A stretch of DNA of 64,000 bases from a virus (lineage: Duplodnaviria; Caudoviricetes). The number at the start of each line of letters is the position of its first letter. Within the stretch, counting starts at the first letter, position 1. The stretch lies in the IMG/VR virus record IMGVR_UViG_3300014204_000112, positions 128,001 through 192,000 of that record. One strand, written 5' to 3'. Shown one piece after another: positions 1 to 64,000 of the stretch. Under the pieces are notes generated by a model. It saw only the letters and a program-made list of their open reading frames with translations. It had not been told where the DNA came from and did no database searches. The translations under genes were made by a program, and so were the position numbers.

Positions 1-1955
1 TGCAGAACCTTTGTCTGCTCTTCAGCCGGCAAGGTAGTGAAGATAGGAGACTGAAGCTGCTGGTTGTACTCGTCGATTGCTACGGCGAGAAGTTCTTCCG
101 ACACTTTCAGCGGGGTACCTTTTGCAATCTTGGCGATGACATCCTCGACCTTCGGTAAGGAAGAGAGGCCTTTCACCTTGGTGAAGAGGTTGACCGACAT
201 GTAGAAGTCAGTTGATTCATCAGCGGTGGTCTTCGGCGAGAAACCGTTGTAGTCAGTGATACCGTTTGCTTTCAGCCATTCAGCTGCTTCGGCACCGTAG
301 GTTTCTGCATAGGATTTGCTTTCTTTCGGGAAGAGAGCTTTACGGTAGTAATCGTAAACTTTTTTCTTTCCCTGGAGTTTCAGAAGTTCCCATTCCTGAC
401 GGGCCAGATCGTTTGCCGAGATGGCTTTGATCATTGACCGGTTGATGAGAGGCAGGCTGCCAAGGTCGAGGATGATGTAGTCTTCTTCGATTTCAGCTTT
501 GATGCCTTTGCTCAGGAGCAGGTTGTACAAGTTCTCGGTGTAATTGACCGGGAGTTCGATGATGTTAAGGATACCGTCCTTGATGAGGGTGAATGCCCTG
601 AATTTGAAGGAAGGAACCTCAGTGATGTTGTGCTCGTTGACAGGGAGTTCCACCTTACCGTAGATACGGCAAAGTACCGAAAGGTTTGCACGGTGTTCGT
701 TCCATACGAGGCTGGTGAGAGAGTAACCACGGTTGGGGTCGGTGTCGATGAATTTTGCATCTATCTGTTCCGGTTCGCCGCTTTCGTTTACAGCGATTTC
801 GCGCTTACGACCGATACGGTTGTAATTGAATCGATCGTGGCTAGGATAGAACTTGTTGTCCATCTCGCCGAGATCGTTGATGAGGTCCATGACGCAATAT
901 GCATTGTCGTCGACTGGCTGGATTGGGGCAGTTCCCTCAGGGAAGCGCTTTGCAACGTTTGCAACGCATTCGTTCATTGCGGCTTTGAAGGCATTCAGCT
1001 TCTGCTTACCGAAAGCGTTTGCGAGCATGCGGTAGTGGTACGGGTCCTGCAGAACGTAGAACAGCTTTTCAGCGTCTTCGTTCATGAGTTTGTCCGAAAG
1101 GACGTAGACTGCTGCGTACATCGAAGCGATGTCGAATCCACCGGCATCCGTGCCGAGAGGTTTCGTTGAGAAGTAATAGATCGTGTCAACATCCTCGCTG
1201 ACCAGGATCTTTCCGTCCTCGATTGTGTAAAGGATTACACCTCCCATAGGGGTTACCGAGTAAGCGAAATCGTAGAGGTCATTGTGAACATCAACGGTAA
1301 TTTTCTTTCCTCCGAACTGGCCGGTGGAAATTTTCTTGTCGAACATCGGCTCGTAATCGTCGAAATTACTGCAGCTGATTTTTTCACCGCCGATAAGACC
1401 GGCCATTTCGGTGAGGCGTTTGGAGTCGGCATAGTAACCGTACTCAACAAAGGTTGTGGCAGCGAAATCGCTTTCCATTCCCTTGAGAGTCTTTACTACT
1501 TCCGGCCACGGACAGTCATTGTTGTAACCGTCGGTAAGGAAGATGAGCGAATTAACGCTGTTCGGCCTGTTTTTCTGGATGCGGCTGACTGCTTCTTTAG
1601 CCAACTGCAACGGTTTCAGGAACGCGGTAAGGCCTACCGGTTTCAACCACTGGTCAATAGCTTTGTGAAGGGCATCGAGAGTCTTGAGAGACTTTACTTC
1701 GACTTCCTCAACGAGGATACCGGCCTGGCTGCTTCCAGAGAACCAAATAATTGTAATCGTGTCTCCCGGGTTCATGATGTGGGAGAGCTTGTTCTTAAGC
1801 TGAGTACGAATGAACTGTAACTGGCTATACATTGAGCCGGAGACGTCAACGATCAATACGTGATTGGTCGGTTTGGTCACATTTACAGCAACTCGCCTGT
1901 CGCTAACTTGCTGAGAAATCAGGTGAAACCCCTGATCGATTTTTGTGTACTGCAT
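1..1955 (-). CDS. vWA-domain protein (3' end runs off the window start)
   Basis: ATG at 1955 gives MQYTKIDQGF...HVLIVDVSGSM (MIDAS DxSxS). Frame checked at both ends; absent from the ORF track, consistent with no stop before base 1. Confidence 0.75.
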   Translation of the reverse strand, partial: MQYTKIDQGFHLISQQVSDRRVAVNVTKPTNHVLIVDVSGSMYSQLQFIRTQLKNKLSHIMNPGDTITIIWFSGSSQAGILVEEVEVKSLKTLDALHKAIDQWLKPVGLTAFLKPLQLAKEAVSRIQKNRPNSVNSLIFLTDGYNNDCPWPEVVKTLKGMESDFAATTFVEYGYYADSKRLTEMAGLIGGEKISCSNFDDYEPMFDKKISTGQFGGKKITVDVHNDLYDFAYSVTPMGGVILYTIEDGKILVSEDVDTIYYFSTKPLGTDAGGFDIASMYAAVYVLSDKLMNEDAEKLFYVLQDPYHYRMLANAFGKQKLNAFKAAMNECVANVAKRFPEGTAPIQPVDDNAYCVMDLINDLGEMDNKFYPSHDRFNYNRIGRKREIAVNESGEPEQIDAKFIDTDPNRGYSLTSLVWNEHRANLSVLCRIYGKVELPVNEHNITEVPSFKFRAFTLIKDGILNIIELPVNYTENLYNLLLSKGIKAEIEEDYIILDLGSLPLINRSMIKAISANDLARQEWELLKLQGKKKVYDYYRKALFPKESKSYAETYGAEAAEWLKANGITDYNGFSPKTTADESTDFYMSVNLFTKVKGLSSLPKVEDVIAKIAKGTPLKVSEELLAVAIDEYNQQLQSPIFTTLPAEEQTKVL

Positions 1956-1981
1956 AAGAATTAGATTTTTAGGTTATTATA

Positions 1982-2287
1982 CTACTTAGAATGATTAAGG
2001 TTCACGGAAGGTGAATATATGAGGTTAATAGTTTCCCCGGAAATGCGCACTTCCAGGACGCTCCCGTAACCATCGTCTGGCGGTGGTTGGCAGTCGTCCT
2101 GGAAGTGCTTGATTACTGGTCCATCGTCCTCGATCGAACTTAGTGGCGGAGGTATAAGAGGTTCGGTTCTTTCGAGGACCTTTATAATAGCATACCCTTC
2201 CATCAGTTGAATGATCGGTTCTTCGAACATTCCCATTACTGAACCTTCGGTCTTGGCATGCGTTTTGAAGTATGCTTTTGCGTTCAT
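1982..2287 (-). CDS. hypothetical protein
   Basis: ORF track; TGATG overlap with the upstream ORF. Confidence 0.55.
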   Translation of the reverse strand: MNAKAYFKTHAKTEGSVMGMFEEPIIQLMEGYAIIKVLERTEPLIPPPLSSIEDDGPVIKHFQDDCQPPPDDGYGSVLEVRISGETINLIYSPSVNLNHSK

Positions 2288-2592
2288 CAGTCTGCTATCT
2301 GAAGTCCCTTGTAGTTAGTTTCCCACTCGGCATAAGGAATCCATTTTACCGGTCGTTGGATTTTCCTTTTCTTTTCGAGTCGATCTTTTTCTTCTTCCTC
2401 GTTCAGGACTCCAATGAGGATGTTTCCATTTTCGTCCTTAGCGATGGCTATCATTCCGCAGCCTTCACACAAAACTGCGGTGTAGTGTCCGGGTTCCATG
2501 TCATCGGCTATTTTTTGAATGTCAATGTCCGGCGGTAACTCAGTACCCCACATTTCAATTGCGCATTTTGTACAGAAATCTGCCATTTTCAT
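2287..2592 (-). CDS. small Cys-motif (Zn-binding) hypothetical protein
   Basis: CTKC and CEGCG motifs. Confidence 0.6.
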   Translation of the reverse strand: MKMADFCTKCAIEMWGTELPPDIDIQKIADDMEPGHYTAVLCEGCGMIAIAKDENGNILIGVLNEEEEKDRLEKKRKIQRPVKWIPYAEWETNYKGLQIAD

Positions 2593-2930
2593 AAAGTTAT
2601 TTTAGGGTCGGCCAATTGACCATTGTAATTTGTCTGGCCACTGCCAATCGAAGGCAGTCAATCGAGAAGGTTCATTGATACATATTTCGTAAGATAAAAC
2701 TCCGTCAGTTTGCATCACTTCGCATACGAAACGAACGTGTCCATGAATCCAGAAAATGTTTTTTACTGCGATTTTGACGTAAGTTCCCGGTCTTCGATCT
2801 TCTTGGAATGTTTTTTGGCATAGCACTGAATGTATCAGTAATCGTCGCAATGTGCATGTCCAGGTTTAGCTTTGGTTATGAAAATACAATCAACATATCG
2901 AACCACGTTGTATTTCTTTTTCGATTGCCA

Positions 2931-3161
2931 TTATCGTATGGTGTCGCCGATACTATACTTACCCACCGAATCTATGAATTCGACCTGCATGCCATTGCTA
3001 CTGGAATACAAGTAGTCGATCATTCCTGGCTTGAATTTAATATCTTGGCGACGACCCTTAGAAATAATAATGTACGGTTTCTCCGGGTTCTTTTGCTGTA
3101 ATATTTCTGCGCAACTCGATAGAGCGACGATAAGTAATAAAAGGCTGGCTAATTTTTGTAT
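2931..3161 (-). CDS. probable lipoprotein lacking an in-frame ATG
   Basis: Frame reads IQKLASLLLLIVALSSC-AEILQQ... (lipobox); start is ATA or needs one more A in the AAAAA run. Confidence 0.45.
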   Translation of the reverse strand: MQKLASLLLLIVALSSCAEILQQKNPEKPYIIISKGRRQDIKFKPGMIDYLYSSSNGMQVEFIDSVGKYSIGDTIR

Positions 3162-3658
3162 TGTCTCATTATTTCTCTAGAATATCCGTTTATGACAGGT
3201 TTTCCGGTGTTATAGTACCCAAGAGCTACGTCCCAACGTCCGGATATTTTGTAAAGGTACTGCATTATCTTCATTGAGGTTTCCACGTTGAACTCCAGAT
3301 CGGTCAGGAGTTCCTTTGACGTGACTTTCCTTTTCCAGATGAATGTCGCAGTTGGCGCTTGTATCTGCATCGCTCCGTACGCTAAAGCGCTTGACGTGAG
3401 TTTCGGATCGTACGACCAGTGGAATGGACCACGGTACTCACTTTCGCTCTTCGCTATTCCGTATGCAATTTGAAATGGGACTCCGTATTTTTCTGAGTAC
3501 TTAATGAGATAATCGTATAGTCTGACGCACGGAGGTCCCTGTTCAACTTTGATTTCGGAATGGTCGATGAAATCTCCCTTATCCTTGAAGTGTTCGTAGG
3601 ACCAAACTGCTCCCAAAAACGCGACAAGGATGAGCAGTATTGTCATCCTTATCCGCAT
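3149..3658 (-). CDS. lytic transglycosylase (SLT domain) with N-terminal membrane anchor
   Basis: IAKSES catalytic Glu motif, AYGAMQI, YYNTG. Confidence 0.85.
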   Translation of the reverse strand: MRIRMTILLILVAFLGAVWSYEHFKDKGDFIDHSEIKVEQGPPCVRLYDYLIKYSEKYGVPFQIAYGIAKSESEYRGPFHWSYDPKLTSSALAYGAMQIQAPTATFIWKRKVTSKELLTDLEFNVETSMKIMQYLYKISGRWDVALGYYNTGKPVINGYSREIMRQYKN

Positions 3659-3660
3659 GA

Positions 3661-4047
3661 TTACTTAACAACTTTGGTTATTATTGGTACAGGAGCAGGG
3701 TTAACTACTTGATTGTACTTGGTTTGGGCATACATGTTGAAGATTGCCAAGCCTACCGAATCCTGGTAAACTGTGTAGTCTCCGGTTGCCCGATTGAGGA
3801 GAAGGAGTTCATTCCTTTCGCTGATTGCGATAGAAGTGGTTTGGATCGTTCTGATCTCCTTCATTGGAGAACGATGAGCAGTTTTGTCGATGAAGACGAA
3901 GTAGTAATAGCCGATGAAAAAGCCGGCGACAAGGGCAACTGCAATGAGTAGAATGTTCCCGAGGTGTTTAAAAAAGGTAACGGTTTTTTTCCACCAATCC
4001 TTAACCACAACAACTTCGTGGTCGATCAATTCTTTAGCACTTTCCAT
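3661..4047 (-). CDS. single-TM membrane protein
   Basis: Hydrophobic ILLIAVALVAGFFIGYYYF. Confidence 0.6.
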   Translation of the reverse strand: MESAKELIDHEVVVVKDWWKKTVTFFKHLGNILLIAVALVAGFFIGYYYFVFIDKTAHRSPMKEIRTIQTTSIAISERNELLLLNRATGDYTVYQDSVGLAIFNMYAQTKYNQVVNPAPVPIITKVVK

Positions 4048-4372
4048 TTCTAATCTTTTTAAGCGTTTCCTCTGGAAGCATTTGGATTGCGACTTCGACG
4101 ATTGTCCTGAAGTCTTCAGGTTTCAACACTAAGAGCTTGATTTCGAACTCAGTAGTGTTGAAATTCTGTCCAGGTTTCTTTGTCAAAGCAGACCGATTCT
4201 GGTTCAGGATCTGCGAAGACAATTCGCCCACCATGTGGCGAACTATTATGTTTTCGGTTACCTGCAGGTCATCATGTACTATCATCTTGCATTTGTGGAG
4301 TGATTGACCCAATTTGAATTGACGAAATAACGTCATCATTTCGCTAGCGTAAGAATCATGTTCAAAGTCCAT
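4034..4372 (-). CDS. hypothetical protein
   Basis: ORF track, co-oriented and overlapping its neighbour. Confidence 0.55.
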   Translation of the reverse strand: MDFEHDSYASEMMTLFRQFKLGQSLHKCKMIVHDDLQVTENIIVRHMVGELSSQILNQNRSALTKKPGQNFNTTEFEIKLLVLKPEDFRTIVEVAIQMLPEETLKKIRNGKC

Positions 4373-4464
4373 TAGTTTCGTGGTTTAGAAGGATTATTAT
4401 ACTCAAAAAACGGCAAAACGGTCTAGCTAAGTACGACATGATAATTACTTTATGCTATTTATCG

Positions 4465-6333
4465 TTACTTTGCAAGGAACTCCTGCCTAAAGACCAATCG
4501 CTTGCTCGAACTCTCTTCAAGTTCTATCAAGTACCTGGTTCCCTTTGTTAATGTCGCGTCCCAGATGTAGAAAAATTGGGTGGTGAATATCTGCCAAGGA
4601 AATTCGAAAACTAAATTTCCATCCTGATCGAACATTTTCACGATGACAGTAGGATCGAATTTTTTATCTCGAATGAACGAATTCTTGGTGAGGATGACAT
4701 CCTTTCCGTCGTACTTCACCAATAGATCTTCCTGATCGAGAACGGTCTGAGAGTACAGCTTATCAATCTGTTGCCAATCGTGCGGAGTCTTGTAACCATG
4801 GAATATGTAAACGTCCCTGTCAGTTTTTGGAACTCTAGCTAGAATTGAAATATCTGTGTAATTGTAACTGTAGTTCGATATTCGGTTCAAATCTATCGTG
4901 GAACCTTCCTCTATGTCAACCACAGGAAGGGATTTTTCTAACTTGTACTTCGATAGGATGACGTTCAGCGTGTCCTCGTCGTGAAACTTGAATATGCATC
5001 GACGCTTTGAGTCCTTGTGCTGGTAATAAATGTCCATTTGCTCTTGAAAAAACCATGCTGATCTCGCATCGTACATCATTACATTGCACTTACGCCTTGG
5101 AAAGACAGTGATGTCAACACCGATCTCTTCTCCCAACGAATGCAGAGAACTGATGAGTTCGCCACCATCGTGCGCATAAATGACATCGTGAACGTGAGAA
5201 TTTACCAAAGGATAATGTTCCAGGTCCTTAAAGTACTTAGCTACTCCGTCGATGTTTGCAGTCGCGTAAATATCAGTATCGAGAAAGATGAATTTTTTGT
5301 CAGGGTATGCTTTTATGGAATCGAGATTTATTAGGCCCTTTGACGTTATCGTCATGAAGCTTCTCTTGCGTTCGTCCATCCAATCTCCTTCAGTTCCGAT
5401 GTCGATCCTACGAATTATGAACTGATCGGACAGAGTATGTTCGAACTTTGATGTGTAATTCACGGTGTAGAGCAAGCACTTACGCTTTGAAAATTTGGAA
5501 AGTGATTGAATGAAAGTCTTGACGATAGGTTCGTAAGATTCGGTGAAGTACGTGACCCATAAAAAGTCGTCTTCGTACTCGAATTTCCTGCTAGCAACTA
5601 TTGTGTTGCCTTTTCTCTCGAACTTGGTGAGATCCTTTCGATAGAAATGATGGAGCAATTTTTCCTTGCCTTCAATGTACAATTTTCCGCCTGACCAAGT
5701 TGCATCGAAAAGAATTTTCCAGCTTTCCGAATTCATATTTCCTGCTCCAAATATGATCTTGTACGATATTCCCAATTTTCGAAGGAGTTCTGTGAACTTG
5801 CGTTCGTCGTACTCGGCATACTCTTCCACTTTCATTGTCTCGTAAAACACAGGATCTTTGACGTAAGCTTGAGTCACCCTAGGAATGTTTCGTATGAAAG
5901 TCAATGGACCAGAAAGCCTATTGTAAATGTGTCCGTCCTCGCCAAAAGAAATAGCATCGAAATTATTGAAGTACGGAAGCACCCAGGAAATAACATCGCC
6001 CAATAGCGTATCGATGTCGTACCAACCTATGTACTCGTAACCGACCAGGTACTCAGAAAAAATGTCACCATACGCGGGCTTAACGTCACAGAACTTGTAA
6101 TTGTTCTTAATGACGAGTTCTTTGCCGGTCTTATCGAGCAATCTCTTTTGGATCGCTTCAACCGACATCGGTATGAACTTAACGTTTGGCGAATTGAATT
6201 TCGCGTCAACTTCTTGATCGGTGAATACGTAGAAATCTATGTTCTGGTTGACGCAGGTATCGTAATGATACTGAAAGTAATCTGGTAACTTTCCAAGCCA
6301 TACTTGGATGAGAGCTATCGGTTTTTTGACCAT
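4465..6333 (-). CDS. two-domain glycosyltransferase-like protein (DUF6625-like N-terminus plus GT-A-like domain)
   Basis: WLGKLPDYF, YKFCDVKPAYG, YDID and FLDTDIY DxD motifs, HDEDTLN. Confidence 0.65.
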   Translation of the reverse strand: MVKKPIALIQVWLGKLPDYFQYHYDTCVNQNIDFYVFTDQEVDAKFNSPNVKFIPMSVEAIQKRLLDKTGKELVIKNNYKFCDVKPAYGDIFSEYLVGYEYIGWYDIDTLLGDVISWVLPYFNNFDAISFGEDGHIYNRLSGPLTFIRNIPRVTQAYVKDPVFYETMKVEEYAEYDERKFTELLRKLGISYKIIFGAGNMNSESWKILFDATWSGGKLYIEGKEKLLHHFYRKDLTKFERKGNTIVASRKFEYEDDFLWVTYFTESYEPIVKTFIQSLSKFSKRKCLLYTVNYTSKFEHTLSDQFIIRRIDIGTEGDWMDERKRSFMTITSKGLINLDSIKAYPDKKFIFLDTDIYATANIDGVAKYFKDLEHYPLVNSHVHDVIYAHDGGELISSLHSLGEEIGVDITVFPRRKCNVMMYDARSAWFFQEQMDIYYQHKDSKRRCIFKFHDEDTLNVILSKYKLEKSLPVVDIEEGSTIDLNRISNYSYNYTDISILARVPKTDRDVYIFHGYKTPHDWQQIDKLYSQTVLDQEDLLVKYDGKDVILTKNSFIRDKKFDPTVIVKMFDQDGNLVFEFPWQIFTTQFFYIWDATLTKGTRYLIELEESSSKRLVFRQEFLAK

Positions 6334-6513
6334 CCGGCTAACTTTTTCTTCTTATACTATGGACAGAAACAAAAGTTAGTCGGCTGATCAAATTTACCGG
6401 ATGATTATGCAATGTTGGTTGCCGAAAGAGTTACTGCAACTGGAACAGCTGTGTAAGTAGGAGTGGTGAAAGTGTAAGGTCAGCCACCGAACCTGGGTGA
6501 TAAAAAAAATTTG

Positions 6514-6586
6514 AGAGTCCTGTGGGGCTCGAACCCACGACCACGGTTTTAGAGACCGCTGCTCTAACCACTAAAGCTAAGGACTC
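6514..6586 (-). tRNA. amber-suppressor tRNA (anticodon CUA)
   Basis: Cloverleaf GAGTCCT...AGGACTC; anticodon arm GCGGT ctCTAaa ACCGT; T loop TTCGAG. Confidence 0.88.
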
Positions 6587-6593
6587 GTTAGCC

Positions 6594-6998
6594 TTATTTT
6601 ACTTCAACCTTCTTTAGAAAGGCCAAGCAGGTCCGATATGCGGATTCCAGTCCGGCCCTGTCGTCGAGAAGGATGCTGTAGAAAATCTTTGGACTTGAAG
6701 AATGAAAGAAATGTGGATTTTGATTGATCGCATTAAATGGGATCAGGTTCTCCCTGAGATAATCCTCAATGAAGCTATATCTTTCTTTAGCCGTTCCTGT
6801 CCAAACCACCAGGCTTATTCCTTTCACCTTCGAGAGACGCCGGATCAGATCAATCACTCGGTAATAAGTTTCTCCCTTTTTGTGATAGTCATAGACGGTA
6901 TTGTCGAAGTCAAAAGCTACGACCAAGCCACCATGTTCTTTGTATTCCCTGAGCAATCTCTCGAGAACTACTTCTTGGTGCAAATATGGATCTTTCAT
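6594..6998 (-). CDS. HAD-superfamily hydrolase
   Basis: VVAFDFDNTV motif I and ILLDDRAG; start moved to MKDPYL. Confidence 0.75.
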   Translation of the reverse strand: MKDPYLHQEVVLERLLREYKEHGGLVVAFDFDNTVYDYHKKGETYYRVIDLIRRLSKVKGISLVVWTGTAKERYSFIEDYLRENLIPFNAINQNPHFFHSSSPKIFYSILLDDRAGLESAYRTCLAFLKKVEVK

Positions 6999-7035
6999 TG
7001 TTCTGGTTTTTTTGAGAAAAAAAATGGTCTCCCGC

Positions 7036-7278
7036 TCACAGGAGCGGGAGACCATTGAAGAGTTTTTTATCAGTTAGGCAAGCGATGGAAGTTGTTTCAT
7101 CATTGAGATCCGGTTCTTTGAAAACCGTGTAGTCCAAGTCTTTGTAGTGAATTTTAGTCTTCCATTTGTGTAGTGCTTCCGCGTCTCCGATGTTTAAGTA
7201 GACTAATGTTTGATTCATCCAATCATTGTTCGGATGGTCAAGCATCCATTGAGCGACTGCGTGTCCGGTCTGTACGGC
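7036..7278 (-). pseudogene. phage PTH2-like (peptidyl-tRNA hydrolase fold) gene with missing or disrupted N-terminus
   Basis: AVQTGHAVAQW...TLVYL...FKEPDLNDETTSIA...LPLL; an in-frame TAA lies just upstream of AVQ. Confidence 0.5.
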
Positions 7279-7350
7279 TTACGCAGCATAATAAAAGTAC
7301 CTCAGTCATTTGATAGTATTTATCTATGGCTAAGGTACATTTTATTCCAG

Positions 7351-7423
7351 TAGCGGGAGTGAGATTCGAACTCACGTCATCGGCTTATGAGACCGATCTG
7401 GAACCGCTCCAGTCCATCCCGCG
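7351..7423 (-). tRNA. tRNA-Met (CAU), initiator-like
   Basis: CGCGGGA acceptor with 1:72 mismatch; ctCATaa loop. Confidence 0.85.
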
Positions 7424-7459
7424 ATATGAATTATTTATACTGCGAATCATATAATAGTT

Positions 7460-7930
7460 TTATATGATACGCTTCTCTCTTTTGTAGCGGTCTTTTTGTT
7501 TTTTCGATAACTTTTCTTTAGTTTCGTTCGATAGTTTATGACCTTTAAGACTGTTAGATACTGATAATCGATGGGTGTCTGATAATTTTCTACCTCTCAT
7601 TGAGTTAGAAAACTTTTCTATAGTTTCTTTGGTATGAGTTTTTCCCTTAAAGTGAGGGCCTCCTTCTCCACCAATTCCCTTATTATACGAGTTTTTATCA
7701 GCAACCAATTCCTCAGTTATTAGTTCCCTTTCTTTTAAGTTCATTTCATGCTCATTATCAAAGACGAAAAGGACTTCCTTTGTAAAAGAAGCCCTTCCGT
7801 ATTTTTTAATGGCAGCCTTAATTGCTGATCCTGAGCCTAAATAATCGTCGTTTGGATTTTCAGTCTGATGTTTTCCTAAATAGTACTTACCGTTAACTAT
7901 ATTTAACGTGCGATAAATTGTATAAACCAT
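7460..7930 (-). CDS. GIY-YIG (Seg-like) homing endonuclease with NUMOD3 repeats
   Basis: TIYRTLN..NGKYYLGKH, YLGSG, KGKTHTKET. Confidence 0.85.
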   Translation of the reverse strand: MVYTIYRTLNIVNGKYYLGKHQTENPNDDYLGSGSAIKAAIKKYGRASFTKEVLFVFDNEHEMNLKERELITEELVADKNSYNKGIGGEGGPHFKGKTHTKETIEKFSNSMRGRKLSDTHRLSVSNSLKGHKLSNETKEKLSKKQKDRYKREKRII

Positions 7931-7947
7931 TATCTGTTTACTTTTAT

Positions 7948-8412
7948 TTATCTTTTGCTAATGAGTGACTTACTAGCTGCTACTTCGTGAGATGAAATTA
8001 TGCCTTTGAATGCATCATCCTCTTTTTTGATTGCGTCGAACGCGAAAATTTTATCTATATGCACCGTTCCGTCCTCGTTCGCCCTTCCTGATGCTCGTGG
8101 CCGGAAAACCACTTGATCAAGCATTTCCTGTAGAGAATCTCCAGCTTTCGTCTTCAGTAGAGTTACGTCTCCAAAAACTTTAGCATTTTCGATTCTTACG
8201 TTCTTTACTGAGTGAGAAGCTTTTGACAACGAGATATCAAAGTACTCTGGATAACCAATCTCTCCGAATCCAACGCCAGTTCTATTCACTTTTTCGTTGT
8301 ACTCATTGATCTTCTCTCTCAAGTTCTCATTGTTCAGGTAAGTTCGGTCGTTCAGATTTTTCTCACCCAAGTACATGAGGGTCTTCGTGATAGTCGGTAA
8401 TGTTTCGTCCAT
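7948..8412 (-). CDS. T4 gp21-like prohead protease paralog, possibly inactive
   Basis: NLNDRTY, GEIGYP, KASH; FRPRASG where gp21-type enzymes have SSRG. Confidence 0.5.
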   Translation of the reverse strand: MDETLPTITKTLMYLGEKNLNDRTYLNNENLREKINEYNEKVNRTGVGFGEIGYPEYFDISLSKASHSVKNVRIENAKVFGDVTLLKTKAGDSLQEMLDQVVFRPRASGRANEDGTVHIDKIFAFDAIKKEDDAFKGIISSHEVAASKSLISKR

Positions 8413-9178
8413 GTTTAAATTATATTCATAGCACGAAAAAAGTTTTACGAGTATCGGATTGTATCAACGACTTCATGAATTTGAGAGATAGCGATAACGT
8501 TCTGTTTTTCCAATTCAACAATGATCTTTTCAAGAATTTCCCAAGTATCGTCAATGAAGATGAAAATGTCGTACGAATACTGTTTTTCAGTACCTGCGAA
8601 TATTATTGGAGTTCCTGATCGTGATCTGCGAAATTGGCAAAAAATCACTCTTGATTTCTTTCCTTTTTTGATAGCTGCTATCCTGCGCTTAAGTTCGACC
8701 GCTTTTTTGTGCTCGTCTTTGAAATAATCTTTCTCTTCCATTTTGATTTTTTTTAAGGTTAACTGTATCTTGTGCTAATTAAGTTCAGTTGCTTGTCCCT
8801 AGTCTCTACCTTCCTGTCCTTGTAGTACAGGATGATTAGCGGCTCGATTTTTTGGTTTTTATTCACTATTGTTTTTGCAATTATTGCTAGACCAACGATT
8901 CCTGTGTAGTAATTCGAAGTCAATAGGTCTAATTTCAAATTGCGAATTTCGACTCTATCGTTATCATACCACATTGCTATGGTTTCGTGTCCGCATACTG
9001 CATTGACCATTCCTGTAAAGTAATTGCTTGCAATCAAATCACCGTTATCGGCCCTTACTTCCAATTTCGCTGCGTCCAAGTACAGAACTTGTGAAATCGA
9101 TACGATTGATAAAAAGACGAATGCTAATGCTAACAGTACTCGTTTCATGATTCTTAAATTACGGTTAATGTACCAAAA

Positions 9179-10351
9179 TTAGAACACCAGGGACGTTCTG
9201 AAATTACGGTGAACTGCTTCGGAGTCGGAGATCATTATGATGATGTCCTGATTGACTACTACCGGATCTCTTTCCGACGCTTTTTCTTCGGACGCTTTGT
9301 TAGCGGCAGCCGAACCTCTAGGCCTGCGTATTCTTTTTTTCTTTGCAAGTTCGAGATCAACGCCAAGCAGTTGAGCCTGGTAATGATTGAGGCCTTCTGA
9401 ATCGATTTTCACCTTGATGATGCGGTCGCCGAGGATGTCAATGATCTCTCCGATGTACTCGCTGTTAATGTAGAAGCTGTAACCTTCTTCGAATTCACAG
9501 TGAGGGCGGACTTTCACTGCTGTGAATATCGGCATAGCGGAAGTTTGCACTCCAGTATTTTCGTCGATGAGGAAAATATCGAACTTTTCAGAGATCTTAC
9601 GAACGTTGAACACGTCAGCAAAAGAATCGGGCTTCTGATTGTGAACGTTCACTTCTTGGCAGATCGTTTTCACGATGTCAACAGTGATCATTTCTAGAAG
9701 CGATATGAAACGAATGATGTCGTCAGTGTACTCCTTGCGAACCAGGCAATCGTTCACGATTTCCATGATTGCAGTAGTGCTGAGATCCTTGAAGGTTTTC
9801 AAGTAACGAATACGACCTGGCCTCTGTATGAGGTTCTCGTTGATGTACAACGAGTTGGTGGTCAGTATGAAAACTCTCTTGTGTTCTGAGTTCATTGCCC
9901 CGTCCATGATGGAAAGCAGGGTGTGATTTTCCTCGAAGATCTTTTCGTACTCGTCGATGAAGATGGTGATGTCTTGCGGAATGCTGTTTAGATAGTCCGC
10001 TCCGCCCTCAATGTACTTGCCCACAATGATGACCGGCAGATTGAGCTCGTTGCACATTACTTTGGCCGTGACGGTCTTTCCGGTTCCACGAGTTCCATTC
10101 ATGAGGATGCCGAGGTTTCCTGGAACTTCTGCAAACGTTCGTTTCACTCGCTGGATGAGATTTTCCTCGAGATCGTAAACTTTGTAATCGAAGGCGAATG
10201 AATCTGCGACTCTTGAAAGGTACATGTTACCCAGAGGATCGACTTCAAGCGTGAATACTTCGTTCGGCAGAATCTTGTGACTTACTCCAAAACTTCTAAG
10301 CCAGAATGTCTGATCGTTCTGAGCCCAAATCTTTCTTGATCTTTCTTCCAT
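9179..10351 (-). CDS. AAA+ ATPase
   Basis: Walker A GTRGTGKT, Walker B IFIDE, RPGRI arginine finger. Confidence 0.9.
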   Translation of the reverse strand: MEERSRKIWAQNDQTFWLRSFGVSHKILPNEVFTLEVDPLGNMYLSRVADSFAFDYKVYDLEENLIQRVKRTFAEVPGNLGILMNGTRGTGKTVTAKVMCNELNLPVIIVGKYIEGGADYLNSIPQDITIFIDEYEKIFEENHTLLSIMDGAMNSEHKRVFILTTNSLYINENLIQRPGRIRYLKTFKDLSTTAIMEIVNDCLVRKEYTDDIIRFISLLEMITVDIVKTICQEVNVHNQKPDSFADVFNVRKISEKFDIFLIDENTGVQTSAMPIFTAVKVRPHCEFEEGYSFYINSEYIGEIIDILGDRIIKVKIDSEGLNHYQAQLLGVDLELAKKKRIRRPRGSAAANKASEEKASERDPVVVNQDIIIMISDSEAVHRNFRTSLVF

Positions 10352-10368
10352 TACTGTGATTTTATAGA

Positions 10369-10806
10369 TTAACGATTTGTGTGACCTGGAATGAATACAC
10401 CTCTACCAAGGTCGATGAATTGCAAGGTCTTTCCTGCGAAGGCAAGACCACGTACTTCGTCCGTGAACGATCCAGCGTATTCCGTTGAATGCGTTTTTAT
10501 CCAGCGCTTGTTCATGTGTTCGGCTCGATTGATCTTGATGTCTGGTGTATGATCAAGAACCGTTTCGTAAACAGTGATTGGCGTTCCATTCACAGATACT
10601 GCTTCGCCGACGTATTTCAGGTCGTCAATGTCAATATCGATTCCGGTTTCTTCCATCGTCTCGCGAACGCATGCTGCCTTTTTTGAAGTGTCTTCGGCGT
10701 CCACCTTTCCTCCTGCCAAGCACCAACCGAACGGATTCTTCGCTCTTAGTAAGAAGAGAGTTTCGCCCTTTTCGTTGATGATCCTGTTTACTACTGCGGT
10801 TTTCAT
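10369..10806 (-). CDS. NUDIX hydrolase
   Basis: Nudix box GGKVD...ACVRETMEETG. Confidence 0.9.
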   Translation of the reverse strand: MKTAVVNRIINEKGETLFLLRAKNPFGWCLAGGKVDAEDTSKKAACVRETMEETGIDIDIDDLKYVGEAVSVNGTPITVYETVLDHTPDIKINRAEHMNKRWIKTHSTEYAGSFTDEVRGLAFAGKTLQFIDLGRGVFIPGHTNR

Positions 10807-11057
10807 TTTGGTTCGGTTATTTCAATTTTGTAATCTACTTGAGTAGAAAAGTGTAAAATGGTTTTTTCGATTATTCGCTGACAGATAATAGCATCATTGA
10901 CTGCTGAATCTTCTAAGCCAAGCATCAAAATGATGCTATTATCCATCAGCGAATAGTTTCTAACGTCCTTGTACGAATCGCAAAGGTAATACTCGCCACT
11001 ACTGGTGGACTGTCGTTTGTATATTTTGACTGTCATGATTGTTAGATTATGTGATTA

Positions 11058-11399
11058 CTATACCACAAACGGTTGGTAATCGGTTTCCGTAACTCCACGA
11101 AGTTCTGCCAACATGTTCTGAGCTCCATTGTAGTTCCATGAGTGAATGATTACGATAGGCGGAGGGTTCTTCATTTTAGCAATGTGCTGAGCTACTTCGT
11201 AACCCGTGTTCTCACCGCTCTGTTGGTAAACCTTTCCTCCGAGATCATGGTCCAAGCTGGCCAAGTCGAACTTGATCTTTTTTAAGAGATCGATAGCTTC
11301 CTTGGCAGTTTCAGCTATGTGCAAGTCATGATTTGTTGCCCATCGTTTCTTTATAGCTTCGATGCGATTGTGATCATCGTCCAGGAAAAGTATTTTCAT
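11058..11399 (-). CDS. cyclic-phosphate-processing Receiver-like domain protein
   Basis: LFLDD..R, SLDHDLG, TGYE, IHSWN pattern of this RNA-repair-associated REC family. Confidence 0.75.
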   Translation of the reverse strand: MKILFLDDDHNRIEAIKKRWATNHDLHIAETAKEAIDLLKKIKFDLASLDHDLGGKVYQQSGENTGYEVAQHIAKMKNPPPIVIIHSWNYNGAQNMLAELRGVTETDYQPFVV

Positions 11400-11413
11400 T
11401 GCTTCTTCTTATT

Positions 11414-12093
11414 TTATTGTAACAGGTCTATCTTACCCTTTTGTACGTCCTTCCATCTGCACTGCTTGTTGGTAGAGTGATCCACCACCATTCCATCGAC
11501 TATTCTGTACGTCCTCTTCCTCAATCCCCTACCACTATCTCCGATCTGATCGTTACGGTGATTTCTAATTCTTTCGTCGTGCTTGCTAGTTGCAATCGAC
11601 TTCAGTTTCTCCTCTAACAATTTGTAAGCGAGTTCCTCGTTCTTATTTTGATCTCGAGTTTTTTCGCACCTTATTTGAATGTCAGTTGGAATGTGAGTTA
11701 GTCGAACGCAGCTAGAAACTTTATTGACATTCTGGCCACCCTTCCGCGACTGCGTGTGTATTGCTTATTGATACTATTCATGTCAAGTTTGAATGAAACC
11801 TGGTCATCGGGATTCATTATAGCAACCGTTACGAAACTTGTCTGTATTCTTCCGTTCTTCTCGGTTGGTGGGACTCGTATGAAGCACTGGGAACCGCTTT
11901 CGTTTGAGAAGAACTTGCCTGCGTCATAGCCTTGTATTCATATCGACATGAACCCATCCCTGAGTTCAGTTACTCTTCAATTGTAAGCTTGGTTCTTGCA
12001 CGCTCTGACGTAAATGTTAGTCAGGTCTTCCACTAAAAGTTTTGAGTCATTGCCTCCCTCTGAAGCTCTGATCTCGAGTTTAATCTGTTTCAT
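11414..12093 (-). CDS. short RF1-type peptide chain release factor interrupted by two in-frame TGA codons and a one-base frameshift before GGQ
   Basis: LEIRASEGG, NESG, RVPPTEKNGRIQTS (PxT), GGQNVNKVSSCVRLTHIPT, RTY; TGA at 11977-11979 and 11938-11940; shift near 11743. Confidence 0.8.
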
Positions 12094-12123
12094 TTGTTTG
12101 GCTTTTTTTAATCGCATAAAAAA

Positions 12124-12251
12124 CCGGAGAACATTGGAAAGAGTTGTTTTTGTTGCAAAAAGCGGATTCAAACCGCTGACATATTGTCCCCAAAACAATT
12201 GCCCTATCAGCTGGGCGATTTTCGCGAAGTAACTCTTGACCTTGCTACCGG
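12124..12251 (-). ncRNA. Y-RNA-like RNA 1 enclosing a complete tRNA-Pro(UGG)-like cloverleaf
   Basis: TAGCAA-N5-AGAGTTACTTCG ... CTCT..TTCT closing stem; D, anticodon and T arms in normal order. Confidence 0.75.
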
Positions 12252-12268
12252 ATTTCTTAAATTCAATT

Positions 12269-12469
12269 TCAAACCATGAGTTTGAAAATTCGCAGGTGAT
12301 TCAACAACTGCTCGTTACCCATCCATTCTGCATACCCATCAGCTTTTTGATAAGCTTCGTGAATGTTCAGGGCTTTCACGTAAAAGTGTAGAACTTCACC
12401 GCTCGTAAGGGTGATGTCTACCAGCCAATACTTGAGAGGCTGTTTCGGTTTTTCAGTTTGTGTTTTCAT
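12269..12469 (-). CDS. hypothetical protein
   Basis: ORF track, 66 aa between two Y-like RNAs. Confidence 0.5.
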   Translation of the reverse strand: MKTQTEKPKQPLKYWLVDITLTSGEVLHFYVKALNIHEAYQKADGYAEWMGNEQLLNHLRIFKLMV

Positions 12470-12530
12470 ATTGTCAGAACGATCTGACTCTACGAACTGT
12501 TGATTCTCTTCATGGTTTTTAATAAGTTTT

Positions 12531-12656
12531 TGGGAGAATGGGACAAGGGCTTTACGCCTCTCGGCGTTCGGCCGGACTTGAACCGGCGATCCATTGTGTT
12601 GCGAACAATTGCTTAAACCAACTAAGCTACGAAGTATCCCTACGCGTTGCTACCCA
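12531..12656 (-). ncRNA. Y-RNA-like RNA 2 enclosing a tRNA-like module (GCA loop)
   Basis: TAGCAA-N5-AGGGATACTTCG ... CCCT..TTCT (compensatory change); GGTTCAAGTCC T arm. Confidence 0.75.
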
Positions 12657-12671
12657 AATATTTTTAATGTC

Positions 12672-12682
12672 TTCAAAGAACA
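12672..12682 (-). promoter_or_regulatory. boxA-like antitermination element
   Basis: TGTTCTTTGAA just 5' of Y-like RNA 2. Confidence 0.45.
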
Positions 12683-12743
12683 AAGAAACCGTCGACTACT
12701 TTTCGAGGGAGGTACTTCATCTAATTTCCCTGTGTCCCCCTAG

Positions 12744-13129
12744 TATAAACCTCCGATTGATTCGGTAACGCATTTCTGCGCCTACGCATAGCGACGACCC
12801 GTTAGGGTGCATTTAAGACACCTCGATTTCAGCCAGCCATTTTTTAGCCCAACCTTTAACCTTCTGAATGTCGCTATACGTTTGCATGTCAACCAATTTC
12901 AAGTACCTCATAGCGTTGCACCTAAAATGATTATCATTATCAAGCCAAATATTTATAGCTCCATTGTCTCCAGCAGCGGTTACCGCTAATTCGGTTGTAA
13001 TTTTTTTTACTTGAAAAGCCTTATTAATAAAAATGGCTTTAGTCTCTTTTCTGTTTGTCCCTTCTAAATTATTAAGTGTTACCATAATTATGAACCTCCA
13101 ATTGATTCAGTAATGCATTATTGCACCTA
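12744..13129. repeat. 41-bp imperfect direct repeat (12744-12784 and 13089-13129) flanking an AT-rich 90-aa ORF (12813-13085, - strand)
   Basis: 34/41 identity by manual alignment. Confidence 0.7.
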
Positions 13130-13223
13130 AGCTACTTACCGTCTCACCTTTTCGGTTCAACAGCAATCCCGTTGTTTATCTTACTCCCACCTCGTCAGCG
13201 GTTTCAAAGAATTATTTATTTTT

Positions 13224-13332
13224 GAGGAGTGGCCAGAATTGAACTAGCAATCCGATTCAGCTTTTCCGAAGCCTTACTAACTTACCTAGGCTTTTAGCAG
13301 GTCCTTCGGGACTGTTTCGGCCCTTTTACTCC
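13224..13332 (-). ncRNA. tRNA-like structured RNA downstream of the TROVE gene
   Basis: GGAGT/ACTCC end pairing, T arm GCTAGTTCAATTCTGGC, non-tRNA core. Confidence 0.5.
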
Positions 13333-13337
13333 ATGCG

Positions 13338-13371
13338 AAAAAAACGAGGCCGGCCTGGAACCGGCCTCGGT
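13338..13371 (-). terminator. intrinsic terminator after the TROVE gene
   Basis: CGAGGCCGG/CCGGCCTCG hairpin followed by T7. Confidence 0.8.
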
Positions 13372-13380
13372 TAGTGAGTG

Positions 13381-15009
13381 TTAGATTACGATCTTACGTA
13401 CCTTGTCCAGGTGGTATGTAGGATTGAATTCGACGTTGGCGATGTCGTCGAACATCGAGAAGCCGTAACCGTAGTAGAAACGGACCTTGTCACCGATCAG
13501 CTGAGTTGTGCCGTAGGATGCCAAGTCTACAGAGTAGACGTATGGGTTTCCGACGTTCCTCAGGTAGTTCGTGTACGAAGAGTACGTGTTTCCACGGTTG
13601 CATTCGTTGTCAGAGAGGATGAACACCCTGTCGTACGCCTTTCCGGAACGTGCTGCCAGATCCCAAGCGGTGCTTAGGTTGGTTCCACCAAGGTTAGCAT
13701 TGAACGACCTTGCGATCGAGAATACGTCCTGGTTTGCGTTCCATGGGGTGAAGTGAGCGCTCGATCCGAACTGAATAACGTCAGCATTGGTTGCCTTCGC
13801 GATTGTTGCTCCGATCAAGGATGCCTTGTCAGCACATGACGTTGAGTACTGAGTCTTCCTGTTAGGGTCGACCATCTTCGTGGTCATGGATCCGGACCTG
13901 TCGATGATAACGAGGTTCCTTCCTGGCAATGCTTCCGCAAGGTTTGGAACGGATGCTTCGTAACCGATCAACAGTGCCTGTGCGATCTTCCTTCCGTCCA
14001 TCTTCGAGCCGAATTCTGCGAGCAGAATTTCGCCGGCCATGTCGATCTGGTAAGGCATGATCTTTGCCTGCCTGATAAGGTTTGGGTCCGACAGAACTGC
14101 GCACAGCTTGTCAATCGTTGCACGATCGGAGACCGTGTTCAGAATGCTCCTGATGTTACGCAGAGCTGCAAGAGTACCGAGCTTACCTTCGGTCAACAGA
14201 GCTCCCCAGTTTTCAGCCTTAGCTTCCTTGAGGATTTCTGCACCTTCAGCCTTGGTGATCTTACCTGCCTTTACGGCCTTTGCAACTTCCTGACCTGCGT
14301 CAGAGTTAGCAACTTCCCAGGTGTCGGCGGATACAGCCAAGCCCTTGATAACGGCATCGATTGCAGATACCCTTTCGCCCTTGAATTCAACGAATGCCCT
14401 CGACTGCTTTGGGTCAGGGTGAACGAGGTTGATAACGTCGATCAATGCTGACTTGTACTTCAGGATCGAGTATGCGTCGAGCCTTTCGATTGCATCAGCA
14501 AAACCCTTCTTCATAGAGTTGGTTGCCTTCGTCTTGTTCATAACCGAGAAACAGGCGATGATTTCGGCCATGTCGTCCGGACGGAAAATGGTTCCACCAG
14601 ACTGGTTCTTCTTGTTCCACAGTGAGTAGAACCTCTTCGCCCATTCGAGACCAGCGCAGTAAGGAGCGAGGTAGCTTGCTGCGAGGTGGTTGATCGACCT
14701 CATACCTTCACCAACGCAACGTGAGTACACGATGCACTGTGCGGTTAGGTAAGGATCTTCCTTTGCACAGGCAGTAACGATTCCCTTGAGTTCCCTCATG
14801 GTTTCATTTTCTGACCTGTAGAACTGGTTTTCCAGCTTCAAGGTGTTGAGCATTGTGATCAGTCTCAACCACTTGTCGATCGCATAAGCCGCGTGGCCCG
14901 AACGATTGACAGTGTTAGGCGTAGGAACTGCGTTAGCAGCTACTAACTTCGCCTTAGGTGCCGTCTTGGCAAGCTTAGTACGAAGATTTGCGTTTCTGAA
15001 CTTTGTCAT
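13381..15009 (-). CDS. TROVE/Ro60 (Rsr-like) RNA-binding protein with C-terminal vWA domain
   Basis: N-terminal NRSG..AY and FY motifs, ALRNI, IIDRSGSM MIDAS, GGTN, ILSDNE, VDLASYGT. Confidence 0.9.
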   Translation of the reverse strand: MTKFRNANLRTKLAKTAPKAKLVAANAVPTPNTVNRSGHAAYAIDKWLRLITMLNTLKLENQFYRSENETMRELKGIVTACAKEDPYLTAQCIVYSRCVGEGMRSINHLAASYLAPYCAGLEWAKRFYSLWNKKNQSGGTIFRPDDMAEIIACFSVMNKTKATNSMKKGFADAIERLDAYSILKYKSALIDVINLVHPDPKQSRAFVEFKGERVSAIDAVIKGLAVSADTWEVANSDAGQEVAKAVKAGKITKAEGAEILKEAKAENWGALLTEGKLGTLAALRNIRSILNTVSDRATIDKLCAVLSDPNLIRQAKIMPYQIDMAGEILLAEFGSKMDGRKIAQALLIGYEASVPNLAEALPGRNLVIIDRSGSMTTKMVDPNRKTQYSTSCADKASLIGATIAKATNADVIQFGSSAHFTPWNANQDVFSIARSFNANLGGTNLSTAWDLAARSGKAYDRVFILSDNECNRGNTYSSYTNYLRNVGNPYVYSVDLASYGTTQLIGDKVRFYYGYGFSMFDDIANVEFNPTYHLDKVRKIVI

Positions 15010-15051
15010 TTCAGTATCGGTTTTTTTAGTTGTTTTACTTTACTCTTTTTA

Positions 15052-15612
15052 CTACTCATTGGTCTCTTCGCGCGAAAATATTCCAATATCTTTTTTCCTA
15101 CGGTGCTTTGCACTTTCGGACATTTTTGCTTTAGTTTCAGGCGAATGGGTTCTTCCTGTCCAATCGCACGGTTTTATTTTTCCTTCTTTATGCAAGCGTT
15201 TGAAAATATCGGAATTTCTGTCTTTTACTTCTTTTCTAAATTCCGGATCTTCTTTTAATTTTTTTGATCTAGCAAATCCGCCTGCTACTGCTCCTTTTTT
15301 ACAACCTTTCGGCGAAATAAATCCGCCGCCGCCGCCATTAACCAAATTCATACATAATCGGTCAGTTAGAAGCTCTTCATTTACCAATTGGTGTTCTCTG
15401 TCTTTCAGTTGTTCCAAATTGGGTAAAAATTCTAAGATTTCCTTAGTATGATTTTCCAATCCGTACTTATTGATAGAGTACTTTAGTTTTCTACCGCTTC
15501 CCATGTAACCATCATGTATATTTGAGGTTGCATGCATTCCTATGTAATACTTTTCAGTTACTTTACAAGTAATTTTGTAAATGTAAAAGATTGAATTAGG
15601 TTTTCTTGGCAT
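15052..15612 (-). CDS. GIY-YIG (Seg-like) endonuclease
   Basis: YIYKITC...YYIGMH, YMGSG, NUMOD3-like GRTHSPET. Confidence 0.85.
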   Translation of the reverse strand: MPRKPNSIFYIYKITCKVTEKYYIGMHATSNIHDGYMGSGRKLKYSINKYGLENHTKEILEFLPNLEQLKDREHQLVNEELLTDRLCMNLVNGGGGGFISPKGCKKGAVAGGFARSKKLKEDPEFRKEVKDRNSDIFKRLHKEGKIKPCDWTGRTHSPETKAKMSESAKHRRKKDIGIFSREETNE

Positions 15613-15667
15613 TTGTGTTCCATATTTTGGATTATTTATCCATCATTAGGTACACAAAATACCAGTG

Positions 15668-15742
15668 AGGCAAGGATGGGATTCGAACCCATGACTTTAC
15701 TGTTTTGCAGACAGTCCCCTTTGACCACTCGAGCACCTTGCC
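15668..15742 (-). tRNA. tRNA-Cys (GCA)
   Basis: Cloverleaf, ctGCAaa. Confidence 0.9.
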
Positions 15743-15755
15743 GTGCTTTACTCAG

Positions 15756-15829
15756 TATCCGCGGAGGGACTCGAACCCCCAACCCTTTGATCCGTAGTCA
15801 AAAGCTCTATCCAATTGAGCTACGCGGAC
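15756..15829 (-). tRNA. tRNA-Arg (ACG)
   Basis: Cloverleaf, ctACGga. Confidence 0.9.
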
Positions 15830-15845
15830 ATGTATTCTTTATTAG

Positions 15846-15917
15846 TAGCCAGCAAGCGAATCGAACGCTTATCTCAAGTTCCGGAAACTTGCGTTCTATC
15901 CGTTGAACTAGTCGGCC
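15846..15917 (-). tRNA. tRNA-Arg (CCG)
   Basis: Cloverleaf, ttCCGga. Confidence 0.85.
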
Positions 15918-15935
15918 ATATCATCTTGGGAAATG

Positions 15936-16011
15936 TGGTGGGATCGGAGGGAATCGAACCCTCAACCCCCTGATTAAGAGTCAGGTGCTCTGCCTGTTAA
16001 GCTACGAACCC
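15936..16011 (-). tRNA. tRNA-Lys (CTT)
   Basis: Cloverleaf, ctCTTaa, encoded CCA. Confidence 0.9.
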
Positions 16012-16019
16012 ATATTTAT

Positions 16020-16095
16020 TGGTGACCCAGGAAGGACTCGAACCTTCGACCCACAGCTTAGAAGGCTGTTGCTCTATCCACTGAGCTACAAGGCC
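16020..16095 (-). tRNA. tRNA-Arg (TCT)
   Basis: Cloverleaf, ctTCTaa, encoded CCA. Confidence 0.9.
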
Positions 16096-16106
16096 GGATT
16101 TTTTCG

Positions 16107-16181
16107 TGGTAGCCCAACCGAGAATCGAACTCGGATCTAAAGTTTAGGAAACTTCTATTCTATCCGTTGAACTATCAGGCC
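16107..16181 (-). tRNA. tRNA-Arg (CCT)
   Basis: Cloverleaf, ttCCTaa, encoded CCA. Confidence 0.9.
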
Positions 16182-16241
16182 ATATTTCTCGTTTACCTGG
16201 ATGATCCAGGCGGGATTATCTTGTGATAGTCACTGTAACTA

Positions 16242-16538
16242 TCATTCGATTACCTTCTGCCATTTGGCTAACTTCGTTTCGATCATTGATTTTATCTGAT
16301 CTTTCGACATTCCGATTCGAGTCATGAATGCAAGTATTACCAGTAGGACGTCGACTGCTTCTTCTCCAACATCTTCGATGCTCTTGTTCTTGTACTCGCA
16401 ACCGCATGCTTTTTCGTACGATAGAAGAGCTTCGGCAACTTCGCCGGATTCTTCCATCAGCTTCAGAAGCAACTGCGATGCAGTCTTGCCCTCTTTGGTT
16501 CTTGACACTTCCATTATTTTGTCGATCAATTCTTCCAT
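16242..16538 (-). CDS. MazG-like nucleotide pyrophosphohydrolase
   Basis: KLMEESGEVAEA...EEAVDV. Confidence 0.85.
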   Translation of the reverse strand: MEELIDKIMEVSRTKEGKTASQLLLKLMEESGEVAEALLSYEKACGCEYKNKSIEDVGEEAVDVLLVILAFMTRIGMSKDQIKSMIETKLAKWQKVIE

Positions 16539-16567
16539 GTTAACGATTTTTGATCTATTATACTGAG

Positions 16568-16606
16568 CGGAGGATGAGAGGCTCGAACTCTCGCGGCTTT
16601 TACACC
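16568..16606 (-). pseudogene. 3' half of a tRNA-Ser-like gene
   Basis: Variable arm, T arm (GAGAGTTCGAGCCTCTC) and 3' acceptor strand only. Confidence 0.55.
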
Positions 16607-16618
16607 ATTTACTTTTTG

Positions 16619-16707
16619 CGGCAGAGAGAGGATTCGAACCTCCGGGCCAGTTTTCACCGACCGACAGTTTAGCAAACTGCTACCTTAAACCTCTCGGTCA
16701 CTCTACC
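16619..16707 (-). tRNA. tRNA-Ser (GCT)
   Basis: ttGCTaa, long variable arm. Confidence 0.9.
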
Positions 16708-17356
16708 GTATAATATGTTTATCGATTAAAACTAGTTTATCCCATATTTCTAAATTACCAGTAAATTGACTCCATTTACTGCGGTCAAGTTCTGTAATAT
16801 ATCCTTTAACCTCAATAAACGTATTTGTCTCTAACAAATAAAAATCTGGGCAATATGTTCTGTTTTTACCAGTTGAATCTGTATAATCAAATCGTTTTTT
16901 ATTTCGTATCCATTTAACATTATGACTATCCAAAAATTTGGCAACCGCTAATTCCCATGAACCATCTAACTTAACAACTCCAGCAATAGGACTAACGTAA
17001 TCAATTTTAACTGTTCTGCCGGCTTTTGATTCCCAACCATTTGCATATCGTCGTTTCATTTCTTCACTGCGTTGTTCGCAGAAAATAGACGACATTTGTC
17101 GACCTGCTATTTTGCTAGATAATAATTTTTTAGTTTCAGGCTTATGGTGTCTACCTTTCCAAGTAGATCCATCATTTAATTTTTTAAAATGACTTGTTCG
17201 TATCCCACTATCATATTGTTCTTTGAGTTTAATTGTTATTTTTTCTCCAATTTTAGACTTAACGTCAGAACACAACTGATAATTTGGCATGCAGCAAACC
17301 TTTCCATTTTTCAATGTAAATTTTGCTTCTTCTTTTTGACAATACGAACACAGCAT
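16703..17356 (-). CDS. PD-(D/E)xK endonuclease
   Basis: GSWE, YCPDFYL, FIEVKG. Confidence 0.8.
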   Translation of the reverse strand: MLCSYCQKEEAKFTLKNGKVCCMPNYQLCSDVKSKIGEKITIKLKEQYDSGIRTSHFKKLNDGSTWKGRHHKPETKKLLSSKIAGRQMSSIFCEQRSEEMKRRYANGWESKAGRTVKIDYVSPIAGVVKLDGSWELAVAKFLDSHNVKWIRNKKRFDYTDSTGKNRTYCPDFYLLETNTFIEVKGYITELDRSKWSQFTGNLEIWDKLVLIDKHIIR

Positions 17357-17392
17357 ACGTTTTTATTTATTTATACTGGCCCCATAAGTAAA

Positions 17393-17550
17393 AAAGCAAA
17401 GAATGTTTCAAACAGCGTTTTTCTAATAGCGCTCTAGCCGTTGAGCTATCTGGGCATGGTCTTAAAAATTAGAGCCCAGAGCCGGATTCGAACCGACAAC
17501 CTCTCTCTTGGAATGAGAATCGAAGTAACTGTTCAGATTACTATTGCTTT
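17393..17550 (-). ncRNA. Y-RNA-like RNA 3, YrlA-type permuted order (T arm, looped acceptor stem, D arm)
   Basis: TAGTAA-N5-ACAGTTACTTCG ... CTGT..TTCT; GGTTCGAATCC, then TCTGGGC/GCCCAGA, then TAGCTCAACGGCTAGAGC. Confidence 0.8.
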
Positions 17551-18229
17551 ATTTTTTAATTTCGTATTGTTTTAATTCCGCTTCTCTCCAGATTTCCAAC
17601 TCATTATTTTTCAATACCTCAGTCCATTTGAGAAGATCAGTATCTTTTACATATCCTTTAGTTTCAACATAATAGAAGGATCCGTCATTTCTAAAAACCT
17701 TAAAATCCAAAAGATAGCTGTGAGATTTCCCATCCAAGCCAATATATTGAATTCGATCGTTAGTGTATTCCCAATCAAATATTGTTTTCTGTTCTTTCCA
17801 TCTGTCTAAGATTTTACATGCTCGCAATTCGTATGTACCTTGAATTTTGATGTCCTTGTAAACAAACCATTTTGTTTTTCCACCATATACCATTTTTCCA
17901 GAAGAGTACAGAGATTTTATCGCTTTGGACAAATTTAGTTTACGTTCGTCGCTAAATGAACAATGTGTATTTGTATAGATTTGTTGACAAGTTCGCGAAC
18001 AAAATTGAGATTGCCGTTTGGTCCACGGTCTAGAAAATTCATTTTTGCAATTTTTACAAATGATAATCAAGGATGGATGACCAGATCCCTTTAATTTGGT
18101 TGAAACTTTTTTGTTTATTAATTCTCTTTTTTCTTTTGAACTAAATCCACGTGAGCATTTTATTGAACAAAAACGACCACTTCCAAATGAACCATTGTGC
18201 TCTGTGCCACAATATTCGCAAGATTTCAT
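17549..18229 (-). CDS. PD-(D/E)xK (TnsA-N-like) endonuclease with Zn ribbons
   Basis: CEYC, FCS..C repeats, YLLDFKV, YVETKG. Confidence 0.8.
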   Translation of the reverse strand: MKSCEYCGTEHNGSFGSGRFCSIKCSRGFSSKEKRELINKKVSTKLKGSGHPSLIIICKNCKNEFSRPWTKRQSQFCSRTCQQIYTNTHCSFSDERKLNLSKAIKSLYSSGKMVYGGKTKWFVYKDIKIQGTYELRACKILDRWKEQKTIFDWEYTNDRIQYIGLDGKSHSYLLDFKVFRNDGSFYYVETKGYVKDTDLLKWTEVLKNNELEIWREAELKQYEIKK

Positions 18230-18291
18230 AAGATTTTATTTTTTTTTCTTATTTATCTTCGAACCTTCGACTTTTTGAGCCATCTAAAATG

Positions 18292-18367
18292 TGGGTGTCT
18301 AACCAGATTCGAACTGGTACTAAAAGTGCCACAAACTTTCGTGCTAACCATTAACACTATAAACACC
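18292..18367 (-). tRNA. tRNA-His (GTG)
   Basis: ttGTGgc, G-1 present. Confidence 0.9.
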
Positions 18368-18438
18368 ATGTAAAAAAATGCTTCTCGGATTACCTTACGG
18401 CATGTGTCCCGATAGTTCTGTATGCACGAAGCATTGTG

Positions 18439-18520
18439 TACCCAATGAGGGACTCGAACCCTCACGCCTTTCGACACTGGTTCCTAAAACCAGCGCGTCT
18501 ACCAGTTCCGCCAAATGGGC
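18439..18520 (-). tRNA. tRNA-Leu (TAG)
   Basis: ttTAGga, long variable arm. Confidence 0.9.
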
Positions 18521-18525
18521 ATGTG

Positions 18526-18609
18526 TACTCATAGTCGGACTCGAACCGACACGTCCATACGAACACTGCGCCCTGAACGCAGCGCGTCTACCAGTTCCGC
18601 CATACGAGC
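18526..18609 (-). tRNA. tRNA-Leu (CAG)
   Basis: ttCAGgg, long variable arm. Confidence 0.9.
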
Positions 18610-18614
18610 ATTTG

Positions 18615-18697
18615 TACCCGAGAGGGGACTTGAACCACTACGTCAAATTGACACATGGCCCTCAACCATGCGCGTCTACCAGTTCCGCCACCCGGGC
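18615..18697 (-). tRNA. tRNA-Leu (GAG)
   Basis: ttGAGgg, long variable arm. Confidence 0.9.
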
Positions 18698-18980
18698 AGG
18701 TGATTCGGTTTCGAGGAGAGCCTCCTACTCTCTTCCATCACCGTTATTACGAACGGTTAAAATGTCTCGAAGAGCTTTTCACATGCGCACCGTACTTCCA
18801 CTTTTTACATTTCCATACTTGTTATGCTACAGCTCCATTGAACATTAAAGGATAGCGTCCCATGCAACTCGAAACCCCCATCGTAGGTTTTTACTCTAAA
18901 GCTCGCAGAAGCTAGAGAGCCGTTAATTACTTTGGGATTTTGTTTGGATCTGCGGTCCAAACAACTTTACTTTTATCGTG

Positions 18981-19065
18981 CGGAAAATGAAGGATTCGAA
19001 CCTCCGGACCCTTGCGGATCAACTGTTTTCGAGGCAGCCCCGATCGACCACTCCGGCAATTTTCC
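18981..19065 (-). tRNA. tRNA-Ser (CGA)
   Basis: ctCGAaa, long variable arm. Confidence 0.9.
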
Positions 19066-19072
19066 ATGTACT

Positions 19073-19160
19073 TGGCGGAAGAGGAGGGATTCGAACCCCC
19101 GGACCCTTTCAGATCTCCAGTTTTCAAGGCTGGCGCAATCGACCGCTCTACCACTCTTCC
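19073..19160 (-). tRNA. tRNA-Ser (TGA)
   Basis: ctTGAaa, long variable arm, CCA. Confidence 0.9.
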
Positions 19161-19176
19161 GAATTTTTTGTTTTGG

Positions 19177-19250
19177 TGGCAGTCCCGCCAGGATTCGAAC
19201 CTAGACCAAGAGAACCAAAATCTCTTGTACTGCCGTTACACTACGAGACC
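19177..19250 (-). tRNA. tRNA-Gln (TTG)
   Basis: ttTTGgt, CCA. Confidence 0.9.
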
Positions 19251-19274
19251 GTGTAACTTACTGTTGCTTTCTTT

Positions 19275-19724
19275 TCATGACTTCTTTCTTTTTGTATTTT
19301 TACCTGAAAAATTTGAAGTTTGGCTATGACAATTTGGGCATAGCAATTGTAAATTTTTTAATCGATGATTTTTAGAATTTCCATCTTTGTGATGTAGTTG
19401 GAGGTTAATTTCTCTGCCATTCCAGTTTGTTAGACCACATTCTTCGCATTCATCTTTTTTTATTTCTTCTTCTATTAACCTACGTTTTAGGTTTTTAGTT
19501 TGATAAGATGAATGTAGTCCATCTAAAATTTCAGAAATCGGTATTTTACCTATACCATCGATTTTTGGTTTTTTAGTGCCCTTTCCTCCTTGATTCTTTT
19601 TTAGAGGTACTGCAAAATCATTAGAGAGTTTCCATAATTGGTATCTATTGATCTTTAATAATTTAGCAGCTTCTGTTGAAGTTGGGGTTTGATGAATTGC
19701 GGCGATAAATTCAGATCTTTCCAT
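19275..19724 (-). CDS. HNH endonuclease
   Basis: CEECG, LQLHHKDGN..NHRLKNLQLLCPNCH. Confidence 0.9.
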   Translation of the reverse strand: MERSEFIAAIHQTPTSTEAAKLLKINRYQLWKLSNDFAVPLKKNQGGKGTKKPKIDGIGKIPISEILDGLHSSYQTKNLKRRLIEEEIKKDECEECGLTNWNGREINLQLHHKDGNSKNHRLKNLQLLCPNCHSQTSNFSGKNTKRKKS

Positions 19725-19784
19725 TGCAAGAGTTTGTTTTTATTTATTTGCAACACTCTCACATTTTCAACACATGTTGATTAG

Positions 19785-19855
19785 TTGTTCCGGAAGGAGT
19801 CGAACCTTCGTCTAATGATCCAGAGTCATTGATGTTACCATTGCACCACGGAACA
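19785..19855 (-). tRNA. tRNA-Gln (CTG)
   Basis: ctCTGga. Confidence 0.9.
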
Positions 19856-19861
19856 GTGTAT

Positions 19862-19952
19862 TGGAGCAGATTGCGAGGTCGTTAGCCACGCTCCCTCGGC
19901 TTGGTGCCGCTATGCCACACGGTTGATCAGTTTCCGTATACACCCTTTCTGC
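19862..19952 (-). ncRNA. degenerate tRNA-like RNA with CCA end
   Basis: GCAGA/TCTGC-T-CCA ends; atypical D, anticodon and T arms. Confidence 0.4.
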
Positions 19953-19957
19953 ATGTG

Positions 19958-20028
19958 AGCGGATGACCAGAATTGAACTGGCGTCCGAAGCTTGGCAAGC
20001 TCCTACATTACCACTATGCTACACCCGC
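19958..20028 (-). tRNA. tRNA-Gly (GCC)
   Basis: ttGCCaa. Confidence 0.9.
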
Positions 20029-20645
20029 GATTTGATAAATTTTGTTAGAACGTCATCAAACTCTTTGCCGTCTGACCATGGTATTCTAATTACTGTAATT
20101 CCAATGGATTTTAGATAAGCGTCTCTATTTTTATCTTTCTCTTGTATTTTAGAAAATCGATGCGTTCCACCGTCTATTTCCAAATCGATTTTATCTTTTT
20201 CGAAATAAAAATCAAGAAAATACATTGTCTTTTTGCCGGTAACAGTAATTGGATATTCTTTAACAAAGTCTATGCAATTAGCGTCTTTCAATTTTCTTTC
20301 AGTATATTCTTCTGGATAACTTTGAAGATTTTTTCGAGTTTTCCAAGTTGCGTGAATTCCGTTATCAAACGCTTTTTTTGCAGATTCGCTCATTTTTAAT
20401 TTAGCTTCTTCTGTGTGAGTTTTACCTTTCATCCATGGAGAACGGCCGCTCATTAACTTTGAGGAACGCTGTAAGCTATCGTTAGTGTCCTTTGATAAAC
20501 CTTTATTCCATACAACTCTTCCATTTTTGTAACCTCGGTTTGGATCATGCGATTTACCATCTCCGTGATTTTTCCAAATATGCGTTCCTAACCCGTATCT
20601 AGAATAAGCTTTACCACAATATGGACAATTTTCGGTTTTAAGCAT
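20019..20645 (-). CDS. Vsr/DUF559-like endonuclease with NUMOD3 motif
   Basis: YFLDFY, LEIDGGTH, DKNRD, VIRIPW. Confidence 0.8.
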   Translation of the reverse strand: MLKTENCPYCGKAYSRYGLGTHIWKNHGDGKSHDPNRGYKNGRVVWNKGLSKDTNDSLQRSSKLMSGRSPWMKGKTHTEEAKLKMSESAKKAFDNGIHATWKTRKNLQSYPEEYTERKLKDANCIDFVKEYPITVTGKKTMYFLDFYFEKDKIDLEIDGGTHRFSKIQEKDKNRDAYLKSIGITVIRIPWSDGKEFDDVLTKFIKSRV

Positions 20646-20689
20646 GGCGTTTTATTTTATTTATACAACGCCATGCTCTACCAGTTTAG

Positions 20690-20880
20690 TTAATCGTTTC
20701 GTAATTGGACTTCTGTTTCTCATCTAACATTTATCTTAGCCTCAACCCGACTATCATTGAATTGCTGACCTTCTAAGTCTGTTTGAGTTGCACCAATGTC
20801 GTATAACGTCTTTCGACTTCAACAACCAGCAAAGGTGGCACCAATTTCCTCAGTTTCCCGCGTTAGATACTTTCGCCTAA
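20690..20880 (-). ncRNA. candidate miniature RNase P RNA
   Basis: GAGGAAATTGG (CR-I-like) pairs with GTCCAATT in ACAGAAGTCCAATTAC (CR-V-like); AGATAAATG (CR-IV-like); P2 ATCTAAC/GTTAGAT. Confidence 0.6.
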
Positions 20881-20885
20881 TGTTC

Positions 20886-20961
20886 TGGAGCTAAAGTCGA
20901 GATTCGAACTCGAGACCTTCTCAATACCAATGAGATGCTCTACCTACTGAGCTACTTCAGC
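20886..20961 (-). tRNA. tRNA-Thr (GGT)
   Basis: ttGGTat, CCA. Confidence 0.9.
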
Positions 20962-20967
20962 GTTGTG

Positions 20968-21049
20968 TACCCATAGTCGGAATCGAACCGACACTCCTTT
21001 CGAAACTGCGTTTTAAGTGCAGCGCGTCTACCTGTTCCGCCATCGGGGC
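20968..21049 (-). tRNA. tRNA-Leu (TAA)
   Basis: ctTAAaa, long variable arm. Confidence 0.9.
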
Positions 21050-21056
21050 ATTTGCG

Positions 21057-21143
21057 CGGAGAGAACAGGGCTCGAACCTGCACCGCGACGATGTCGCGGA
21101 ACGGCTTTCCAAGCCGCTGCAGTACCATTATGCTTACCTCTCC
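21057..21143 (-). tRNA. tRNA-Ser (GGA)
   Basis: ttGGAaa, long variable arm. Confidence 0.9.
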
Positions 21144-21150
21144 GAATTTT

Positions 21151-21233
21151 CCGGCTGCATTGCCTGCTATGCTACCTCCACTGATCATTTAAGCTAGCTA
21201 CATGGTACATGGACTTGAACCATGCTACACCGG
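21151..21233 (-). ncRNA. circularly permuted tRNA-like element
   Basis: CCGG closing stem; T arm CATGGTTCAAGTCCATG precedes TACC/GGTA and a D-like arm GCATAGCAGGCAATGC. Confidence 0.5.
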
Positions 21234-21238
21234 CTTCG

Positions 21239-21313
21239 TAGCGATGATCGGAATTGAACCGATGACCTTTGGGTTATGAAACCAACGCTCTTGACCGACT
21301 GAGCTACATCGCC
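21239..21313 (-). tRNA. tRNA-Met (CAT), elongator type
   Basis: ttCATaa, paired 1:72. Confidence 0.85.
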
Positions 21314-21963
21314 ATTAAATCAATTACCGTAAACTCATCATTTGAAATTCTTTTAATTTCTGAGTATTTAAGAATTTTCAAATTTTTAACAGCTTTCCAT
21401 TTTGCTAAATCTCTATCCGATTCTCTTGAATATCCTTTTATCTCAATGTATACATCGTATTCTGGTAAGTAAAAATCCGGAAAATACGTTCTATTTCCAT
21501 TCCACTCATACGAAAAACCAGTTACATTATTTGTCCATTTGATAGATACTAAATCTAACCATTTGGCAAAGAGTAGTTCCCAAGATCCTTTAAATTTAGT
21601 TCCGTTATAGTCGTAAATCTTACATCTACCTGAAACACTAGATGCTGAATATCTTTCAGGATGTCTTAATATTGCAGCCTTTATTTTATTGGACTGCTCT
21701 TTACGAGCATCGGGATTTTTCCATTTAATTAGATTTCGTTCTCGAGTTTTATTTCCTATTCGTTTTCTTCCTTCTAATTCTTTAGCGGATGGAACGTATT
21801 CAATATTTAATTTTTTAGCTTTTGTGTATTGATTATTGCGACCAATTTTACCAAATGATGGATGATCTTCTTTTTTCTTATTTGGATTTTTGATACATAA
21901 TCTTTCGTGCGAAAACCATCCCAATTGTTTGCATAATTTTCCGCAATACTGGCATTCATGCAT
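21304..21963 (-). CDS. PD-(D/E)xK endonuclease
   Basis: GSWE, YFPDFYL, YIEIKG. Confidence 0.8.
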   Translation of the reverse strand: MHECQYCGKLCKQLGWFSHERLCIKNPNKKKEDHPSFGKIGRNNQYTKAKKLNIEYVPSAKELEGRKRIGNKTRERNLIKWKNPDARKEQSNKIKAAILRHPERYSASSVSGRCKIYDYNGTKFKGSWELLFAKWLDLVSIKWTNNVTGFSYEWNGNRTYFPDFYLPEYDVYIEIKGYSRESDRDLAKWKAVKNLKILKYSEIKRISNDEFTVIDLMAM

Positions 21964-22035
21964 AATAAGTAGGTTTTATTTTATTTATATGTGCATGAAT
22001 TCAAGCGCTATGCCAAGATAATAAATTGTTAATAG

Positions 22036-22121
22036 TAGCGGGAGTGGGACTTGAACCCACGTTCTCTTTCGAGTTAGGGCTTATGAGACCCCGCTGGTGG
22101 CCACCTCCAGTCGACCCCGCA
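22036..22121 (-). tRNA. initiator-like tRNA (CAT) with a long variable arm
   Basis: 1:72 mismatch, ctCATaa, extra CTCGAAAGAG hairpin. Confidence 0.75.
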
Positions 22122-22280
22122 ATGTTCCTTGAATAACTTTGGTCAACCACTCGCTACCCACCATTTTGTTAAAGTACGCATTGGTTATACCGCCCTGTTC
22201 AGATTTTACTGCATGAGGACTCCCAAGTTCACGTACTATTAACTCCGTGCCAAAGCCTTGTCCGTTGTAAGTCATTCGTG

Positions 22281-22353
22281 TGGAGAAAGACGGATTCGAA
22301 CCGCCGACGCAAAGATCTTCAGTCTTTCGCTCTACCATCTGAGCTATATCTCC
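22281..22353 (-). tRNA. tRNA-Phe (GAA)
   Basis: ctGAAga. Confidence 0.9.
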
Positions 22354-22504
22354 AGGTTATTAGGAAGCGACCTCGATTTTCTCGATTCGACTCGAGCTGA
22401 TGCATTGCTTGACCACAGCTCCGCACATTCACGGTCAAATGAATGCGGCTTATAGGTCCGAGGCGTAAGCGCCAACTACCTTCTACCGACTTCCTAATTT
22501 CGTT

Positions 22505-22582
22505 TGGTGCTCCCTACAGGATTCGAACCTATGACATCTTGCTTGTAAGGCAAGCGCTCTGAACCGACTGAGCTAAGAGAGC
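22505..22582 (-). tRNA. tRNA-Val (TAC)
   Basis: ctTACaa, CCA. Confidence 0.9.
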
Positions 22583-22591
22583 AAGTTAGTG

Positions 22592-22665
22592 TGATCGTAG
22601 CGGGAGTTGAACCTGCGACCTTTACCATGTCAAGGTAACACTCTAACCAACTGAGCTATACGATC
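22592..22665 (-). tRNA. tRNA-Val (GAC)
   Basis: ttGACat. Confidence 0.9.
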
Positions 22666-23293
22666 ATTTTCGACCAGCGTGCCAACCGTTTTGCAAGTAT
22701 TGTTCTAGCTGATCACTTTTTATTTTTTTAGTACTACAATCGTTAGATACCCATACTGTTCCAAATTGAGAATTGTTTGAACCTTTCTGTTTAATAGAAT
22801 TCATTGATCCGATTTTATCTTTAGTTTCAGCAGTATGATTTTTTCCTACAAAAGTATCGTACTTAATTTTTCCTTTAGTGTGAGACTTTTGCAATCTAAC
22901 TGAACTTCGTTTGCTTTGGTCTTCTCTGTATTCTGGATCTTTCCACTTTTTCAACAACCAATCAGTTGCTCCTTTGTGCAATTTTATTTCATGATCAGAA
23001 TTACATAATCCTCCACCTCCACCTGGTTGTAAATTCATGCACATCTTGTCATTCAGGAGATCTTCGTTTATTAGTTGATATTCTCTATTCTTTAATGCTT
23101 CTCTGTTCTCCAGGAACTCCAGAATCTCTTTGGTGTGATTTTGTTTGCCGTATTTATGAATAGAATACCTCAATCTTCTACCGCTTCCCATATACCCATC
23201 ATTTAAGTTCGAAGTCGAATGCATTCCGATGTAGTATCTACCGGTTACATTACATGTGATCTTGTAAATGTAGTGAATTTGTTTTTTTGGCAT
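22664..23293 (-). CDS. GIY-YIG (Seg-like) endonuclease
   Basis: YIYKITC..TGRYYIGMH, YMGSG. Confidence 0.85.
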   Translation of the reverse strand: MPKKQIHYIYKITCNVTGRYYIGMHSTSNLNDGYMGSGRRLRYSIHKYGKQNHTKEILEFLENREALKNREYQLINEDLLNDKMCMNLQPGGGGGLCNSDHEIKLHKGATDWLLKKWKDPEYREDQSKRSSVRLQKSHTKGKIKYDTFVGKNHTAETKDKIGSMNSIKQKGSNNSQFGTVWVSNDCSTKKIKSDQLEQYLQNGWHAGRK

Positions 23294-23349
23294 TTTTGTA
23301 CTGAGCTTTTTGTTATTTATATGAGCTCAAGTACAAAAATGACCAGAGG

Positions 23350-23424
23350 TACCGCATAGGGGATTCGAACCCCTGAATCTCCAGGATGAAAACCTGACGT
23401 CCTAACCAGCTAGACGAATGCGGC
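23350..23424 (-). tRNA. tRNA-Glu (TTC)
   Basis: ttTTCat. Confidence 0.9.
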
Positions 23425-23429
23425 ATGTT

Positions 23430-23543
23430 TGGAGGTAAGCGCTAGATTCGAACTAGCCACACAGCAGATTGCTCTGCCTCATTATCCGAAGGACTTCGAC
23501 CCTATGCATCAAATCGAAGCTCTTAATTCTGTGATAGCTTACC
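23430..23543 (-). ncRNA. tRNA-like RNA with perfect acceptor stem, T arm and CCA but an expanded core
   Basis: GGTAAGC/GCTTACC-T-CCA; GCTAGTTCGAATCTAGC; internal CTTCGA/TCGAAG helix. Confidence 0.6.
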
Positions 23544-23556
23544 GTGTGTCTTCCAG

Positions 23557-23630
23557 TACTCCGGGGTGGGATTGAACCACCGACCTTGATCTTATAAGAA
23601 TCCTGCTACTAACCGCTGAGCTACCGGAGC
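23557..23630 (-). tRNA. tRNA-Ile (TAT)
   Basis: ctTATaa. Confidence 0.8.
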
Positions 23631-23639
23631 AAATAAGTT

Positions 23640-23710
23640 GGAGAGAAAATCGGTAGAGTTGTTTGTTGTAAAACCAAAATTTACGAAGTAACTCTTTCCT
23701 TTACTACTCC
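23640..23710 (-). ncRNA. Y-RNA-like RNA 4, minimal (no tRNA module)
   Basis: TAGTAA-N5-AGAGTTACTTCG ... CTCT..TTCT, closed by GGAG/CTCC. Confidence 0.7.
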
Positions 23711-23713
23711 TAG

Positions 23714-23788
23714 TGGATACATGTGGGCTTCGAACCCACGACCTCCTGATTGCAAAACAGGCGCTCTTGCCATCTGAGCTAATGACCC
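23714..23788 (-). tRNA. tRNA-Ala (TGC), irregular acceptor stem
   Basis: ttTGCaa. Confidence 0.8.
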
Positions 23789-24417
23789 AAATTTCTACCT
23801 TTTATCCAACCAGTTGGAATCAGTTCGTTTTTTTGTATTTTCTTATTTACTGTTCCATTAGTAATCCACTGAGTTCCGTATTGCGAATTATTAGAACCCA
23901 GTTGACTGGTTGAATTCTTTAATCCTATTACTTTTTTTGTTTTATCAGTATGCTGCTTTCCTAAAAAATTATCAGTTTTTATTTTACCAGTTTCCCATGC
24001 ATGCTTCATATTTGCACTAGAAATATTATGATACTTTTTTCTAAAGGATTCATCGATTTGCATACGATTCGAAAAAGCAGTATTTCCAGCAGTCCCACAT
24101 TTTTTCATGTGATTAACATTACAAAATCCGCCGCTTCCGCCAGGTTTCAAATTCATACACAGTGGATCATCTAGTAACTCAATATTTACGAGTTGAGTTT
24201 CTCTATTGATCAAAGATTCTTTAGTCTCTAGGAACTCCAGAATCTCCTTAGTGTGATTCTCTCTGCCATGCTTAAGAACTGAATATCTTAATTGTTTGCC
24301 GCTTCCGAAATATCCATCTTCTAAATTTGAAGCTGAATGCATTCCGATGTAATATCTACCAGTTACATTGCATGTGATCTTGTAAATGTAAAAGATTGAT
24401 TTAGGTTTTCTTGGCAT
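23779..24417 (-). CDS. GIY-YIG (Seg-like) endonuclease
   Basis: Paralog of 22664-23293 and 15052-15612. Confidence 0.85.
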   Translation of the reverse strand: MPRKPKSIFYIYKITCNVTGRYYIGMHSASNLEDGYFGSGKQLRYSVLKHGRENHTKEILEFLETKESLINRETQLVNIELLDDPLCMNLKPGGSGGFCNVNHMKKCGTAGNTAFSNRMQIDESFRKKYHNISSANMKHAWETGKIKTDNFLGKQHTDKTKKVIGLKNSTSQLGSNNSQYGTQWITNGTVNKKIQKNELIPTGWIKGRNLGH

Positions 24418-24473
24418 CTGCCGTACATTATTTTAGATTATTTATCTAAGACAAGGTACAAAAAATGCCGGGG

Positions 24474-24547
24474 TGGAGATTACGAGATTCGAACTCGTGA
24501 CATCCTGCTTGCAGGGCAGGCGCTCTGGCCATCTGAGCTAAATCCCC
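24474..24547 (-). tRNA. tRNA-Ala (TGC)
   Basis: ctGCAag region read as ccTGCaa; G3:U70. Confidence 0.9.
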
Positions 24548-24550
24548 ATA

Positions 24551-24658
24551 AGTAGAGAAAGTCGGAAGAGATAACAGGCGGTTTCGACACCGCGACTTTT
24601 GTTTAAGAGACAAATACTGGACTCCCAGCTCGAAGTAACTCTTTCCATTACTACTACT
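24551..24658 (-). ncRNA. Y-RNA-like RNA 5 with a Lys(CTT)-like anticodon arm and a T-like arm
   Basis: TAGTAA-N5-AGAGTTACTTCG ... CTCT..TTCT; TTTGT ctCTTaa ACAAA. Confidence 0.72.
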
Positions 24659-24661
24659 TTG

Positions 24662-24737
24662 TAGGGTAGGTGGGCTATGACCCCACGTGCTCTTAATCCC
24701 AAATCAAGCGAGATAAACCAGACTCCTCTACTACCCT
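24662..24737 (-). tRNA. tRNA-Pro (TGG)
   Basis: ttTGGga; variant T loop. Confidence 0.8.
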
Positions 24738-25381
24738 GTGATGTTATTTTTTAAGAATGTTTTTATTTGAGATTCCATAAGTTTGAAATTTCGGTGTTTC
24801 CATTGTATTCTTACAATTTTCCAACCTTCCTTTTTTATTATGTTATCTCGATTTACATCATATTCTTTTCTTTCCTCATGTTGTTTTCCATCTATTTCTA
24901 AAATTACTTTTTTATCAATGAATGCAAAATCAGCAAAAAATCTATTTACTTTATGATCTCTTATGTATTTTATTTGTTCTTTATTAAGAAGATCTATTGT
25001 AAATTGTTCAGCCCAAGACGGTTTCTTATTTAATCGTGAAGGATAACCATTATGTCTACCTTCTTTTGCTAATTGTTTTTGTGTATATGAAGAAGAACAA
25101 TTCCGCGAACAGAATTTATTAGTATTTGTTATTAACACTTCTTTTTCTTTTCCGCATACTAAACACGACATTATTTTTCTATCAATTAAATGAAGACCTT
25201 TTCTATTAGTTGACGTTCCTTTCAAAAATGATGGTTTTCCTAATAACGATTTACTAACCTTTTCGTTAATTTCTTTCCGTTTTTCTTTTGTACTAAATCC
25301 TCTAGAACATTTAGAAGAACAAAATCTGCCACTTCCATATTGACCATCATGTGGATTACCACAATTTTCGCAAAGTTTCAT
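24731..25381 (-). CDS. Vsr/DUF559-like endonuclease with Zn ribbons
   Basis: FFADFA, LEIDGKQH, DVNRD; N-terminus shared with 17549-18229. Confidence 0.8.
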   Translation of the reverse strand: MKLCENCGNPHDGQYGSGRFCSSKCSRGFSTKEKRKEINEKVSKSLLGKPSFLKGTSTNRKGLHLIDRKIMSCLVCGKEKEVLITNTNKFCSRNCSSSYTQKQLAKEGRHNGYPSRLNKKPSWAEQFTIDLLNKEQIKYIRDHKVNRFFADFAFIDKKVILEIDGKQHEERKEYDVNRDNIIKKEGWKIVRIQWKHRNFKLMESQIKTFLKNNITG

Positions 25382-25433
25382 AAGTTCGTTTATTGTTATT
25401 TATATTCGAACCTATCCACTTTTTTGATCCCGG

Positions 25434-25507
25434 TAGGCAGGGGTGGACTTGAACCACCGGCCTCTTCCTTATCAGAGAAGCGCTCTAACCAACTGAGCTA
25501 CATGCCC
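25434..25507 (-). tRNA. tRNA-Ile (GAT)
   Basis: ctGATaa. Confidence 0.9.
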
Positions 25508-25637
25508 GTATATGAAGCAACGATTTTCCATGTCAGTAGGACGTTGCCAACCTATCCAGCTTACGATCTGGCTCGCCGTTTGACCTTGCGGTCAGGGAAA
25601 GCGAGGAACTACGACCCGGTGGCCTGCCGGTACATCG

Positions 25638-25846
25638 AGCCTTTAGACGGATTCGAACCGCCGACTCCTCAACTACACCGTATGGTCTTGATTCGTGTAC
25701 ACTCCTCTTGATTTTCAGGTTCGTCTACCTCGAATCTCCTGGTTATCCATTCAAGTTGTCTTACGTACGACGCATTGAACCTTTCGCCAAAATTTCCAAG
25801 GTCCGGTCCTAATCCGGACGCTCTAAGCCGCTGAGCTAAGGGGATA
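25638..25846 (-). ncRNA. chimeric tRNA-like element with a ~130-nt structured insert
   Basis: 5' D and anticodon arms (atTAGga), 3' T arm; acceptor strands pair poorly. Confidence 0.4.
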
Positions 25847-25848
25847 TT

Positions 25849-26442
25849 TTATTTGTTAAAATTTATTTCGATGAATCTTTTTGTTTGAGTATTAGAAATG
25901 TTCCAACTTTTTGATAATTTCGTAATCCAACCGAATTTCTTTTCTATTGAATCATACTCATTTTTTCTTCTATTAAATTCGTCAGTTTTCATTTTTCCAG
26001 CTTCGCTTATCAATCTTTTAGATTCAGAAGTATGTCGTTTTCCTTTGAACGATGCAGCACCCAATCTTTTTCTTTTTGATAATGGAATTGGCCAACCCTT
26101 GTGTTTTCCTTCAATAACGTTTTTCTTTATTGATTCTCTTCTCTCTGGTCTGCTCCAAGCGTATTCCCAACCACCTTCTCCTCCAAGCTTGAGATTGTAA
26201 GTATCTTCTCTGTTAATAAAGAATTCATTTACTAGTTCTTTTTCTTTTTCTAGAGCTTCATTTTTCGTTGGAAAAACGTAAAGAATTTCTTTTCTGAAAT
26301 TTTGAATCCCATATTTTTTAATTGCCGCTTTTAACAATTTTCCAGAACCAAAATACTCGTCATTCAAATTTTTAGTTGAATGATAACCGATGTAAATTTT
26401 AGAATTTAAGCAATTTGTTATTTTGTAAATAGCGTAATACAT
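25849..26442 (-). CDS. GIY-YIG (Seg-like) endonuclease
   Basis: AIYKITN..NSKIYIGYH, YFGSG. Confidence 0.85.
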   Translation of the reverse strand: MYYAIYKITNCLNSKIYIGYHSTKNLNDEYFGSGKLLKAAIKKYGIQNFRKEILYVFPTKNEALEKEKELVNEFFINREDTYNLKLGGEGGWEYAWSRPERRESIKKNVIEGKHKGWPIPLSKRKRLGAASFKGKRHTSESKRLISEAGKMKTDEFNRRKNEYDSIEKKFGWITKLSKSWNISNTQTKRFIEINFNK

Positions 26443-26487
26443 TAACCGTAGTTTTGATTTTATTTATATGAATCTGCGGTTAATTTG

Positions 26488-26560
26488 AGCTTCCTGTAGG
26501 CTACGACCCCACGACCCTCTGAGTACAAATCAGATGCTCTACCAACTGAGCTAAGGAAGC
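26488..26560 (-). tRNA. tRNA-Thr (TGT)
   Basis: ttTGTac. Confidence 0.88.
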
Positions 26561-26570
26561 ATTTTTTGAG

Positions 26571-26643
26571 AGCCTCATACCCGATTCAAACGGGTGACCT
26601 ACTGAGTACGAATCAGTTGCTCTATCTGCTGAGCTAAAGAGGC
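26571..26643 (-). tRNA. tRNA-Thr (CGT)
   Basis: ttCGTac. Confidence 0.88.
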
Positions 26644-26644
26644 A

Positions 26645-27079
26645 TTATAAATCTTTGGCTGTTACGAATTCCTGTGAACTGATTCGGTTAGGACCTCCAT
26701 CGACGAAGTACGTAAGATTATTTCCAGTTCGTATTGCCCATAGTATCAACCAATTAAGAACAGCTGAATCCATTTTAGAAACTGCTTCTATAGCTTGATA
26801 ATGTTCAATCTTGCCAGTTTTCTTCGTCACTAGAACGTTGGACAAGCTCGGTTTCATCCACATTGGAAAGTCATCATTCGTTAACCATTCGCACTTGTAA
26901 GTTATGCAAGGATCGATCGGTCTATTCTCGTAAATCGTGCAACCTTTTCCGATTTCTACAAAGTGACAAGGTTTTCCTCGATAGAATCTTTCTCCATGAG
27001 CTACTCCGTGTAACCAACCTTCACAACATTTCGTGCAATCTCCACAAGTTCTTTTTGGAACATTAACAGTTTTTTCCAT
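26645..27079 (-). CDS. Cys-cluster (CxxCxxCC, YkgJ-like) protein
   Basis: CGDCTKCC...C...CTIYENRP..PC. Confidence 0.7.
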   Translation of the reverse strand: MEKTVNVPKRTCGDCTKCCEGWLHGVAHGERFYRGKPCHFVEIGKGCTIYENRPIDPCITYKCEWLTNDDFPMWMKPSLSNVLVTKKTGKIEHYQAIEAVSKMDSAVLNWLILWAIRTGNNLTYFVDGGPNRISSQEFVTAKDL

Positions 27080-27126
27080 TCTAGTAGTTTTACTTATTAT
27101 ACAGAAGGACCGTAACAAGTTTTATT

Positions 27127-27202
27127 TGGCACCCGCGGAAGGACTTGAACCCTCAACCCTCGGTTTTGGAGACCGGTACTCTACCAATTGAGCTACACGG
27201 AT
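27127..27202 (-). tRNA. tRNA-Trp (CCA)
   Basis: ctCCAaa, CCA end. Confidence 0.9.
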
Positions 27203-27207
27203 AAGTT

Positions 27208-27316
27208 TGATTTGAGAATGGTAAAAAGAGTTTTTTACTAAGCAAGGTTTGGTGCTTGGTGTTGGATTCGAACCAACGATAACCATCGATGTATCTCTTT
27301 TTTTTGCTACAAATCA
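27208..27316 (-). ncRNA. Y-RNA-like RNA 6 with a T arm and one further hairpin
   Basis: TAGCAA-N5-AGAGATACATCG ... CTCT..TTCT; GTTGGTTCGAATCCAAC. Confidence 0.7.
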
Positions 27317-27317
27317 G

Positions 27318-27394
27318 CGGGCCCAAACGGATTCGAACCGTCCTGAATCTTCTGAGTGACAGTCAGACAGCCACACCTAGCAGCCCCTGAGCCC
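27318..27394 (-). tRNA. tRNA-Asp (GTC)
   Basis: ctGTCac. Confidence 0.88.
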
Positions 27395-27922
27395 ATGTTC
27401 TTTTTCTTCAATATTCTGTAGTTTCCAAACTTCAAACTGAATATTTTGTTCAGATAATGCTTTCCATTTACACTTATCGATTTCAGTTTCAAATCCTTTA
27501 ACTTCAATGTAATAGGTAGATCCATTAATATTGATGACTTTGAAATCCAATAGATAATTATGAACTTCGTTATCTGGACCTATGTATTGTATTCGGTCAT
27601 TTGTGTATTCCCAATCTCTTATTAAGTAGTTGGCCTTCCAATTATCAAGAATTTTACAAACTCGTAATTCAAAGGATCCCTGTACCTTGATTGATTTATA
27701 TTGATACCATTTAGAAGTTCCACCAGCTACATAATTATGACCTAACCTATAAGCTTGTTTATGAACTTCTGACCAATTTACTTTATTATGGTTTGACCAA
27801 CTTCCTCGTAATTTACTAGAACAGCTAACTGAGCAACATTTTTGATTTCTTTTATTCCAGTGAACTGAGAATTTAGTCAAACAATATTTACAAATTAACT
27901 GCACATCTTCGTGTTTTGTCAT
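27377..27922 (-). CDS. PD-(D/E)xK (TnsA-N-like) endonuclease
   Basis: QGSFELR, YLLDFKV, YIEVKG; paralog of 17549-18229. Confidence 0.8.
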   Translation of the reverse strand: MTKHEDVQLICKYCLTKFSVHWNKRNQKCCSVSCSSKLRGSWSNHNKVNWSEVHKQAYRLGHNYVAGGTSKWYQYKSIKVQGSFELRVCKILDNWKANYLIRDWEYTNDRIQYIGPDNEVHNYLLDFKVININGSTYYIEVKGFETEIDKCKWKALSEQNIQFEVWKLQNIEEKEHGLRGC

Positions 27923-27968
27923 GGCACTTTATTTATACGCGCCTCGTCTTTCGCCGTGAAGTTAAATG

Positions 27969-28044
27969 TGGTAGGCTCGAAGGGACTTGAACCCTTGACT
28001 CCCGCCTTAAAAGGGCGGTACTCTACCAACTGAGTTACGAACCC
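27969..28044 (-). tRNA. tRNA-Lys (TTT)
   Basis: ctTTTaa, CCA. Confidence 0.9.
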
Positions 28045-28460
28045 GTAATCGCTTCTCGAATCTTTTGTTTATGTTCATCCGATTTAGCTTTACCCCTATT
28101 TCCTTTACCACCGTTTGACGAACGTTTTCTCAAAAGTTCTTTAGCTTTAACTTTGCCATGTTTATCAATCATTCGTTGATAGATTGATGGCGCTCCATTT
28201 TCGTATTCGTCAATTTTATTATCTGACTTAGTCCCCCAATACATGTGATTAGGATTACTACATTTTGGATTGTTACAGCCGTGGCAAACAACGATGCTAT
28301 TTCCATTGACTGGCATTGTCGTATCGTAGTGGTATGCAACCAGAGCAACTAACTGAGTAGAGTATTTCAATCCACGTTCGTGGCAAGGTTCCTCTAACTT
28401 TAGCATTTGTTTTCTTTGTGCTCTAGTGTTTTCGATTACAAAATTTTCAACTGATTTCAT
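28035..28460 (-). CDS. HNH/His-Cys-type endonuclease
   Basis: VCHGCNNPKCSNPNHMYWGT..DN. Confidence 0.8.
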   Translation of the reverse strand: MKSVENFVIENTRAQRKQMLKLEEPCHERGLKYSTQLVALVAYHYDTTMPVNGNSIVVCHGCNNPKCSNPNHMYWGTKSDNKIDEYENGAPSIYQRMIDKHGKVKAKELLRKRSSNGGKGNRGKAKSDEHKQKIREAITGS

Positions 28461-28541
28461 GTTTTAGTTTATATATCTAGAGCAATCTCTTAAAAGTACA
28501 GCACTCTAGCGATAATTGGTCTTTGTTCAATAAATAACGGC

Positions 28542-28739
28542 ATGGTTAATGAACGTTATTTTATGTGCTCCAAGTGCGGAACAGTCGTCGACTCGTTCGG
28601 CAAAGCAGTGGATGCAAAGAAACTAGAAATAGACATAAAATCTTTAAGAAGTACCACTTGTAAGATTTGTCTTGACTATCAAATCTGGGAAAACAATACT
28701 TACTTTTCGAGGACTGATCGGGACTCGAACCCGAGATAA
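28542..28739 (+). CDS. small Zn-ribbon protein antisense to the tRNA array
   Basis: CSKC...CKIC; ATAAATA late-promoter-like motif just upstream on the + strand. Confidence 0.5.
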   Translation: MVNERYFMCSKCGTVVDSFGKAVDAKKLEIDIKSLRSTTCKICLDYQIWENNTYFSRTDRDSNPR

Positions 28740-28779
28740 CCAACTGGATGGGGCGCGCACCAACCACCACGTTCAGCCC
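28710..28779 (-). pseudogene. degenerate tRNA (anticodon arm poorly paired; TCC or CCA)
   Basis: GGGCTGA/TCAGTCC acceptor and TCGGGTTCGAGTCCCGA T arm intact. Confidence 0.5.
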
Positions 28780-28790
28780 ATAAATACAAA

Positions 28791-28925
28791 CAAGAACACT
28801 GGATAGAGGAATTTGATTGATGTCAATTTTACAGATTGATGACTTAGACCGCTCGTCCAACGACCCGAAAGCCGTACGGGATTCGAACCCGTGATCGAAG
28901 TAACTCTATGACCTTACTATGCTTG
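28791..28925 (-). ncRNA. Y-RNA-like RNA 7, permuted at the variable loop (T arm, looped acceptor, D arm, GTA anticodon arm)
   Basis: TAGTAA-N6-AGAGTTACTTCG ... CTCT..TTCT. Confidence 0.78.
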
Positions 28926-29373
28926 ATTTCTTATTTACAATGTTTTTTGCTCCGAACGTATGTGTTTGTGAATGACAGTTTGGACACAAAATTCTCAGAT
29001 TTTGAAGTCTGTGATTTCGGTTATTTCCGTCAATATGATCGACTTGTAATGATAAAGGTAGACCGTTCCATTCTGCTGGAGTTCCGCATTCTTCACATCG
29101 ATCCTCTTTATAACCTTCCAGTATCAATCGTCTTTTTAATTTCGATGTCGGATATTCTGGGTGTTTTCCTTCAAGAATGTCTAGCAATTTGAATGCTACT
29201 CCTCCGGTTCTTTTCATTTTTCGTAACTTGACTTCAATTTGTATTCCTAACAAATTGCAATATTTGGTTAGGGTTACTCTACTGATTCCAGTTACTTCTG
29301 AAAGTTCCAAAACAGAGCTAACGTTCTTGGCATTTTCATTGATTTTGTCTACGATTTCTTGGTTTAGCCGCAT
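28906..29373 (-). CDS. HNH endonuclease
   Basis: CEECG, LQVDHIDGN..NHRLQNLRILCPNCH; start moved to MRLNQ. Confidence 0.9.
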   Translation of the reverse strand: MRLNQEIVDKINENAKNVSSVLELSEVTGISRVTLTKYCNLLGIQIEVKLRKMKRTGGVAFKLLDILEGKHPEYPTSKLKRRLILEGYKEDRCEECGTPAEWNGLPLSLQVDHIDGNNRNHRLQNLRILCPNCHSQTHTFGAKNIVNKKSSIVRS

Positions 29374-29426
29374 TGCTTTATTTTTATTTATATGCGGTCT
29401 GTTTACCAAAACCTCTGTAAACTACG

Positions 29427-29508
29427 TGGGATGTGATGGAGTCGAACCACCCGAGCTTTCACAACAGATTTACAGTCTGCCCCGCTACCATCTACGGAAT
29501 AACATCCC
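29427..29508 (-). tRNA. tRNA-Tyr (GTA)
   Basis: ctGTAaa, variable arm. Confidence 0.9.
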
Positions 29509-29549
29509 ATTGTCCCTCTATTTTTGATTTCCTGGAGGGTGCGGAAGGT

Positions 29550-29669
29550 GCGGGAAGGTGAGATTCGAACTCACGAGATCAAATTGACAGTTTGATTGTT
29601 TCCGATGCAACTCTTATCATTGCTATCCTTTCAGAAGAAATTCGACAGAGCGTTTTGAATTTCTTCCCC
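29550..29669 (-). ncRNA. tRNA/Y-RNA chimera A (D arm replaced by the Y-like stem; GTC loop)
   Basis: GGGAAG/CTTCCC acceptor, CTCT..TTCT-loop-TAGCAA-N5-AGAGTTGCATCG, ctGTCaa, T arm. Confidence 0.75.
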
Positions 29670-29708
29670 GAGTGTACCTGTTTTTACTGTACAGGAGAAC
29701 AGTGTAGG

Positions 29709-29826
29709 AGGGGGAAGTTGGATTTGAACCAACGATCAAATTTTCAAGGTTTGATTGTGCCGATGAAACTCTTATCATTGCTATCATCGCTGAAGAAAGT
29801 CGACAGAGTCGTTTTTACTTTCCCCC
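29709..29826 (-). ncRNA. tRNA/Y-RNA chimera B
   Basis: GGGGGAA/TTCCCCC acceptor, same internal module, T arm GTTGGTTCAAATCCAAC. Confidence 0.75.
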
Positions 29827-29842
29827 ATGTTTTATTAAGTAT

Positions 29843-29967
29843 TGGCGAGGGAGGCTGGATTTGAACCAACATAATCAAGTTTTCAATTTGACTGTTACCG
29901 ATGCAACTCTATTCATTGCTATCATTGCTGAAGAAAGTCGGATAGAGCATTGTGTATATGCTCCCTC
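29843..29967 (-). ncRNA. tRNA/Y-RNA chimera C with encoded CCA (GAA loop)
   Basis: GAGGGAG/CTCCCTC-G-CCA, same internal module. Confidence 0.78.
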
Positions 29968-29975
29968 ATGTATTT

Positions 29976-30764
29976 TTATAGGTTCCAAGATTTTCCTTTG
30001 TACTCCCGATTCACTCTTCGGTATGAAGAGATGATCCCTTGTGAATGAAGATCGTAACCGTTGAGTATTCTTATATTCATTGGAAATTGGTCCCATTTTG
30101 CGAAATCTTTATCTGTAGGATATCCTTTAATTTCGATGTAAACATTATCCTCTAAAAGATAAAAATCTGGCGTGTAATACCTTTTTTTTCCATCAAAGAA
30201 GTATTCGAATTTTTCAGTAGGTCTTCGCCACTTGATCGAATTTGCATCCAACCATTTAGCATATTCAACTTCCCATATTCCTTGAAATTTTTTTCCAGCA
30301 TATTCATGAGTTCTAGACTTAGAAAAGGATAAATGCCAATTATCATTTTTAACGTTTTCTTTTATTGTATTAGCAATAGTATTTCGATGATCTATTGATA
30401 AATGTTTTCCTTTAAAAAAAGGTATGAATGCACCGGATTTAAGGTTAGTATTAAAAGTATCTGACCCTTTTTTAACTCTAGCATCGGTTTCTTTGGTTAA
30501 TCCGTGATTCCATGAAGGTTTACCACCAAGATTATTATTTTTCCAATTAATTCCATCTTCATGATTTCTCCAAATGTGAGAAATGATTCCTAATTTAGAA
30601 TAAACTTTACCACAGTATGGGCATTTATAAGTTCCATCATTTTGTAAATAATTAATGCTCTTTAATCTAATTTTCTTAGTTCCACAAGATTTTTCATGTT
30701 TAGATATATTACTTAAACTTATCTTAATGCCGCATTTTTTACAGTTAGTAGTGTGTCGGTTCAT
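29976..30764 (-). CDS. PD-(D/E)xK endonuclease with Zn fingers
   Basis: CPYCGK, GIWE, YTPDFYL, YIEIKG. Confidence 0.8.
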   Translation of the reverse strand: MNRHTTNCKKCGIKISLSNISKHEKSCGTKKIRLKSINYLQNDGTYKCPYCGKVYSKLGIISHIWRNHEDGINWKNNNLGGKPSWNHGLTKETDARVKKGSDTFNTNLKSGAFIPFFKGKHLSIDHRNTIANTIKENVKNDNWHLSFSKSRTHEYAGKKFQGIWEVEYAKWLDANSIKWRRPTEKFEYFFDGKKRYYTPDFYLLEDNVYIEIKGYPTDKDFAKWDQFPMNIRILNGYDLHSQGIISSYRRVNREYKGKSWNL

Positions 30765-30815
30765 TGCATTTGACCTTTATTTCTATTTATAATAGTCATA
30801 TGCAATTATTGTTAG

Positions 30816-30886
30816 CGGGTCCTCCTGGGCTCGAACCAGGGATCGAAAATTAACAGTTTCCCGTGATACCTCTTCACCAAAGACCC
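30816..30886 (-). tRNA. tRNA-Asn (GTT)
   Basis: ctGTTaa. Confidence 0.85.
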
Positions 30887-31062
30887 AATGTATTGAACGT
30901 GTCGACCACCCAACAAGGCCGATGTTATGGTGCAATTTGAAGCGCCGCACCTGGATTAGGGATTTCAGAGGTTGTTACTTGTGCTCAGCCTACGGGCCAC
31001 TCACTTTCTTTATGCATGTCTTGCATCGATTTCGCAACTTGAACCATCGTTCAATTTTTTAT

Positions 31063-31138
31063 TGGAGCGAGAGACGGGGATCGAACCCGCTGCATCCAGC
31101 TTGGAAGGCTGGCACTCAACCAAATGAGCTTCTCTCGC
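31063..31138 (-). tRNA. tRNA-Gly (TCC)
   Basis: ctTCCaa, CCA. Confidence 0.9.
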
Positions 31139-31223
31139 AATTATGGTAAGGGGATTCTCACGAAGGCCCTTACCTTGTCCGGAGGATGGTCGCCTCCAGA
31201 CGTTATGCCAATATTTCCCAAGA

Positions 31224-31235
31224 TGTCAAAGAACA
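31224..31235 (-). promoter_or_regulatory. boxA-like antitermination element at the head of the tRNA array
   Basis: TGTTCTTTGACA. Confidence 0.6.
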
Positions 31236-31341
31236 TCGTAACTGTAGCGATGTCCTGCTACTCTGTTACTGTGTGAATGAAGTTGGACTCGACCAACGTG
31301 TATTCTCTAATTCACTCGTATTTCAAAAGAACTGATGCCGT

Positions 31342-31380
31342 AAAACGAAAAAACCCGGACTTTTTGAAGGTCCGGGTTTT
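31342..31380 (-). terminator. attenuator terminator hairpin
   Basis: AAAACCCGGAC-loop-GTCCGGGTTTTTT then CGTTTT. Confidence 0.85.
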
Positions 31381-31410
31381 CCCTAGATTTCGTGATATGT
31401 TATTTCACCT

Positions 31411-31536
31411 TCACTCTAACCTATGTAAACCCAGACCCATTCTTTCGTCGCATGACGGATTCCATGTGCCAATAAATCCCACGAGGGCTATTGGTTGGGA
31501 ACTACGATACGACTTATGTAAGTTCTGGTTTTTCAT
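31411..31536 (-). CDS. 41-aa leader peptide of a putative tRNA-operon attenuator
   Basis: MKNQNLHKSYRSSQPIALVGFIGTWNPSCDERMGLGLHRLE*; contains the antiterminator strand GGTCTGGGTTT (31427-31437). Confidence 0.75.
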   Translation of the reverse strand: MKNQNLHKSYRSSQPIALVGFIGTWNPSCDERMGLGLHRLE

Positions 31537-32045
31537 TGGTTTTTGTGTTTGTTCAGGTTTATTTATCACGATACTTCAAAAAGTTTTCGCTTTAGTTTTG
31601 ATATTTTACCACTTTTTTTCTGGGTTGGTCGATTTTTTTTCTTGGGCCACCAAATTTATTTAAGTCGTATGGCGGTAAGTAATCGTCTCCCGTTGGAGTG
31701 GATGTTGTGTTGTACTCTTCATTTACTTTTCGGTTTTCACCGGAATTAAACTCTCTTGCAACTTTACCAAATTGGCATAGAACATTGGCCTGTTGAAAAT
31801 AAAAAGAGCCGTTTCGTATGCCGTGTGCATGGCCAGGTAAGCGTAATGAATGATGATCAAAATCAGAGCTACTATTGCTCCTGCGATCTTTGCGGCTCCC
31901 TTGAACTCCTTCATCATATTCTTCATTCTCTTCCAGTGGATGCCTTCTTTCTTGTAAACTACACCTAAGTAAGTCATGTTATTTTGATTTGATATTGCAA
32001 ATATACCAACTATTGCTGAAACGAAAAAATCCTGGTGAAACTTTT

Positions 32046-32738
32046 TTACAGAGAAGCTACGTAAACTTCCTTTTTGTCGAGGTAACACCTTGATTTGATG
32101 TTACTTGGAAGGTTTTCGTACTCTGATTTTGGCAGGTAAATGCAATTGTACGAATCGTAGTTAGGTATTGAGAACGCTACCGCCCAGTTATTCCCGTCGG
32201 CGTATTTGTGGCTAACGTACTGGATCTGAGGCTTATTCATTTTATCCGTCATCGGAGCCAATTTCACTTGATCGAGACTGTAGTAACCAACTTCCGGTTC
32301 GCCATCTTCATCCTTTACGAATCCTATGAGAGTATCGCCTTCATGTGTGTAGATCAGGTAATGAGCGCTCTTTTGATTCGCGAACTTGTACGTGTACTCG
32401 TACGTGTTCTTTTTTACCAGCTTCTTGGCGGTTTCGACTTTCTTTTGGAATCGTGGACTCCAGTCATCAGCTTCGAATGTTGGGCTTTTTACCCAGTTGC
32501 ATGAAGGATCCTTGAGAGCAGCATTTTCAACGTAGAATGAACGAAGAACGTAGCCTTTTGTAACCTCTGCTTTAACCGGAAGGTGTTTACGGCTAATGAA
32601 GTTGGCTGTCAGTATTGACACCAGCATCAGGGCTGCTGCGATTCCGAGAAACGTCAATCGGTTTTCCCAGAATTTCTTTCCGAATATGCAGCTACCTGCT
32701 ACTATGGCTATGATAATTGAAATTACTATCGTGTACAT
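32046..32738 (-). CDS. membrane protein (2 N-terminal TM segments)
   Basis: Hydrophobic N-terminal segments. Confidence 0.6.
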   Translation of the reverse strand: MYTIVISIIIAIVAGSCIFGKKFWENRLTFLGIAAALMLVSILTANFISRKHLPVKAEVTKGYVLRSFYVENAALKDPSCNWVKSPTFEADDWSPRFQKKVETAKKLVKKNTYEYTYKFANQKSAHYLIYTHEGDTLIGFVKDEDGEPEVGYYSLDQVKLAPMTDKMNKPQIQYVSHKYADGNNWAVAFSIPNYDSYNCIYLPKSEYENLPSNIKSRCYLDKKEVYVASL

Positions 32739-32774
32739 TGTTGTTATTTTTTAAGAGGTTTGTCCTTTATTGAA

Positions 32775-34187
32775 TTACTCGTCGTCTCCTGTGTCTACCC
32801 ATTCGATTCCAGGGCAGTAGTCCTTTTTGCTGGCTCCGAAGTACTCGCCGAAGATTCCGATGCTACCGAGAACTATTCCACCGAAGGCTTTCATTAGGCC
32901 CCATGCGAAGATACCGAAAGGAGTCAACACGTATGAATACAGGACGTCGTAGAAGATGAATTTTACCGGGATGTAGATTACATAGTACACGAGGTACCAG
33001 AGATCCAGGATGAGGTATTTCACCGGGTAAGCTGTGACGTAAAGGAGGCCATCAACGTACCAAACGGTCTTGCCGATTTTGTACTTCTGAATGACACCCT
33101 GAATCCAGTTGAAAATCACGTAACAGATACCGACGATCACTGCGAGAATTGCTAAAGCTCCAAGTCCGTACAGAATGTAAATCCAGTAATTGACTAATAT
33201 GTAACCGGCACAGTCGATAAGAACGTTAAGGAACCAGCTGATGCCTACTACTGCACATACGGTGAAGACGAGGACGATCAATGAAACCAGAAAACCGATG
33301 AACTGTTTGGTCCGTTTGATGATTGGGCTTCTCTTGTAATCAAAAGTCATTGCTGACGAGATTGCATTTCCAATCTTTTCCATTTGCAGGTTGAAGGGAC
33401 GCCAGAATTCTTCAGACTTACGTTTACGTTCCTGTTGTTTTTGGTAACGAATGCGTGCGAGTTCGGTCTGTTTGCGATCTTCTTCGAGTTCTCTTTCATT
33501 TTTCAGCCTCCGTGCTTCGCGACGAGCATCTTCGTGAGCGAGACGTTTAGCTTCAAGCTCTTCGACTTTGGCTGCGTACTTTTCCGGATCCTTAGTTTTA
33601 CTAATTCCGTACCTTACGCGAATGAAAGTTTCCATGAACGAGTAGCCGGAGTGCTTGAAGTGGGCTTTTGCAATGACCGGCACATCGTTGTAGTAACCAA
33701 GGCCAACCTTTTTTTCCACTTGAGCGACTCGTTCTTCCGGGAAGAACATGAGAGTGAAATCAGCGAACAACTCGATGACTTTGTAAAAAATGTAGGGAAA
33801 TCCCACGAGGAAGGTCAAAAATACTTGCCACAATAGGACGAACGGGGATACGAGCATGCAAAAAACAAGAAGCCAGAAATACGGGCACCCGTTCTGCATG
33901 GTCTGAGGAGTGGGGGTATTGCTACCGAGGATGTACTTCATCAGGCGATAGTGCCATGATTTCATGCTGATCTTCATGAGCTTCGGGCTTTCGCAGAAGT
34001 TCGTGAATTCAACGTGTTCTTCTTTCAAAAAGAACTTGCCTGACTCTTTTGCTGAGCCAGCGTACACTTCGATCGGTTTGATGAAGTATTCATCATTCTT
34101 TTTGAACAAAAAGCCCTTGAGATGATCAGTGTCGGTTTTCAACATGACCAGCTTGTTGAGCAGTGATTGCAACTTGTCGTTTTTCAT
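32775..34187 (-). CDS. multi-pass membrane protein with coiled coil
   Basis: CPYFW, several TM segments, charged central helix. Confidence 0.65.
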   Translation of the reverse strand: MKNDKLQSLLNKLVMLKTDTDHLKGFLFKKNDEYFIKPIEVYAGSAKESGKFFLKEEHVEFTNFCESPKLMKISMKSWHYRLMKYILGSNTPTPQTMQNGCPYFWLLVFCMLVSPFVLLWQVFLTFLVGFPYIFYKVIELFADFTLMFFPEERVAQVEKKVGLGYYNDVPVIAKAHFKHSGYSFMETFIRVRYGISKTKDPEKYAAKVEELEAKRLAHEDARREARRLKNERELEEDRKQTELARIRYQKQQERKRKSEEFWRPFNLQMEKIGNAISSAMTFDYKRSPIIKRTKQFIGFLVSLIVLVFTVCAVVGISWFLNVLIDCAGYILVNYWIYILYGLGALAILAVIVGICYVIFNWIQGVIQKYKIGKTVWYVDGLLYVTAYPVKYLILDLWYLVYYVIYIPVKFIFYDVLYSYVLTPFGIFAWGLMKAFGGIVLGSIGIFGEYFGASKKDYCPGIEWVDTGDDE

Positions 34188-34219
34188 GATTATGAATTTG
34201 GATTGTTATTGTACCACAA

Positions 34220-34441
34220 TTATTCGTGTTCGTACTTCGGGCATTCCCATACAGGAAGCGTCATGTTATTATCCACGCAGAACTAGTAATTAGCCTGAGC
34301 GAGTGGACAATTTTCTGGAGTATTCGGTTTGAAGAACTTGCACTCAAGGTGGCACAGGCAATGTTCCCTGTGCCGACCCTTGAGGTGTTCCTGGACGTTT
34401 ACCACAGTTCCGTGGTGTTCGTACTGGATTACTGTTGCCAT
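34220..34441 (-). CDS. Cys/His-rich small protein with an in-frame TAG at codon 53
   Basis: MATVIQYEHHG...HREHCLCHLEC...NCPLAQANY*FCVDNNMTLPVWECPKYEHE; TAATG-coupled to the NAMPT-like gene. Confidence 0.6.
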
Positions 34442-36024
34442 TATTTCTGGTATTTTTCTTTCTTAAGGTGTTCCTCAATCGTTGCTCTGATTGCGGCTAA
34501 CGTTGTCCTGCGAACGATGACTCCATCGACGAATACTGGCTGCAACATTCCTGTCGCTTCTTCTTCCCAGGTAACTCCGTCGGTGTAGGTCATGTCTTTG
34601 TTCACTCTGACGAGACCGCGAGCTGATTTCTTCATTCCGCTGTCGGTGATGGGATCCTTAAAGATTTCCTTCTGGCGACCATCTACAGTTTCGGCGAATG
34701 TAGCTTTCATCGCCATCATGTAAGTGTCCCTAGTGACGTACTGGTAGGTGTAGGAACCGATTCCGAGGACCAGATTGGAAGCACAGAATCCCTTTTCTTC
34801 GAGCCGTGCAAGAATGTCCCTCTGTCTCTGCATCGTAATGGAATCGCCGTAGATCAGGCCGATGTGAGTGTCAAGCTGTTTGTAACCTTTTTCTGTCGTA
34901 GGACCAGGAAACATGGTGTACAGGTATTCGTAAGCTCCGAGGAATTCAGCATCAGTCATTTCCTCAGCAATCTTATCGTCTGATTTGAAGAAGTACTTCG
35001 GCTGGTCTTCGCTGTAGTCAATCACGATTTCGTTGACCCTGTAGCCAGAAACGATGTGAACTGGTTCTCCTGAGTCGGGACGAATTACGAGACGACCGTT
35101 ACGGGCGAGGATTTCTGTTTTGAGGCCGGGGATCAGGACCTTCAGAACTTTCCAGAAGTTCCAGGTGTCGGAAACCACGGAGATCGGGCCATCCGGATAG
35201 ATCTTCGTGATCAGCCGTTTGAAAGTATTGTAGTCCGAGTCAACACATTCGTCGCGGGTAAGACCCTCTGATGCGACCATGTGGATCATGTGCTCGGTTG
35301 CCGGGATGCTACCGCCAATGAGTTCAGTATTGCTATCAGCCCCGTAGTAATCTTCGAGGAAGTCGATTGCAAGAATGGTGTCGGTGCCGGTGAAACTTAG
35401 AAGGTGTGCTGCTCCGGAAAGAGCTGCATCTTCTGGGCCTGACATTCCACGGAACGAAAAGTCGTGTCCCTGCCATTTCACGAAGTCCATCGGACCGTCA
35501 GTGAGACGCATGTGGCGTTCGAATTCTTTCCTGTAATGGAACGCGGTCGTTGCACTGGTGCAAGGTTTCCACAGAACGCAGCTGAGCAGCGATTCCAGGT
35601 AATTGGTCAACCATGCGAAACGTTTGTCACCGTGCTTGGTGTTGCGAATGGTGAGCATTGGGGTACGCATTGGAACGAGAGTTCCTTCAGGTACGGCCTT
35701 AATCACAAGCGGCAAGTAGCCAAGATCATGGAGAGCTTCAATGTGAGCTACTGGAACCGTTCCAGGTCCGAGTGAGCTATCCATTCTTCTCTGGTACTTA
35801 CGTACGACCTTCGCCTTCGGTTTGAAGAAGAATTCGTCGTTCCAGTTACGGACAAGAAATTCCTGAAGGAAGTACTGGAGGCCGAAGAACACGATCTCAT
35901 CAGCCCATGGAACCCTGGTTCCGCGAGGAGTGAATGTCGAATAAATGACGACCGTGTCTTCCGGTATCATCATTGGGTGTCCGACTTTGTAGAAGTCGGC
36001 CGCGTGCAATGGGAAAATTTTCAT
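34441..36024 (-). CDS. nicotinamide phosphoribosyltransferase-like protein (Namat/NadV family)
   Basis: DFYKVGH, HDFSFRG, PATEH, SVVSDT, IRPDSG, IYGDSIT, KKSARG. Confidence 0.9.
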   Translation of the reverse strand: MKIFPLHAADFYKVGHPMMIPEDTVVIYSTFTPRGTRVPWADEIVFFGLQYFLQEFLVRNWNDEFFFKPKAKVVRKYQRRMDSSLGPGTVPVAHIEALHDLGYLPLVIKAVPEGTLVPMRTPMLTIRNTKHGDKRFAWLTNYLESLLSCVLWKPCTSATTAFHYRKEFERHMRLTDGPMDFVKWQGHDFSFRGMSGPEDAALSGAAHLLSFTGTDTILAIDFLEDYYGADSNTELIGGSIPATEHMIHMVASEGLTRDECVDSDYNTFKRLITKIYPDGPISVVSDTWNFWKVLKVLIPGLKTEILARNGRLVIRPDSGEPVHIVSGYRVNEIVIDYSEDQPKYFFKSDDKIAEEMTDAEFLGAYEYLYTMFPGPTTEKGYKQLDTHIGLIYGDSITMQRQRDILARLEEKGFCASNLVLGIGSYTYQYVTRDTYMMAMKATFAETVDGRQKEIFKDPITDSGMKKSARGLVRVNKDMTYTDGVTWEEEATGMLQPVFVDGVIVRRTTLAAIRATIEEHLKKEKYQK

Positions 36025-36256
36025 GGTGTATGTTGTTAAGAGTTAAACATTCGGTGAAAAGGACTCGAGCAAGCCGACAATCGCTGCAGAGCAGATGAAT
36101 ATGATTCCGAGCTTGAGAATTAAGGAATCGGCATGCTTTCCGAACAGTCGATTCTGACCTTCGGTCAATACCGACTGTACTGCGGCTGCGATCCTGAGAA
36201 ATGCCATACAACAGGCTAATCCAAAAAATATTGCAGATAACATCATAGTGAAAGAT

Positions 36257-37183
36257 TTATATGGTTTTTTTCGTTTTGAGTCCGTAACGTTCGTTGTATT
36301 CGAGCTCGACATTGATCTGGTATATCAATGGATCGTCGATTTTCTTTAACAGGTCGGTGCAGAAAATTCCGGCGAAATACTTTCCGAGTTCTTCGAATCC
36401 GTTAGAAAATATACCAAAGGTGACTGCTAAGTAGATCTTTCCGCAGTTACGTTTTTTGAGTTCCTTGGCGATCTCAATGAATGTTCTTCCTCCGTCGCAA
36501 ATGTCATCGATGATGAGGATGTCATTTCCATGAAGGTCTTCCTTATTCACAGTGGTCTGAATAATTTTGCCGGTAGATAATTCCCGAACCTTATCGCAGA
36601 GGATGATGTCGTCATTGTAGCCAATCTCCTTTGCTATGGTGAATATCTTCTTATAGGCTCCGGCATCTGGTGAAACCAGGTTGATCTTTGGCTCTTCTGC
36701 TGTTCTCATTGATTGCAGAGCATCGAACACCTCCTTGACGAACGAGTAGTTCTTTATTACACAGCAGTTGTCAATGAGGGCAGGGCCGACATCGGAATGC
36801 GGGTCGAACACGAAAACTCGTCCGAACTTCTGTGAATTGATCAAGCCGACGAATGCTTTGACTGAGAGAGGTTCCCCCTCAACGCAGACCCGGTCCTGAC
36901 GAGCGAACGGAATGAATGAAAGGAAGAGCCAGAGCTTCGATTCCTTTTTTAACTCGCGAACTGCGTTCGCAGCAAGAAAAATTCGGATGAGGTCATTCCC
37001 ATTTTGCGGTCTTCCAGTAATCAGGGTAACCGTATCATCATCGAAATCGAAAGTTTCCGGGTCTAACTTTACATGAGGTTCGATACCGGAATAGAAATCG
37101 AGAGAAGCGAAGTCGATATTGTACTGAGAGTACACTGGAGCGAAGTCCTTATCGAGATTTAGGGTTTGAATTTTGCTGATCAT
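36257..37183 (-). CDS. PRPP-synthetase-like protein (Adps-like partner)
   Basis: PFARQDR, DPHS, VSPDAGA, IIDDICDGGRTF; adjacent to the NAMPT-like gene. Confidence 0.85.
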   Translation of the reverse strand: MISKIQTLNLDKDFAPVYSQYNIDFASLDFYSGIEPHVKLDPETFDFDDDTVTLITGRPQNGNDLIRIFLAANAVRELKKESKLWLFLSFIPFARQDRVCVEGEPLSVKAFVGLINSQKFGRVFVFDPHSDVGPALIDNCCVIKNYSFVKEVFDALQSMRTAEEPKINLVSPDAGAYKKIFTIAKEIGYNDDIILCDKVRELSTGKIIQTTVNKEDLHGNDILIIDDICDGGRTFIEIAKELKKRNCGKIYLAVTFGIFSNGFEELGKYFAGIFCTDLLKKIDDPLIYQINVELEYNERYGLKTKKTI

Positions 37184-37246
37184 AAGATTCGTTATAGGCG
37201 ATATTGTACTACATTTCGACCGTTTGTGTTTCGAATAAATAACGCT

Positions 37247-37849
37247 ATGCAATAGTCAAATCATTCTTGCAGTTCGTCAACGAGAACGAAGAACCCAAAC
37301 TCAATATCCAGCCATTTTTGGTTCAATTAGCAGATCTAATTCGAAATTTTGATACGTTCGAAACTGTATCTGTCTAGAGTAATGTAGAAAGTAATTACAT
37401 TCAAATTACTAAGAGCGATGATGTTCATGAATTGGCAGAAGTAAGAGATTCAAGCGGCGATCTTATTCGAATCTATGCTGATTATACGACAAAACTCATG
37501 CCAATTTTTACCAATGAATACGAAATCGGCCTTGCTGAACTTAACGATTTAATTGAACATGGATTTGCCGACATTACTAATTACGTGAAAGGCTTTGCTG
37601 TATCTGTTGAAATGAACTGCTGGTCTAAAGATGCAGAAAGTTGGCGATGGATGACGAAGCGATGAAATGACTGAAGAATCGCTAGAAGATCTCGATGTTA
37701 CGGTTGGAGCATCGATCGAAACTATAGCAGAAGAACTGGCCGAATCAATAAATGATCGATTCAACCAGTTCTACTTGTCCGATGATATACTGCAATCGTC
37801 AATTGATGATTACGAAGGCAGGAATGATGATGAAGAGTCAGAAGATTAG
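37247..37849 (+). pseudogene. disrupted gene with N-terminal IVKSFLQFVNE motif
   Basis: ATG out of frame, in-frame TAG near 37375, second shift near 37650; ATAAATA upstream. Confidence 0.45.
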
Positions 37850-38829
37850 AAGCTGAACGGCTTCATTCCTGGTTTTACTTTCCAGAACAAATGCCTCCAT
37901 CCAACAGGGATGTAATGCGACATGTCAGCTTTGTCGAGAATACGGTGTCCACCGCTCTTGCTTACGTTCAACTGAACTGGCAATTTGATCTTGATCTGCT
38001 TGCCGTCATGGTACTCGTAAATGCGGTATTCCTCGGTAGAAATGTCCATGAACTCAAGGTTCGTAGGTTTCGTAAGAGAAGCAGGAATTTCTGACAAGGT
38101 TTTCGCCAGGTTAGTGTTCCCTTCCGAAACTCCACAGTACTTCCTCATCACTGATTCGAAAGTTTCGTCAGCATTCCATGTGCGAGCATCGTGCCTCATT
38201 TCGAACTTACCGTCCACGTTCCAGATTCCGTCAGTCGTGTTTGCAAACATGACCTGAACTTCGTCATTGTCGAGGACAGAAAAAGTACCATTTCCAGTTC
38301 GGTCGGTTGACCAATAAACTCCGTTGAAATGGAACAGCTGTTTGGTGTACCCGTACTTGCGTTCGAATTCAGCTTCGATGCTGGTGACAAGCTGACGGCC
38401 AATCATTCCGATGCTCATTGCTCCAGTTTCCAGCCAGCCATTGATCTCTTTCTCACGAATGACGATGTCTATCGACTGCTTTGTTCCAGGTTTGGAAATC
38501 CGGTAAATGTCAGCGCCAACGTAACTTGCAGCAACCGAAGGCATGTGGCTCGTGATAACGCTGCAAATCGTCTGGTAAAGAGGAGTTGGAGATTCTGCCA
38601 GGAAGTCGATCTTCTTGATCATCGACTGGAATTCCTTAAACACGTTCTCGTATCCCATGACAGTATTTACCCTTTCGTTCATCATCGTGATCTTCAATGA
38701 TGGTTCTAACGGTTTGGATGTCAATACTTCCTGCATCAACATGATTGACTTAACGTTGATTTTTCTTAGCTCGTCGTCCGTGAATTCAGTAACTCTCTTG
38801 AATTCCGGTGAGGTGTAAAGGTTTTTCAT
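37846..38829 (-). CDS. hypothetical protein
   Basis: 327-aa ORF, no recognised motif. Confidence 0.6.
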   Translation of the reverse strand: MKNLYTSPEFKRVTEFTDDELRKINVKSIMLMQEVLTSKPLEPSLKITMMNERVNTVMGYENVFKEFQSMIKKIDFLAESPTPLYQTICSVITSHMPSVAASYVGADIYRISKPGTKQSIDIVIREKEINGWLETGAMSIGMIGRQLVTSIEAEFERKYGYTKQLFHFNGVYWSTDRTGNGTFSVLDNDEVQVMFANTTDGIWNVDGKFEMRHDARTWNADETFESVMRKYCGVSEGNTNLAKTLSEIPASLTKPTNLEFMDISTEEYRIYEYHDGKQIKIKLPVQLNVSKSGGHRILDKADMSHYIPVGWRHLFWKVKPGMKPFSF

Positions 38830-39109
38830 TTGGTTTCGTATTTGTTATTTTACTCTTTCTTTTACTTCGACCGATACTGTGAATCCGCTCGGTTCCTTTT
38901 TAATGTGTAGGGTCATTTCGGAAAAATCTCGTACCCACATGACGTCTTCCACTATGTCCTGCAAATCGTCACCACATAATCCTGGGTGAACGACTCCTGG
39001 CTGGTATGGGTCATGCTCGAGTTTCTCTACAAATTCGTTAGCTGTCCGGATTAATTCTTCCTTTTCGGCTTTGCTCCTCATTTCTGATCCTTTTTCTGAC
39101 ATTGACATA

Positions 39110-39286
39110 TTATACTTCGTTTTGTATTCCATCGTCCTCCTCATCATCAACTTCTATCTCTTCAGTCTCGTCAATGGTCGGAAGAATGTCTCGGATGCTA
39201 GCAGCACCTTCGTAATTTTCGCTGGCAAGGTTGTCCTTCAACAGGGACTCATAGAGAGCTTTCTTATTGATTTTGACGATTGCCAT
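39110..39286 (-). CDS. small UVR-motif protein
   Basis: ENYEGAASIRD motif; below the ORF-track cutoff. Confidence 0.55.
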   Translation of the reverse strand: MAIVKINKKALYESLLKDNLASENYEGAASIRDILPTIDETEEIEVDDEEDDGIQNEV

Positions 39287-39297
39287 AGTCTTATCTT

Positions 39298-40848
39298 TTA
39301 CTCGACAGGTGGAACGGGTTTTCTTTTTCTTGCGTATATCATTCCAATCAAGTCAGTATTTTCATCGCCGGCAATCCAATCGGGGTTATTCTTTACCCAT
39401 TCGAAACCGGTTCTTTCCAGTTTTGCAAGGATGGGTTTTAGTTCCGGGCCGTTGTTGAAATGGTATTCCAGTATGATCCTAGGAATGGTAGCTAGGAAAT
39501 CGTCCGGTATGTTTTCCATGATCTTGTATTCCTCTCCCTCGCAATCGACCTTCAGTAAGTCAATGTGATCGAGCTTTGCCGTATTGCGAATGAAATCGTA
39601 AAAGTCTATGCACGGAACCGTGTACTCTTGGATTCCCATTCCTGCAGGTTTGCAAAGGGTGCTTGAATCTAGAGAACCTAGCGTACTGTAGAACGTAACT
39701 TCTCCGTAATGATCGGATACTGCAACGTTATACAATGTAACTTTGTCCTTATCGGGATAAATGTCATGGATCTTTCCGTACAATTCATGATCCGGTTCGA
39801 ATGCTACGATCTTGCTGGCTCCCTTGTTCAGAGCACGCAATGAAAAGATTCCGAAGTTGAAACCGACATCGACTACTACGTCTCCTGGTAGAACATCAAC
39901 GTAATCGGAATTCTCGTGAATCACGAGATGCTCAGCAATAACGCCAATCAATCCCAACCTTCTTTCGTAACGACTTTCCCTATCGGCAATCTTTTTTAGG
40001 TAACCTTCACGATCCATCGGAGCAAGGTCAAACTCTCCGTCGAGAATTTTACTGTCGTAAACTTCCTGAGTTTCTCTGTCGACTACTGAGAACGTTCTGT
40101 TCCTCCAAGGTAACGGCTGTTCCGACCAGTATGTTACATCGGGAGGAATGTCAAGCGGATAAATGTACTGAGTTATGCCAGTGTAAGGCTCGACGAACTT
40201 TACTTCGACCTGTTTCGTGGTGCTCGTCACATTCGTGAAATGAACCTTTCGGTTTCCATTCTCAACTGCAACGATTTCGAATTTCTTAACGTTGTCCATG
40301 TCAGCGAGAGCCTTTTCGACGAACTCTTCTAGCTTATTGCTCCACATGAGGTCAGACCATTCAGCAATTCTCTGAGCTGACCAATCCCACCATCTTATTT
40401 TCAATAACTTTTCGACGATGTCCGAGTTGAACCTGGTGTACAGAAATTCAGCCGGAACTCCGCCGACAACCGTGTAAGGTTTGACATTCTTCGTGACGAT
40501 TGACCTGGCAGCAATTACTGCTCCGTCTCCAATTTTTACTCCAGGCATTATCATAGATTGAGTTCCTATCCAAACATCATTTCCGATGATGATGTCACCG
40601 CCTTTATTGTGGCCGAGAACATGATTTAAGTATTCATCAAGCTCAGGAGTAACAGGCCCCCTAAGCATAGTTGAGGTGGTGACCCAATCGGGTCGGTGGT
40701 TTGCATTCAATATGAACGTACAATCCCTAGCGATAGAACAGTACCTACCGACCTTTACTTTTGAATCATTTGTCCATGATATGATGTTGACACCCCTATC
40801 GTAATACGTACCGCGTCCGGTTTCCATTAAGTGTAAGTTCTCTGACAT
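39298..40848 (-). CDS. CatB/Vat-like hexapeptide acetyltransferase fused to an FkbM-family methyltransferase
   Basis: GRYCSIA, IGNDVWIG, GGVPA, IRWWDW; VDVGFNFG, AFEPD, LLKVDCEGEE. Confidence 0.85.
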   Translation of the reverse strand: MSENLHLMETGRGTYYDRGVNIISWTNDSKVKVGRYCSIARDCTFILNANHRPDWVTTSTMLRGPVTPELDEYLNHVLGHNKGGDIIIGNDVWIGTQSMIMPGVKIGDGAVIAARSIVTKNVKPYTVVGGVPAEFLYTRFNSDIVEKLLKIRWWDWSAQRIAEWSDLMWSNKLEEFVEKALADMDNVKKFEIVAVENGNRKVHFTNVTSTTKQVEVKFVEPYTGITQYIYPLDIPPDVTYWSEQPLPWRNRTFSVVDRETQEVYDSKILDGEFDLAPMDREGYLKKIADRESRYERRLGLIGVIAEHLVIHENSDYVDVLPGDVVVDVGFNFGIFSLRALNKGASKIVAFEPDHELYGKIHDIYPDKDKVTLYNVAVSDHYGEVTFYSTLGSLDSSTLCKPAGMGIQEYTVPCIDFYDFIRNTAKLDHIDLLKVDCEGEEYKIMENIPDDFLATIPRIILEYHFNNGPELKPILAKLERTGFEWVKNNPDWIAGDENTDLIGMIYARKRKPVPPVE

Positions 40849-41799
40849 TTACAATAATTTTTTTTTCCAAAAGTCTACAAAATCGTCAACTGTACGATCG
40901 TTTAACTTTTCCATTTCTTTAAGGTGATTAGTGGCAAAAGGCAAGGTTGCTTCTGCCCATGAAATATCATTCCAACCATAGGCTATCCCACATGATTGCA
41001 ATGGATTTAGCATTCGAAACTCAGTAGGAGTCACTAATCGATTGTCCAAATCGGTGCTAGCGTTTCTTGCAAATTCGTATGATCTTCCTGGATTAAGTAG
41101 AACAGTAGTGCATCCGCAAAGCACAGCAGCAATAGAGTAATAGCTCGCGTGATCGTAGCTGAGCATGTACTTATACTGATTTAATTTTTCTCTTAGGTAT
41201 TCGTATCCTCCACGTTCTTTCCAATCAGTCAAATCGTATGATCCTAATTTTTCGAATACCAAATCGCCAGTCGGCGGAATATTTTTATGGCGTATGTGGC
41301 ATATCCCATCTCTTCTTCCAAAATTAGTCAAGAATAGTTCGTCAAATTTGTAATCAAGAACAGTTAACTTTCGATCCTTTACTTCTCTGTACGTTTTGAA
41401 ATTAGAGTAATTGAAGTATTCGTCTGTTTCGTCATACTGTTTTTCTATATCAGCTTCAGTATGGTATAGGATCCATCTAGCTACATGTTTCGTTCCAAAT
41501 GGATTGCCCCTAGTGATTTGCGGGTATATCGAAATGGTGTTTGATATTGGATACTCGAAATTATCCCAAACGAAATACTCCATGAACCCTTCGGATTTCA
41601 CAATTTCTCCTGGTATTCTGACCAAGTTTTCATGAGGTTTTGGCGGATCAGCAACGACGCAAGTCTTATAACCACGTTCAGCTAATTTATAAGCAAGTTC
41701 ATGCATAGCTACTATTGCTCCAGTCATTTTCTGTTGCAATGAAGAATGCACTCCAATTATAAAATTAGGGTTGACGCTTGAAAAATCGATTTTTTCCAA
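40849..41799 (-). CDS. glycosyltransferase-like protein
   Basis: GAIVAMHELA, IYPQI..GNP, SYD...AAVLCGC; glycan-gene context. Confidence 0.5.
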   Translation of the reverse strand: MEKIDFSSVNPNFIIGVHSSLQQKMTGAIVAMHELAYKLAERGYKTCVVADPPKPHENLVRIPGEIVKSEGFMEYFVWDNFEYPISNTISIYPQITRGNPFGTKHVARWILYHTEADIEKQYDETDEYFNYSNFKTYREVKDRKLTVLDYKFDELFLTNFGRRDGICHIRHKNIPPTGDLVFEKLGSYDLTDWKERGGYEYLREKLNQYKYMLSYDHASYYSIAAVLCGCTTVLLNPGRSYEFARNASTDLDNRLVTPTEFRMLNPLQSCGIAYGWNDISWAEATLPFATNHLKEMEKLNDRTVDDFVDFWKKKLL

Positions 41800-41813
41800 A
41801 TTAAGCTATTTTT

Positions 41814-42455
41814 TTAATCTCGGTTCGCTTTCGTGTAGATTTCGAATTTCGAAAGATCAGGATACGGCAATTCCAAATCATCATTGTGTTTCTTGGTGCC
41901 GTCTATGTTATAGAACTGCTGAATCAGCAGTAACCCACGCGTTGCAATTTCTGGCATCATGTAAAAGTTCCATCCGAGCATGTCAAAATAATCATCGTGG
42001 TACGAGCATTCCCTACGACCTGAAAACCTTGCTCTCTTGAACCAATTGTAGGCTTCAAAATTATCAGTTAGGATCGCCCCTCCCTTAGAGAGTTTCAAAT
42101 GCTTGTACGGACCGGTGAACGATACGCACATGTGAGTCTCTGGTTCGTACATGTCTGCCGTGAATCGAAGCGCAGAATCTATGACAATAGTAGGAAATAG
42201 TCGGTAAGCCCCCTTAATGGTTTTTCCTTTCACTTCTCTGAAATTAACTTTCGCTCCAGCATGAATGATCTCACATGGAACAGATGGATAGGTTCTGGCA
42301 GGAATCGTTATTTCCATTCCTTTCACTCCTTCATGCATCAGAGCTAAGAACAGAGCGTTCGACATGTTATCGACTGCAACAGCGTATGGTGCTCCAGTAT
42401 AATCACACAAGGCTTTTTCAAATTCTTCTGTTACTTTATAGACTCCATTTGCCAT
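41814..42455 (-). CDS. DegT/DnrJ-family PLP sugar aminotransferase (short)
   Basis: FEKALC.YTGA.YAVAV, IDSA, SF...K....GGAILTD. Confidence 0.85.
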   Translation of the reverse strand: MANGVYKVTEEFEKALCDYTGAPYAVAVDNMSNALFLALMHEGVKGMEITIPARTYPSVPCEIIHAGAKVNFREVKGKTIKGAYRLFPTIVIDSALRFTADMYEPETHMCVSFTGPYKHLKLSKGGAILTDNFEAYNWFKRARFSGRRECSYHDDYFDMLGWNFYMMPEIATRGLLLIQQFYNIDGTKKHNDDLELPYPDLSKFEIYTKANRD

Positions 42456-43303
42456 GGTATGTAGTTATTTTTTATCATGACAGCATTTTCGCCATCATTG
42501 AACAGTCGATACTCATGTTCCTGAGCCCAGTCTAAAATTTCGTAGTATTGAGGTTGTTTGATATGCATTACTTCGAATATTATGAGAGTAGGTTCAGTCT
42601 TCAGAGCCAAAATCAAATCACCGTCTATTCCCTCGACATCAAGGTGCAACCAATCCAATTTACCGTTGAATTCCTTTTCTATCAAATCATTGATTGCTGT
42701 GCTAGTGCGATGAGTTTGTTTGATCTTATCATCTGTTAGGAATATGTTGATGACCGGCTTGTAGATCGTGTCAGTAAAACCTTCTCCCCCTTCGAACCAT
42801 TCAACTTCTTCTCCATCAGTGGTGATGATGTCATGAATGAATTTGACGAAAGGAAGGTGACCGTAATTTCGAACTACTACTTCGCACTGGGCTTTGCTTC
42901 CATCCACTAGGACTGCATCCGTCATTCCGAGAATTACTGGATAGGTCCAGTGTCCGAATGTTCCGTCATGACAGCCTATAACCAAACCCTTTGGTTTATG
43001 ATTCAAGCTACGCAGGAAATGCCACATCAATTTTTCGATGGAATCTCCGTGCTGTGGTACTGAGTACTTGTGTTCGAATACGGTCTTTCCACTTGGAGTG
43101 GTAAGAACAACATCGTATGGAGTTTCAGCGCCTCCCCATGAAACCCAAGTTCCAGGAGATAGTGGAGAGCTCCAAACTTCTTCGCCAGTTATCGACTTTT
43201 TGAAACGTGCAGTTAATGGAAGATCACTCGGCTGAAATATGGTGAACTTATCTAAAGTCACTACCGTTTTATTTTCGCTGCGACTGTAATCTACTTTTAT
43301 CAT
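42431..43303 (-). CDS. FkbM-like methyltransferase domain protein
   Basis: VIGCHDG, WLHLDVEGID, IFE. Confidence 0.65.
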   Translation of the reverse strand: MIKVDYSRSENKTVVTLDKFTIFQPSDLPLTARFKKSITGEEVWSSPLSPGTWVSWGGAETPYDVVLTTPSGKTVFEHKYSVPQHGDSIEKLMWHFLRSLNHKPKGLVIGCHDGTFGHWTYPVILGMTDAVLVDGSKAQCEVVVRNYGHLPFVKFIHDIITTDGEEVEWFEGGEGFTDTIYKPVINIFLTDDKIKQTHRTSTAINDLIEKEFNGKLDWLHLDVEGIDGDLILALKTEPTLIIFEVMHIKQPQYYEILDWAQEHEYRLFNDGENAVMIKNNYIPWQMESIK

Positions 43304-44007
43304 CCATGTTCGATTATTTTGTTACTGATTGGATCCCATTCGATCGTTCTTGGTTTGTACTCATACTCGTACCTCTCGTTCAATACGGAAGCATTGATGA
43401 AATGGGTGTGACCATCGAAATGATAGCCGTTTCCACTGTGAATGTGACCAAACACATGGATCTTAGGCCTGAATGCAGTTATCCTGCGTATTAGAACTTC
43501 GCAACCTAACTTATCGCTCCATCCTAAGATATTGTCAAGGATTCCATTTGGTGGACCATGCGTTATGAGAATGTCAGTATCGTCTGGAATAGCATCCCAA
43601 ACTTTCTGAATTTCCCAACCTTCTCTCGGGAGGTTGAATGCCCAATGACAAAATTCTGGTTGCCATGGACTACCGTAGATTTTTATCTCTGGGTCCATAC
43701 CAATGGTCGTGTGATCATCTTGCAAGTAATTGATCCACTTGTACGAATTGACTATCTGAGCAGCATCGTTCCTCCTATTTTCGAAAAGGAAGTCATGATT
43801 ACCTGCAATGAAAATCTTACGATCGTAATTGTCGATCTTATCGAACCACTTACAGAAGGCTTCCACTTCATGTGGGTACCCTCTAGAACTCAAATCACCA
43901 GCGTGAATCAGAACGTTTCCGCCCGGAAGGTCGACCATTATCTGATTGTGCTTGTTGTGTGTATCTGAAATGAATGAAATGCGCATAATTATGTTTTTTG
44001 TTTGCAA
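43300..44007 (-). CDS. calcineurin-like metallophosphoesterase
   Basis: SDTH, HAGD, AGNHD, THGPP, FGHIH. Confidence 0.9.
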   Translation of the reverse strand: MQTKNIIMRISFISDTHNKHNQIMVDLPGGNVLIHAGDLSSRGYPHEVEAFCKWFDKIDNYDRKIFIAGNHDFLFENRRNDAAQIVNSYKWINYLQDDHTTIGMDPEIKIYGSPWQPEFCHWAFNLPREGWEIQKVWDAIPDDTDILITHGPPNGILDNILGWSDKLGCEVLIRRITAFRPKIHVFGHIHSGNGYHFDGHTHFINASVLNERYEYEYKPRTIEWDPISNKIIEHG

Positions 44008-44071
44008 TTATTAAAATGCCATCGATACATGGTCGTACCACCAACTTGCCCGCAGTGCGGACACGTTATTC

Positions 44072-44341
44072 TCATGATCCTGGTAAAATTATTGGTTCTG
44101 CTGGTTTTGGTTCTTCGATTTCACGAAGCTTGAATTGCTTGTTCATATGATGACACTTAGAACAAGCATACGCTGGAATCGGTACGAGTTGGTCCTCTGG
44201 CGAACCGGTCAATAACTTAGAGACCTTTCTCAAATAGAGAACTTCGATGAATGTATCGTTTCCACATTCGTCGCATGTTAGGGCAGTCGTGTTATTGAGC
44301 CCAATGCGAATTTGCTGATTTGGAATATTTCCTCCTGGCAT
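44072..44341 (-). CDS. Zn-ribbon protein
   Basis: CDECG...CSKC. Confidence 0.65.
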   Translation of the reverse strand: MPGGNIPNQQIRIGLNNTTALTCDECGNDTFIEVLYLRKVSKLLTGSPEDQLVPIPAYACSKCHHMNKQFKLREIEEPKPAEPIILPGS

Positions 44342-44398
44342 AATTCTATCTTTTTGATTTTTTTACTACACGGTGACGATTAGTTTAGTTACTCACAC

Positions 44399-44423
44399 AA
44401 AAAAAGGGGCAAATTGCCCCTTT
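44399..44423 (-). terminator. intrinsic terminator
   Basis: AAAGGGGC/GCCCCTTT hairpin with T run on the - strand. Confidence 0.7.
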
Positions 44424-44445
44424 GTAATCAAGCATTCGAACTCAA

Positions 44446-44640
44446 TTATTTGCTTACTGGCTTTGCTGAATCATCTGTCGGTACAACAAGTGTTGAATCT
44501 GAGATCTGTAGAGCTGCGATGGAGTCAGCTGTTGCAATTGAGTCGGCAATACGCTTTTCTTCAACTTCCTTCGCTGACGGTCCACACGATACTACAAATA
44601 ACGCTGCTACAATTGCGAGCATTCCAAAAAATTTCTTCAT
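44446..44640 (-). CDS. small lipoprotein (Bacteroidota-style)
   Basis: MKK..hydrophobic..VVSC lipobox, ADSI repeats, TATAAATA upstream. Confidence 0.7.
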   Translation of the reverse strand: MKKFFGMLAIVAALFVVSCGPSAKEVEEKRIADSIATADSIAALQISDSTLVVPTDDSAKPVSK

Positions 44641-44833
44641 TTGTTTATCTTGTTTTTTTCTGTTTTATTTATACACGATATATTCGTGCGGTTTTTAACA
44701 TTTTTTAACATTTAGCGAATTTCACATGTATTACGGTCTGACTATTTTAACTTTATATCCAGCATATTTTAGTTTGACTCGTTTTGCTGAACCGATTGTT
44801 ATTTCAGTTATGCCATTCACTAAATCTTTCAAA

Positions 44834-46696
44834 TTATAATGAAGTTATAGTACATGCATTTCCTGCGCAAGCTAATTCGCCCTTAAGGTCAGTACAATCT
44901 TCCAATTCAATTACTTGCGATAGATCTACCTTCGTTAAATGCGCCATCATTTCTTCGTACGCTTCTATTGTACAATCCTCGAACGGTGGCTGTACGTACG
45001 ATCCACCATCGTATGGAAGGACTGCAAGGCCGTTGTAGAACTTACGGTTTTCCCACATCCATTCTCCAACTTCGTCCCATTCACCATCCCTTACAGACAC
45101 GGTTGCCGAGATGTTGTGAGTGTTCTGTCCAGTCCTGTGACCTGGTTTTATCCAGCTTACGTAGAACTGTTTCACCCTTTCGAGCAATTCAATTGCAGTT
45201 TCGTACCTGAACATGGATCCCTCTGGGGCGCGTTGTGGTACCTTGATGATGGCAGTATCAAGCGGACGGAAAAGATCATTCTCGAGCAATTCTGGGTGAT
45301 GGATCGATAGATGAGTGTAGATAGATTCATTCTTACCTACCCTTATCCTACGGATGTAGTGGTCATTGTGCCATGCATGAATTCCAGAAGAAGTTCCGAG
45401 TACCAAGCTCGAAGTTCCACTTGGTTTGATGGTGGTGCACCTAGCTGCTGAATTGATACCGATAGCCATTGCGACTCGTTCGTTTTCTTTCTTCACCGCG
45501 TCTGCTGCTTCCTTCAGGTTGTACTTCTGTGCTGCTCCCGATCCGATGCCTGTCATTCCTACTCCAATGAGAGCTTCGCGTTCCGTTGTCTTCTGCCAGT
45601 TAGAACGAAGGTAATGGAAGTTGGTGTAACCTGCTTGAAGGGTTCCAATGAAGGATGCTGCTTTTACCCTGCGATTGAGGTCTTCCTGTGACTCTATGTC
45701 AGATGCATTCACCTCACAAAGGTTGCAGAATTGAAAAGGTCTCAGCGAAATTTCGCAGCACGGATTAGTTCCCCAGTCCTTGTCATTGCTGAAATAGATT
45801 CCAGGTTCTCCTGCTCCAGAAGCTTTGATCTTGTTCCAAAGTTCCAAGAAGAATTCCTTCTCGATTTTGTTCCTCAACAGCACAGCAGAGTTGTTAGCTC
45901 TTCCGCGTTGAGGGTTCAGTTCCCACCACATTCCTGACTTACATGAAATCATTTCGTTATCGTCTGCACTGAACAGACTAATAAGAGCAGCCCTACGAAT
46001 TCCGCCTGCGAGAACTGCATCGGCAATGTGACATACAAGATCGTGAACTTCGATAGGTTTCAGCTTCTCGTTATTTTCTTTCTGTGAAAGCAGACCTTCC
46101 ATTTTAAGGAGGCACTCCTTAAGAGGTTGAGGGCCTGGTGCTTTACCTCCGGACGTTACAAGTTTGGCTCCCTTTTGCCGAATGTCCCTGAAATCGAAAT
46201 CGATTGCTGACCCGCCAGTAAAGTAAGATTTGACAAGAACTTTGACTGCGTCCGCCCAACCTTCGATGCTATCGCCAATTAGGAATCTCTTCCTGCGATT
46301 GGGATTTGGCTTCTTTATTTCCGGTAAGTTCTCGACATGATGTTTCTGAACGCTGAATCCAACTCCAGTTCCGCCTAGTAGCAGGAACATAATTTCGCCG
46401 AATGCTCTCCAATCATCGATCGGTAAGTACGCGCAATTGTAAATTCTGTTGGGCGATATTTCGATAGGCTTTCCTCCAAACTGCAACGATCTCATTGACG
46501 GTAGAACCTTTCTTTCGTAAACGAGCTCATAGTTACTTCGGATCTCTTCTTCTAACTCGGGATATTTTTTAATGTGCATGTTCATGTTTCGCGTCACCAG
46601 TTCGTTCCATGTTTCTCGTCTTTGTAGTTCGTTCGAGTACCTTGCGTACTTCATGTAAACGGTGATGTCGCTCAAAATTTGGTTTGATAGTTCCAT
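44834..46696 (-). CDS. nrdJ: class II (adenosylcobalamin-dependent) ribonucleotide reductase
   Basis: PSMRSLQ, YNC, GGIRRAALI, RANNS, TNPCCEISL, KPSGT, C-terminal CAGNAC. Confidence 0.9.
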   Translation of the reverse strand: MELSNQILSDITVYMKYARYSNELQRRETWNELVTRNMNMHIKKYPELEEEIRSNYELVYERKVLPSMRSLQFGGKPIEISPNRIYNCAYLPIDDWRAFGEIMFLLLGGTGVGFSVQKHHVENLPEIKKPNPNRRKRFLIGDSIEGWADAVKVLVKSYFTGGSAIDFDFRDIRQKGAKLVTSGGKAPGPQPLKECLLKMEGLLSQKENNEKLKPIEVHDLVCHIADAVLAGGIRRAALISLFSADDNEMISCKSGMWWELNPQRGRANNSAVLLRNKIEKEFFLELWNKIKASGAGEPGIYFSNDKDWGTNPCCEISLRPFQFCNLCEVNASDIESQEDLNRRVKAASFIGTLQAGYTNFHYLRSNWQKTTEREALIGVGMTGIGSGAAQKYNLKEAADAVKKENERVAMAIGINSAARCTTIKPSGTSSLVLGTSSGIHAWHNDHYIRRIRVGKNESIYTHLSIHHPELLENDLFRPLDTAIIKVPQRAPEGSMFRYETAIELLERVKQFYVSWIKPGHRTGQNTHNISATVSVRDGEWDEVGEWMWENRKFYNGLAVLPYDGGSYVQPPFEDCTIEAYEEMMAHLTKVDLSQVIELEDCTDLKGELACAGNACTITSL

Positions 46697-47015
46697 ACTT
46701 GTTACTGTCGTTTTTTTAAGTTCTTTGTGTCAATTAGTTAAGAAGAAGCCTCTCTAATTTGAATACTTTTGCAATCGGTGCTCTGTTCGACCGGTGATAA
46801 CATGAGCTGGACAGAAGATCACTTTCTGTGATCCTGTCACGTTACGTACTTAAACTCTCTAAACTGGATTTGATCTGGGGATGGCCTCGTATATGAAGCT
46901 GGGGTTATTATTCTGGTTAGATCAATCATGTTAGTAAAAATGGAAAGGTTTCAGTCTTATTTATACTGACGATGCTACCGTTTGGTTTGAAATAAATAAC
47001 AAAAAATCGAAAAAT

Positions 47016-47681
47016 ATGAAGCCGATTACTCAATATTCATTTCATGCTGACCAGTATTTCCAGGAAGAAACTACAAAGAAACAAATTTACCTCCACCACA
47101 CTGCTGGAAACCCTGATCCGTTCGCAACTTTCGACTGGTGGGCAAGCAATTCAGACAGGATCGCCACCTGCATAGTCATTGGTGGAAGGCCTACCTCTTC
47201 TAACAAATGGATCGACGGCCAGATCGTTCAAGGATACTCATCTAAATTCTGGGCATTCCACCTAGGTCTTAAACAAGCAGTGTTCGATTCACAGAACGTT
47301 CCGTATCAAAAACTTGACAAGATCAGCATAGGGGTAGAGACCTGTAATTGGGGACAATTGACATTAGCACCAGATAGATCCTTCAAGAATTACGTCAATC
47401 GTACAGTTCCAGAAAACGAAGTATGCGAGCTCGACAAACCGTTCAAGGGCTTCAAATATTATCATGCATACACGGACGCACAGATCGAGAGCATTTACGA
47501 ACTGCTTATTTTCTGGGGACAGAGGTTCGGAATTCCAGTAGCTTACAATCCTGACATTTGGAACGTTTCAGAAAGAGCATTACGTGGAGAACCTGGAGTC
47601 TACACACACAATTCAGTAAGAACAGATAAGAACGACATGTCTCCTCAGCCTAAGCTAGTCAACATGCTAAAATCACTCTAA
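47016..47681 (+). CDS. N-acetylmuramoyl-L-alanine amidase (Amidase_2)
   Basis: IYLHHTAG, WAFHLG, SIGVE, TH..VR.DK.D. Confidence 0.85.
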   Translation: MKPITQYSFHADQYFQEETTKKQIYLHHTAGNPDPFATFDWWASNSDRIATCIVIGGRPTSSNKWIDGQIVQGYSSKFWAFHLGLKQAVFDSQNVPYQKLDKISIGVETCNWGQLTLAPDRSFKNYVNRTVPENEVCELDKPFKGFKYYHAYTDAQIESIYELLIFWGQRFGIPVAYNPDIWNVSERALRGEPGVYTHNSVRTDKNDMSPQPKLVNMLKSL

Positions 47682-47684
47682 CTT

Positions 47685-48683
47685 ATGTTCAATCCAATCT
47701 CAGATACCTATCGATATTTCGATCAAAAAGTTAAGATGCTGTTCGAAAAGCCAGAACCTTGGGAAACTAATCCTGGACGCGGCGAACCTGATGCTCTACT
47801 TAGAACTGCTAGAGCTTATATCGCTTATAAACAGCCAGTACTAAAGGAAGGAATCTTAAGCTGTTACAAGAAGGAAAGTGACGGACATTATCAAGCTTAT
47901 CGTTGCGCTCCGGATATTGGAGCAGAAGACGTTAGTCGAGATCAAACTACTGGTTCATTAGCCGCCCTATTCATAAATGGAGACAAAACAGAATTCGAAG
48001 AAATCGGTCCAAAGCTAAGATTTCGGCTCAGCAAGCGGTTCTTACAGGGACCCGGAATGTGGTTATGGCTCAGGCAATGGTGGGTAGCTTACGGAATAAT
48101 TGAGTTCTTCTCTATCGTATTCGGAATAATGTGGAATAAGGTTTTGTATCGTTTGCTAGATCGTACTAAAGTTTATTCGGAAGAAGAGTACTTAGCTAAG
48201 GACCCAAATACTGGAGTCTGGTTTAAGGAAAATGGAACATGGAAGTACATAGAGAATGCTTACTGGGCAACCAACGGAAACAAACTGTACTCAGAATACA
48301 AAAAGAAACTCGATGAGAACAAATTTTATAAGTTCTTGGACATGACAGAGTACATGACGTACGGAGCATTCCTAACAGTAATGATGGTCTACTGCATGCC
48401 ACAAAGCATTTTCAGAAGGCTTCTTGTGAAATTGTTAAAATGGAATTTCAAGGGCGAGAACAACTTGCTTCTTAGGGCAATGTTCGATAAGGATGTTACT
48501 AAGGAAGAGATCGATGCATTGAAACCAATGAAGGGATTCAGATGGACCTCCAGGTTCGATAAATCTTCGTACTTCGATTACCTCGAAGGGGACGATGCTA
48601 AGTACAACAACTTAGACAAGGACATTCTTTATGGGATAATGGGATACTCTGCTCCGGAAGCTGTGACTTTGCCTGCGACTTAA
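47685..48683 (+). CDS. hypothetical protein with TM segments
   Basis: 332-aa ORF downstream of the amidase. Confidence 0.6.
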   Translation: MFNPISDTYRYFDQKVKMLFEKPEPWETNPGRGEPDALLRTARAYIAYKQPVLKEGILSCYKKESDGHYQAYRCAPDIGAEDVSRDQTTGSLAALFINGDKTEFEEIGPKLRFRLSKRFLQGPGMWLWLRQWWVAYGIIEFFSIVFGIMWNKVLYRLLDRTKVYSEEEYLAKDPNTGVWFKENGTWKYIENAYWATNGNKLYSEYKKKLDENKFYKFLDMTEYMTYGAFLTVMMVYCMPQSIFRRLLVKLLKWNFKGENNLLLRAMFDKDVTKEEIDALKPMKGFRWTSRFDKSSYFDYLEGDDAKYNNLDKDILYGIMGYSAPEAVTLPAT

Positions 48684-49615
48684 ACTTTTTCGAGATGCTC
48701 GTCCATTGAACTCTTATTGACGATGGCATCGATTGCTGCCGCTAAGGCATGCGCACAACTAATTACTTTTATCTTTGGAGTTTCCACTTGTTCGATGGAA
48801 TCCGTAATGACGAGCTGATCCAAAAATTGGCTCGTCGTTATTTTCTCACGGCCGTTTCCTGACAGAACTCCGTGCGAGATAAGGGCAGTAACCTTTTTAG
48901 CTCCTCCTTCCTTCAGCAGTTCTGCAGCTTTGATCAACGTTCCTCCCGTGTCTACCATGTCGTCGAGAAGAAGAACGTGCTTTCCAGTAACTTCTCCAAT
49001 GAGGTCCATTCTCTCGATCGCATTTGGTCTGGTCCTTAATTTCGACATCATTGCGAATGTGGTATCCGGGAACTTGCGAAGGAATTTCTGGTAGAACCGC
49101 ATGGCTCGCTTCACTCCACCTGCATCAGGCGAACATACACAGTACTCATCGTCCTGCAATTTCTTGCTGAATCGACTGAACGCAACGCTTCCAGGAATCA
49201 TGTTGACCGGTATGTTGAAAAATCCCTGAATCTGTTCGGAGTGAAGATCGATGGAGATCACCTTGGTCGCACCCGCCGCTTCGAATAGTGTAGCCATAAG
49301 CTTTGCACCAATCGCACCCCTAGATCCCTCTTTTCTGTCCTGTCGTGAATACCCAAGGTAAGGCATCACTATGATAATTTCGCTGGCAGAAGCAAGCTTT
49401 GCAGCTTGAATTGTCAGGATCATTGTGAGTATTTTTTCCGGTGAAGTTGTGCTTCCGATTAGGAAGACTTTTTTCTCGCGAACGGTTTCAAGGAACTGAG
49501 GACTAAGTTCTCCATCGGAAAACCTATCCACCTTAAACCGACCAAGCTCGGTACCGAGCTCGTCTGCGATCTTCTGTGCGAGTGAAGATCCATCAACTGA
49601 AAAGATCCTATACAT
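48680..49615 (-). CDS. prs: ribose-phosphate pyrophosphokinase
   Basis: FSDGE, PYLGYSRQDR, DLHSEQIQGFF, SPDAGG, DDMVDTGGT, HGVLSG. Confidence 0.92.
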   Translation of the reverse strand: MYRIFSVDGSSLAQKIADELGTELGRFKVDRFSDGELSPQFLETVREKKVFLIGSTTSPEKILTMILTIQAAKLASASEIIIVMPYLGYSRQDRKEGSRGAIGAKLMATLFEAAGATKVISIDLHSEQIQGFFNIPVNMIPGSVAFSRFSKKLQDDEYCVCSPDAGGVKRAMRFYQKFLRKFPDTTFAMMSKLRTRPNAIERMDLIGEVTGKHVLLLDDMVDTGGTLIKAAELLKEGGAKKVTALISHGVLSGNGREKITTSQFLDQLVITDSIEQVETPKIKVISCAHALAAAIDAIVNKSSMDEHLEKV

Positions 49616-51504
49616 TGTGTATGGTAAATTTTGGCACTAAAACTGTCTTGTTCATCCCGACTGCAACGACCCACATGCTGTAAACTTTGGTGATCTCGAG
49701 GTAAGGCGGTTCATAATCGTCTGGGTACCTCATTGGCCTTCCACCTGGATTGTAGAAGCCTTCTTGCATTCTCTTTTGTCCGATGACGATTCCCGATCCA
49801 AGTCCACGCTGAAACACGAGTTTCCTTAGGGCTGGAGGAAAGTAGATTTCTCCTGGACGACCGACACTTTCTCTTTCTGGAACGATGGTGTACGTATCAC
49901 CGCTATAAAGTTTACGATCCTTGAGATCTTTTTCAGCAATGTAAACTACTTCCTTAAAAGTTTCGAAGAAGTCGATTCTGTCTCCGAACTTAACCGTTGG
50001 TTCTTGTTTCTGTTCCTTCATATATTTTGACTAACTCTGGATTGATATGCACTTCACCTTCTGAACTGTCAACATGCTGTTTGTAAAGAGGGTAGATCTG
50101 ATCGCGAGCGAAGCCTTTAGCTGCGCTACGACAGCTTTCCCATTTTCCGTCAGATGCCGCACTTATGAGAACCTGTTCAAGTTCCCTTGCGAACTGCGCG
50201 TGTAAAAATTCTCCAATGATTGACGTGTTAATCGTAATTAAATGGGCTGAACTCCTGTAAAAATTTCTGTCTTTGCTGAATGCGTCCGCACCTTACCAGC
50301 TCGTCTCCAAGTTTCTTCATAATGTTCCCAGTTCCGGCAACGTCAATGTGAATGACATGACTGTTAGTTCCAGGATAGGTGAAAGTTATCCATGCTTTAT
50401 CGTCTCCGACTACTGTGTTCGGATTTTCGCCGGACGCTCTGTATTTGAAACCGAGTGACTCAGCCATCTTACGAACTTCCGCAATAGTTACCTTATTCTT
50501 CATACTCTGTTTCCCTTTAGAATCATGTAATCACCTCCGCTGAGATTGCCTTCAGTACCGTCATCAACGTGATACGAAATGGTCCATTCGGCTTCCTCGT
50601 ACCTTCTTTTGAGTTCGTCAGCCATCATTTTTTTTCTGATGGACTTCATGTTAGTACGACGTTCTTGATTGATTGGATTGTACTCGAAGTTAGCCGTGCA
50701 AAGGTCTATCCAAACTTCGTTTTTCGTTTTGAACTGCCTTAAAATTTCATCATCGATATGCTTTTCAATGACAGAGACCATTGCCAGTTCTTCTTCTGAC
50801 AATGGTCTCTTATCGATTTTGTTCAATTCACTGTACTTGATTGCCATTCTATTTCATAATTTTCCTTGACCTTGTGCTCTAACCATTTGAATAATAATGA
50901 TTCCAACCGATAGTATTGCTCCGAATCCAGCCATCATGTCTCGTGCTCTTTCCGGCCATTCCGTGAAATCGAAGTTACCGTTCCCAAATGAGAACAGAAC
51001 GTAAAGAAGCAATAGTATTAACAGTATCAGATTTCGGGTTTCTTTTATGAAGTTCATGGTCTTAGTTTTATTGAAAAATCTTGATCATACGTAAATTTTC
51101 CTTCTGGGAATCGAATGGTCGTCAAGCAACCGTGGTAAGTGTCCGACAGGATTGCCGGAGATGAAGTAAGGATATCAAGTTCTTTCAATCCAAGGTTCTT
51201 TTCCTTGTTGAGCTTGCTTATCTGGTAAATTAGCTGGTAAATTTCTTGGACTGAACAGTGCCGTTCAGGAAAAGCTAATAGCCAATGATCAGGAAGCCTG
51301 TTCAATTCTCCGGAAAAAATCTCATCGAACTTATTGATACCCATTCCTCTGATGAAACTGAAAATGGAATGACGAGGTGGGATGTCAATCGAAGCGACCA
51401 CTCGGAGTTTGAATCCGTAGTGGTCGATCGATTCTTGTGACGGGTTAAGGTCCTTAGCCCATTCGTTGAATATGTCTGATATTGAGCGGGCAGTTACCGA
51501 CATC

Positions 51505-52341
51505 TTACAGAGATTTGAAGAGGTCCTCTTTAGTAGGGTATACTTCTGACTCTTTGAATTCTCCGTGACAGGTGGAGTACACCGTGCTGTTCGGGCCGAA
51601 TCTCTGGAAAGCTTCTTTCTGAACTGCTGTGCAAGCTTCGAGGTCGGAGTTCTCGGTGTTTGCCCGGGAAAGGATGCGAGCTGAATGAACTAGGTTGTTT
51701 TTCATGTAGTAAACCAACTGGCCAATCTCGTACCGGTAATCCGGAGCGATGCGTTTCAGGCCGGAAGATTCGACTGAGGTCACGATGACCTGCATGCCCA
51801 TGTTGTAGAGGTCCTTTGCGATTGCTGCGAATTCTTCTTTAGTGCCGATTGCACTGTCCCACAGGGTGGAGAAGATTGCATTGCTCTCGCCGAAGTACGT
51901 CCAACCACCGGCTGCATTCTGTTTCTTGTAAATTTCCAGGCCGTTCGACAGGACTGCAACACGGATGAAACCGTTCTTTGCATTGTAATCCAGTCTTTCT
52001 TCCTCGTTCAGCTGCTGAACTGATTTGGTCGGGGTTCCGGTCGTGCCAGTTGCGACTGCTACGCCTGATGCTCCGGCATTCGCTGGAGGAGTGGTGGTGA
52101 GGTCAGCTTGTTTCACGAACATATACTGACCTTTCGGGCTACGAACTGCGAGGCCTTTTGAAACCAGGGCTTTACAATGAGGACTTGCCCATCCACTGTA
52201 ATCGCTGGAATCGTAGTACGATTTATCCAGGCCATTTTCTTTTTTGAAAGCCTTGCCGATTTCGGTCGGAGACACGTAAACGTTGAGCTGCTTTGCGAGG
52301 TAATCTAATACCCACTGCTGTTTAACTGTCGTTGCGTTCAT
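51505..52341 (-). CDS. hypothetical protein with N-terminal winged-helix-like region
   Basis: SPTEIG...WASPHCKALVSKGL. Confidence 0.5.
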   Translation of the reverse strand: MNATTVKQQWVLDYLAKQLNVYVSPTEIGKAFKKENGLDKSYYDSSDYSGWASPHCKALVSKGLAVRSPKGQYMFVKQADLTTTPPANAGASGVAVATGTTGTPTKSVQQLNEEERLDYNAKNGFIRVAVLSNGLEIYKKQNAAGGWTYFGESNAIFSTLWDSAIGTKEEFAAIAKDLYNMGMQVIVTSVESSGLKRIAPDYRYEIGQLVYYMKNNLVHSARILSRANTENSDLEACTAVQKEAFQRFGPNSTVYSTCHGEFKESEVYPTKEDLFKSL

Positions 52342-52880
52342 ATTGCTTCTTGAAGTTTAGATCCGTTTGGTTTGGTATAAACTACCATTTTTGGTGTCAC
52401 TTGGAACTTTTTTCCGGCAAATAAATCTACGTACTTCTGGCCCATTCCAGGTTTCAAATATCCGATAGTGGAATGTGGATGATAATCAGGGAATGATGTG
52501 GTGTGAGGCATTTTTGTAAGCTCAGCATTCAGTTCATGAAGAACTGAATTGTCCGCGTCCATTTTCAGAACATCGTACTTCTCGTTAGAAAAGATCGATG
52601 CATTTCCCAGATTTATTGGCCCTACTGGTTTTGACTTGCACACCGACATTACTGATTCGTCAGTAACTTCATTGGCGTGCAACCCGAATAACAAAGTAAC
52701 ATGCGGTTCTTTTTCCAAACCGAACGTCGGGTCTTCTGGATCGACGTACACATCGTTTTCGTCTATCTGAGAATGCAGGTCCTGCATTTCAGGAAAGTCG
52801 AAGTAAACCATTGCGCATCCGTACTCGTAAGCTTTTTGTTCGTTAACGAACTGCTCAAAGTTCTTGATTTCAACTGGCAT
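52338..52880 (-). CDS. 2H phosphoesterase (T4 57B/Acb1-like) with N-terminal IKNFEQFVNE motif
   Basis: PHVTL and PHSTI HxT motifs; start moved to MPVEIK. Confidence 0.75.
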   Translation of the reverse strand: MPVEIKNFEQFVNEQKAYEYGCAMVYFDFPEMQDLHSQIDENDVYVDPEDPTFGLEKEPHVTLLFGLHANEVTDESVMSVCKSKPVGPINLGNASIFSNEKYDVLKMDADNSVLHELNAELTKMPHTTSFPDYHPHSTIGYLKPGMGQKYVDLFAGKKFQVTPKMVVYTKPNGSKLQEAI

Positions 52881-54472
52881 TGTTGTTCTTGTTTTTTTCG
52901 AATTCGACGGCTTCGTCCATCGTATCAAAGTATCGAATAGCTTGCTTCGGGTCCTCGCCCGAACAACATTCAACATCACATAAGTAGTCCGCATGCATCT
53001 TGTCAGAAATGATGAGCCCCTCTGCTTTAACTCTCTCACACACTTCGCATGTACAAGTAGTACCATTACGATAGACTCTCTTTCCGATTCGATCTATGAA
53101 CCATTGCTTATGAGCTTTATATTCTTCTTCAAGGGTTTGTAACACAGGCTCTTCCTTTTTTTTTTTTACTTTTTCGGGATAACTGTCCATGAATTCCCGG
53201 GCTTTAGCGAATGCCATGTTATCTGGGAAACAGACGACCTTTCGCTGTCCGCCGTTCTGATGATTGAGCATGTCAATCAAATTCTTAATGTGATCGGTAA
53301 GCTCGTCATTATCCCTGAACACTAAAAGAACAGGTTCCTGGTCCGTGTCGGACACTGTGTTTCCTACTTTAACTTTCATTTTCTTCGACTGGTTTTAATC
53401 TTGGGAAAAGCTTGTAAAATTGTTTCCATGCGGTCTTGCGAACTTTCTTTGACCAGTGTATGCTAGCTCCATTTCCTCCACCACTTCCGTAATTGATGTA
53501 GGACTTGTTGTCCTGTCTCGGATTTTTCGGCATGTAACTCATTAAGCGATACCTCTGGTACTGTTGGTCATGAACACTCTTGATCAATGATCGCATTTTC
53601 TTTACCTGCTGATGAGTTAGCGCTTTTCTTGAAGCGCTAACTCCGTAATTTCCGGTGGGCGCCGTTCATGTACCCTGAAATCGAAATACCCTGACTTACG
53701 CTTTTTCATCGTTTGAATTCTTCTTCTGTTGGTGTAGGTAGGTTCATTGCGGAATAGAGGTCAATGTACCACATGCCGATCTTATACTCAGCATAGTTCA
53801 CGGTTTTGAACTGATCGTAAAGTTTCTTTCCGTCGCGTCTGTAGTAATTGTACTGCAAGTTCTTCCGTACGAACTGACCCTTATTCTCTGGTTCCGTGAA
53901 TTCGATGTACGGTCCGTGATTCCCAACCATCAGGCGAACGAACTTAGGTTCTGCCGCTCGCATGAAAGAATCGTCCTGAACTATTACCGTTGAATCGTCA
54001 TCCGCTAAGCTAATTGAACCGAACTCAATGAAATCATTCTTGATGCGATCGACATAGACTTGGCGAATGAATCGATTGATTTCCCTGATCTCCTCTTTCG
54101 TTTTCAGGTTCTTCAAGTCCCTAACGAATGCTTGGTAAAAACCGGAGTGAACGTACTTCCAAAAAATATCGTACCATTCGAACTTAAGATCTTCAGCAAG
54201 TTTCATTACTTCGATATTTGAGATTCGAGCCTCATGTGAATTTTTACCAGCCTAGAAATGAATTCTTGCTTGGTGAGAACCGTCTTACTAGAATCGGACC
54301 TTCCGATCTCATGAGTAAGACTTGCATCTCCTGCCGTGAAGAGGGCGTGTTGAAATGACTGGTTCTGTGATAGAGAGTCGAAGGCTCGATCAAGTAGTTT
54401 TTGGTAATCTTCCGAATGACGATCGTACGATATTCCTTTCCAGTAAAGGGTCTGAACTGCCGATCAGTCATG

Positions 54473-55744
54473 TTACCGAGCCAATGAATTACTGACTGTA
54501 TCATTCGTGTATTGTGGTTTCAATGTCTGTTTCAATTTGATGAGATCTTCCTTGTACATGTCAAGCGGAAGCCTCTTCTTTATTTTGTTCAGTTCCACTT
54601 TCTTTTCTTCGACTTCCTTTAGCAACTGTTCATATATTTCTTTCGTCAACGAATGGATTGGCATTCCAAGCAAGTAATTGTAAGAACCGTCAACTTCATC
54701 GAAGTTTGCTGTCTCTAAGTAAAGGACAATTGCCTGTTTAGGCGCGTTATTGATCTTCAACTTGCCAATAATGATTTCCTTAACGAACCTTGCTCTGTTA
54801 GAAAGAAAGCTGAGCTCTCTCTCGTACTTATCGATCAAGTATGCCTTGCGCTTGTCATAGAACTTGAGGCGGAAGTTCACGAAGTATTCCACGACTTCTG
54901 GCAAAGTACTGAACTCGATTAACTTTCCGTTCTCGTCCAAGCACGTCAAGTTCTCAGTTTCGGTCTCAATCATCTTGAGAGTTTGATCAAGCTTTCCTTT
55001 AGCTACGAGTTTAGCCAAGTTCGCTCTGTTGAACTTCAGGATGTAATTGATTCCGCTGGAAGAGTTGTCCTCATAGTTGTAGATGATGCCTCTCTCAAGC
55101 AACGAGTTGAGATGTGCTTCGTACTTTTGAAACGTTATGGACGGCGGAAGTTCAGAAACTTCGACTGTAGTGGTGTTCACTACGCGATACCTACCGCGCA
55201 TGATGTACTGGTTCGTGTCGTCGACTTGCTCGACTGGCCCATTGTAAGCGCTCCACCATGGAAGCAATTTTCCAACTTTCTTTCCTTCGAGAACTCTCTG
55301 GCATGCGTCAATGAGATCGATAGGATTACGGTTTAATATGTTAGTAGCAAAGCCGACAGCGATTCCAGAGCTTCCATTCAACAGGACAGTTGGAATGATT
55401 GGTAGGAAGTACTTCGGTTCGATCTCACACCCCTCTTCTATTCTACTCTCTAAGAGGTCGAAATCCTTGTACAGCAATCTGAAATTTTTGGTCGTCTTTG
55501 TAGAAATGTAGCGAGCCGCTCCGGCTTCAGGAGAACGAAGGGATCCGAATTGGCCGATCTCTTCTAGTAACGGAAGAGAATTATTGAAAGATTGCGCCAT
55601 CCCAATGATTGCTCCGTTCAAACTAGAATTGTGAGTAACTAAATTATCTCTAGTTACTATAAAATTATGAAATTCGTCAACTGTGATATCATAGAATTTC
55701 TTAGGTTCAGTTAGCGTACGTATATTAATTGACTTTACTTTCAT
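54473..55744 (-). CDS. C-intein (39 aa) plus C-terminal part of the type II topoisomerase GyrA/gp52-like subunit
   Basis: FYDITV..FHNF...THN|S; AARYI catalytic Tyr, EPKYFLPIIP, GIAVGF. Confidence 0.92.
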   Translation of the reverse strand: MKVKSINIRTLTEPKKFYDITVDEFHNFIVTRDNLVTHNSSLNGAIIGMAQSFNNSLPLLEEIGQFGSLRSPEAGAARYISTKTTKNFRLLYKDFDLLESRIEEGCEIEPKYFLPIIPTVLLNGSSGIAVGFATNILNRNPIDLIDACQRVLEGKKVGKLLPWWSAYNGPVEQVDDTNQYIMRGRYRVVNTTTVEVSELPPSITFQKYEAHLNSLLERGIIYNYEDNSSSGINYILKFNRANLAKLVAKGKLDQTLKMIETETENLTCLDENGKLIEFSTLPEVVEYFVNFRLKFYDKRKAYLIDKYERELSFLSNRARFVKEIIIGKLKINNAPKQAIVLYLETANFDEVDGSYNYLLGMPIHSLTKEIYEQLLKEVEEKKVELNKIKKRLPLDMYKEDLIKLKQTLKPQYTNDTVSNSLAR

Positions 55745-55747
55745 TTT

Positions 55748-56689
55748 TTATTTTATCTTTTTATGAATTTCGGCTCGTAAAGATTCAAATTGTTCGACTA
55801 AATCGAGATCAGTCCAGACTATTTTCACTGAATAGCCATAAGATTCGATCAATTTCATTTTTCTAGTAAATTGTTCAAAATTATCCTTTGCTGTTTGCTT
55901 AGAAATTGGATGAACCCAATTTTGATCAGGAGATTTTGCATGCCATGATACGTGATTATATTCTATTACTAATTTGAGTTTAGGAATAACCAAATCATAA
56001 AAATACGCCCGCTTATTTTGTGAATCACGTATACAAAATTCTCGCATACCATCTAACCCACAGAAAAATTTTATATTAGCTGAATTTAGTATCTCAAGTA
56101 AAGGTTTGAAAAAATTTAAACTTTCCTTTGACGTTCGTGGTAAATGCTGTATTCTATTATCATAGCCAAGTCGATCAATTAATTTATCATGAGCTTTCCA
56201 CCAAGAACGCTTTAGTAAGTCAGGATCAAGTATTAAAGATTTGGCTAAAGTATTTTTCTTTCGTTCTTTGATTTCTGGTAATTTGGAAATATTATCTACG
56301 TTGTATCTTCTAATCATCGTATTTTTTATCTTAGATACGGTAGACGGCACAGCGAACTGATTAGCTACGCCAAATTGATTAACTAACTGACGCTCTATTT
56401 TCTTTTTAGTTTTTGAATTTTTGCAAAAATTATGATACGTTCCTTCGCTTCTTAAAAATGATTGCTTTTTTAATTCAGTAGCGCAATCTTTAGAACAGGT
56501 TTGATTTTGATAGCTATTGAATTCTATTCCACAAATCGGGCATTCTTTAAATCGCCTACATACTTTACATAGTGTACTAAGCATATCGTATTTCTGCAAT
56601 ATCGTAGTTTCTGATAAATTTCCTATCCTATATTCGCAATTACACCGTATACAAACGAATCTAGTCGTTCTGATTTTTTTAATATCCAT
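55748..56689 (-). CDS. free-standing Vsr-like endonuclease between the split-intein halves
   Basis: Zn ribbons, YFYDL, VIEYN...WH, IVW; AT-rich. Confidence 0.75.
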   Translation of the reverse strand: MDIKKIRTTRFVCIRCNCEYRIGNLSETTILQKYDMLSTLCKVCRRFKECPICGIEFNSYQNQTCSKDCATELKKQSFLRSEGTYHNFCKNSKTKKKIERQLVNQFGVANQFAVPSTVSKIKNTMIRRYNVDNISKLPEIKERKKNTLAKSLILDPDLLKRSWWKAHDKLIDRLGYDNRIQHLPRTSKESLNFFKPLLEILNSANIKFFCGLDGMREFCIRDSQNKRAYFYDLVIPKLKLVIEYNHVSWHAKSPDQNWVHPISKQTAKDNFEQFTRKMKLIESYGYSVKIVWTDLDLVEQFESLRAEIHKKIK

Positions 56690-56734
56690 GATAAGTGTAT
56701 CACTATTTAATTTTTATTTATATGCACACTATCA

Positions 56735-57271
56735 TCACGGTGTTAAAATGTCATCATCTTCTACTAGGTCTTCTGCATTTACCCATCCTCGAGCTGTTAA
56801 AAATGGGTGATTTTTTGTACATTTTAATACTTTACCAGATTCTAATTCAATTTCAATTTCTTCTGTTGTTATATTTCCTATTCTTGGAGAATGACCAATA
56901 GCCTCAATAAAAGTATTTGAAACTTCATCAAACGCTATTACTTGTAATGATTCATTTGGAAATTTTTTAAACCACTCGCCTACTGTTATATAAGTTCCAT
57001 CAGCTAATAAAATTTCTGTATTTGGATCCAAACAGTCACCGTGATGATAGTGAGCGTCAGCAGCTATCTTGCCGCCAAGCTGGAAGATCTTCAATGGCTT
57101 TTCGTTGCCAGTCTTCCAAACCTTGTCAGCAATGAATATGATCTTGCGTTGGGTTGGCTTGAACCCGTCTATGACGGACGGGATCGCTCGATTCTCAAGG
57201 GTGTACATCCCGTAAAGGGAATAGTCCTCATCGAGGTATTGCGTTACAGTTTTCTGTTTGGGTTGCATCAT
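56735..57271 (-). CDS. N-terminal 79 aa of the GyrA/gp52-like subunit plus N-intein (99 aa)
   Basis: RAIPSVIDGFKPTQRK, YHHGD|CLDPNTEI, CTKNHPFLT..GW..A.DL. Confidence 0.92.
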   Translation of the reverse strand: MMQPKQKTVTQYLDEDYSLYGMYTLENRAIPSVIDGFKPTQRKIIFIADKVWKTGNEKPLKIFQLGGKIAADAHYHHGDCLDPNTEILLADGTYITVGEWFKKFPNESLQVIAFDEVSNTFIEAIGHSPRIGNITTEEIEIELESGKVLKCTKNHPFLTARGWVNAEDLVEDDDILTP

Positions 57272-57562
57272 CTTAGTTTGGTGAAATTTGTGTCATCCAT
57301 ATCATGGTGCCTTCTGGCAAGTCACTGTTCGTGTCATTGACTCCATCCGTTATTGGGTAGATATGGATCTGCTCATCTTTTTTGAAGACTATGACTTTCT
57401 TAGCATCATCGTCGAGCTTAATGTCTCCTTTTATATCAACGACAATCCCTTCGGTTTCTTTTAACAAGCATGAAAGAGCTGCTGCGAATACTAAACATGA
57501 GTTCAGCCAATCCTTTGGAGAGTCCTCATGGTTCGGATCCTGTGGTTTGGTATAGTTCGCCA

Positions 57563-57856
57563 TTAGATGGAAGTTTTTGCTTTTACCCCGCCGCCGAACA
57601 GGATTCCGGAACCTAGAACGAATCCAAAATCGTACCAGCCGCCGTTGTTATTCTTTGCGTACATGTCGATGTTGTCGCTTAACAAGCTCCCGATAAAACT
57701 GATCGGAGCGATCATTCCGTGCCACAAGCCTCCCCAGAAACCGTACGGCGTGTCGGTCACGCATGCTTCCACATGGGTAACGTCAGCACAACCAGTTAAG
57801 AATAAGAAGGCGACTATCACGAAGAGCGCCAAGTACTTCACATTTACGTTTTTCAT
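57563..57856 (-). CDS. lipoprotein/membrane protein
   Basis: LTGC lipobox, GFWGGLWHG, YDFGF. Confidence 0.7.
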   Translation of the reverse strand: MKNVNVKYLALFVIVAFLFLTGCADVTHVEACVTDTPYGFWGGLWHGMIAPISFIGSLLSDNIDMYAKNNNGGWYDFGFVLGSGILFGGGVKAKTSI

Positions 57857-57923
57857 TTGCATGTATGTTAGGTAGCTATAATACCACGAAATTGAGTATA
57901 ATATCCATAGAAATTCACACACC

Positions 57924-58448
57924 ATGAACTTTTTCAAAGTAGGATCGGCAGTTTTAATAGTAGCTTTAGCATTGGTTCTCAACGCTCAGCACTTCGTGAG
58001 CTACGAACCGATTGCAAAGTTCAGTTCGCCTTCGATTTCTAAGGTTTACACAGACAAGAAAGCTAATAACTTGGACGAGGCTATTAAAATGGCTTTGAAG
58101 ATCACCACTAATCAGTTGACCTTCAAGCTGAAAAGCTCAGGAAATAGCGACGTGAATTACTTGGTGAAGTCCGGCCAAGCTCACTGTGTTGGATATGCCA
58201 ACTTTTACAATGCAATGCTGAAATCTATCTTGATCAACAGCAACATAAAGGATTGCAAGATTTACAGGGTAAGAGCCACGGTGATATTTGCAGGAATAGA
58301 TTTGACTTCAATATCAGACGATCCTAGCTTCAAGGACCATGACATTAGCATGGTAATCGATTACAAGAATAACGTCAAGTACTTGATAGATCCTAGCTTA
58401 TCCGAAGTGATGGGAAGTATTATTCAGCAGTCTTCTGTACTGGAGTAA
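57924..58448 (+). CDS. secreted transglutaminase-like protein
   Basis: Signal peptide, AHCVGYA, HD, IDPS triad pattern. Confidence 0.55.
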   Translation: MNFFKVGSAVLIVALALVLNAQHFVSYEPIAKFSSPSISKVYTDKKANNLDEAIKMALKITTNQLTFKLKSSGNSDVNYLVKSGQAHCVGYANFYNAMLKSILINSNIKDCKIYRVRATVIFAGIDLTSISDDPSFKDHDISMVIDYKNNVKYLIDPSLSEVMGSIIQQSSVLE

Positions 58449-58480
58449 CTGGATTCTGAGCCGGAGCGTTCAGAACGAAG

Positions 58481-59668
58481 TCAATAGGATAACCTTTGTA
58501 TCCCCAACAATTCCCTCAACGAGATTGTCTTTCTTATCAAGCTGTACAGGGTTGCTTCTCCAGCAGTCCATAACTTGAAGGCTTGAGCTATTCCCTTGAA
58601 CACATCAGCTTTCGTTTGATCTCCTTCGACCACGTTCATGTCGTAGTTGTCATGAACCGTTATCGCATTTCCAGTTTTCTTTATTCCGCCAGGAGAAATT
58701 GCTCCAAGAGTGTACATGAATTGGCCTGCTAAGTTTGGAGCGGTAATCGGCTGACCAGTCGGTGCTTGCTTCAGTTTAGCAGTTTCGTTCTGTATTCCTT
58801 GCGTTGTGATAGCAGTTGGAAGACCGGCTGCTCCAATCGATTTCCACATAGGATAGTCGAATCCCTTCTGCCCATACTTAGTAGCAACATCATAGAGATA
58901 TTTCTGTTCCTCTGGTGTGAGCTCGTCACTGTGCATGGGCGTTTTTCTTCCGCCTAAGTAGTATATCATTGCCCGAATATGTAGTGGCAGAGTCTTCATG
59001 GATCCCTTTATGAACTTGGAGAACCATGAACCGTGTTCGGTTGCTGCGCTTACTTCAGGCTCTGTGATCTTTACTGAATTCGTTTGGTTTGCTTTTGCTA
59101 GGTCAGGTCGAATCTCTTTCATTATTGATTCGATTCTCTGTTTTTCCATTGCCATCTTATTCGCATAAGGTTCGACTTGGTCCATTGATGCAACCTGAGG
59201 TTTTGGAGTCAAGTCTAGAGGTTTGGCTACTGGTTGATTGCCAGTTGCTTTTGGAGCAGTAGATTGATTGGTCAATTTTGGATCGTTCAATGGATCGTAC
59301 CATGGACTTTTCGGATTTGAGAGGTCCTTATCAGTCGGTGGTTTTACAGTCTTACTAGCAGCTTGCCTCTTGGCAGAAGACATAGGCTGAACTCCGAGTT
59401 TTGGAGCAGTAAGAGGTCCGACGAATCCAGTCTGTTGAATTCCATTGTCAGCTTGAAATTTTCTGATCGCAGCTTTGGTGTTCTCGCCGTAAAGACCATC
59501 AACTCCATCCTTATTGGGACCGGATGTTCCGAGTAAGCTGGCGTATTCACCGCCCTTTGCTTTTAGAGCAGCTTGAACCGCCCTTACTGTTTCGTCTGCC
59601 GCCTCGGAAACGAGACCTTCGTTGATACGGTTATGCTGGTCGAATGATAGGGTGTACTTTAGCTTCAT
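58481..59668 (-). CDS. peptidoglycan-binding-domain protein
   Basis: VQAAL...DGLYGENTKAAIRKFQ...TGFVGPLT. Confidence 0.75.
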   Translation of the reverse strand: MKLKYTLSFDQHNRINEGLVSEAADETVRAVQAALKAKGGEYASLLGTSGPNKDGVDGLYGENTKAAIRKFQADNGIQQTGFVGPLTAPKLGVQPMSSAKRQAASKTVKPPTDKDLSNPKSPWYDPLNDPKLTNQSTAPKATGNQPVAKPLDLTPKPQVASMDQVEPYANKMAMEKQRIESIMKEIRPDLAKANQTNSVKITEPEVSAATEHGSWFSKFIKGSMKTLPLHIRAMIYYLGGRKTPMHSDELTPEEQKYLYDVATKYGQKGFDYPMWKSIGAAGLPTAITTQGIQNETAKLKQAPTGQPITAPNLAGQFMYTLGAISPGGIKKTGNAITVHDNYDMNVVEGDQTKADVFKGIAQAFKLWTAGEATLYSLIRKTISLRELLGIQRLSY

Positions 59669-60856
59669 GCTACGATGCGAACTTTTGTTTATTTATTCGC
59701 TCGCTTCTCCTTTAATATGGCCTTTGCTAATCGATGAGCAATGACGGCAGTCACTTCGAATTCTCTAGCTTTCTTTTCTTCCTTCACCCTGTCATTGTAG
59801 GCTTTCCCCATGTGGTGTCCAATCTCATGAGCGAAGAACTCCAAACGCTGTTCCATCGTTACCTTGGAATTGGCCCAGTATCGGATGACTACTTTCTTTC
59901 CGTTGTTAGTGTATCCCCAAACGTTCGATTTACGACATCTGCTTATGTACTCTTCGAACATTATCCTTTCCATTTTGGATCTCAACGATCCGGATTTGAT
60001 CATTGTCATTTCTGACTTTGGCATGAGGCCAGTCAAAGGCCCTGCCCTTTTAATACGAAAGGCGCTCTACGAGTGCCTCAAGATCATCATATTTCACCAG
60101 TACCGGTGTCATCGCGTCCAATATATGTTACCATCTACGAGTATCTGCGTCACATCCAGGTCCTTCTTAATCCTTGCAGCATACGCTTCCGGTTTCTTTA
60201 CCTTCTTGTACGCTCTCTTCTTACCGCTCTTGTAAATTGCGGTGACTGTTGATCCGCCTGGAATCAAGCTGAGTTCGTTGGTCCTGAATTTATCCGCTAC
60301 TACTAAAGTCTTTGCCATGATTAGAAATTAGTATCGCAACGTGAGATCGAGTCAGACGGAGTGTAATCCACGCTAGGTGTATAATCAACGGCTGGACTCG
60401 AATAGTAGGATGGGGTAGGATCTGGCGTGATGTCAACATGTGAAGGGCTTTCCATAGCTTCATGCATCATTGCACCGACAACAGCACCGCTCATGTCCGG
60501 TCCTATTGGAACTCCCGTTGCTAGGCCAATTGCCATTGATGTATTGAAATCAGACGACCTTTGGTCTTCTTCCCTTCTACGTCTTTCCGTGTCTGCTGTG
60601 TCTGCTTTCATACGATTGTATTCGGATGCAGAATAAGGTTGAATAGGTTGAGGTTTGTACTCTGAACGATCTCTCCCAACGCGAATGTCCTGATGAACTC
60701 TTGGTTGAGGAGCCGGTTCTATATCAGGTCTCGGAGTGTTCGTTTCGGGTTTTACTCGAACTTTCGAGCGATTGTTATGTCTTACGATTAACCAGCCACC
60801 GCAGACTACGACGAAAAGACCGATAAGAATGATTGCGATTGGGTCCATAGTTGTTC

Positions 60857-61432
60857 TTAATTTTTAGGGTAATACAAATCAATGACTGAAGTATTCAGTA
60901 TTTTTATCGCTTCTCTCAGTTCCTTTCTGGAAAATCCAGTGAGGTGAGGACATTTAATGAAGTGTTCCCGTTGATTGTAAAGCATATCAGAGTCATCGTC
61001 CAGAATAATGTAGTTCTGGATCTGGCTCTTATCGAGGTATTCTTGCTGCCTCTCCTTTGACCAGTTAATTCTCTGGAAATCGTGGTCGTCTAACCATTTG
61101 TCAATCTCACAACCCCTCGGAACTGTGTATCCGGATTCCTTGCCAGAAATATGCATGCTTGGAGTTCGGTCAATAACCTCGCCAGTTATTCCTACTTGAG
61201 AAAAAAGAAGTTTCAATTGATCAACGTCTCTACCGTGTCTCCAAGTGGAACTCACTACGATTTTCGCTCCAGTCAGATCAGTAAGACGATTCAATCTCTT
61301 TACTGCATCAGGATCGAATTCATAGAATGGATACTGTGCGGCAATGTCGTCCATTTTAACTTCGGTCGATCGCCGCACGTACCAATCATTAGAGTTCAAG
61401 ACTCCGTCTATGTCGAGGAATACTATTTTCAT
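60857..61432 (-). CDS. HAD domain of the 'Swiss Army Knife' RNA-repair type
   Basis: FLDIDGVLNS, IVVSSTWR, RGCEI, ILDDDSDM. Confidence 0.8.
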   Translation of the reverse strand: MKIVFLDIDGVLNSNDWYVRRSTEVKMDDIAAQYPFYEFDPDAVKRLNRLTDLTGAKIVVSSTWRHGRDVDQLKLLFSQVGITGEVIDRTPSMHISGKESGYTVPRGCEIDKWLDDHDFQRINWSKERQQEYLDKSQIQNYIILDDDSDMLYNQREHFIKCPHLTGFSRKELREAIKILNTSVIDLYYPKN

Positions 61433-61877
61433 TTTATGTTGAGCGGCTTTGCCGGAACGCAACGAACTTTGATCTCTTTCTGCTTGTCCTTAGGATCAGA
61501 ATTACATGTGCTCCATTGGTTGCAACTTTCGTCGTGAACCTTTACCTTTTCGTGAGGCATCGAATGCGGACAGACTCCGCACAGGTTTCCCAACTTACCG
61601 GCTTTATTACAGATGTACAGTTTCATCGTTCTCGTTATTTACAATTGTTTCAGGTAAACGAACTGGGCCTTTGTCAGATACGATTTGAGCAGTTGGCATA
61701 GGAATCCCTTTCTTATCGAAAGCTTCCTTAACGTTCTGGAAAATGCCTTTCATTACTTTATTCCATTCCTCATTATTCTTCTTGTCGCCAGGAATGTACG
61801 GCATTATGTCCATCCCGATCGTTTTAGCTGCAACGTGTTTTGCTCTTGGCAATAACGGCTTATCCAGTTCTTCCATG

Positions 61878-62423
61878 TTACCTACTTCTTTGTTTCGAGC
61901 GCAAAGGAACTTTGTTCGCAATGTGCCAAAAGGCAACGTTTGCAATTCTCTGTTCTTCGGTCAAGCGAGCGCTCATCTTCTTGTAGAAATCGCTCTGAAG
62001 CCAGTCAGGGTATTCCATGTTGCCACGAGTCTTGTTGCATTTCCTGCAAGCACAGAGCAAATTATTGACAACGCTGTCGCCCATCATTTCCCACCGTACG
62101 ACATGGTCGACGGTCAATGGAACGTCATTAGCTCCACAGTACCTGCAAGCATATCCATCCCTACGGTAAACTGCCCATGAAACTCCTTGTTCGATGTTGC
62201 GTTGGGACTTACGAAGAACGACCTTGTGAAGACTGGTTATCTGTAAGGTGTCCAACTGATTAAAGATCTCTTGCAAGTCTTCAACTGAAGGAAACAGAGT
62301 TTCGGTATGACAGTCCATCCGTTCTTCTGGGAATACTAGAATTTCCTTGTAGTTTGCATTGCCTACTATGATACCAGCAATCGTGTACTCGTTGCCGTAC
62401 TTTTCTAATTTTTCCTGGTTCAT
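61878..62423 (-). CDS. HNH endonuclease
   Basis: RDGYACRYCG, LTVDHV, NLLCACRKCN. Confidence 0.85.
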   Translation of the reverse strand: MNQEKLEKYGNEYTIAGIIVGNANYKEILVFPEERMDCHTETLFPSVEDLQEIFNQLDTLQITSLHKVVLRKSQRNIEQGVSWAVYRRDGYACRYCGANDVPLTVDHVVRWEMMGDSVVNNLLCACRKCNKTRGNMEYPDWLQSDFYKKMSARLTEEQRIANVAFWHIANKVPLRSKQRSR

Positions 62424-62782
62424 GCTGTTATTATTTCTGGTACGTATTCCATGAATGCTTCAACGTAATTGATGTCCTCTCCTCTGCTTGCTCTAACCAT
62501 TCCTTTTTCCCATGGAGTCATTGATTCGAACGGTTCGTGAATATCCCAGTACAATTTCTCAAGTTTTTGAGCTATTTCGTATGGGATTCCCTTTGTTACC
62601 AAGTTCTGGGCAACTTCGCCAAAGAAATTGTTGGTATTGCAACAGTTACACAGAAAATGTTGACGAAATTCTCCATCGAACATGAATCCTAAGTTACTAG
62701 GTTCGTTTCTGTGTTCTGTTATTTTTCCGCAAGCATTGCAATGTATTAAGTATGTCTTACTCATTTTCGTAATTTTTACCTA

Positions 62783-64000
62783 TTATACCGATTTCGCAAG
62801 GAGTTTTTCCTTTCTTGCGCTTGGATCCGGACCAAACCAATCGATCAAGCTCTTTGCTGAATGCTCGTCATTGACCAGTTTTACCAGAACGGGCTTGTGA
62901 ATGATGTCCTTGTACTCTTCGTTCTCGAGAGCTGCAAGGCCCTTCTTGTACTCGATGTCCCAAGCCTTTGCTTTGTTCTTGCGTTCCCATGCAACGAATT
63001 CCTCGTCCGAATAGAAGAGAATGGTTTCCTTGCCCTTCTTTGCAACGACTAACGGAGTCATGACCTTGAAGACTCGACCTTGATTGATGAGGTCCGGCCA
63101 GTACTTGTTGAAGAAGTTTATGACCGAAGCAGAGATGTGGTCTCCGTCGGGATCTGCATCCGTGTACAGATAAATTTTTCCGTACCTTAGGGCGCTTGGG
63201 TACTCACCGAATTTTATTCCTAATGAAGCCATCAACTGGACGGCCTCATCATTCTTGATCACCTCGGTATTGGTCATTTCACTTACGTTGATGAACTTAC
63301 CACGTAATGGGAATGCTCCGAACTGTTGAGGATCCCTGAACTTACGAACGGCAGATACGGCTGAGTTTCCCTCGAATATTCCGAGCACGCAACGTTGACG
63401 ATCGCGACCCTTTGCATCAATGAGCTTCAGCACTTTAGCCGTTCCCAATGATTTGTTCAGCTTACGAAGTTCAGTACGTTCTTCCGCTGCTTTCTTCTGT
63501 TCGATCCAATCCAATAGTGACTGAACTACTGCAGATTCGAAAAGAGCTTTATTGAATTTGTCAGAAACTTTGTGAGTAGTTCCGAAGTCCTTAGGTTCCG
63601 TGATGAGACGAGTTTTTGTCTGGGAATCGAATGCCGGGTTTACGATCGTGCAATTCATGAACAGGAACATGTGCGCTCTGATTTCAGCAGGCTTCGCTTC
63701 GACCTTGTGTTTCTTCTTGATCATTGCTCGAATCGCTTCGACCGCTTGGTACAGAATGAAGTTCTCGTGAGTTCCGCCCTCTTTTGTTTCGATAGAATTG
63801 ACGAACGTAACGGATTGAAAACCATCCTTTGATACGCCAATTGCGATTTCCCAGTCCTTCGACTTTTCCCATACGCTGTCCTTAACGTAGGTGTCAACGT
63901 ATTCCTTGAAGGTCTTGAACTTGAATTTCTCCTTGTTGAACTCCAGCTTGAGTCCTGGATTGGAAGCGGCAATGTCAATCACGCGTTTGCGCATCATCTT
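62783..64000 (-). CDS. type II topoisomerase GyrB/gp39-60-like subunit (5' part beyond the window)
   Basis: GGTH, FDSQTK, EGNSA, PLRGKFIN, TDADPDGDHI, YKKGL. Confidence 0.92.
   Translation of the reverse strand, partial: KMMRKRVIDIAASNPGLKLEFNKEKFKFKTFKEYVDTYVKDSVWEKSKDWEIAIGVSKDGFQSVTFVNSIETKEGGTHENFILYQAVEAIRAMIKKKHKVEAKPAEIRAHMFLFMNCTIVNPAFDSQTKTRLITEPKDFGTTHKVSDKFNKALFESAVVQSLLDWIEQKKAAEERTELRKLNKSLGTAKVLKLIDAKGRDRQRCVLGIFEGNSAVSAVRKFRDPQQFGAFPLRGKFINVSEMTNTEVIKNDEAVQLMASLGIKFGEYPSALRYGKIYLYTDADPDGDHISASVINFFNKYWPDLINQGRVFKVMTPLVVAKKGKETILFYSDEEFVAWERKNKAKAWDIEYKKGLAALENEEYKDIIHKPVLVKLVNDEHSAKSLIDWFGPDPSARKEKLLAKSV

What the first reader, a model, noticed from the sequence alone, without database searches (positions are those of the whole stretch)
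12124..29967. One Ro60/TROVE protein and ten Y-like RNAs that attach the same stem to tRNA modules in different permutations
Seen: ten elements share TAGYAA-N5(6)-AGAGTTACTTCG (or close variants) paired with CTCT-N-TTCT, with compensatory changes (AGGG/CCCT at 12531, ACAG/CTGT at 17393). The cargo differs. A tRNA module in normal order is enclosed at 12124 (UGG), 12531 (GCA) and 24551 (CUU, partial). The YrlA-like order T-acceptor-D occurs at 17393, and permutation at the variable loop with a GUA arm at 28791. There is a T arm plus one hairpin at 27208, no cargo at 23640, and the stem replaces the D arm at 29550, 29709 and 29843. A TROVE gene (13381-15009) sits among them. Established: bacterial Rsr binds Y RNAs, YrlA mimics tRNA, and Rsr loci are linked to RNA repair and decay. 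Inference: this is a combinatorial library of Ro-bound tRNA mimics, possibly anticodon-specific decoys or adaptors against tRNA-targeting immunity. That the shared stem binds Ro is inferred from proximity, not shown.
Basis: partly seen in the sequence, partly recalled or inferred. Interest (0 to 1): 0.9.

Follow-up and report, generated by a model that had tools for sequence, protein, structure and literature searches.

The report
Phage Ro60 with handle-tagged tRNA mimics
A 214-kb uncultured phage encodes the ring-shaped RNA-binding protein Ro60 and ten small RNAs that attach one conserved two-helix "handle" to tRNA look-alikes at different points of the cloverleaf; this much-expanded form of the known Ro60/Y-RNA partnership also occurs in crAss-like and huge phages, and I found no published description.

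Summary
All ten elements lie on the minus strand among 41 tRNA genes around a true Ro60 gene (13381-15009).

**The handle**
- Each element has an outer helix P1, a bulged U, two pairs (UAG with UUCU), an internal loop, an inner helix P3, then UUACUUCG.
- The same handle occurs on the Ro strand in 28 related phage loci (Ro 37-99% identical).
- It also sits directly upstream of Ro in a 635-kb phage and two crAss-like phages.
- Covariation is strong, for example UAG/UUCU 107 times against UGG/UUCC 9 times, never mixed.
- A scan of 185,579 prokaryote genomes gave only chance hits.

**The cargo**
- Cargo falls into conserved classes: hairpin only, full cloverleaf, truncated cloverleaf, and two circular permutations, one of them YrlA-like.
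- A sixth class is an "inside-out" form with a free 7-bp acceptor end, in which the handle takes the D-arm's place.
- Anticodon triplets change fast between orthologues, while U33 and A37 stay fixed.

**Reading**
- These are most likely Ro60-bound Y RNAs.
- Binding, discrete transcripts and any decoy or adaptor role remain untested.
- This scan has noted the same kind of system before on other phage DNA.

The parts
13381..15009 (-). Ro60 orthologue (542 aa): TROVE helical ring plus a vWA domain with the MIDAS motif D370-x-S372-x-S374.
   Evidence: Pfam gives VWA_2 at 4.9e-6 and TROVE at 1e-4, the latter below its cut-off. PHROG 850 'RNA-binding protein' scores 3.9e-30. phmmer to PDB 9KOP/9L5Y gives 7.6e-9 over residues 38-520. 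The AlphaFold2 model has pLDDT 75.5, and Foldseek ranks 1-13 are all Ro60 structures, E 4e-14 to 1e-10. Invariant residues are listed.
12124..12251 (-). E1, class B: the handle encloses a full cloverleaf with anticodon UGG, an A/U-rich 7-bp acceptor stem and an A-rich 3' tail without CCA. The D and T loops are degenerate in this copy.
   Evidence: ARAGORN calls tRNA-Pro at 12152-12226 and Rfam tRNA scores 45.1 bits. The class alignment A8 of 11 orthologues has 22 pairs with compensatory changes.
12529..12658 (-). E2, class A: the handle (P3 AGGG/CCCU) encloses a D arm, an anticodon arm (GCA), a T arm and an extra tetraloop-capped hairpin (GAGA in this copy, GAAA or GCAA in most orthologues). 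The conserved CUUCG forms the 5' strand of a 4-5-bp acceptor-like stem.
   Evidence: Rfam tRNA scores 45.8 bits over model positions 4-67. Alignment A1 of 19 orthologues gives 20 of 26 pairs compensatory. On the handle pairs, 92% of cells are paired against 80% in shuffles, with 0 of 500 shuffles as high.
17393..17550 (-). E3, class D (YrlA-like): the handle (P3 ACAG/CUGU) encloses an anticodon-like hairpin (UCC), a T arm, an acceptor stem closed by a loop, and a D arm.
   Evidence: Rfam YrlA RF02553 scores 31.9 bits against a gathering score of 69, local E 1.9e-5. Orthologues are listed, and the related class D' alignment A3 is.
23640..23710 (-). E4, class 0: the handle encloses only a 25-nt hairpin with an A-rich tail (a minimal Y-like RNA).
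   Evidence: Fold. Thirteen class-0 relatives have cargo of 13-36 nt. The same minimal form sits directly upstream of Ro in distant phages.
24550..24659 (-). E5: the handle takes the place of the acceptor stem. The cargo is a D-like hairpin, an anticodon arm (CUU) and a T arm.
   Evidence: Alignment A7 of 8 sequences has 21 of 28 pairs with compensatory changes.
27208..27316 (-). E6: the handle (variant AUACAUCG) encloses a T arm plus one further hairpin.
   Evidence: Fold. Elements with the same handle variant and cargo length (58 nt) occur in L009 and L012, with P1 of 6-8 bp; no alignment of this class was made.
28787..28925 (-). E7, class C: the handle encloses a T arm, an acceptor stem closed by a short loop, a D arm and an anticodon arm (GUA). 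This is a tRNA body permuted at the variable loop.
   Evidence: Alignment A2 of 13 orthologues has 28 of 34 pairs with compensatory changes.
29843..29967 (-). U1, inside-out class: acceptor 5' strand GAGGGAG, linker, handle 3' half, P1 (UCA-GCAA-UGA), handle 5' half, anticodon arm (GAA), T arm, then CUCCCUC-G-CCA.
   Evidence: Sequence. The 3' half lies 10 nt upstream of the 5' half with P3 paired 4 of 4. The acceptor pairs 7 of 7, the tail is GCCA, and P1 pairs 3 of 3 with a GNRA loop.
29707..29826 (-). U2, inside-out class: acceptor GGGGGAA/UUCCCCC, P1 UCA-GCGA-UGA, a 9-nt anticodon-like loop and a T arm.
29547..29669 (-). U3, inside-out class: the acceptor pairs 6 of 7, P1 is UCU-GAAA-GGA, with an anticodon arm (GUC) and a T arm. 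A hairpin and a weak tRNA-Tyr follow it.
   Evidence: The tRNA-Tyr at 29426-29508 scores 30.2 bits.

Best explanation
These are phage Y RNAs, the small non-coding partner RNAs of Ro60.

**The handle.** The conserved handle runs: outer helix P1, bulged U, A-U and G-C pairs (UAG with UUCU), an internal loop carrying YAA, a 2-bp P2, the inner helix P3, then UUACUUCG. It is the docking site for the phage's own Ro60 ring. It is portable: it can close the RNA ends, or it can be capped by a GNRA loop and inserted into a tRNA body.

**The cargo.** The cargo presents a tRNA-shaped surface (elbow, anticodon loop, sometimes a free acceptor end) to tRNA-binding proteins. Each RNA would therefore tether or gate Ro60, and whatever nuclease Ro60 recruits, towards tRNA-handling machinery during infection.

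**Shown here:**
- the RNA structures and their conservation;
- the genomic linkage of the handle to Ro;
- that the protein is a Ro60.

**Inferred:**
- that Ro60 binds the handle;
- that the RNAs accumulate as discrete species;
- what the tRNA-like cargo engages.
For: **1. The family is real.**
- The window plus 28 related loci hold 157 5' halves. Of these, 106 have a downstream 3' half with at least 5 contiguous P1 pairs, against 5 of 157 on reversed sequence and 0 of 157 on shuffled sequence.
- When the 3' half is chosen without looking at P1, P1 positions 1-6 are 85-97% paired, against 39-75% with shuffled partners.
- At least 17 complementary P3 sequence pairs occur (the 3' halves were found by requiring P3 to pair).
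- UAG goes with UUCU 107 times and UGG with UUCC 9 times, with no mixed cases.
- In P1 there are 29 G.U pairs against 3 A.C, which marks the transcribed strand.

**2. Every cargo class examined is conserved with compensatory changes**.

**3. The handle is linked to Ro.**
- All 28 Ro loci (37-99% identity) carry 1-8 copies, on the Ro strand only.
- An exact-pattern scan of 2.9 million viral contigs gave 10 hits. Five are on contigs with Ro. Four are on fragments at most 14% complete; for the two larger ones the elements sit at the contig edge and point off the contig. One record was not held.
- Handle RNAs lie directly upstream of Ro, with no tRNA array nearby, in G002/G003 (Ro about 32% identical), in LR745206.1, and in the crAss-like phages csAssE-Sib and cr111_1.
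- The same scan of 185,579 prokaryote genomes gave 8 hits. None has a 3' half, a Ro gene or a tRNA array nearby (one stray tRNA call in one locus), so they are chance matches.

**4. Variants change together within a genome.** All four copies in L030/L033 read UAGUCA, and all three in csAssE-Sib read UGGUGA with UUCC. This fits a shared reader acting in trans.

**5. The anatomy matches validated Y RNAs.**
- A terminal stem, bulge and stem with a conserved purine-rich 5'-strand motif about 10 nt from the 5' end resembles the CGAA motif of phiLo Yrl1/2, which bind phiLo Ro60 in EMSA and cryo-EM (PMC12135203). It also resembles GNCGAA of YrlA (PMC4201824).
- E3 and its relatives hit Rfam YrlA at 32-39 bits.

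**6. The handle is not a general tRNA leader.** Of the 41 tRNAs ARAGORN calls, only one lies inside a handle; the rest of the array's tRNAs have none.
Against:
- The handle sequence is neither the published GNCGAA/CGAA motif nor the metazoan GGUCCGA helix.
- Rfam Y_RNA gives no hit, and YrlA scores less than half its gathering score.
- Some residues that contact RNA in phiLo Ro60 are not conserved here, judging by eye from the alignment.
- Class B and the inside-out class look as if they could be processed into chargeable tRNAs, or used as such. That would make the handle a maturation or regulatory element for those classes.
- No contig that is near complete was available to test 'handle without Ro'.
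- A Vibrio phage with a related Ro (24% identity) shows no such motif by simple pattern.
Confidence: 0.7

Rival explanations
1. The handle is a maturation or regulatory module for phage tRNA-like transcripts. It would be a leader-trailer duplex read by an RNase (RNase III, E or P) or a chaperone, keeping some tRNAs inactive or routing them for processing. Ro is merely a neighbour in the tRNA operon.
For: - Class B elements enclose complete cloverleaves with 7-bp acceptor stems.
- Inside-out units have free acceptor ends, some with encoded CCA.
- The elements are packed head to tail in polycistronic arrays.
- An RNase P RNA-like element lies in the same array, with 29.3 bits to RNaseP_arch.
Against: - Only one of the 41 tRNAs that ARAGORN calls lies inside a handle; the rest of the array's tRNAs have none.
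- Classes 0, A, C and D cannot yield a tRNA. They have hairpin-only cargo, or acceptor stems capped by loops as short as 4 nt.
- The handle occurs next to Ro in phages with no nearby tRNA genes.
Confidence: 0.15
2. The handle is read by a different conserved protein, of the phage or the host (for example PNPase, an Hfq- or La-like protein, or a tRNA enzyme), and not by Ro60.
For: - The most conserved block, UUACUUCG, has no counterpart in known Ro-binding sites.
- The published phiLo Yrl RNAs also bind host PNPase on their own (PMC12135203).
Against: - Among the loci whose neighbours were read, Ro is the gene that recurs beside the handle: the window clade, G002/G003, G005, LR745206.1, csAssE-Sib and cr111_1. 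Where the flanking genes are annotated they differ; no systematic comparison of neighbouring genes was made.
Confidence: 0.1
3. The elements are permuted or split tRNA genes whose termini are cut and ligated at the handle to give functional tRNAs, as in the circularly permuted tRNA genes of Cyanidioschyzon.
For: - Classes C and D have exactly the gene order of permuted tRNA genes.
- The genome encodes an RNA-ligase-family protein, PF09414.
Against: - The acceptor stems of classes C and D are sealed by 4-8-nt loops with no discriminator base or CCA, which leaves little for RNase P or RNase Z to open.
- No bulge-helix-bulge motif is evident.
- No RtcB was found in the genome, which is 83% complete.
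- YrlA has the same order and is a stable Ro-bound RNA (PMC4201824).
- Anticodons drift freely between orthologues.
Confidence: 0.03
4. The repeats are DNA-level features, such as target sites of the many homing endonucleases or remnants of a mobile element, and not RNAs.
For: The array is full of GIY-YIG, HNH and Vsr-like endonuclease ORFs.
Against: - The covariation preserves base pairs, not sequence.
- G.U pairs outnumber A.C by 29 to 3, so selection acts on one transcribed strand.
- All copies are co-oriented with Ro and the tRNAs.
Confidence: 0.02

Closest known systems
YrlA-type bacterial and phage Y RNAs with Rsr/Ro60 (Rfam RF02553; Chen et al. 2014, PMC4201824)
   Same: - They are encoded beside Ro60 on the same strand.
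- The RNA ends pair into a stem that carries a conserved 5'-strand motif.
- The effector domain mimics tRNA in the order T arm, closed acceptor, D arm. E3 and its relatives have this order and score 32-39 bits on the model.
   Different: - The handle sequence and architecture differ: UAGYAA/UUCU with a bulged U plus UUACUUCG, against GNCGAA.
- Scores are below the gathering threshold.
- There are ten RNAs per genome, not one or two.
- The same handle is joined to tRNA bodies at four or more different positions.
- The cargo ranges from a bare hairpin to a full cloverleaf.
- An inside-out form has free acceptor ends.
Thermus phage phiLo Ro60 with Yrl1 and Yrl2 (PMC12135203; PDB 9KOP, 9L5Y)
   Same: - It is the closest solved relative of this protein.
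- The Y-like RNAs lie just upstream of a phage Ro gene.
- They share the stem, bulge and stem design, with a short conserved motif in the 5' strand.
   Different: - The phiLo RNAs carry CGAA, have no tRNA-like cargo, and number two.
- In phiLo, binding is shown experimentally. Here it is not.
Metazoan Y RNAs with Ro60
   Same: A terminal helix with a single bulged nucleotide and conserved flanking pairs serves as the presumed protein site, and a variable module lies distal to it.
   Different: There is no sequence match, since Rfam Y_RNA gives no hit. The origin is a phage operon, and the cargo is tRNA-like.
Circularly permuted tRNA genes (Cyanidioschyzon merolae)
   Same: Classes C and D have the 3' part of the tRNA before the 5' part.
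   Different: The acceptor stems are sealed by short loops, no BHB motif is seen, and anticodons are not conserved. These are probably mimics and not tRNA precursors.

Membership tests
Ro60 / TROVE protein family | Helical TROVE ring followed by a vWA domain, with full-length similarity to solved Ro60 structures. | tested here: met
   phmmer to 9KOP/9L5Y gives 7.6e-9 over residues 38-520. Foldseek ranks 1-13 are all Ro60 structures with 513-578 aligned columns. PHROG 850 scores 3.9e-30.
Ro60 / TROVE protein family | Pfam TROVE (PF05731) at or above the gathering score. | tested here: not met
   The score is 22.1 bits against a cut-off of 23, and only one stretch (260-322) matches. The sequence is diverged, and the fold evidence outweighs this.
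Ro60 / TROVE protein family | MIDAS motif DxSxS in the vWA domain. | tested here: met
   D370, S372 and S374 are invariant in 13 relatives and align to DVSGS of phiLo Ro60. VWA_2 scores 27.6 bits against a cut-off of 27.
Y RNA (operational definition) | Encoded adjacent to a Ro60 gene on the same strand. | tested here: met
   This holds in the window, in 28 related loci, and in at least five more distant Ro lineages.
Y RNA (operational definition) | The 5' and 3' ends pair into a bulged helix with conserved nucleotides. | tested here: met
   P1, a bulged U and the AG/CU pairs show covariation. In the inside-out class the helix is capped instead.
Y RNA (operational definition) | Bound by Ro60 in vivo or in vitro. 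| not testable with these tools
YrlA (Rfam RF02553) | Covariance-model score at or above the gathering score of 69 bits. | tested here: not met
   E3 scores 31.9 bits and relatives in L024 score 36.9 and 38.6 bits. The other nine elements give no hit, or a weaker one.
YrlA (Rfam RF02553) | tRNA-like domain in the order T arm, closed acceptor stem, D arm. | tested here: met
   This is met for E3 and class D'. It is not the arrangement of E1, E2, E4-E7 or U1-U3.
YrlA (Rfam RF02553) | GNCGAAN0-1G motif near the 5' end (Chen et al. 2014). | tested here: not met
   The equivalent position reads UAGYAA (TAGCAA 49, TAGTAA 46 of 119 non-redundant elements). The resemblance is limited to R-Y-A-A.
tRNA | Cloverleaf with a free 7-bp acceptor end, a D arm, an anticodon arm and a T arm. 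| tested here: not met
   No element has all four. E1 has the cloverleaf but its ends are buried in the handle. U1-U3 have free acceptor ends but no D arm. The other elements are truncated or permuted.
Circularly permuted tRNA gene | An acceptor region that can be processed (discriminator, leader and trailer between the 3' and 5' strands) and a BHB motif at the termini. | tested here: not met
   The acceptor stems are capped by loops as short as GAAA. The termini form the handle and not a BHB motif.

The most novel reading that the evidence does not exclude
The handle is a portable Ro60-docking module that phages graft onto tRNA bodies, producing a set of anticodon-diversified tRNA mimics that evolves quickly. 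These mimics would act in the conflict over tRNAs. They could be decoys for host anticodon nucleases or tRNA-modifying enzymes, or adaptors that bring Ro60 and an associated exonuclease to damaged tRNAs. The inside-out class, which has a genuine acceptor end, may even be aminoacylated and so carry Ro60 to the translation machinery.
Probability: 0.25. Interest if true: 0.92.

Novelty: new variant of a known kind. Interest (0 to 1): 0.8.

Why it matters
**The open question.** Ro60 and its Y RNAs are conserved from bacteria to humans. Why bacterial Y RNAs mimic tRNA is still not known.

**What this locus adds.**
- The Ro-associated handle and the tRNA-like part are separable modules.
- Evolution has recombined them in at least six ways.
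- It keeps the shape of the anticodon loop while letting the triplet change.
- In one class it leaves a free acceptor end.
- Together these give a natural series of variants for asking what the tRNA-like domain engages.

**Wider reach.**
- The handle is also found in crAss-like gut phages and in a 635-kb phage.
- In at least one published crAss-like genome, two 'tRNA genes' are in fact cargo inside such handles. This affects tRNA annotation and codon-usage arguments for these phages.

**If the RNAs do act on tRNA-targeting defences,** they would be a new class of RNA-based counter-defence.

Tried and rejected
- **Rfam search.** At E up to 10 over 11.5-31.5 kb there is no Y_RNA hit, and only sub-threshold YrlA hits. 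No ribozyme or other known family covers the handle.
- **Prokaryote genome scan.** The scan of 185,579 genomes for TAGCAA-N5-6-AGAGTTACTTCG gave 8 matches. None has a 3' half, a Ro gene or a tRNA array nearby, so they are chance matches. No cellular source of this handle variant was found.
- **Vibrio phage phiKT1024.** Its Ro is 24% identical. No handle was seen near the gene by pattern search, so either the family does not extend that far or the motif has changed.
- **Alignment of class 0 and the inside-out class.** MAFFT plus RNAalifold put the long-range strands out of register. Scripts anchored on the motifs were used instead. In one search my regular expression mis-registered P3, so only its acceptor and P1 numbers are used.
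- **No covariance model of the handle was built.** Regex plus pairing, with controls, answered the question.
- **RNA-repair context.** No RtcB and no CCA-adding enzyme were found in the 83%-complete genome. One RNA-ligase-family ORF lies 30 kb away.
- **The permuted pre-tRNA reading was rejected,** because the acceptor stems are sealed.
- **The stretch downstream of the Ro terminator (13212-13338)** folds no better than shuffles, z -1.08.

Full report
**Setting**

The window is bases 128001-192000 of a 213,922-bp IMG/VR virus record, estimated 83% complete. Everything relevant is on the minus strand.
- ARAGORN finds 41 tRNA genes there, and Rfam confirms 39.
- Between them lie many small ORFs with GIY-YIG, HNH, NUMOD3 or DUF559 (Vsr-like) endonuclease signatures.
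- The 542-aa ORF at 13381-15009 is a Ro60.

**The protein is a Ro60**
- Pfam hits are weak: VWA_2 is just above its cut-off and TROVE just below.
- PHROG 850 scores 3.9e-30.
- phmmer aligns residues 38-520 to the two solved structures of Thermus phage phiLo Ro60, E 7.6e-9, including the MIDAS DxSGS motif.
- An AlphaFold2 model built on 13 relatives has mean pLDDT 75.5.
- Its 13 best Foldseek matches are all Ro60 structures from phage, Deinococcus, Xenopus and human, aligned over the full length.

- The 5' motif occurs ten times, all on the minus strand between 12225 and 29922, and nowhere else in the genome.
- Reading the RNA sense strand, each copy has a partner 3' half.
- The consensus over 99 non-redundant elements is:
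  - 5' side: P1, R, U-A-G-Y-A-A, N4-7, P3 (A-N-N-G), then U-U-A-C-U-U-C-G, then the cargo;
  - 3' side: an A-rich stretch ending in ACA, the P3 complement, N7-8 (often CAAYU), U-U-C-U, then the P1 complement.
- The A and G of UAG pair with the U and C at the end of UUCU, which leaves the first U bulged. RNAalifold predicts these two pairs on its own in two class alignments.
- Across 121 elements UAG goes with UUCU 107 times and UGG with UUCC 9 times, never mixed.

**Is it more than chance?**

I fetched 28 viral loci that encode relatives of this Ro, at 37-99% identity.
- All of them have large tRNA arrays on the same strand.
- All carry 1-8 copies of the 5' motif, on the Ro strand only.
- Of 157 5' halves, 106 have a downstream 3' half with at least five contiguous P1 pairs. 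The controls give 5 on reversed sequence and 0 on shuffled sequence.
- When the 3' half is picked from P3 and TTCY alone, P1 positions 1-6 are 85-97% paired. With shuffled partners they are 39-75% paired, with a maximum of 0.85 in 500 shuffles. At positions 3 and 4 all four Watson-Crick pair types are common.
- P3 takes at least 17 complementary forms; the 3' halves were found by requiring P3 to pair.
- In P1, G.U pairs outnumber A.C by 29 to 3, so selection acts on the transcribed strand.
- On the class A alignment, the handle pairs are 92% paired against 80% in column shuffles (0 of 500 as high) and about 50% when the partners are slid.

**Cargo classes**

All ten window elements have counterparts in relatives, and the five classes I aligned show compensatory changes in the tRNA arms.

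| Class | Window element | Cargo | Evidence |
|---|---|---|---|
| 0 | E4 | Hairpin of 13-36 nt | |
| A | E2 | D arm, anticodon arm, T arm and an extra tetraloop-capped hairpin (mostly GNRA) | |
| B | E1 | Complete cloverleaf, A/U-rich 7-bp acceptor, A-rich tail | |
| E5 type | E5 | tRNA body with no acceptor stem | |
| C | E7 | T arm, closed acceptor, D arm, anticodon arm | |
| D | E3 | Anticodon-like hairpin, T arm, closed acceptor, D arm | |
| E6 type | E6 | T arm plus a hairpin | |

- In class A the conserved CUUCN forms the 5' strand of a short acceptor-like stem. Its last base covaries with its partner, G-C 10 against U-A 8.
- Class D is the YrlA arrangement. It scores 32-39 bits on Rfam YrlA, against a gathering score of 69.

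**The tandem units at 29547-29967**

These three units are best read 'inside out', as another first-reader note also suggested.
- The 3' half of the handle lies 10 nt upstream of the 5' half. The two are joined by a 3-bp P1 and a GNRA tetraloop.
- This capped handle sits where the D arm would be, in a molecule with a free 7-bp acceptor stem, an anticodon arm and a T arm.
- Unit 1 ends CUCCCUC-G-CCA.
- The same form occurs in loci whose Ro is only 37% identical, with compensatory P3 (CUAA/UUAG) and P1 (CUG/CAG).

**Linkage to Ro rather than to tRNA arrays**
- An exact-pattern scan of the viral collection gave 10 hits.
  - Five lie on contigs with a Ro gene. These include lineages whose Ro is only 32-41% identical and which have no tRNAs nearby; there, two minimal handle RNAs sit 200-350 nt upstream of Ro.
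  - Four lie on fragments at most 14% complete. In the two larger ones the elements sit at the contig edge and point off the contig.
  - One record was not held.
- Two handle RNAs lie just upstream of Ro in the 635-kb phage LR745206.1.
- One lies upstream of Ro in crAss-like phage cr111_1.
- Three lie upstream of the 'Ro sixty-related protein' of crAss-like phage csAssE-Sib. There the loops read UGGUGA and UUCC, and two of the cargos are annotated in GenBank as tRNA-Tyr and tRNA-Lys.
- Within a genome, derived handle variants are shared by all copies: UAGUCA in L030/L033 and UGGUGA in csAssE-Sib. That is what a common reader acting in trans would produce.
- The same pattern scanned over 185,579 prokaryote genomes gave 8 hits with no 3' half, no Ro gene and no tRNA array, so they are chance matches.

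**Comparison with what is known**
- Chen et al. 2014 (PMC4201824) reported YrlA-like RNAs beside Ro in 254 bacteria and 22 phages, with a GNCGAA motif near the 5' end.
- The phiLo study (PMC12135203) showed that a phage Ro60 binds two upstream Y-like RNAs through a stem, bulge and stem that carries CGAA.
- The present handle has the same layout. Its short conserved R-Y-A-A motif sits in the 5' strand at the same distance from the end, but the sequence is different. It also has an extra invariant block, UUACUUCG, and it fails the Rfam YrlA threshold.
- Papers on crAss-like phages mention the TROVE gene as an early gene but mention no partner RNAs.
- My literature searches found no description of multi-copy, handle-tagged tRNA mimics.
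- This scan has noted the same kind of system on other phage DNA, including a close relative of this phage. Those notes are unchecked leads and were not used as evidence.

**Mechanism**

*Best-supported reading.* The handle is the Ro60 docking site, and the cargo presents a tRNA-shaped surface to tRNA-binding proteins.

*Evidence that bears on the role of the cargo.*
- Anticodon positions 34 and 35 are among the most variable columns: ranks 5-6 of 125 in class A, and rank 1 of 140 in class C.
- U33 and A37 are among the most conserved columns.
- Nineteen class A orthologues carry nine different anticodons, including the stop-codon-reading UUA and UCA.
- So the shape of the loop is kept but its identity is free or diversifying. 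That fits mimicry better than decoding, but it does not show what the mimics engage.

*Context.*
- Only one of the 41 tRNAs that ARAGORN calls lies inside a handle, so the handle is not a general processing signal.
- The genome lacks RtcB and a CCA-adding enzyme but has an RNA-ligase-family ORF.

*Not shown.* Binding, discrete transcripts and function all remain untested.

**Verdict**

The locus is a new variant of the Ro60/Y-RNA kind. It does not meet the Rfam criterion for YrlA membership.

Noticed in passing
window 20710-20867 (-): A sub-threshold match to archaeal RNase P RNA (RF00373, 29.3 bits, E 4.2e-5) lies inside the tRNA array. It may be a minimal phage-encoded RNase P RNA.
   Followed up: no
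window 6513-6586 (-): This tRNA has anticodon CUA (ARAGORN calls it 'tRNA-Pyl'), which makes it an amber-suppressor-type tRNA. Several handle-borne mimics in relatives carry UUA or UCA. Together these hint at stop-codon recoding in this phage group.
   Followed up: no
L053 (OR575929.1, phage csAssE-Sib) 4440-4900: The tRNA-Tyr and tRNA-Lys annotated in GenBank directly upstream of the 'Ro sixty-related protein' are cargo inside handle stems (variant UGGUGA...UUCC). A third, YrlA-ordered element precedes them.
   Followed up: partly
L052 (LR745206.1) 7490-7700; L048 (G002) 1155-1340: Two minimal handle RNAs lie immediately upstream of Ro genes that are about 31-32% identical to this one, with no tRNA genes in the fetched stretches.
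   Followed up: partly
window 15052-30764 (-): At least a dozen free-standing endonuclease-like ORFs (GIY-YIG/SegE-like, HNH, DUF559/Vsr-like, NUMOD3) are interleaved with the tRNAs and handle RNAs. They spread the handle RNAs over 18 kb. In relatives, by contrast, the RNAs are packed tightly around Ro.
   Followed up: partly
G000:C1:~96000-98500 (outside the window; L064): A large ORF (at least 735 aa) has an N-terminal RNA_ligase (PF09414) domain and an uncharacterised remainder. No RtcB or CCA-adding enzyme was found in the genome.
   Followed up: partly
window 29426-29508 (-): A weak tRNA-Tyr (30.2 bits; it scores higher, 36.7 bits, on the tRNA-Sec model) follows the third inside-out unit, after a hairpin.
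   Followed up: no
window 13340-13375 (-): A GC-rich hairpin followed by a run of seven U lies directly after the Ro stop codon and looks like an intrinsic terminator. If it is one, E2 and E1 downstream would need read-through or their own promoter.
   Followed up: no
relatives, e.g. L025 11651, L032 11707, L013 1800: A distinct minimal subclass with UGG...UUCC and 25-34-nt cargo sits immediately downstream of Ro in many relatives. It is absent from this window and from its closest relative, L009.
   Followed up: partly

Follow-up and report, generated by a model that had tools for sequence, protein, structure and literature searches.

A putative RNase P RNA without a specificity domain in the tRNA array of a large phage

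Background

Is an RNA encoded inside the tRNA array of a large phage an RNase P RNA, and if it is, what would it do during infection? As far as could be found, RNase P RNA has been described only from cells and organelles. Full-text literature searches for a phage or viral RNase P RNA found none described, and neither the 2024 review PMC11143913 nor the 2016 review PMC4919922 mentions a viral one. The huge-phage paper PMC7162821 does not mention RNase P at all, and in the megaphage paper PMC8172020, where Rfam yields only tRNAs and one tmRNA, there is no viral RNase P RNA. The locus examined here lies in a stretch of 64,000 nt, referred to below as the window, which was taken from a 213,922-bp IMG/VR virus record with an estimated completeness of 83%. 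The source phage carries a T4-type major capsid gene, and its nearest named relatives by capsid are huge phages of the Mahaphage clade, the hosts of which are Bacteroidetes (PMC7162821), together with phages of Bacteroidota.

The RNA locus and its setting in the tRNA array

All 41 tRNA genes of the window lie on its minus strand. A 193-nt RNA is encoded at 20881-20689 on this strand, running from the 5' strand to the 3' strand of helix P1, and its RNase P elements follow in the canonical order P1, P2, P3, CR-I, P4, P5, J5/15 GCAA, P15 with L15 GGU, CR-IV and CR-V. The strands of P2 and P4 interleave, which is the P2/P4 pseudoknot of RNase P. A search with R1, a covariance model built from the close group of homologues (group 1), indicated that the RNA is single-copy in the source genome.

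On its 5' side, tRNA-Thr(GGU) with an encoded CCA (20886..20961, minus strand) ends 4 nt before the RNA, and the same neighbour is found in the relatives L050, L060 and L092. The original 3' neighbour is tRNA-Gly(GCC) (19957..20028, minus strand), which starts 3-4 nt after P1 in L060, L092 and L292; in these three relatives the RNA is flanked within 1-4 nt by tRNA-Thr and tRNA-Gly. A homing-endonuclease-like ORF with NUMOD3 and DUF559 matches (20019..20645, minus strand) lies between the RNA and tRNA-Gly, outside the RNA; it is an insertion shared by the window and L050, and is absent from this position in L060, L092 and L292.

Homing-endonuclease-like ORFs are scattered across the minus strand of the tRNA array (20019-20645 and 21304-21963). 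The second of these, 21304-21963 (minus strand), has no Pfam match but carries an N-terminal CxxC motif similar to that of the 20019-20645 ORF. The ATG of the latter sits in the 3' arm of a strong hairpin at 20646-20680 (GCATGGCGTT...AACGCCATGC), which could gate translation of the ORF. The tRNA genes themselves show a further regularity, in that the discriminator base is followed by C in 37/37 full-length tRNAs (window 6514-31138), with the full CCA encoded in 10 of the 37 and a CAC continuation in about a dozen more. This points to phage tRNAs with a fixed C74, the remainder being added or repaired post-transcriptionally. One tRNA at 6513-6586 (minus strand), called tRNA-Pyl by ARAGORN, has the anticodon CUA and is of the amber-suppressor type; it may serve TAG reassignment or read-through late in infection. 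Elsewhere in the window, a 542-aa protein encoded at 13381-15009 (minus strand) gives weak matches to TROVE, Ro60-vWA and VWA_2, and a single weak YrlA match (20937-20993) overlaps tRNAs. A topoisomerase IV/gyrase A-type gene with a weak N-terminal intein-splicing match (54473-55744, minus strand) and a NAMPT/NAPRTase gene (34441-36024, minus strand) are auxiliary genes typical of large T4-like phages.

Helices and conserved regions

A sequence-only reading of this DNA had listed a set of RNase P-like motifs within the tRNA array, and every one of them was recovered on the minus strand in the order given there, including GAGGAAATTGG (20851-20841), GGTGCAACTC (20794-20785) and AGATAAATG (20736-20728). 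All elements described in this section are likewise on the minus strand. Not in that list was the closing stem P1, in which the 5' strand UUAGGCG (20874..20880) pairs with the 3' strand CGAUUAA (20690..20696) at 6/7 positions with one G.A mismatch. In L050, L060, L092 and L292, P1 is a perfect helix of 8 bp (GUUAAUCG/CGAUUAAC), and in L001 and L316 it is a different helix of 10 bp. P2 is formed by AUCUAAC (20862..20868) and GUUAGAU (20722..20728), and is followed by a P3 mini-hairpin, CGG-GAAA-CUG (20851..20860), which is longer in the huge-phage homologues.

The conserved regions of the catalytic core, CR-I GAGGAAA, CR-IV AGAUAAAUG and CR-V ACAGAA, occur in the right order and are conserved in the 15 homologues described below. 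The CR-I/J3-4 segment (20845..20851) aligns to the GAGGAAA of the Rfam model RF00373, and its GAGRAA is kept in 15/15 homologues. CR-IV (20728..20736) and CR-V/J2-4 (20711..20716) align to the CR-IV and the ACAGAAG of the same model, the latter element being conserved throughout the family. In P5, the 5' strand CACC (20834..20837) pairs with GGUG (20791-20794), and the homologues carry the covarying versions CACAU/AUGUG, CUAC/GUAG, CUCC/GGAG and CAAC/GUUG. The P5 3' strand continues into the CAA of J5/15 (together 20788..20794) so as to form the GCAA motif kept in the family; the resulting GGUGCAA corresponds to GgaGCAA in the Rfam consensus for bacterial type A and to GGUGAAA in a Flavobacteriaceae rnpB.

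Only 39 nt (20833-20795) separate the P5 strands of the window RNA, and it is missing CR-II, CR-III and P7-P14, the parts of the specificity domain, by which bacterial type A RNase P RNA reads the elbow of the tRNA. The catalytic-domain-only architecture proposed from the sequence alone is thus borne out, with these parts replaced by a stub of about 40 nt. According to RNAalifold and pair counts, the stub (39 nt, 20795..20833) consists of a helix GUUG/CGAC, a conserved GG-A-G...C-G-UU module and a GUC-GAAA-GAC hairpin, and folds as one short stem plus a hairpin; within group 1, three of its pairs change on both sides by the same two methods. The GGAG...CGUU module recurs in L001, L316, L317, L318, L324 and DLP6, which are otherwise very different members of the family. 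As written in full, 5'-GG-A-G[hairpin]C-G-UU-3', the module has tandem G.U pairs; it may serve in a tertiary contact or in binding a protein.

On the other side of J5/15, the P15-P16 arm (20741..20787) comprises P15 CUCAA/UUGAG, an internal loop ACA/GGG, P16 GACU/AGUC and, at the apex, a hairpin whose loop is GGUCAGCAA, and its helices (helices 8-10 of the ten-sequence test) covary. The sequence at P15 reads AGUC-GGG-UUGAG, so that the L15 GGU motif (20746-20744) straddles the boundary between the loop (its last G) and the P15 3' strand (its first U); all homologues keep a GG(G)U immediately upstream of the P15 3' strand. P18 and P6/P17 are missing from the window RNA, in which the P15 3' strand runs directly into CR-IV; P18-like hairpins are present in L318, L329, L330, L332 and DLP6.

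Support from Rfam and covariance models

At gathering thresholds, Rfam annotates only tRNAs in the window region. Below threshold, RF00373 (RNaseP_arch) hits 20867-20710 with 29.3 bits, where its gathering score is 84; in a search of 1 kb with 4227 families the E-value is 2.1e-6. Its alignment takes in P2, P3, CR-I, P5, J5/15, P15, CR-IV and CR-V. The same model scores 31.8-37.7 bits over its full length on the close homologues, and 32.4 bits on LR756502. The models for bacterial type A (RF00010), bacterial type B (RF00011) and type T (RF02357) give no match at E<=1 for the window lineage (five records in the case of RF02357). The check by covariance models that had been suggested for this RNA was passed: the support from RF00373 is significant, with E 1.1e-7 over the 214-kb phage record, though far below every Rfam gathering threshold. 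The RNA is classed here as an RNase P RNA of viral origin that has no specificity domain and, by score, lies outside every curated Rfam family. R1 scores the window RNA at 239 bits. For the homologue in phage DLP6, RF00010 (bacterial type A) gives a match of 54.7 bits (E 3.3e-17), and R1 hits the same site at 22.4 bits.

A family of homologous RNAs in large phages

In total, 15 distinct homologues were verified, among them copies in the largest published phage genomes (LR756500/01/02 and LR745206) and in the cultured phage DLP6. BLAST and pattern scans identified four close relatives, L050, L060, L092 and L292 (group 1), always in the same tRNA array. A distant copy in the 462-kb phage LR756500 (L001, with the same sequence as L007 and L296) is recovered by R1 at 29.8 bits. 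Further copies that R1 finds score 48.2 bits in LR745206, 42.7 bits in LR756502 and 38.9 bits in LR756501, a phage of 735 kb. A search with the stub motif led to the IMG/VR contigs L324-L327, L329, L330, L331 and L332, at 26-83 bits. In Stenotrophomonas phage DLP6, an unannotated RNase P-like RNA of 249 nt (KU682439.2:105774-106022, L336:1501-1749) lies between a hypothetical CDS and tRNA-Arg(CCG), 3 nt before the tRNA. Most members of the family lie inside or adjoin tRNA arrays on the same strand, and the LR756501 copy stands alone with an intrinsic terminator of its own.

The RNA is conserved between phages with capsid proteins that are only 38.6% identical. It was not found with R1 or RF00373 in 40 capsid-related records, six of which are estimated to be 93-100% complete, and is therefore dispensable for relatives. 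Nor was it found, with the same two models and stricter filters, in Lak phages, LR756504, or phages of Tenacibaculum, Chryseobacterium and Flavobacterium, and the pattern applied to cellular species genomes gave no copy there. The metagenome and genome pattern scans contributed L292 as their single true member; L291, L294, L295, L297 and L298-L301 were set aside from these scans as chance or coding matches. With the pattern GGCTNAGATAAATG...CAGAAG, nearly all matches were chance ones in coding sequence, and a revised pattern recovered only members that were already known. Several weak R1 matches were also rejected as spurious: L060:3875-4102, which covers two tRNAs, window 29213-29263, L287 (coding), L319 in phage PAU, and L328 (a coding repeat).

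Covariation was assessed in alignment A7, made up of the ten members for which R1 gives a full-length alignment. In A7, 92.9% of cells are paired, compared with 27-42% in controls with the 3' strands shifted by 1-3 columns, 38/55 pairs change on both sides, and 0/500 shuffles reach any of five measures; A7 was fitted by a model of the same structure, which favours that structure, and the helices were also verified directly on raw sequences. Covarying pairs in this alignment make up 9/9 of P1, 7/7 of P2 and 2/3 of P3. When nine sequences were checked singly, all helix strands were complementary and in RNase P order, the sole flaw being the G.A in P1 of the window copy.

The P4 helix

The P4 5' strand of the window RNA, AAUUGG (20841..20846, minus strand), pairs with the 3' strand CCAAUU (20703..20708, minus strand) over 6 bp with no bulged U. 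The pairing AATTGG/CCAATT, named in the sequence-only reading, is indeed the local version of P4; what that reading missed is that the helix has 6 bp and is without the universal bulged U. Covariation of P4 among homologues had been set as a test beforehand, and it proved strong, with seven complementary versions of the helix in the family. With the bulged U in brackets, these are AAUUGG / CCAAUU in the group of the window and LR756500; ACU[U]CGAC / GUCGGGU in L316; AGU[U]CAAC / GUUGACU in L317; AGU[U]CGCG / CGCGGCU in L318, L329, L330 and DLP6, the DLP6 RNA having the same P4 version as LR756501; AAC[U]CCGA / UCGGGUU in L324-L327; AGC[U]CAGG / CCUGGCU in L331; and AGU[U]CGCC / GGCGGCU in L332. 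The bacterial form for comparison is AAG[U]CCGG / CCGGCUU, from Flavobacteriaceae rnpB.

The canonical 7 bp with a bulged U are kept in 6/7 of these versions, the bulged U being present in L316, L317, L318, L324, L329-L332 and DLP6, and 5/7 of the P4 pairs covary. In the window lineage and LR756500 (L001), the former bulge U has an extra A as its partner and P4 lacks its two distal pairs, which leaves a continuous helix of 6 bp. A bulged-U register for the P4 of the window lineage was considered and rejected, as it gives 5/7 pairs with two mismatches, against 6/6 for the continuous helix. The bulged U of P4 (U69 in the literature) contributes to the binding of catalytic metal.

The protein subunit RnpA

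The phages LR756502 and LR745206 each carry both the RNA and an rnpA gene, the product of which is an RnpA of about 100 aa. The gene in LR756502 (525189-525473, L320:1498-1803) matches PF00825 at 52 bits and TIGR00188 at 51.8 bits, and that in LR745206 (76444-76752, L321:1465-1812) matches them at 49 bits and 43.8 bits. Both proteins pass the TIGR00188 equivalog cut-off and have an intact RNR motif, AVDRNRVKRLMRE. It is hard to account for a virus with genes for both subunits if the RNA is anything other than RNase P RNA. At least 127 relatives of the phage RnpA, with 42-77% identity, were found in metagenomes, several on contigs of 268-617 kb, which suggests that phage RnpA proteins form a clade. 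Neither LR756500 nor LR756501 yielded an rnpA, and PF00825 gave no match in the source phage record, which is 83% complete. Conversely, two RnpA-bearing fragments, L322 and L323, which are 8% and 52% complete, have no detectable RNA.

Proposed function

The window RNA is probably a phage-borne, bacterial-type RNase P RNA that has been reduced to its catalytic domain and that would, together with RnpA of the host, cut the 5' leaders from phage pre-tRNAs. The pairing with host RnpA and the trimming of leaders are proposed because the bacterial C-domain is catalytically competent: in isolation, it cleaves pre-tRNA with or without RnpA, at lower rate and affinity (PMC4919922). Both the placement of the RNA and the presence of a phage RnpA in two relatives agree with a part in tRNA operon processing. 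The RNA would be transcribed as part of the tRNA operon transcript, with its 5' end set by 3' processing of tRNA-Thr and its ancestral 3' end by RNase P cleavage at tRNA-Gly; since tRNAs flank the RNA within 1-4 nt in L060, L092 and L292, ordinary tRNA end-processing should release it. Once released, it would fold into the active-site core of RNase P and bind an RnpA protein, presumably that of the host in the case of the source phage, in which no rnpA was found, and their own in the case of the two huge relatives that encode one. It might then strip the 5' leaders from the roughly 40 pre-tRNAs of the phage, holding the substrate through the acceptor stem, the pairing of L15 GGU with the 3' C74(CA) end and the protein, and not through the elbow of T-loop and D-loop. 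The contact with L15 may be partial, because the full CCA is encoded in only 10/37 tRNAs (C74 in 37/37). In this way, the infecting phage would have its own RNase P capacity. For the window lineage, this prediction of catalysis is weakened by the loss of the bulged U, the lack of a phage rnpA and the imperfect P1.

A descendant of RNase P RNA might instead have a different role, namely that of a non-catalytic decoy or sponge for host RnpA or for the 3' ends of pre-tRNAs, or of a chaperone or regulator of the tRNA operon; a decoy would re-direct or throttle host RNase P during infection. Consistent with this, the window lineage is without the bulged U and two distal pairs of P4 and has kept the regions that bind RnpA and CCA, the source phage is without rnpA, and the RNA is missing in close capsid relatives. 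Such a role is nevertheless considered unlikely, if to be taken seriously: the single strands of the active site, GAGRAA, AGAUAAAUG, ACAGAA and the GCAA of J5/15, are invariant across very distant phages, which would be needless for a mere protein decoy, the other six versions of P4 keep the canonical catalytic geometry, and the encoding of the partner protein by two of the phages argues for an enzyme and not an inhibitor. Less probable again, and in our view improbable, is an active ribozyme that does without RnpA, working alone or with a phage protein that replaces both RnpA and the specificity domain. The lack of a detected rnpA in the source genome, LR756500 and LR756501 would accord with it, as would the conserved GGAG...CGUU module of the stub and the precedent of archaeal type T RNase P, which uses a different, reduced set of proteins (PMC13462272); against it stand the match of the Rfam bacterial type A model to DLP6, the supply of RnpA by all bacterial hosts, and the finding of RnpA as the only RNase P protein in the relatives.

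The score below the gathering threshold, the absence of a specificity domain and the patchy distribution might also be read as signs of a host rnpB that was captured and is now decaying, or of an unrelated structured RNA that resembles RNase P by chance. This is very improbable given E-values of 1e-7 to 3e-17, 38 covarying pairs, conservation across phages with 38.6%-identical capsid proteins, and the presence of all RNase P core elements in the right order.

Implications

Going beyond the window, it is possible, and suggested here tentatively, that large phages infecting several host phyla carry an RNase P of their own, a ribozyme of about 155-250 nt without a specificity domain that is accompanied by RnpA in the biggest genomes; that P4, near-invariant in cells, drifts freely in these phages; and that the P4 of the window lineage, without its bulged U, is under purifying selection. 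If this is true, a ribozyme would join the translation-related functions carried by large phages, and 5' maturation would be explained in phages with 30-70 tRNA genes. The family would also be a natural experiment on minimal RNase P, with no S-domain, a variable P4 and, in the window lineage, no bulged U, and could furnish compact RNase P scaffolds for RNA engineering. Should the P4 variant of the window lineage be active, it would be an RNase P active site formed in nature without an element that is supposed to be essential; should it be inactive, it would be the first RNase P pseudo-ribozyme to come from nature, one that is turned against the host enzyme or works beside it. Because an unannotated member is present in the cultured phage DLP6, phage RNase P RNA is directly testable.

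Comparison with known RNase P RNAs

Among cellular RNAs, the phage RNA can be set beside bacterial type A rnpB (RF00010, E. coli M1 RNA), with which it shares the order P1-P2-P3-P4-P5 plus P15/P16, the P2/P4 pseudoknot, the CR-I GAGGAAA, the CR-V ACAGAA and the GCAA of J5/15. The reference copy was that of Flavobacteriaceae/Flagellimonas (L302:1501-1803, 303 nt, RF00010 197.8 bits), in which CR-IV AGAUAAAUG is identical letter for letter, P5 is likewise CACC/GGUG, an identical distance of 18 nt separates GAGG from the end of this helix, the J5/15 linker is A-rich, and GGGUA occupies the place of the GGGU on the 3' side of L15. In bacterial RNase P, the L15 GGU pairs with the 3' RCCA of the tRNA (PMC4919922). 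The bacterial partner protein, RnpA, is encoded by two of the phages that carry the RNA. Despite the identical CR-IV and P5 and the Bacteroidetes hosts of the Mahaphage clade, an origin from a Bacteroidota host rnpB is not claimed, as the family also occurs in a Stenotrophomonas phage. The phage RNA differs from bacterial type A rnpB in length (193 nt vs 303 nt) and in being without P7-P14, CR-II, CR-III, P18, P17 and P6; the sequence of P4 is free to vary in the phage family, with 6 bp and no bulged U in the window lineage; and it is encoded by a virus inside a tRNA array, the window lineage giving no RF00010 match at E<=1.

Reduced RNase P RNAs are known from other settings. The RPM1-type RNase P RNAs of yeast mitochondria are an extreme natural reduction to a core of P1, P4 and CR-I/CR-V, and differ from the phage RNA in being organellar and more reduced, without P15/L15 and with different protein partners. 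The type T RNA of Pyrobaculum and other Thermoproteaceae (RF02357; PMC3579882; Lai et al. 2010, cited in PMC4919922) is a natural RNA of about 200 nt that has likewise kept the catalytic domain and mostly lost the specificity domain, and it acts in the way proposed for the phage RNA. Unlike the phage RNA, type T is archaeal and cellular and is partnered by Pop5, Rpp30 and L7Ae, and RF02357 gives no match at E<=1 in the five records searched; the reduction is independent and the resemblance is one of architecture only. The engineered C-domain constructs of B. subtilis and E. coli (PMC4919922, refs 75-77 therein) retain the same parts as the phage RNA, which, in contrast to these laboratory constructs, occurs naturally under selection, with a conserved stub of its own where the S-domain would be.

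What the first reader, a model, noticed from the sequence alone, without database searches (positions are those of the whole stretch)
29550..29967. Three tandem 'inside-out' RNAs: true tRNA ends with the Y-like stem in place of the D arm
Seen: each ~120-nt copy has an acceptor stem with free ends (copy C ends CTCCCTC-G-CCA), an anticodon arm (GTC in A, a TTGAAAA loop in B and C) and a canonical T arm. In the D-arm position the two motif strands occur in reversed order (CTCT..TTCT first, then TAGCAA..AGAG) joined by a short loop, a circular permutation of the other seven elements. Acceptor sequences differ between copies while pairing is kept. Inference: these RNAs could be matured by tRNA-processing enzymes and perhaps aminoacylated while carrying Ro60, unlike YrlA, whose acceptor stem is closed by a loop.
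Basis: partly seen in the sequence, partly recalled or inferred. Interest (0 to 1): 0.85.

Follow-up and report, generated by a model that had tools for sequence, protein, structure and literature searches.

The report
tRNA-ended Ro60-handle RNAs in phage
A giant phage that encodes its own Ro60 protein carries three tandem ~122-base RNA genes that start and end like a tRNA but have, in place of the D arm, a loop-closed copy of the conserved helix that marks this phage group's Ro60-linked Y-like RNAs, a wiring I did not find in the papers I could search.

Summary
On the minus strand, at 29967-29843, 29826-29706 and 29669-29547, lie three copies of a structured RNA. I found 31 distinct members in related Ro60-encoding phage contigs.

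**Structure.** A covariance model scores the copies at 101-128 bits; the next hit in the genome scores 26.6. All helices covary:
- the 7-bp acceptor stem
- the handle hairpin, including a tip closed by a GNRA tetraloop
- the anticodon-like arm
- the T arm

**tRNA-like ends.** N-CCA is encoded in 16 of 31 members and C74 in 29 of 31, as in the phage's own tRNA genes.

**The handle.** The hairpin carries the same two strand motifs as seven other Y-like elements in the window, in reversed order. The motif is tightly linked to Ro60 genes: 85 same-strand hits in 424 kb of Ro60 flanks, against 2 in 1.07 Mb of control DNA.

**Interpretation.** These are most likely Ro60-partner tRNA mimics that are matured like tRNAs. 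They are not decoders: there is no D arm or U8, and the loops run from 6 to 9 nt. Ro60 binding, end processing and charging are all inferred, not shown.

**Precedent.** Cleaved M. smegmatis YrlA already shows a Y RNA with a CCA end. Earlier notes of this scan report loop-closed Ro60 handles on tRNA-shaped RNAs in other phages, there in the anticodon arm.

I class it as a new variant of a known kind.

The parts
29843..29967 (-). Copy C, whole RNA (125 nt incl. G-CCA tail)
   Evidence: R1 102.5 bits; segment map
29706..29826 (-). Copy B, whole RNA (121 nt, tail TCCT)
   Evidence: R1 101.4 bits
29547..29669 (-). Copy A, whole RNA (123 nt, tail CACC; terminal pair G.G)
   Evidence: R1 128.4 bits
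29961..29967 (-). Copy C acceptor 5' strand GAGGGAG, pairs with 29847-29853
   Evidence: Acceptor helix: 5 of 7 pairs change on both sides, 99% of cells paired
29907..29947 (-). Copy C handle hairpin: P1 CTCTAT/ATAGAG, P2, internal loop TTTCT/TAGCAA, P3 and GCAA tetraloop
29893..29906 (-). Copy C joiner TTGCATCGGTAACA (conserved; GG may stand in for the D loop)
   Evidence: Motif scan; GG co-occurs with a canonical T loop, 20:5:1:5
29874..29892 (-). Copy C anticodon-like arm, 5 bp with 9-nt loop ATTGAAAAC
29854..29870 (-). Copy C T arm GTTGG-TTCAAAT-CCAGC
   Evidence: T arm: 5 of 5 pairs covary, 100% paired
29843..29853 (-). Copy C acceptor 3' strand CTCCCTC, discriminator G, encoded CCA
29769..29808 (-). 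Copy B handle hairpin (GCGA tetraloop)
29736..29754 (-). Copy B anticodon-like arm, 9-nt loop CCTTGAAAA
29706..29733 (-). Copy B T arm, acceptor 3' strand TTCCCCC and tail TCCT
29611..29650 (-). Copy A handle hairpin (contains GTCGAA; GAAA tetraloop)
29578..29596 (-). Copy A anticodon-like arm, 7-nt loop CTGTCAA (GUC)
29547..29574 (-). Copy A T arm GTGAG-TTCGAAT-CTCAC, acceptor 3' strand CTTCCCG and tail CACC
13381..15009 (-). Phage Ro60-like gene (TROVE + vWA), 542 aa; presumed protein partner
   Evidence: Pfam TROVE, VWA_2 and vWA_Ro60; PF05731 over cut-off; best PDB match is Thermus phage phiLo Ro60, 9KOP/9L5Y, E 7.6e-9 over residues 38-520

Best explanation
The three genes encode members of a phage-specific family of Ro60-partner, Y-RNA-like tRNA mimics with an unusual wiring. 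The RNA ends form a tRNA-type acceptor/T-arm minihelix. The conserved Ro60-linked handle is an internal hairpin capped by a GNRA tetraloop, and it sits where the D arm would be. The handle consists of helix P1, helix P2, the internal loop UUUCU/UAGYAA, and the 3' joiner UUACUUCGG.

Shown here:
- the fold, from covariation in 31 homologues
- the identity of the handle with the seven other Y-like elements of the window, with strand order reversed
- tight genomic linkage of that handle to Ro60 genes
- tRNA-gene-like flanks

Inferred:
- The RNAs are cut out of the long tRNA-array transcript. Host RNase P would cut at G+1, and 3' trimming plus the host CCA-adding enzyme would finish the 3' end.
- The hairpin docks the phage Ro60.
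- The tRNA-like half presents Ro60 to, or competes for, proteins that recognise the top half of tRNA.

They probably do not decode.
For: Family and fold:
- R1 scores the three copies 101-128 bits. No other strong hit exists in the genome.
- There are 31 distinct homologues.
- Pairs changed on both sides: acceptor 5 of 7, P1/P2 6 of 8, P3 3 of 3, AC arm 6 of 6, T arm 5 of 5. No shuffle in 500 reaches this, and slid controls collapse.
- The P3 register was not part of the model the alignment was fitted to, so its covariation is independent support.

Handle:
- It is the same module as in the seven other elements, with strand order reversed.

Link to Ro60:
- The module has 85 hits, all on the Ro60 strand, in 424 kb of Ro60 flanks, against 2 in 1.07 Mb of control loci.
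- Family members lie 0.24-4.4 kb from Ro60 on the same strand. This holds even where Ro60 is only 37% identical: L184, L164, L030, L031.
- A phage Ro60 has been shown to bind Y-like RNAs encoded upstream of its gene (PMC12135203).

tRNA-like ends:
- The T arm abuts the acceptor 3' strand.
- N-CCA occurs in 16 of 31 members and C74 in 29 of 31. In the window's tRNAs the figures are 9 of 41 and 38 of 41.
- No promoter- or terminator-like motif lies around the copies on the minus strand; the nearest promoter-like site on that strand is about 365 nt downstream.
Against: - There is no transcript, end-mapping or binding datum.
- In this phage the copies lie 14.5 kb from Ro60, although within the same co-oriented RNA island.
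- The known Ro60 contact motif GNCGAA(N)G is only partly matched: GTCGAA in A, GTCGAC in B, TCCGAC in C. It also lies in a helix segment that covaries.
- The strictly conserved internal loop has no known counterpart in solved Ro60/Y RNA complexes.
- The Rfam YrlA model gives no hit on the copies.
- Copy A has a mismatched terminal pair.
- The genome record (83% complete) encodes no CCA-adding enzyme or RtcB, so maturation would depend on the host.
Confidence: 0.6

Rival explanations
1. They are working tRNAs, chargeable and used on the ribosome, whose D arm has been replaced by a Ro60-docking arm. Ro60 would then ride on aminoacylated tRNA.
For: - Free acceptor end with N-CCA.
- Copy A and its orthologues have a canonical 7-nt loop CUGUCAA. 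The orthologues L181a and L003b also have G73 and G2:C71, which are among the E. coli tRNA-Asp identity elements (my own knowledge).
- 14 of 31 members have YU-NNN-RN loops.
- At relaxed stringency ARAGORN calls a partial tRNA in 12 of 30 intact members, and a cloverleaf in 8 of 18 after in-silico removal of the hairpin.
Against: - There is no D stem, and position 8 is A rather than U.
- Loops of 6, 8 or 9 nt occur in half the family, including copies B and C.
- The 'anticodon' is not conserved between orthologues.
- Canonical tRNA-Asp, tRNA-Phe and tRNA-Tyr are already present in the window.
- The Rfam tRNA model scores 23.9 and 18 bits for copies A and C, below the cut-off of 29, and reports no match for copy B.
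- No G3.U70 pair exists that would allow anticodon-independent charging as in tmRNA.
Confidence: 0.1
2. The conserved hairpin is recognised by something other than Ro60, for instance another phage or host protein, or it serves only RNA folding or stability. The tRNA-ended RNA would then act independently of Ro60, for example as a decoy for host nucleases that target tRNA, or as a sponge for tRNA enzymes.
For: - The copies are 14.5 kb from Ro60 in this phage.
- The invariant internal loop is unlike the bulged helix that Ro60 contacts in Xenopus Y RNA.
- Many loops carry GUN-type triplets (GUC, GUA), as do tRNAs attacked by some anticodon nucleases (my own knowledge).
- The RNAs sit in a tRNA island riddled with homing endonucleases.
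Against: - The module clusters on both sides of Ro60 genes, on the same strand only, in 26 of 28 Ro60 loci, and is nearly absent from controls.
- Every larger contig where both can be checked keeps the RNA within a few kb of Ro60, even at 37% Ro60 identity.
Confidence: 0.17
3. The hairpin is an intervening sequence that is removed, leaving a small tRNA-like RNA.
For: After in-silico deletion of the hairpin, with part of the linker in at least copy A, ARAGORN at 80% stringency draws cloverleaves that start at G+1 for 8 of 18 members.
Against: - The hairpin and its joiner are the most conserved part of the RNA.
- The 'D stems' left after deletion are 2-4 weak pairs that do not covary.
- No splice-site-like feature or self-splicing fold is present in 40 nt.
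- The same module is terminal, not internal, in the seven other elements.
Confidence: 0.03
4. They are decaying tRNA duplicates or repeat debris with no function of their own.
For: - Copy A has a broken terminal pair.
- Some relatives have lost the T-loop consensus (L020, L179, L191, L176, L002a).
Against: Compensatory changes in every helix, across contigs whose Ro60 is only 37-99% identical, are not what decay produces.
Confidence: 0.03

Closest known systems
YrlA (Y RNA-like A, Rfam RF02553) of Salmonella and many bacteria and actinophages, bound by Rsr/Ro60 (Chen et al. 2014, PMC4201824; Wang et al. 2018, 10.1101/312249)
   Same: - Two modules: a protein-docking helix plus a tRNA-like body with a T arm.
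- Encoded on the Ro60 strand and, in relatives, within a few kb of the gene.
- Carries a CGA(A)-type motif in the helix.
   Different: - In YrlA the docking helix is formed by the RNA's own 5' and 3' ends and takes the place of the anticodon stem. The acceptor is closed by a loop, there is no free CCA end, and a D arm is present.
- Here the ends form the acceptor, the docking helix is a loop-closed internal hairpin, the D arm is missing, and an anticodon-like arm is present.
- The Rfam model gives no hit on the copies.
Mycobacterium smegmatis YrlA after processing (PMC4201824)
   Same: A Y RNA with a 7-bp acceptor stem that RNase P cuts and that acquires CCA in vivo. A Ro60-bound RNA with a tRNA-type 3' end therefore has precedent.
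   Different: There the ends arise by cutting a closed loop, which yields two base-paired fragments of a YrlA-wired RNA. Here a single continuous chain is encoded in tRNA order, and CCA is often templated.
Deinococcus radiodurans Yrn1
   Same: A Ro60-binding helix joined to a body with a T arm and an anticodon-like arm.
   Different: In Yrn1 the Ro60 helix occupies the acceptor position and is formed by the termini. There is no acceptor end.
Yrl1 and Yrl2 of Thermus phage phiLo with phage Ro60 (PMC12135203; PDB 9KOP, 9L5Y)
   Same: - Phage-encoded Ro60 with phage-encoded partner RNAs upstream of the gene.
- This Ro60 is the best solved-structure match of the window's Ro60.
   Different: As described, Yrl1 and Yrl2 have the classical stem-bulge-stem Y RNA shape with a terminal stem. 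No tRNA-type ends are reported.
tmRNA
   Same: A non-decoding RNA with a tRNA-type acceptor/T-arm top half, processed by RNase P and ending in CCA.
   Different: - tmRNA has G3.U70 for alanylation, a tag reading frame and pseudoknots, and binds SmpB.
- None of these is present here: pair 3:70 is G-C or C-G, and ARAGORN finds no tmRNA.
The seven other Y-like elements of this window (5' motif at 28919, 27309, 24653, 23706, 17543, 12652, 12247, minus strand)
   Same: The same handle: TAGYAA..AGAG plus TTACTTCG, paired with CTCT..TTCT.
   Different: In those seven the handle is closed by the RNA termini and encloses varied tRNA-like bodies. In the three copies the handle is capped by a tetraloop and the termini are the acceptor.

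Membership tests
tRNA (RF00005) | 7-bp acceptor stem with discriminator and CCA end | tested here: met
   The acceptor covaries and is 99% paired. N-CCA occurs in 16 of 31 members and C74 in 29 of 31. Copy A has a G.G terminal pair.
tRNA (RF00005) | T arm (5 bp plus GTTCRANYC loop) directly abutting the acceptor 3' strand | tested here: met
   All three copies have it, and 25 of 31 family members keep the loop consensus.
tRNA (RF00005) | D arm and core (U8, D stem, G18 G19 in a D loop) | tested here: not met
   Position 8 is A. An A-rich linker of 7-19 nt shows no conserved pairing. Only a GG in the joiner remains. No ARAGORN call. The Rfam tRNA model scores 23.9 and 18 bits for copies A and C, below 29, with no match for copy B.
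tRNA (RF00005) | 7-nt anticodon loop with U33 and purine 37 | tested here: inconclusive
   Copy A meets it (CUGUCAA). Copies B and C have 9-nt loops. 14 of 31 family members are canonical.
tRNA (RF00005) | Aminoacylation and decoding | not testable with these tools
   Needs biochemistry.
YrlA / bacterial Y RNA (RF02553) | Encoded near, and on the same strand as, a Ro60/TROVE gene | tested here: met
   The copies are on the same strand, 14.5 kb away in this phage. In relatives the distance is 0.24-4.4 kb. Module linkage to Ro60 is shown.
YrlA / bacterial Y RNA (RF02553) | Ro60-binding stem formed by pairing of the RNA's 5' and 3' ends | tested here: not met
   The handle is an internal hairpin closed by a GNRA tetraloop. 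The ends form the acceptor.
YrlA / bacterial Y RNA (RF02553) | GNCGAA(N)G or CGAA motif in the Ro60-contacting strand | tested here: inconclusive
   GTCGAA in A, GTCGAC in B, TCCGAC in C. CGA or CGG is present at that spot in most of the 31 rows. The strand's polarity relative to the tRNA-like body is opposite to that in canonical Y RNAs.
YrlA / bacterial Y RNA (RF02553) | Score at or above the Rfam gathering threshold (69 bits) | tested here: not met
   No YrlA match on the three copies even at E up to 10. Two of the other window elements reach 31.9 and 19.4 bits.
YrlA / bacterial Y RNA (RF02553) | Physical binding by Ro60 | not testable with these tools
   Needs pull-down or EMSA.
tmRNA | G3.U70 pair, tag reading frame, pseudoknots | tested here: not met
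   Pair 3:70 is G-C in 28 members and C-G in 3. The RNA is 122 nt long. ARAGORN finds no tmRNA.

The most novel reading that the evidence does not exclude
The free N-CCA end is functional. Either some copies are charged and carry Ro60 onto EF-Tu or the ribosome, or the tRNA-shaped half acts as bait that brings Ro60 to host enzymes or toxins that attack tRNA ends or anticodon loops. On the second reading, this phage's ten differently wired handle RNAs would form a Ro60-based surveillance or decoy set for its own 41-tRNA arsenal.
Probability: 0.12. Interest if true: 0.85.

Novelty: new variant of a known kind. Interest (0 to 1): 0.62.

Why it matters
[quoted passage not shown] This family breaks both rules.

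The same handle also occurs in the classical wiring in the same genome. That gives a natural experiment on what the tRNA-like half of Y RNAs is for, which has been open since 2014.

A tRNA-ended version makes concrete predictions that can be tested in E. coli with cloned parts:
- an RNase P cut at G+1
- CCA completion at the 3' end
- possible binding by a synthetase or EF-Tu
- Ro60 docking on an internal arm

It also adds to the picture of what giant phages carry in their tRNA islands.

Tried and rejected
1. **Rfam.** Scans at gathering and at E up to 10 gave no family for the copies, only partial tRNA hits for copies A and C.
2. **Phage GenBank collection.** BLASTN found no homologue. Relatives exist only in IMG/VR and metagenomes.
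3. **Loose DNA pattern.** A 15-base pattern returned mostly chance loci. I reused these as a negative control.
4. **Bacterial genomes.** The pattern scan found none.
5. **Single-sequence folds.** MFE folding recovers the acceptor, AC and T arms, but z-scores are weak (-0.8 to -2.3) and the handle is misfolded. The structure rests on covariation instead.
6. **First register for the distal helix.** My U.G/U-A pairs across TTCTT/GATAG showed no covariation. I replaced it with the register closing a GNRA loop, which covaries.
7. **Recent chimaeras with the phage's own tRNAs.** Rejected: only generic T-arm similarity was found.
8. **Coding potential.** Rejected: the ATG that often precedes G+1 opens no conserved frame, and indels between copies are not multiples of three.
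9. **Linker-joiner pairing.** A D stem formed between the A-rich linker and the joiner shows no conserved pairing.
10. **Enzymes in the phage record.** No RtcB or CCA-adding enzyme is encoded.
11. **Alternative arm assignment.** The handle could be read as the anticodon arm and the small hairpin as a variable arm, which would make the RNA an exact re-permutation of YrlA with the D arm lost. I cannot exclude this. I prefer the D-position reading because many of the small hairpins have 7-nt YU-NNN-RN loops.

Full report
**Setting**

The window is bases 128001-192000 of a 213.9-kb IMG/VR virus record. ARAGORN finds 41 tRNA genes, all on the minus strand.

A 542-aa gene at 13381-15009 (minus) matches TROVE, VWA_2 and the Ro60 vWA domain. 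Its best solved relative is the Ro60 of Thermus phage phiLo (9KOP/9L5Y, E 7.6e-9 over residues 38-520). The RNA island is interspersed with GIY-YIG, DUF559 and HNH endonuclease-like ORFs.

**The observation**

Read on the minus strand, the flagged stretch holds three copies of one design. Exact segments are given:
- a 7-nt acceptor 5' strand
- an 11-13-nt A-rich linker
- a 40-41-nt hairpin
- a conserved joiner, TTNCATCGG followed by a few bases
- a small anticodon-like arm
- 2-3 nt
- a T arm with GTTCRAATC that directly abuts the 7-nt acceptor 3' strand
- a 4-nt tail: GCCA in C, TCCT in B, CACC in A

The acceptor sequences differ while pairing is kept: GAGGGAG/CTCCCTC, GGGGGAA/TTCCCCC and GGGGAAG/CTTCCCG. 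Copy A has a G.G terminal mismatch. Its orthologue in the sister phage (Ro60 99% identical) has a perfect GGGGAAG/CTTCCCC.

Only copy A has a 7-nt loop (CTGTCAA). B and C have 9-nt loops built around TTGAAAA.

Standard detectors do not call these tRNAs. ARAGORN finds none. The Rfam tRNA model gives partial hits of 23.9 and 18 bits on copies A and C, below the 29-bit cut-off, and none on copy B. No YrlA hit appears.

**It is a real RNA family**

Pattern and similarity searches recovered homologues from related IMG/VR and metagenome contigs, but none from 185,579 bacterial and archaeal genomes or from GenBank phages.

A covariance model built from eight members scores 36 matches between 61 and 134 bits. 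Scores then drop to 46 and below, where ordinary tRNAs and other tRNA-like elements appear. In the window's own genome only the three copies score high: 128, 102 and 101 bits, against 26.6 for the next hit.

On the 31 distinct sequences, 94.4% of cells pair and 25 of 29 pairs show changes on both sides. None of 500 shuffles reaches this, and sliding the partners by 1-3 columns collapses pairing to 42-55%. Per helix:

| Helix | Pairs changed on both sides | Cells paired |
|---|---|---|
| Acceptor | 5 of 7 | 99% |
| Hairpin P1/P2 | 6 of 8 | 94.4% |
| Hairpin tip P3 | 3 of 3 | 97.8% |
| Small (AC-like) arm | 6 of 6 | 81% |
| T arm | 5 of 5 | 100% |

The lower pairing in the small arm reflects loop sizes of 6-9 nt, which disturb the alignment. 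Acceptor variants include GGCCGAG/CTCGGCC, GGCCAAG/CTTGGCC and GCCCAAG/CTTGGGC.

One caveat applies: the alignment was fitted to the model. The P3 register, however, was not in the model. My first register for that region showed no covariation, so the P3 result is independent.

The refined hairpin is P1 (CUCU/AGAG), a one-base bulge, P2 (GUCG/UGAU type), an invariant internal loop (UUUCU opposite UAGYAA), then U-A, C-G and a variable closing pair around a GNRA tetraloop.

**The hairpin is this phage group's Ro60-linked handle, with strand order reversed**

The motif TAGYAA-N5-6-ANNG-NTNCNTCG occurs ten times on the minus strand of the window and never on the plus strand. Chance expects 0.01.

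In the seven other elements the motif lies at the 5' side. A fixed pattern located its partner strand 25-90 nt downstream in four of them (for example CTCTTCCGACTTTCT, CTCTACCGATTTTCT). In the other three the pattern missed it, and the folds show diverged partners downstream. The two strands enclose varied tRNA-like bodies. Two of these elements get sub-threshold YrlA scores of 31.9 and 19.4 bits.

In the three copies a near-identical partner strand (CTCTGTCGACTTTCT, CTCTATCCGACTTTCT) lies about 35 nt upstream, and a tetraloop joins the two strands.

It is not an exact circular permutation of any one sibling, because the bodies differ. An alternative labelling also cannot be excluded: handle as anticodon arm, small hairpin as variable arm, D arm lost. 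That would make the RNA an exact re-permutation of YrlA.

**Link to Ro60**

Across 28 loci fetched around Ro60 homologues, a slightly relaxed form of the handle motif occurs 85 times in 424 kb. Every hit is on the Ro60 strand, and hits cluster on both sides of the gene. Control phage loci totalling 1.07 Mb gave 2 hits.

Members of the tRNA-ended family lie close to Ro60 on the same strand:
- 240 nt upstream in L020
- about 430-600 nt upstream in L030, L031 and L184
- 2.2-4.4 kb away in L164, L014 and L187

This includes phages whose Ro60 is only about 37% identical. It matches the criterion used to define bacterial and phage Y RNAs, namely same strand and within 4 kb (PMC4201824). A phage Ro60 has also been shown to bind Y-like RNAs encoded upstream of its gene (PMC12135203). 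In this window the copies are 14.5 kb from Ro60, but inside the same co-oriented RNA island.

**tRNA-type ends**

| Feature | tRNA-ended family | The window's 41 tRNAs |
|---|---|---|
| Encoded N-CCA | 16 of 31 | 9 of 41 |
| C at position 74 | 29 of 31 | 38 of 41 |
| Discriminator | A in 19, G in 9 | A in 21, G in 8 |
| Base at -1 | mostly T or C | T in 26, C in 13 |

No promoter-like or terminator-like site lies around the copies on the minus strand. The nearest sites on that strand are a promoter-like site at the head of the array, near 31632-31603, and one about 365 nt downstream, at 29183-29154.

The RNAs would therefore be cut from a polycistronic transcript. By established knowledge, a 7+5-bp acceptor/T minihelix suffices for RNase P and for the CCA-adding enzyme. 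M. smegmatis YrlA, which has a 7-bp acceptor, is cut by RNase P and receives CCA in vivo (PMC4201824). The phage record encodes no CCA-adding enzyme or RtcB.

**Why they are not ordinary tRNAs**
- There is no D stem.
- Position 8 is A rather than U.
- The linker varies from 7 to 19 nt without conserved pairing.
- The joiner supplies a GG that co-occurs with a canonical T loop (20 with both, 5 with neither, 6 discordant). This hints at a D-loop-like elbow contact, but the sequences are not phylogenetically independent.
- Loop triplets differ between close relatives: GUC, CAU, GCA, GUA, UGG. Half the family has 6-, 8- or 9-nt loops.
- Pair 3:70 is never G.U.
- The 3' halves are not recent copies of the phage's own tRNAs.
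- Relaxed ARAGORN draws cloverleaves only after the hairpin (and, in at least copy A, part of the linker) is deleted in silico, and their D stems are weak.

**Comparison with what is known**

[quoted passage not shown] This family departs from both while keeping the two-module logic.

It fails two defining features of YrlA: the terminal stem and the Rfam score. It fails one defining feature of tRNA: the D arm and core. I therefore file it as a new variant of the Y-RNA-like tRNA-mimic kind, not as a member of either family.

Earlier notes of this scan describe loop-closed Ro60 handles on tRNA-shaped RNAs in other huge phages, there inside the anticodon arm (e1-5339959, e1-5351947, e1-4043237). 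I did not test those. I found no such wiring in the papers I could search.

**Verdict**

Most likely (0.6) these are Ro60-partner tRNA mimics matured by the tRNA-processing machinery. Charging (about 0.1) and a non-Ro60 partner (about 0.17) remain open. No expression or binding data exist.

Noticed in passing
window minus strand, 5' motif at 28919, 27309, 24653, 23706, 17543, 12652, 12247: Seven further elements carry the same handle in the classical wiring, with the handle closed by the RNA ends. Their bodies differ: a T arm only (27309), an almost bare stem (23706), a YrlA-like T-acceptor-D order plus a CTGTAAA hairpin (28919), and what ARAGORN calls tRNA-Pro at 12152-12226 enclosed by the handle (12247).
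   Followed up: partly
window 29670-29705 (minus), between copies B and A: The spacer contains a small hairpin, CCTGT-ACAGTAAAA-ACAGG, preceded by ACACTGTTCT. The same spacer hairpin recurs with compensatory stem changes in L003, L002, L151 and L152 (CCTAT/ATAGG, CTCTC/GAGAG). It may be a processing signal.
   Followed up: partly
window 20710-20867 (minus): A sub-threshold match to archaeal RNase P RNA lies inside the tRNA array (29.3 bits, cut-off 84, E 3.8e-5). It could be a reduced phage RNase P-like RNA.
   Followed up: no
window 6513-6586 (minus): ARAGORN labels this tRNA 'Pyl'. It has a CTA anticodon, which makes it an amber suppressor-type tRNA.
   Followed up: no
window 15052-30764 (minus), ORFs between the RNA genes: At least nine ORFs of about 170-260 aa between the tRNAs match GIY-YIG/SegE, DUF559 (Vsr-like), HNH or NUMOD3 homing-endonuclease families. 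The ORF at 29976-30764 ends 8 nt before copy C.
   Followed up: partly
family alignment A7; positions -1 and 73: The base before G+1 often pairs with the discriminator: T-A in about 11 members, C-G in 4, T.G in about 4. The precursor can therefore extend the acceptor to 8 bp, which might shift or tune the RNase P cut.
   Followed up: no
window 23430-23543 (minus): This 114-nt element is the next-best hit of model R1 in the window (26.6 bits). It has an acceptor-like stem and a T arm but a different core.
   Followed up: no
window 34441-37252 (minus): NAMPT/NAPRTase-like and ribose-phosphate pyrophosphokinase-like genes lie here. They suggest a phage NAD-salvage pair.
   Followed up: no
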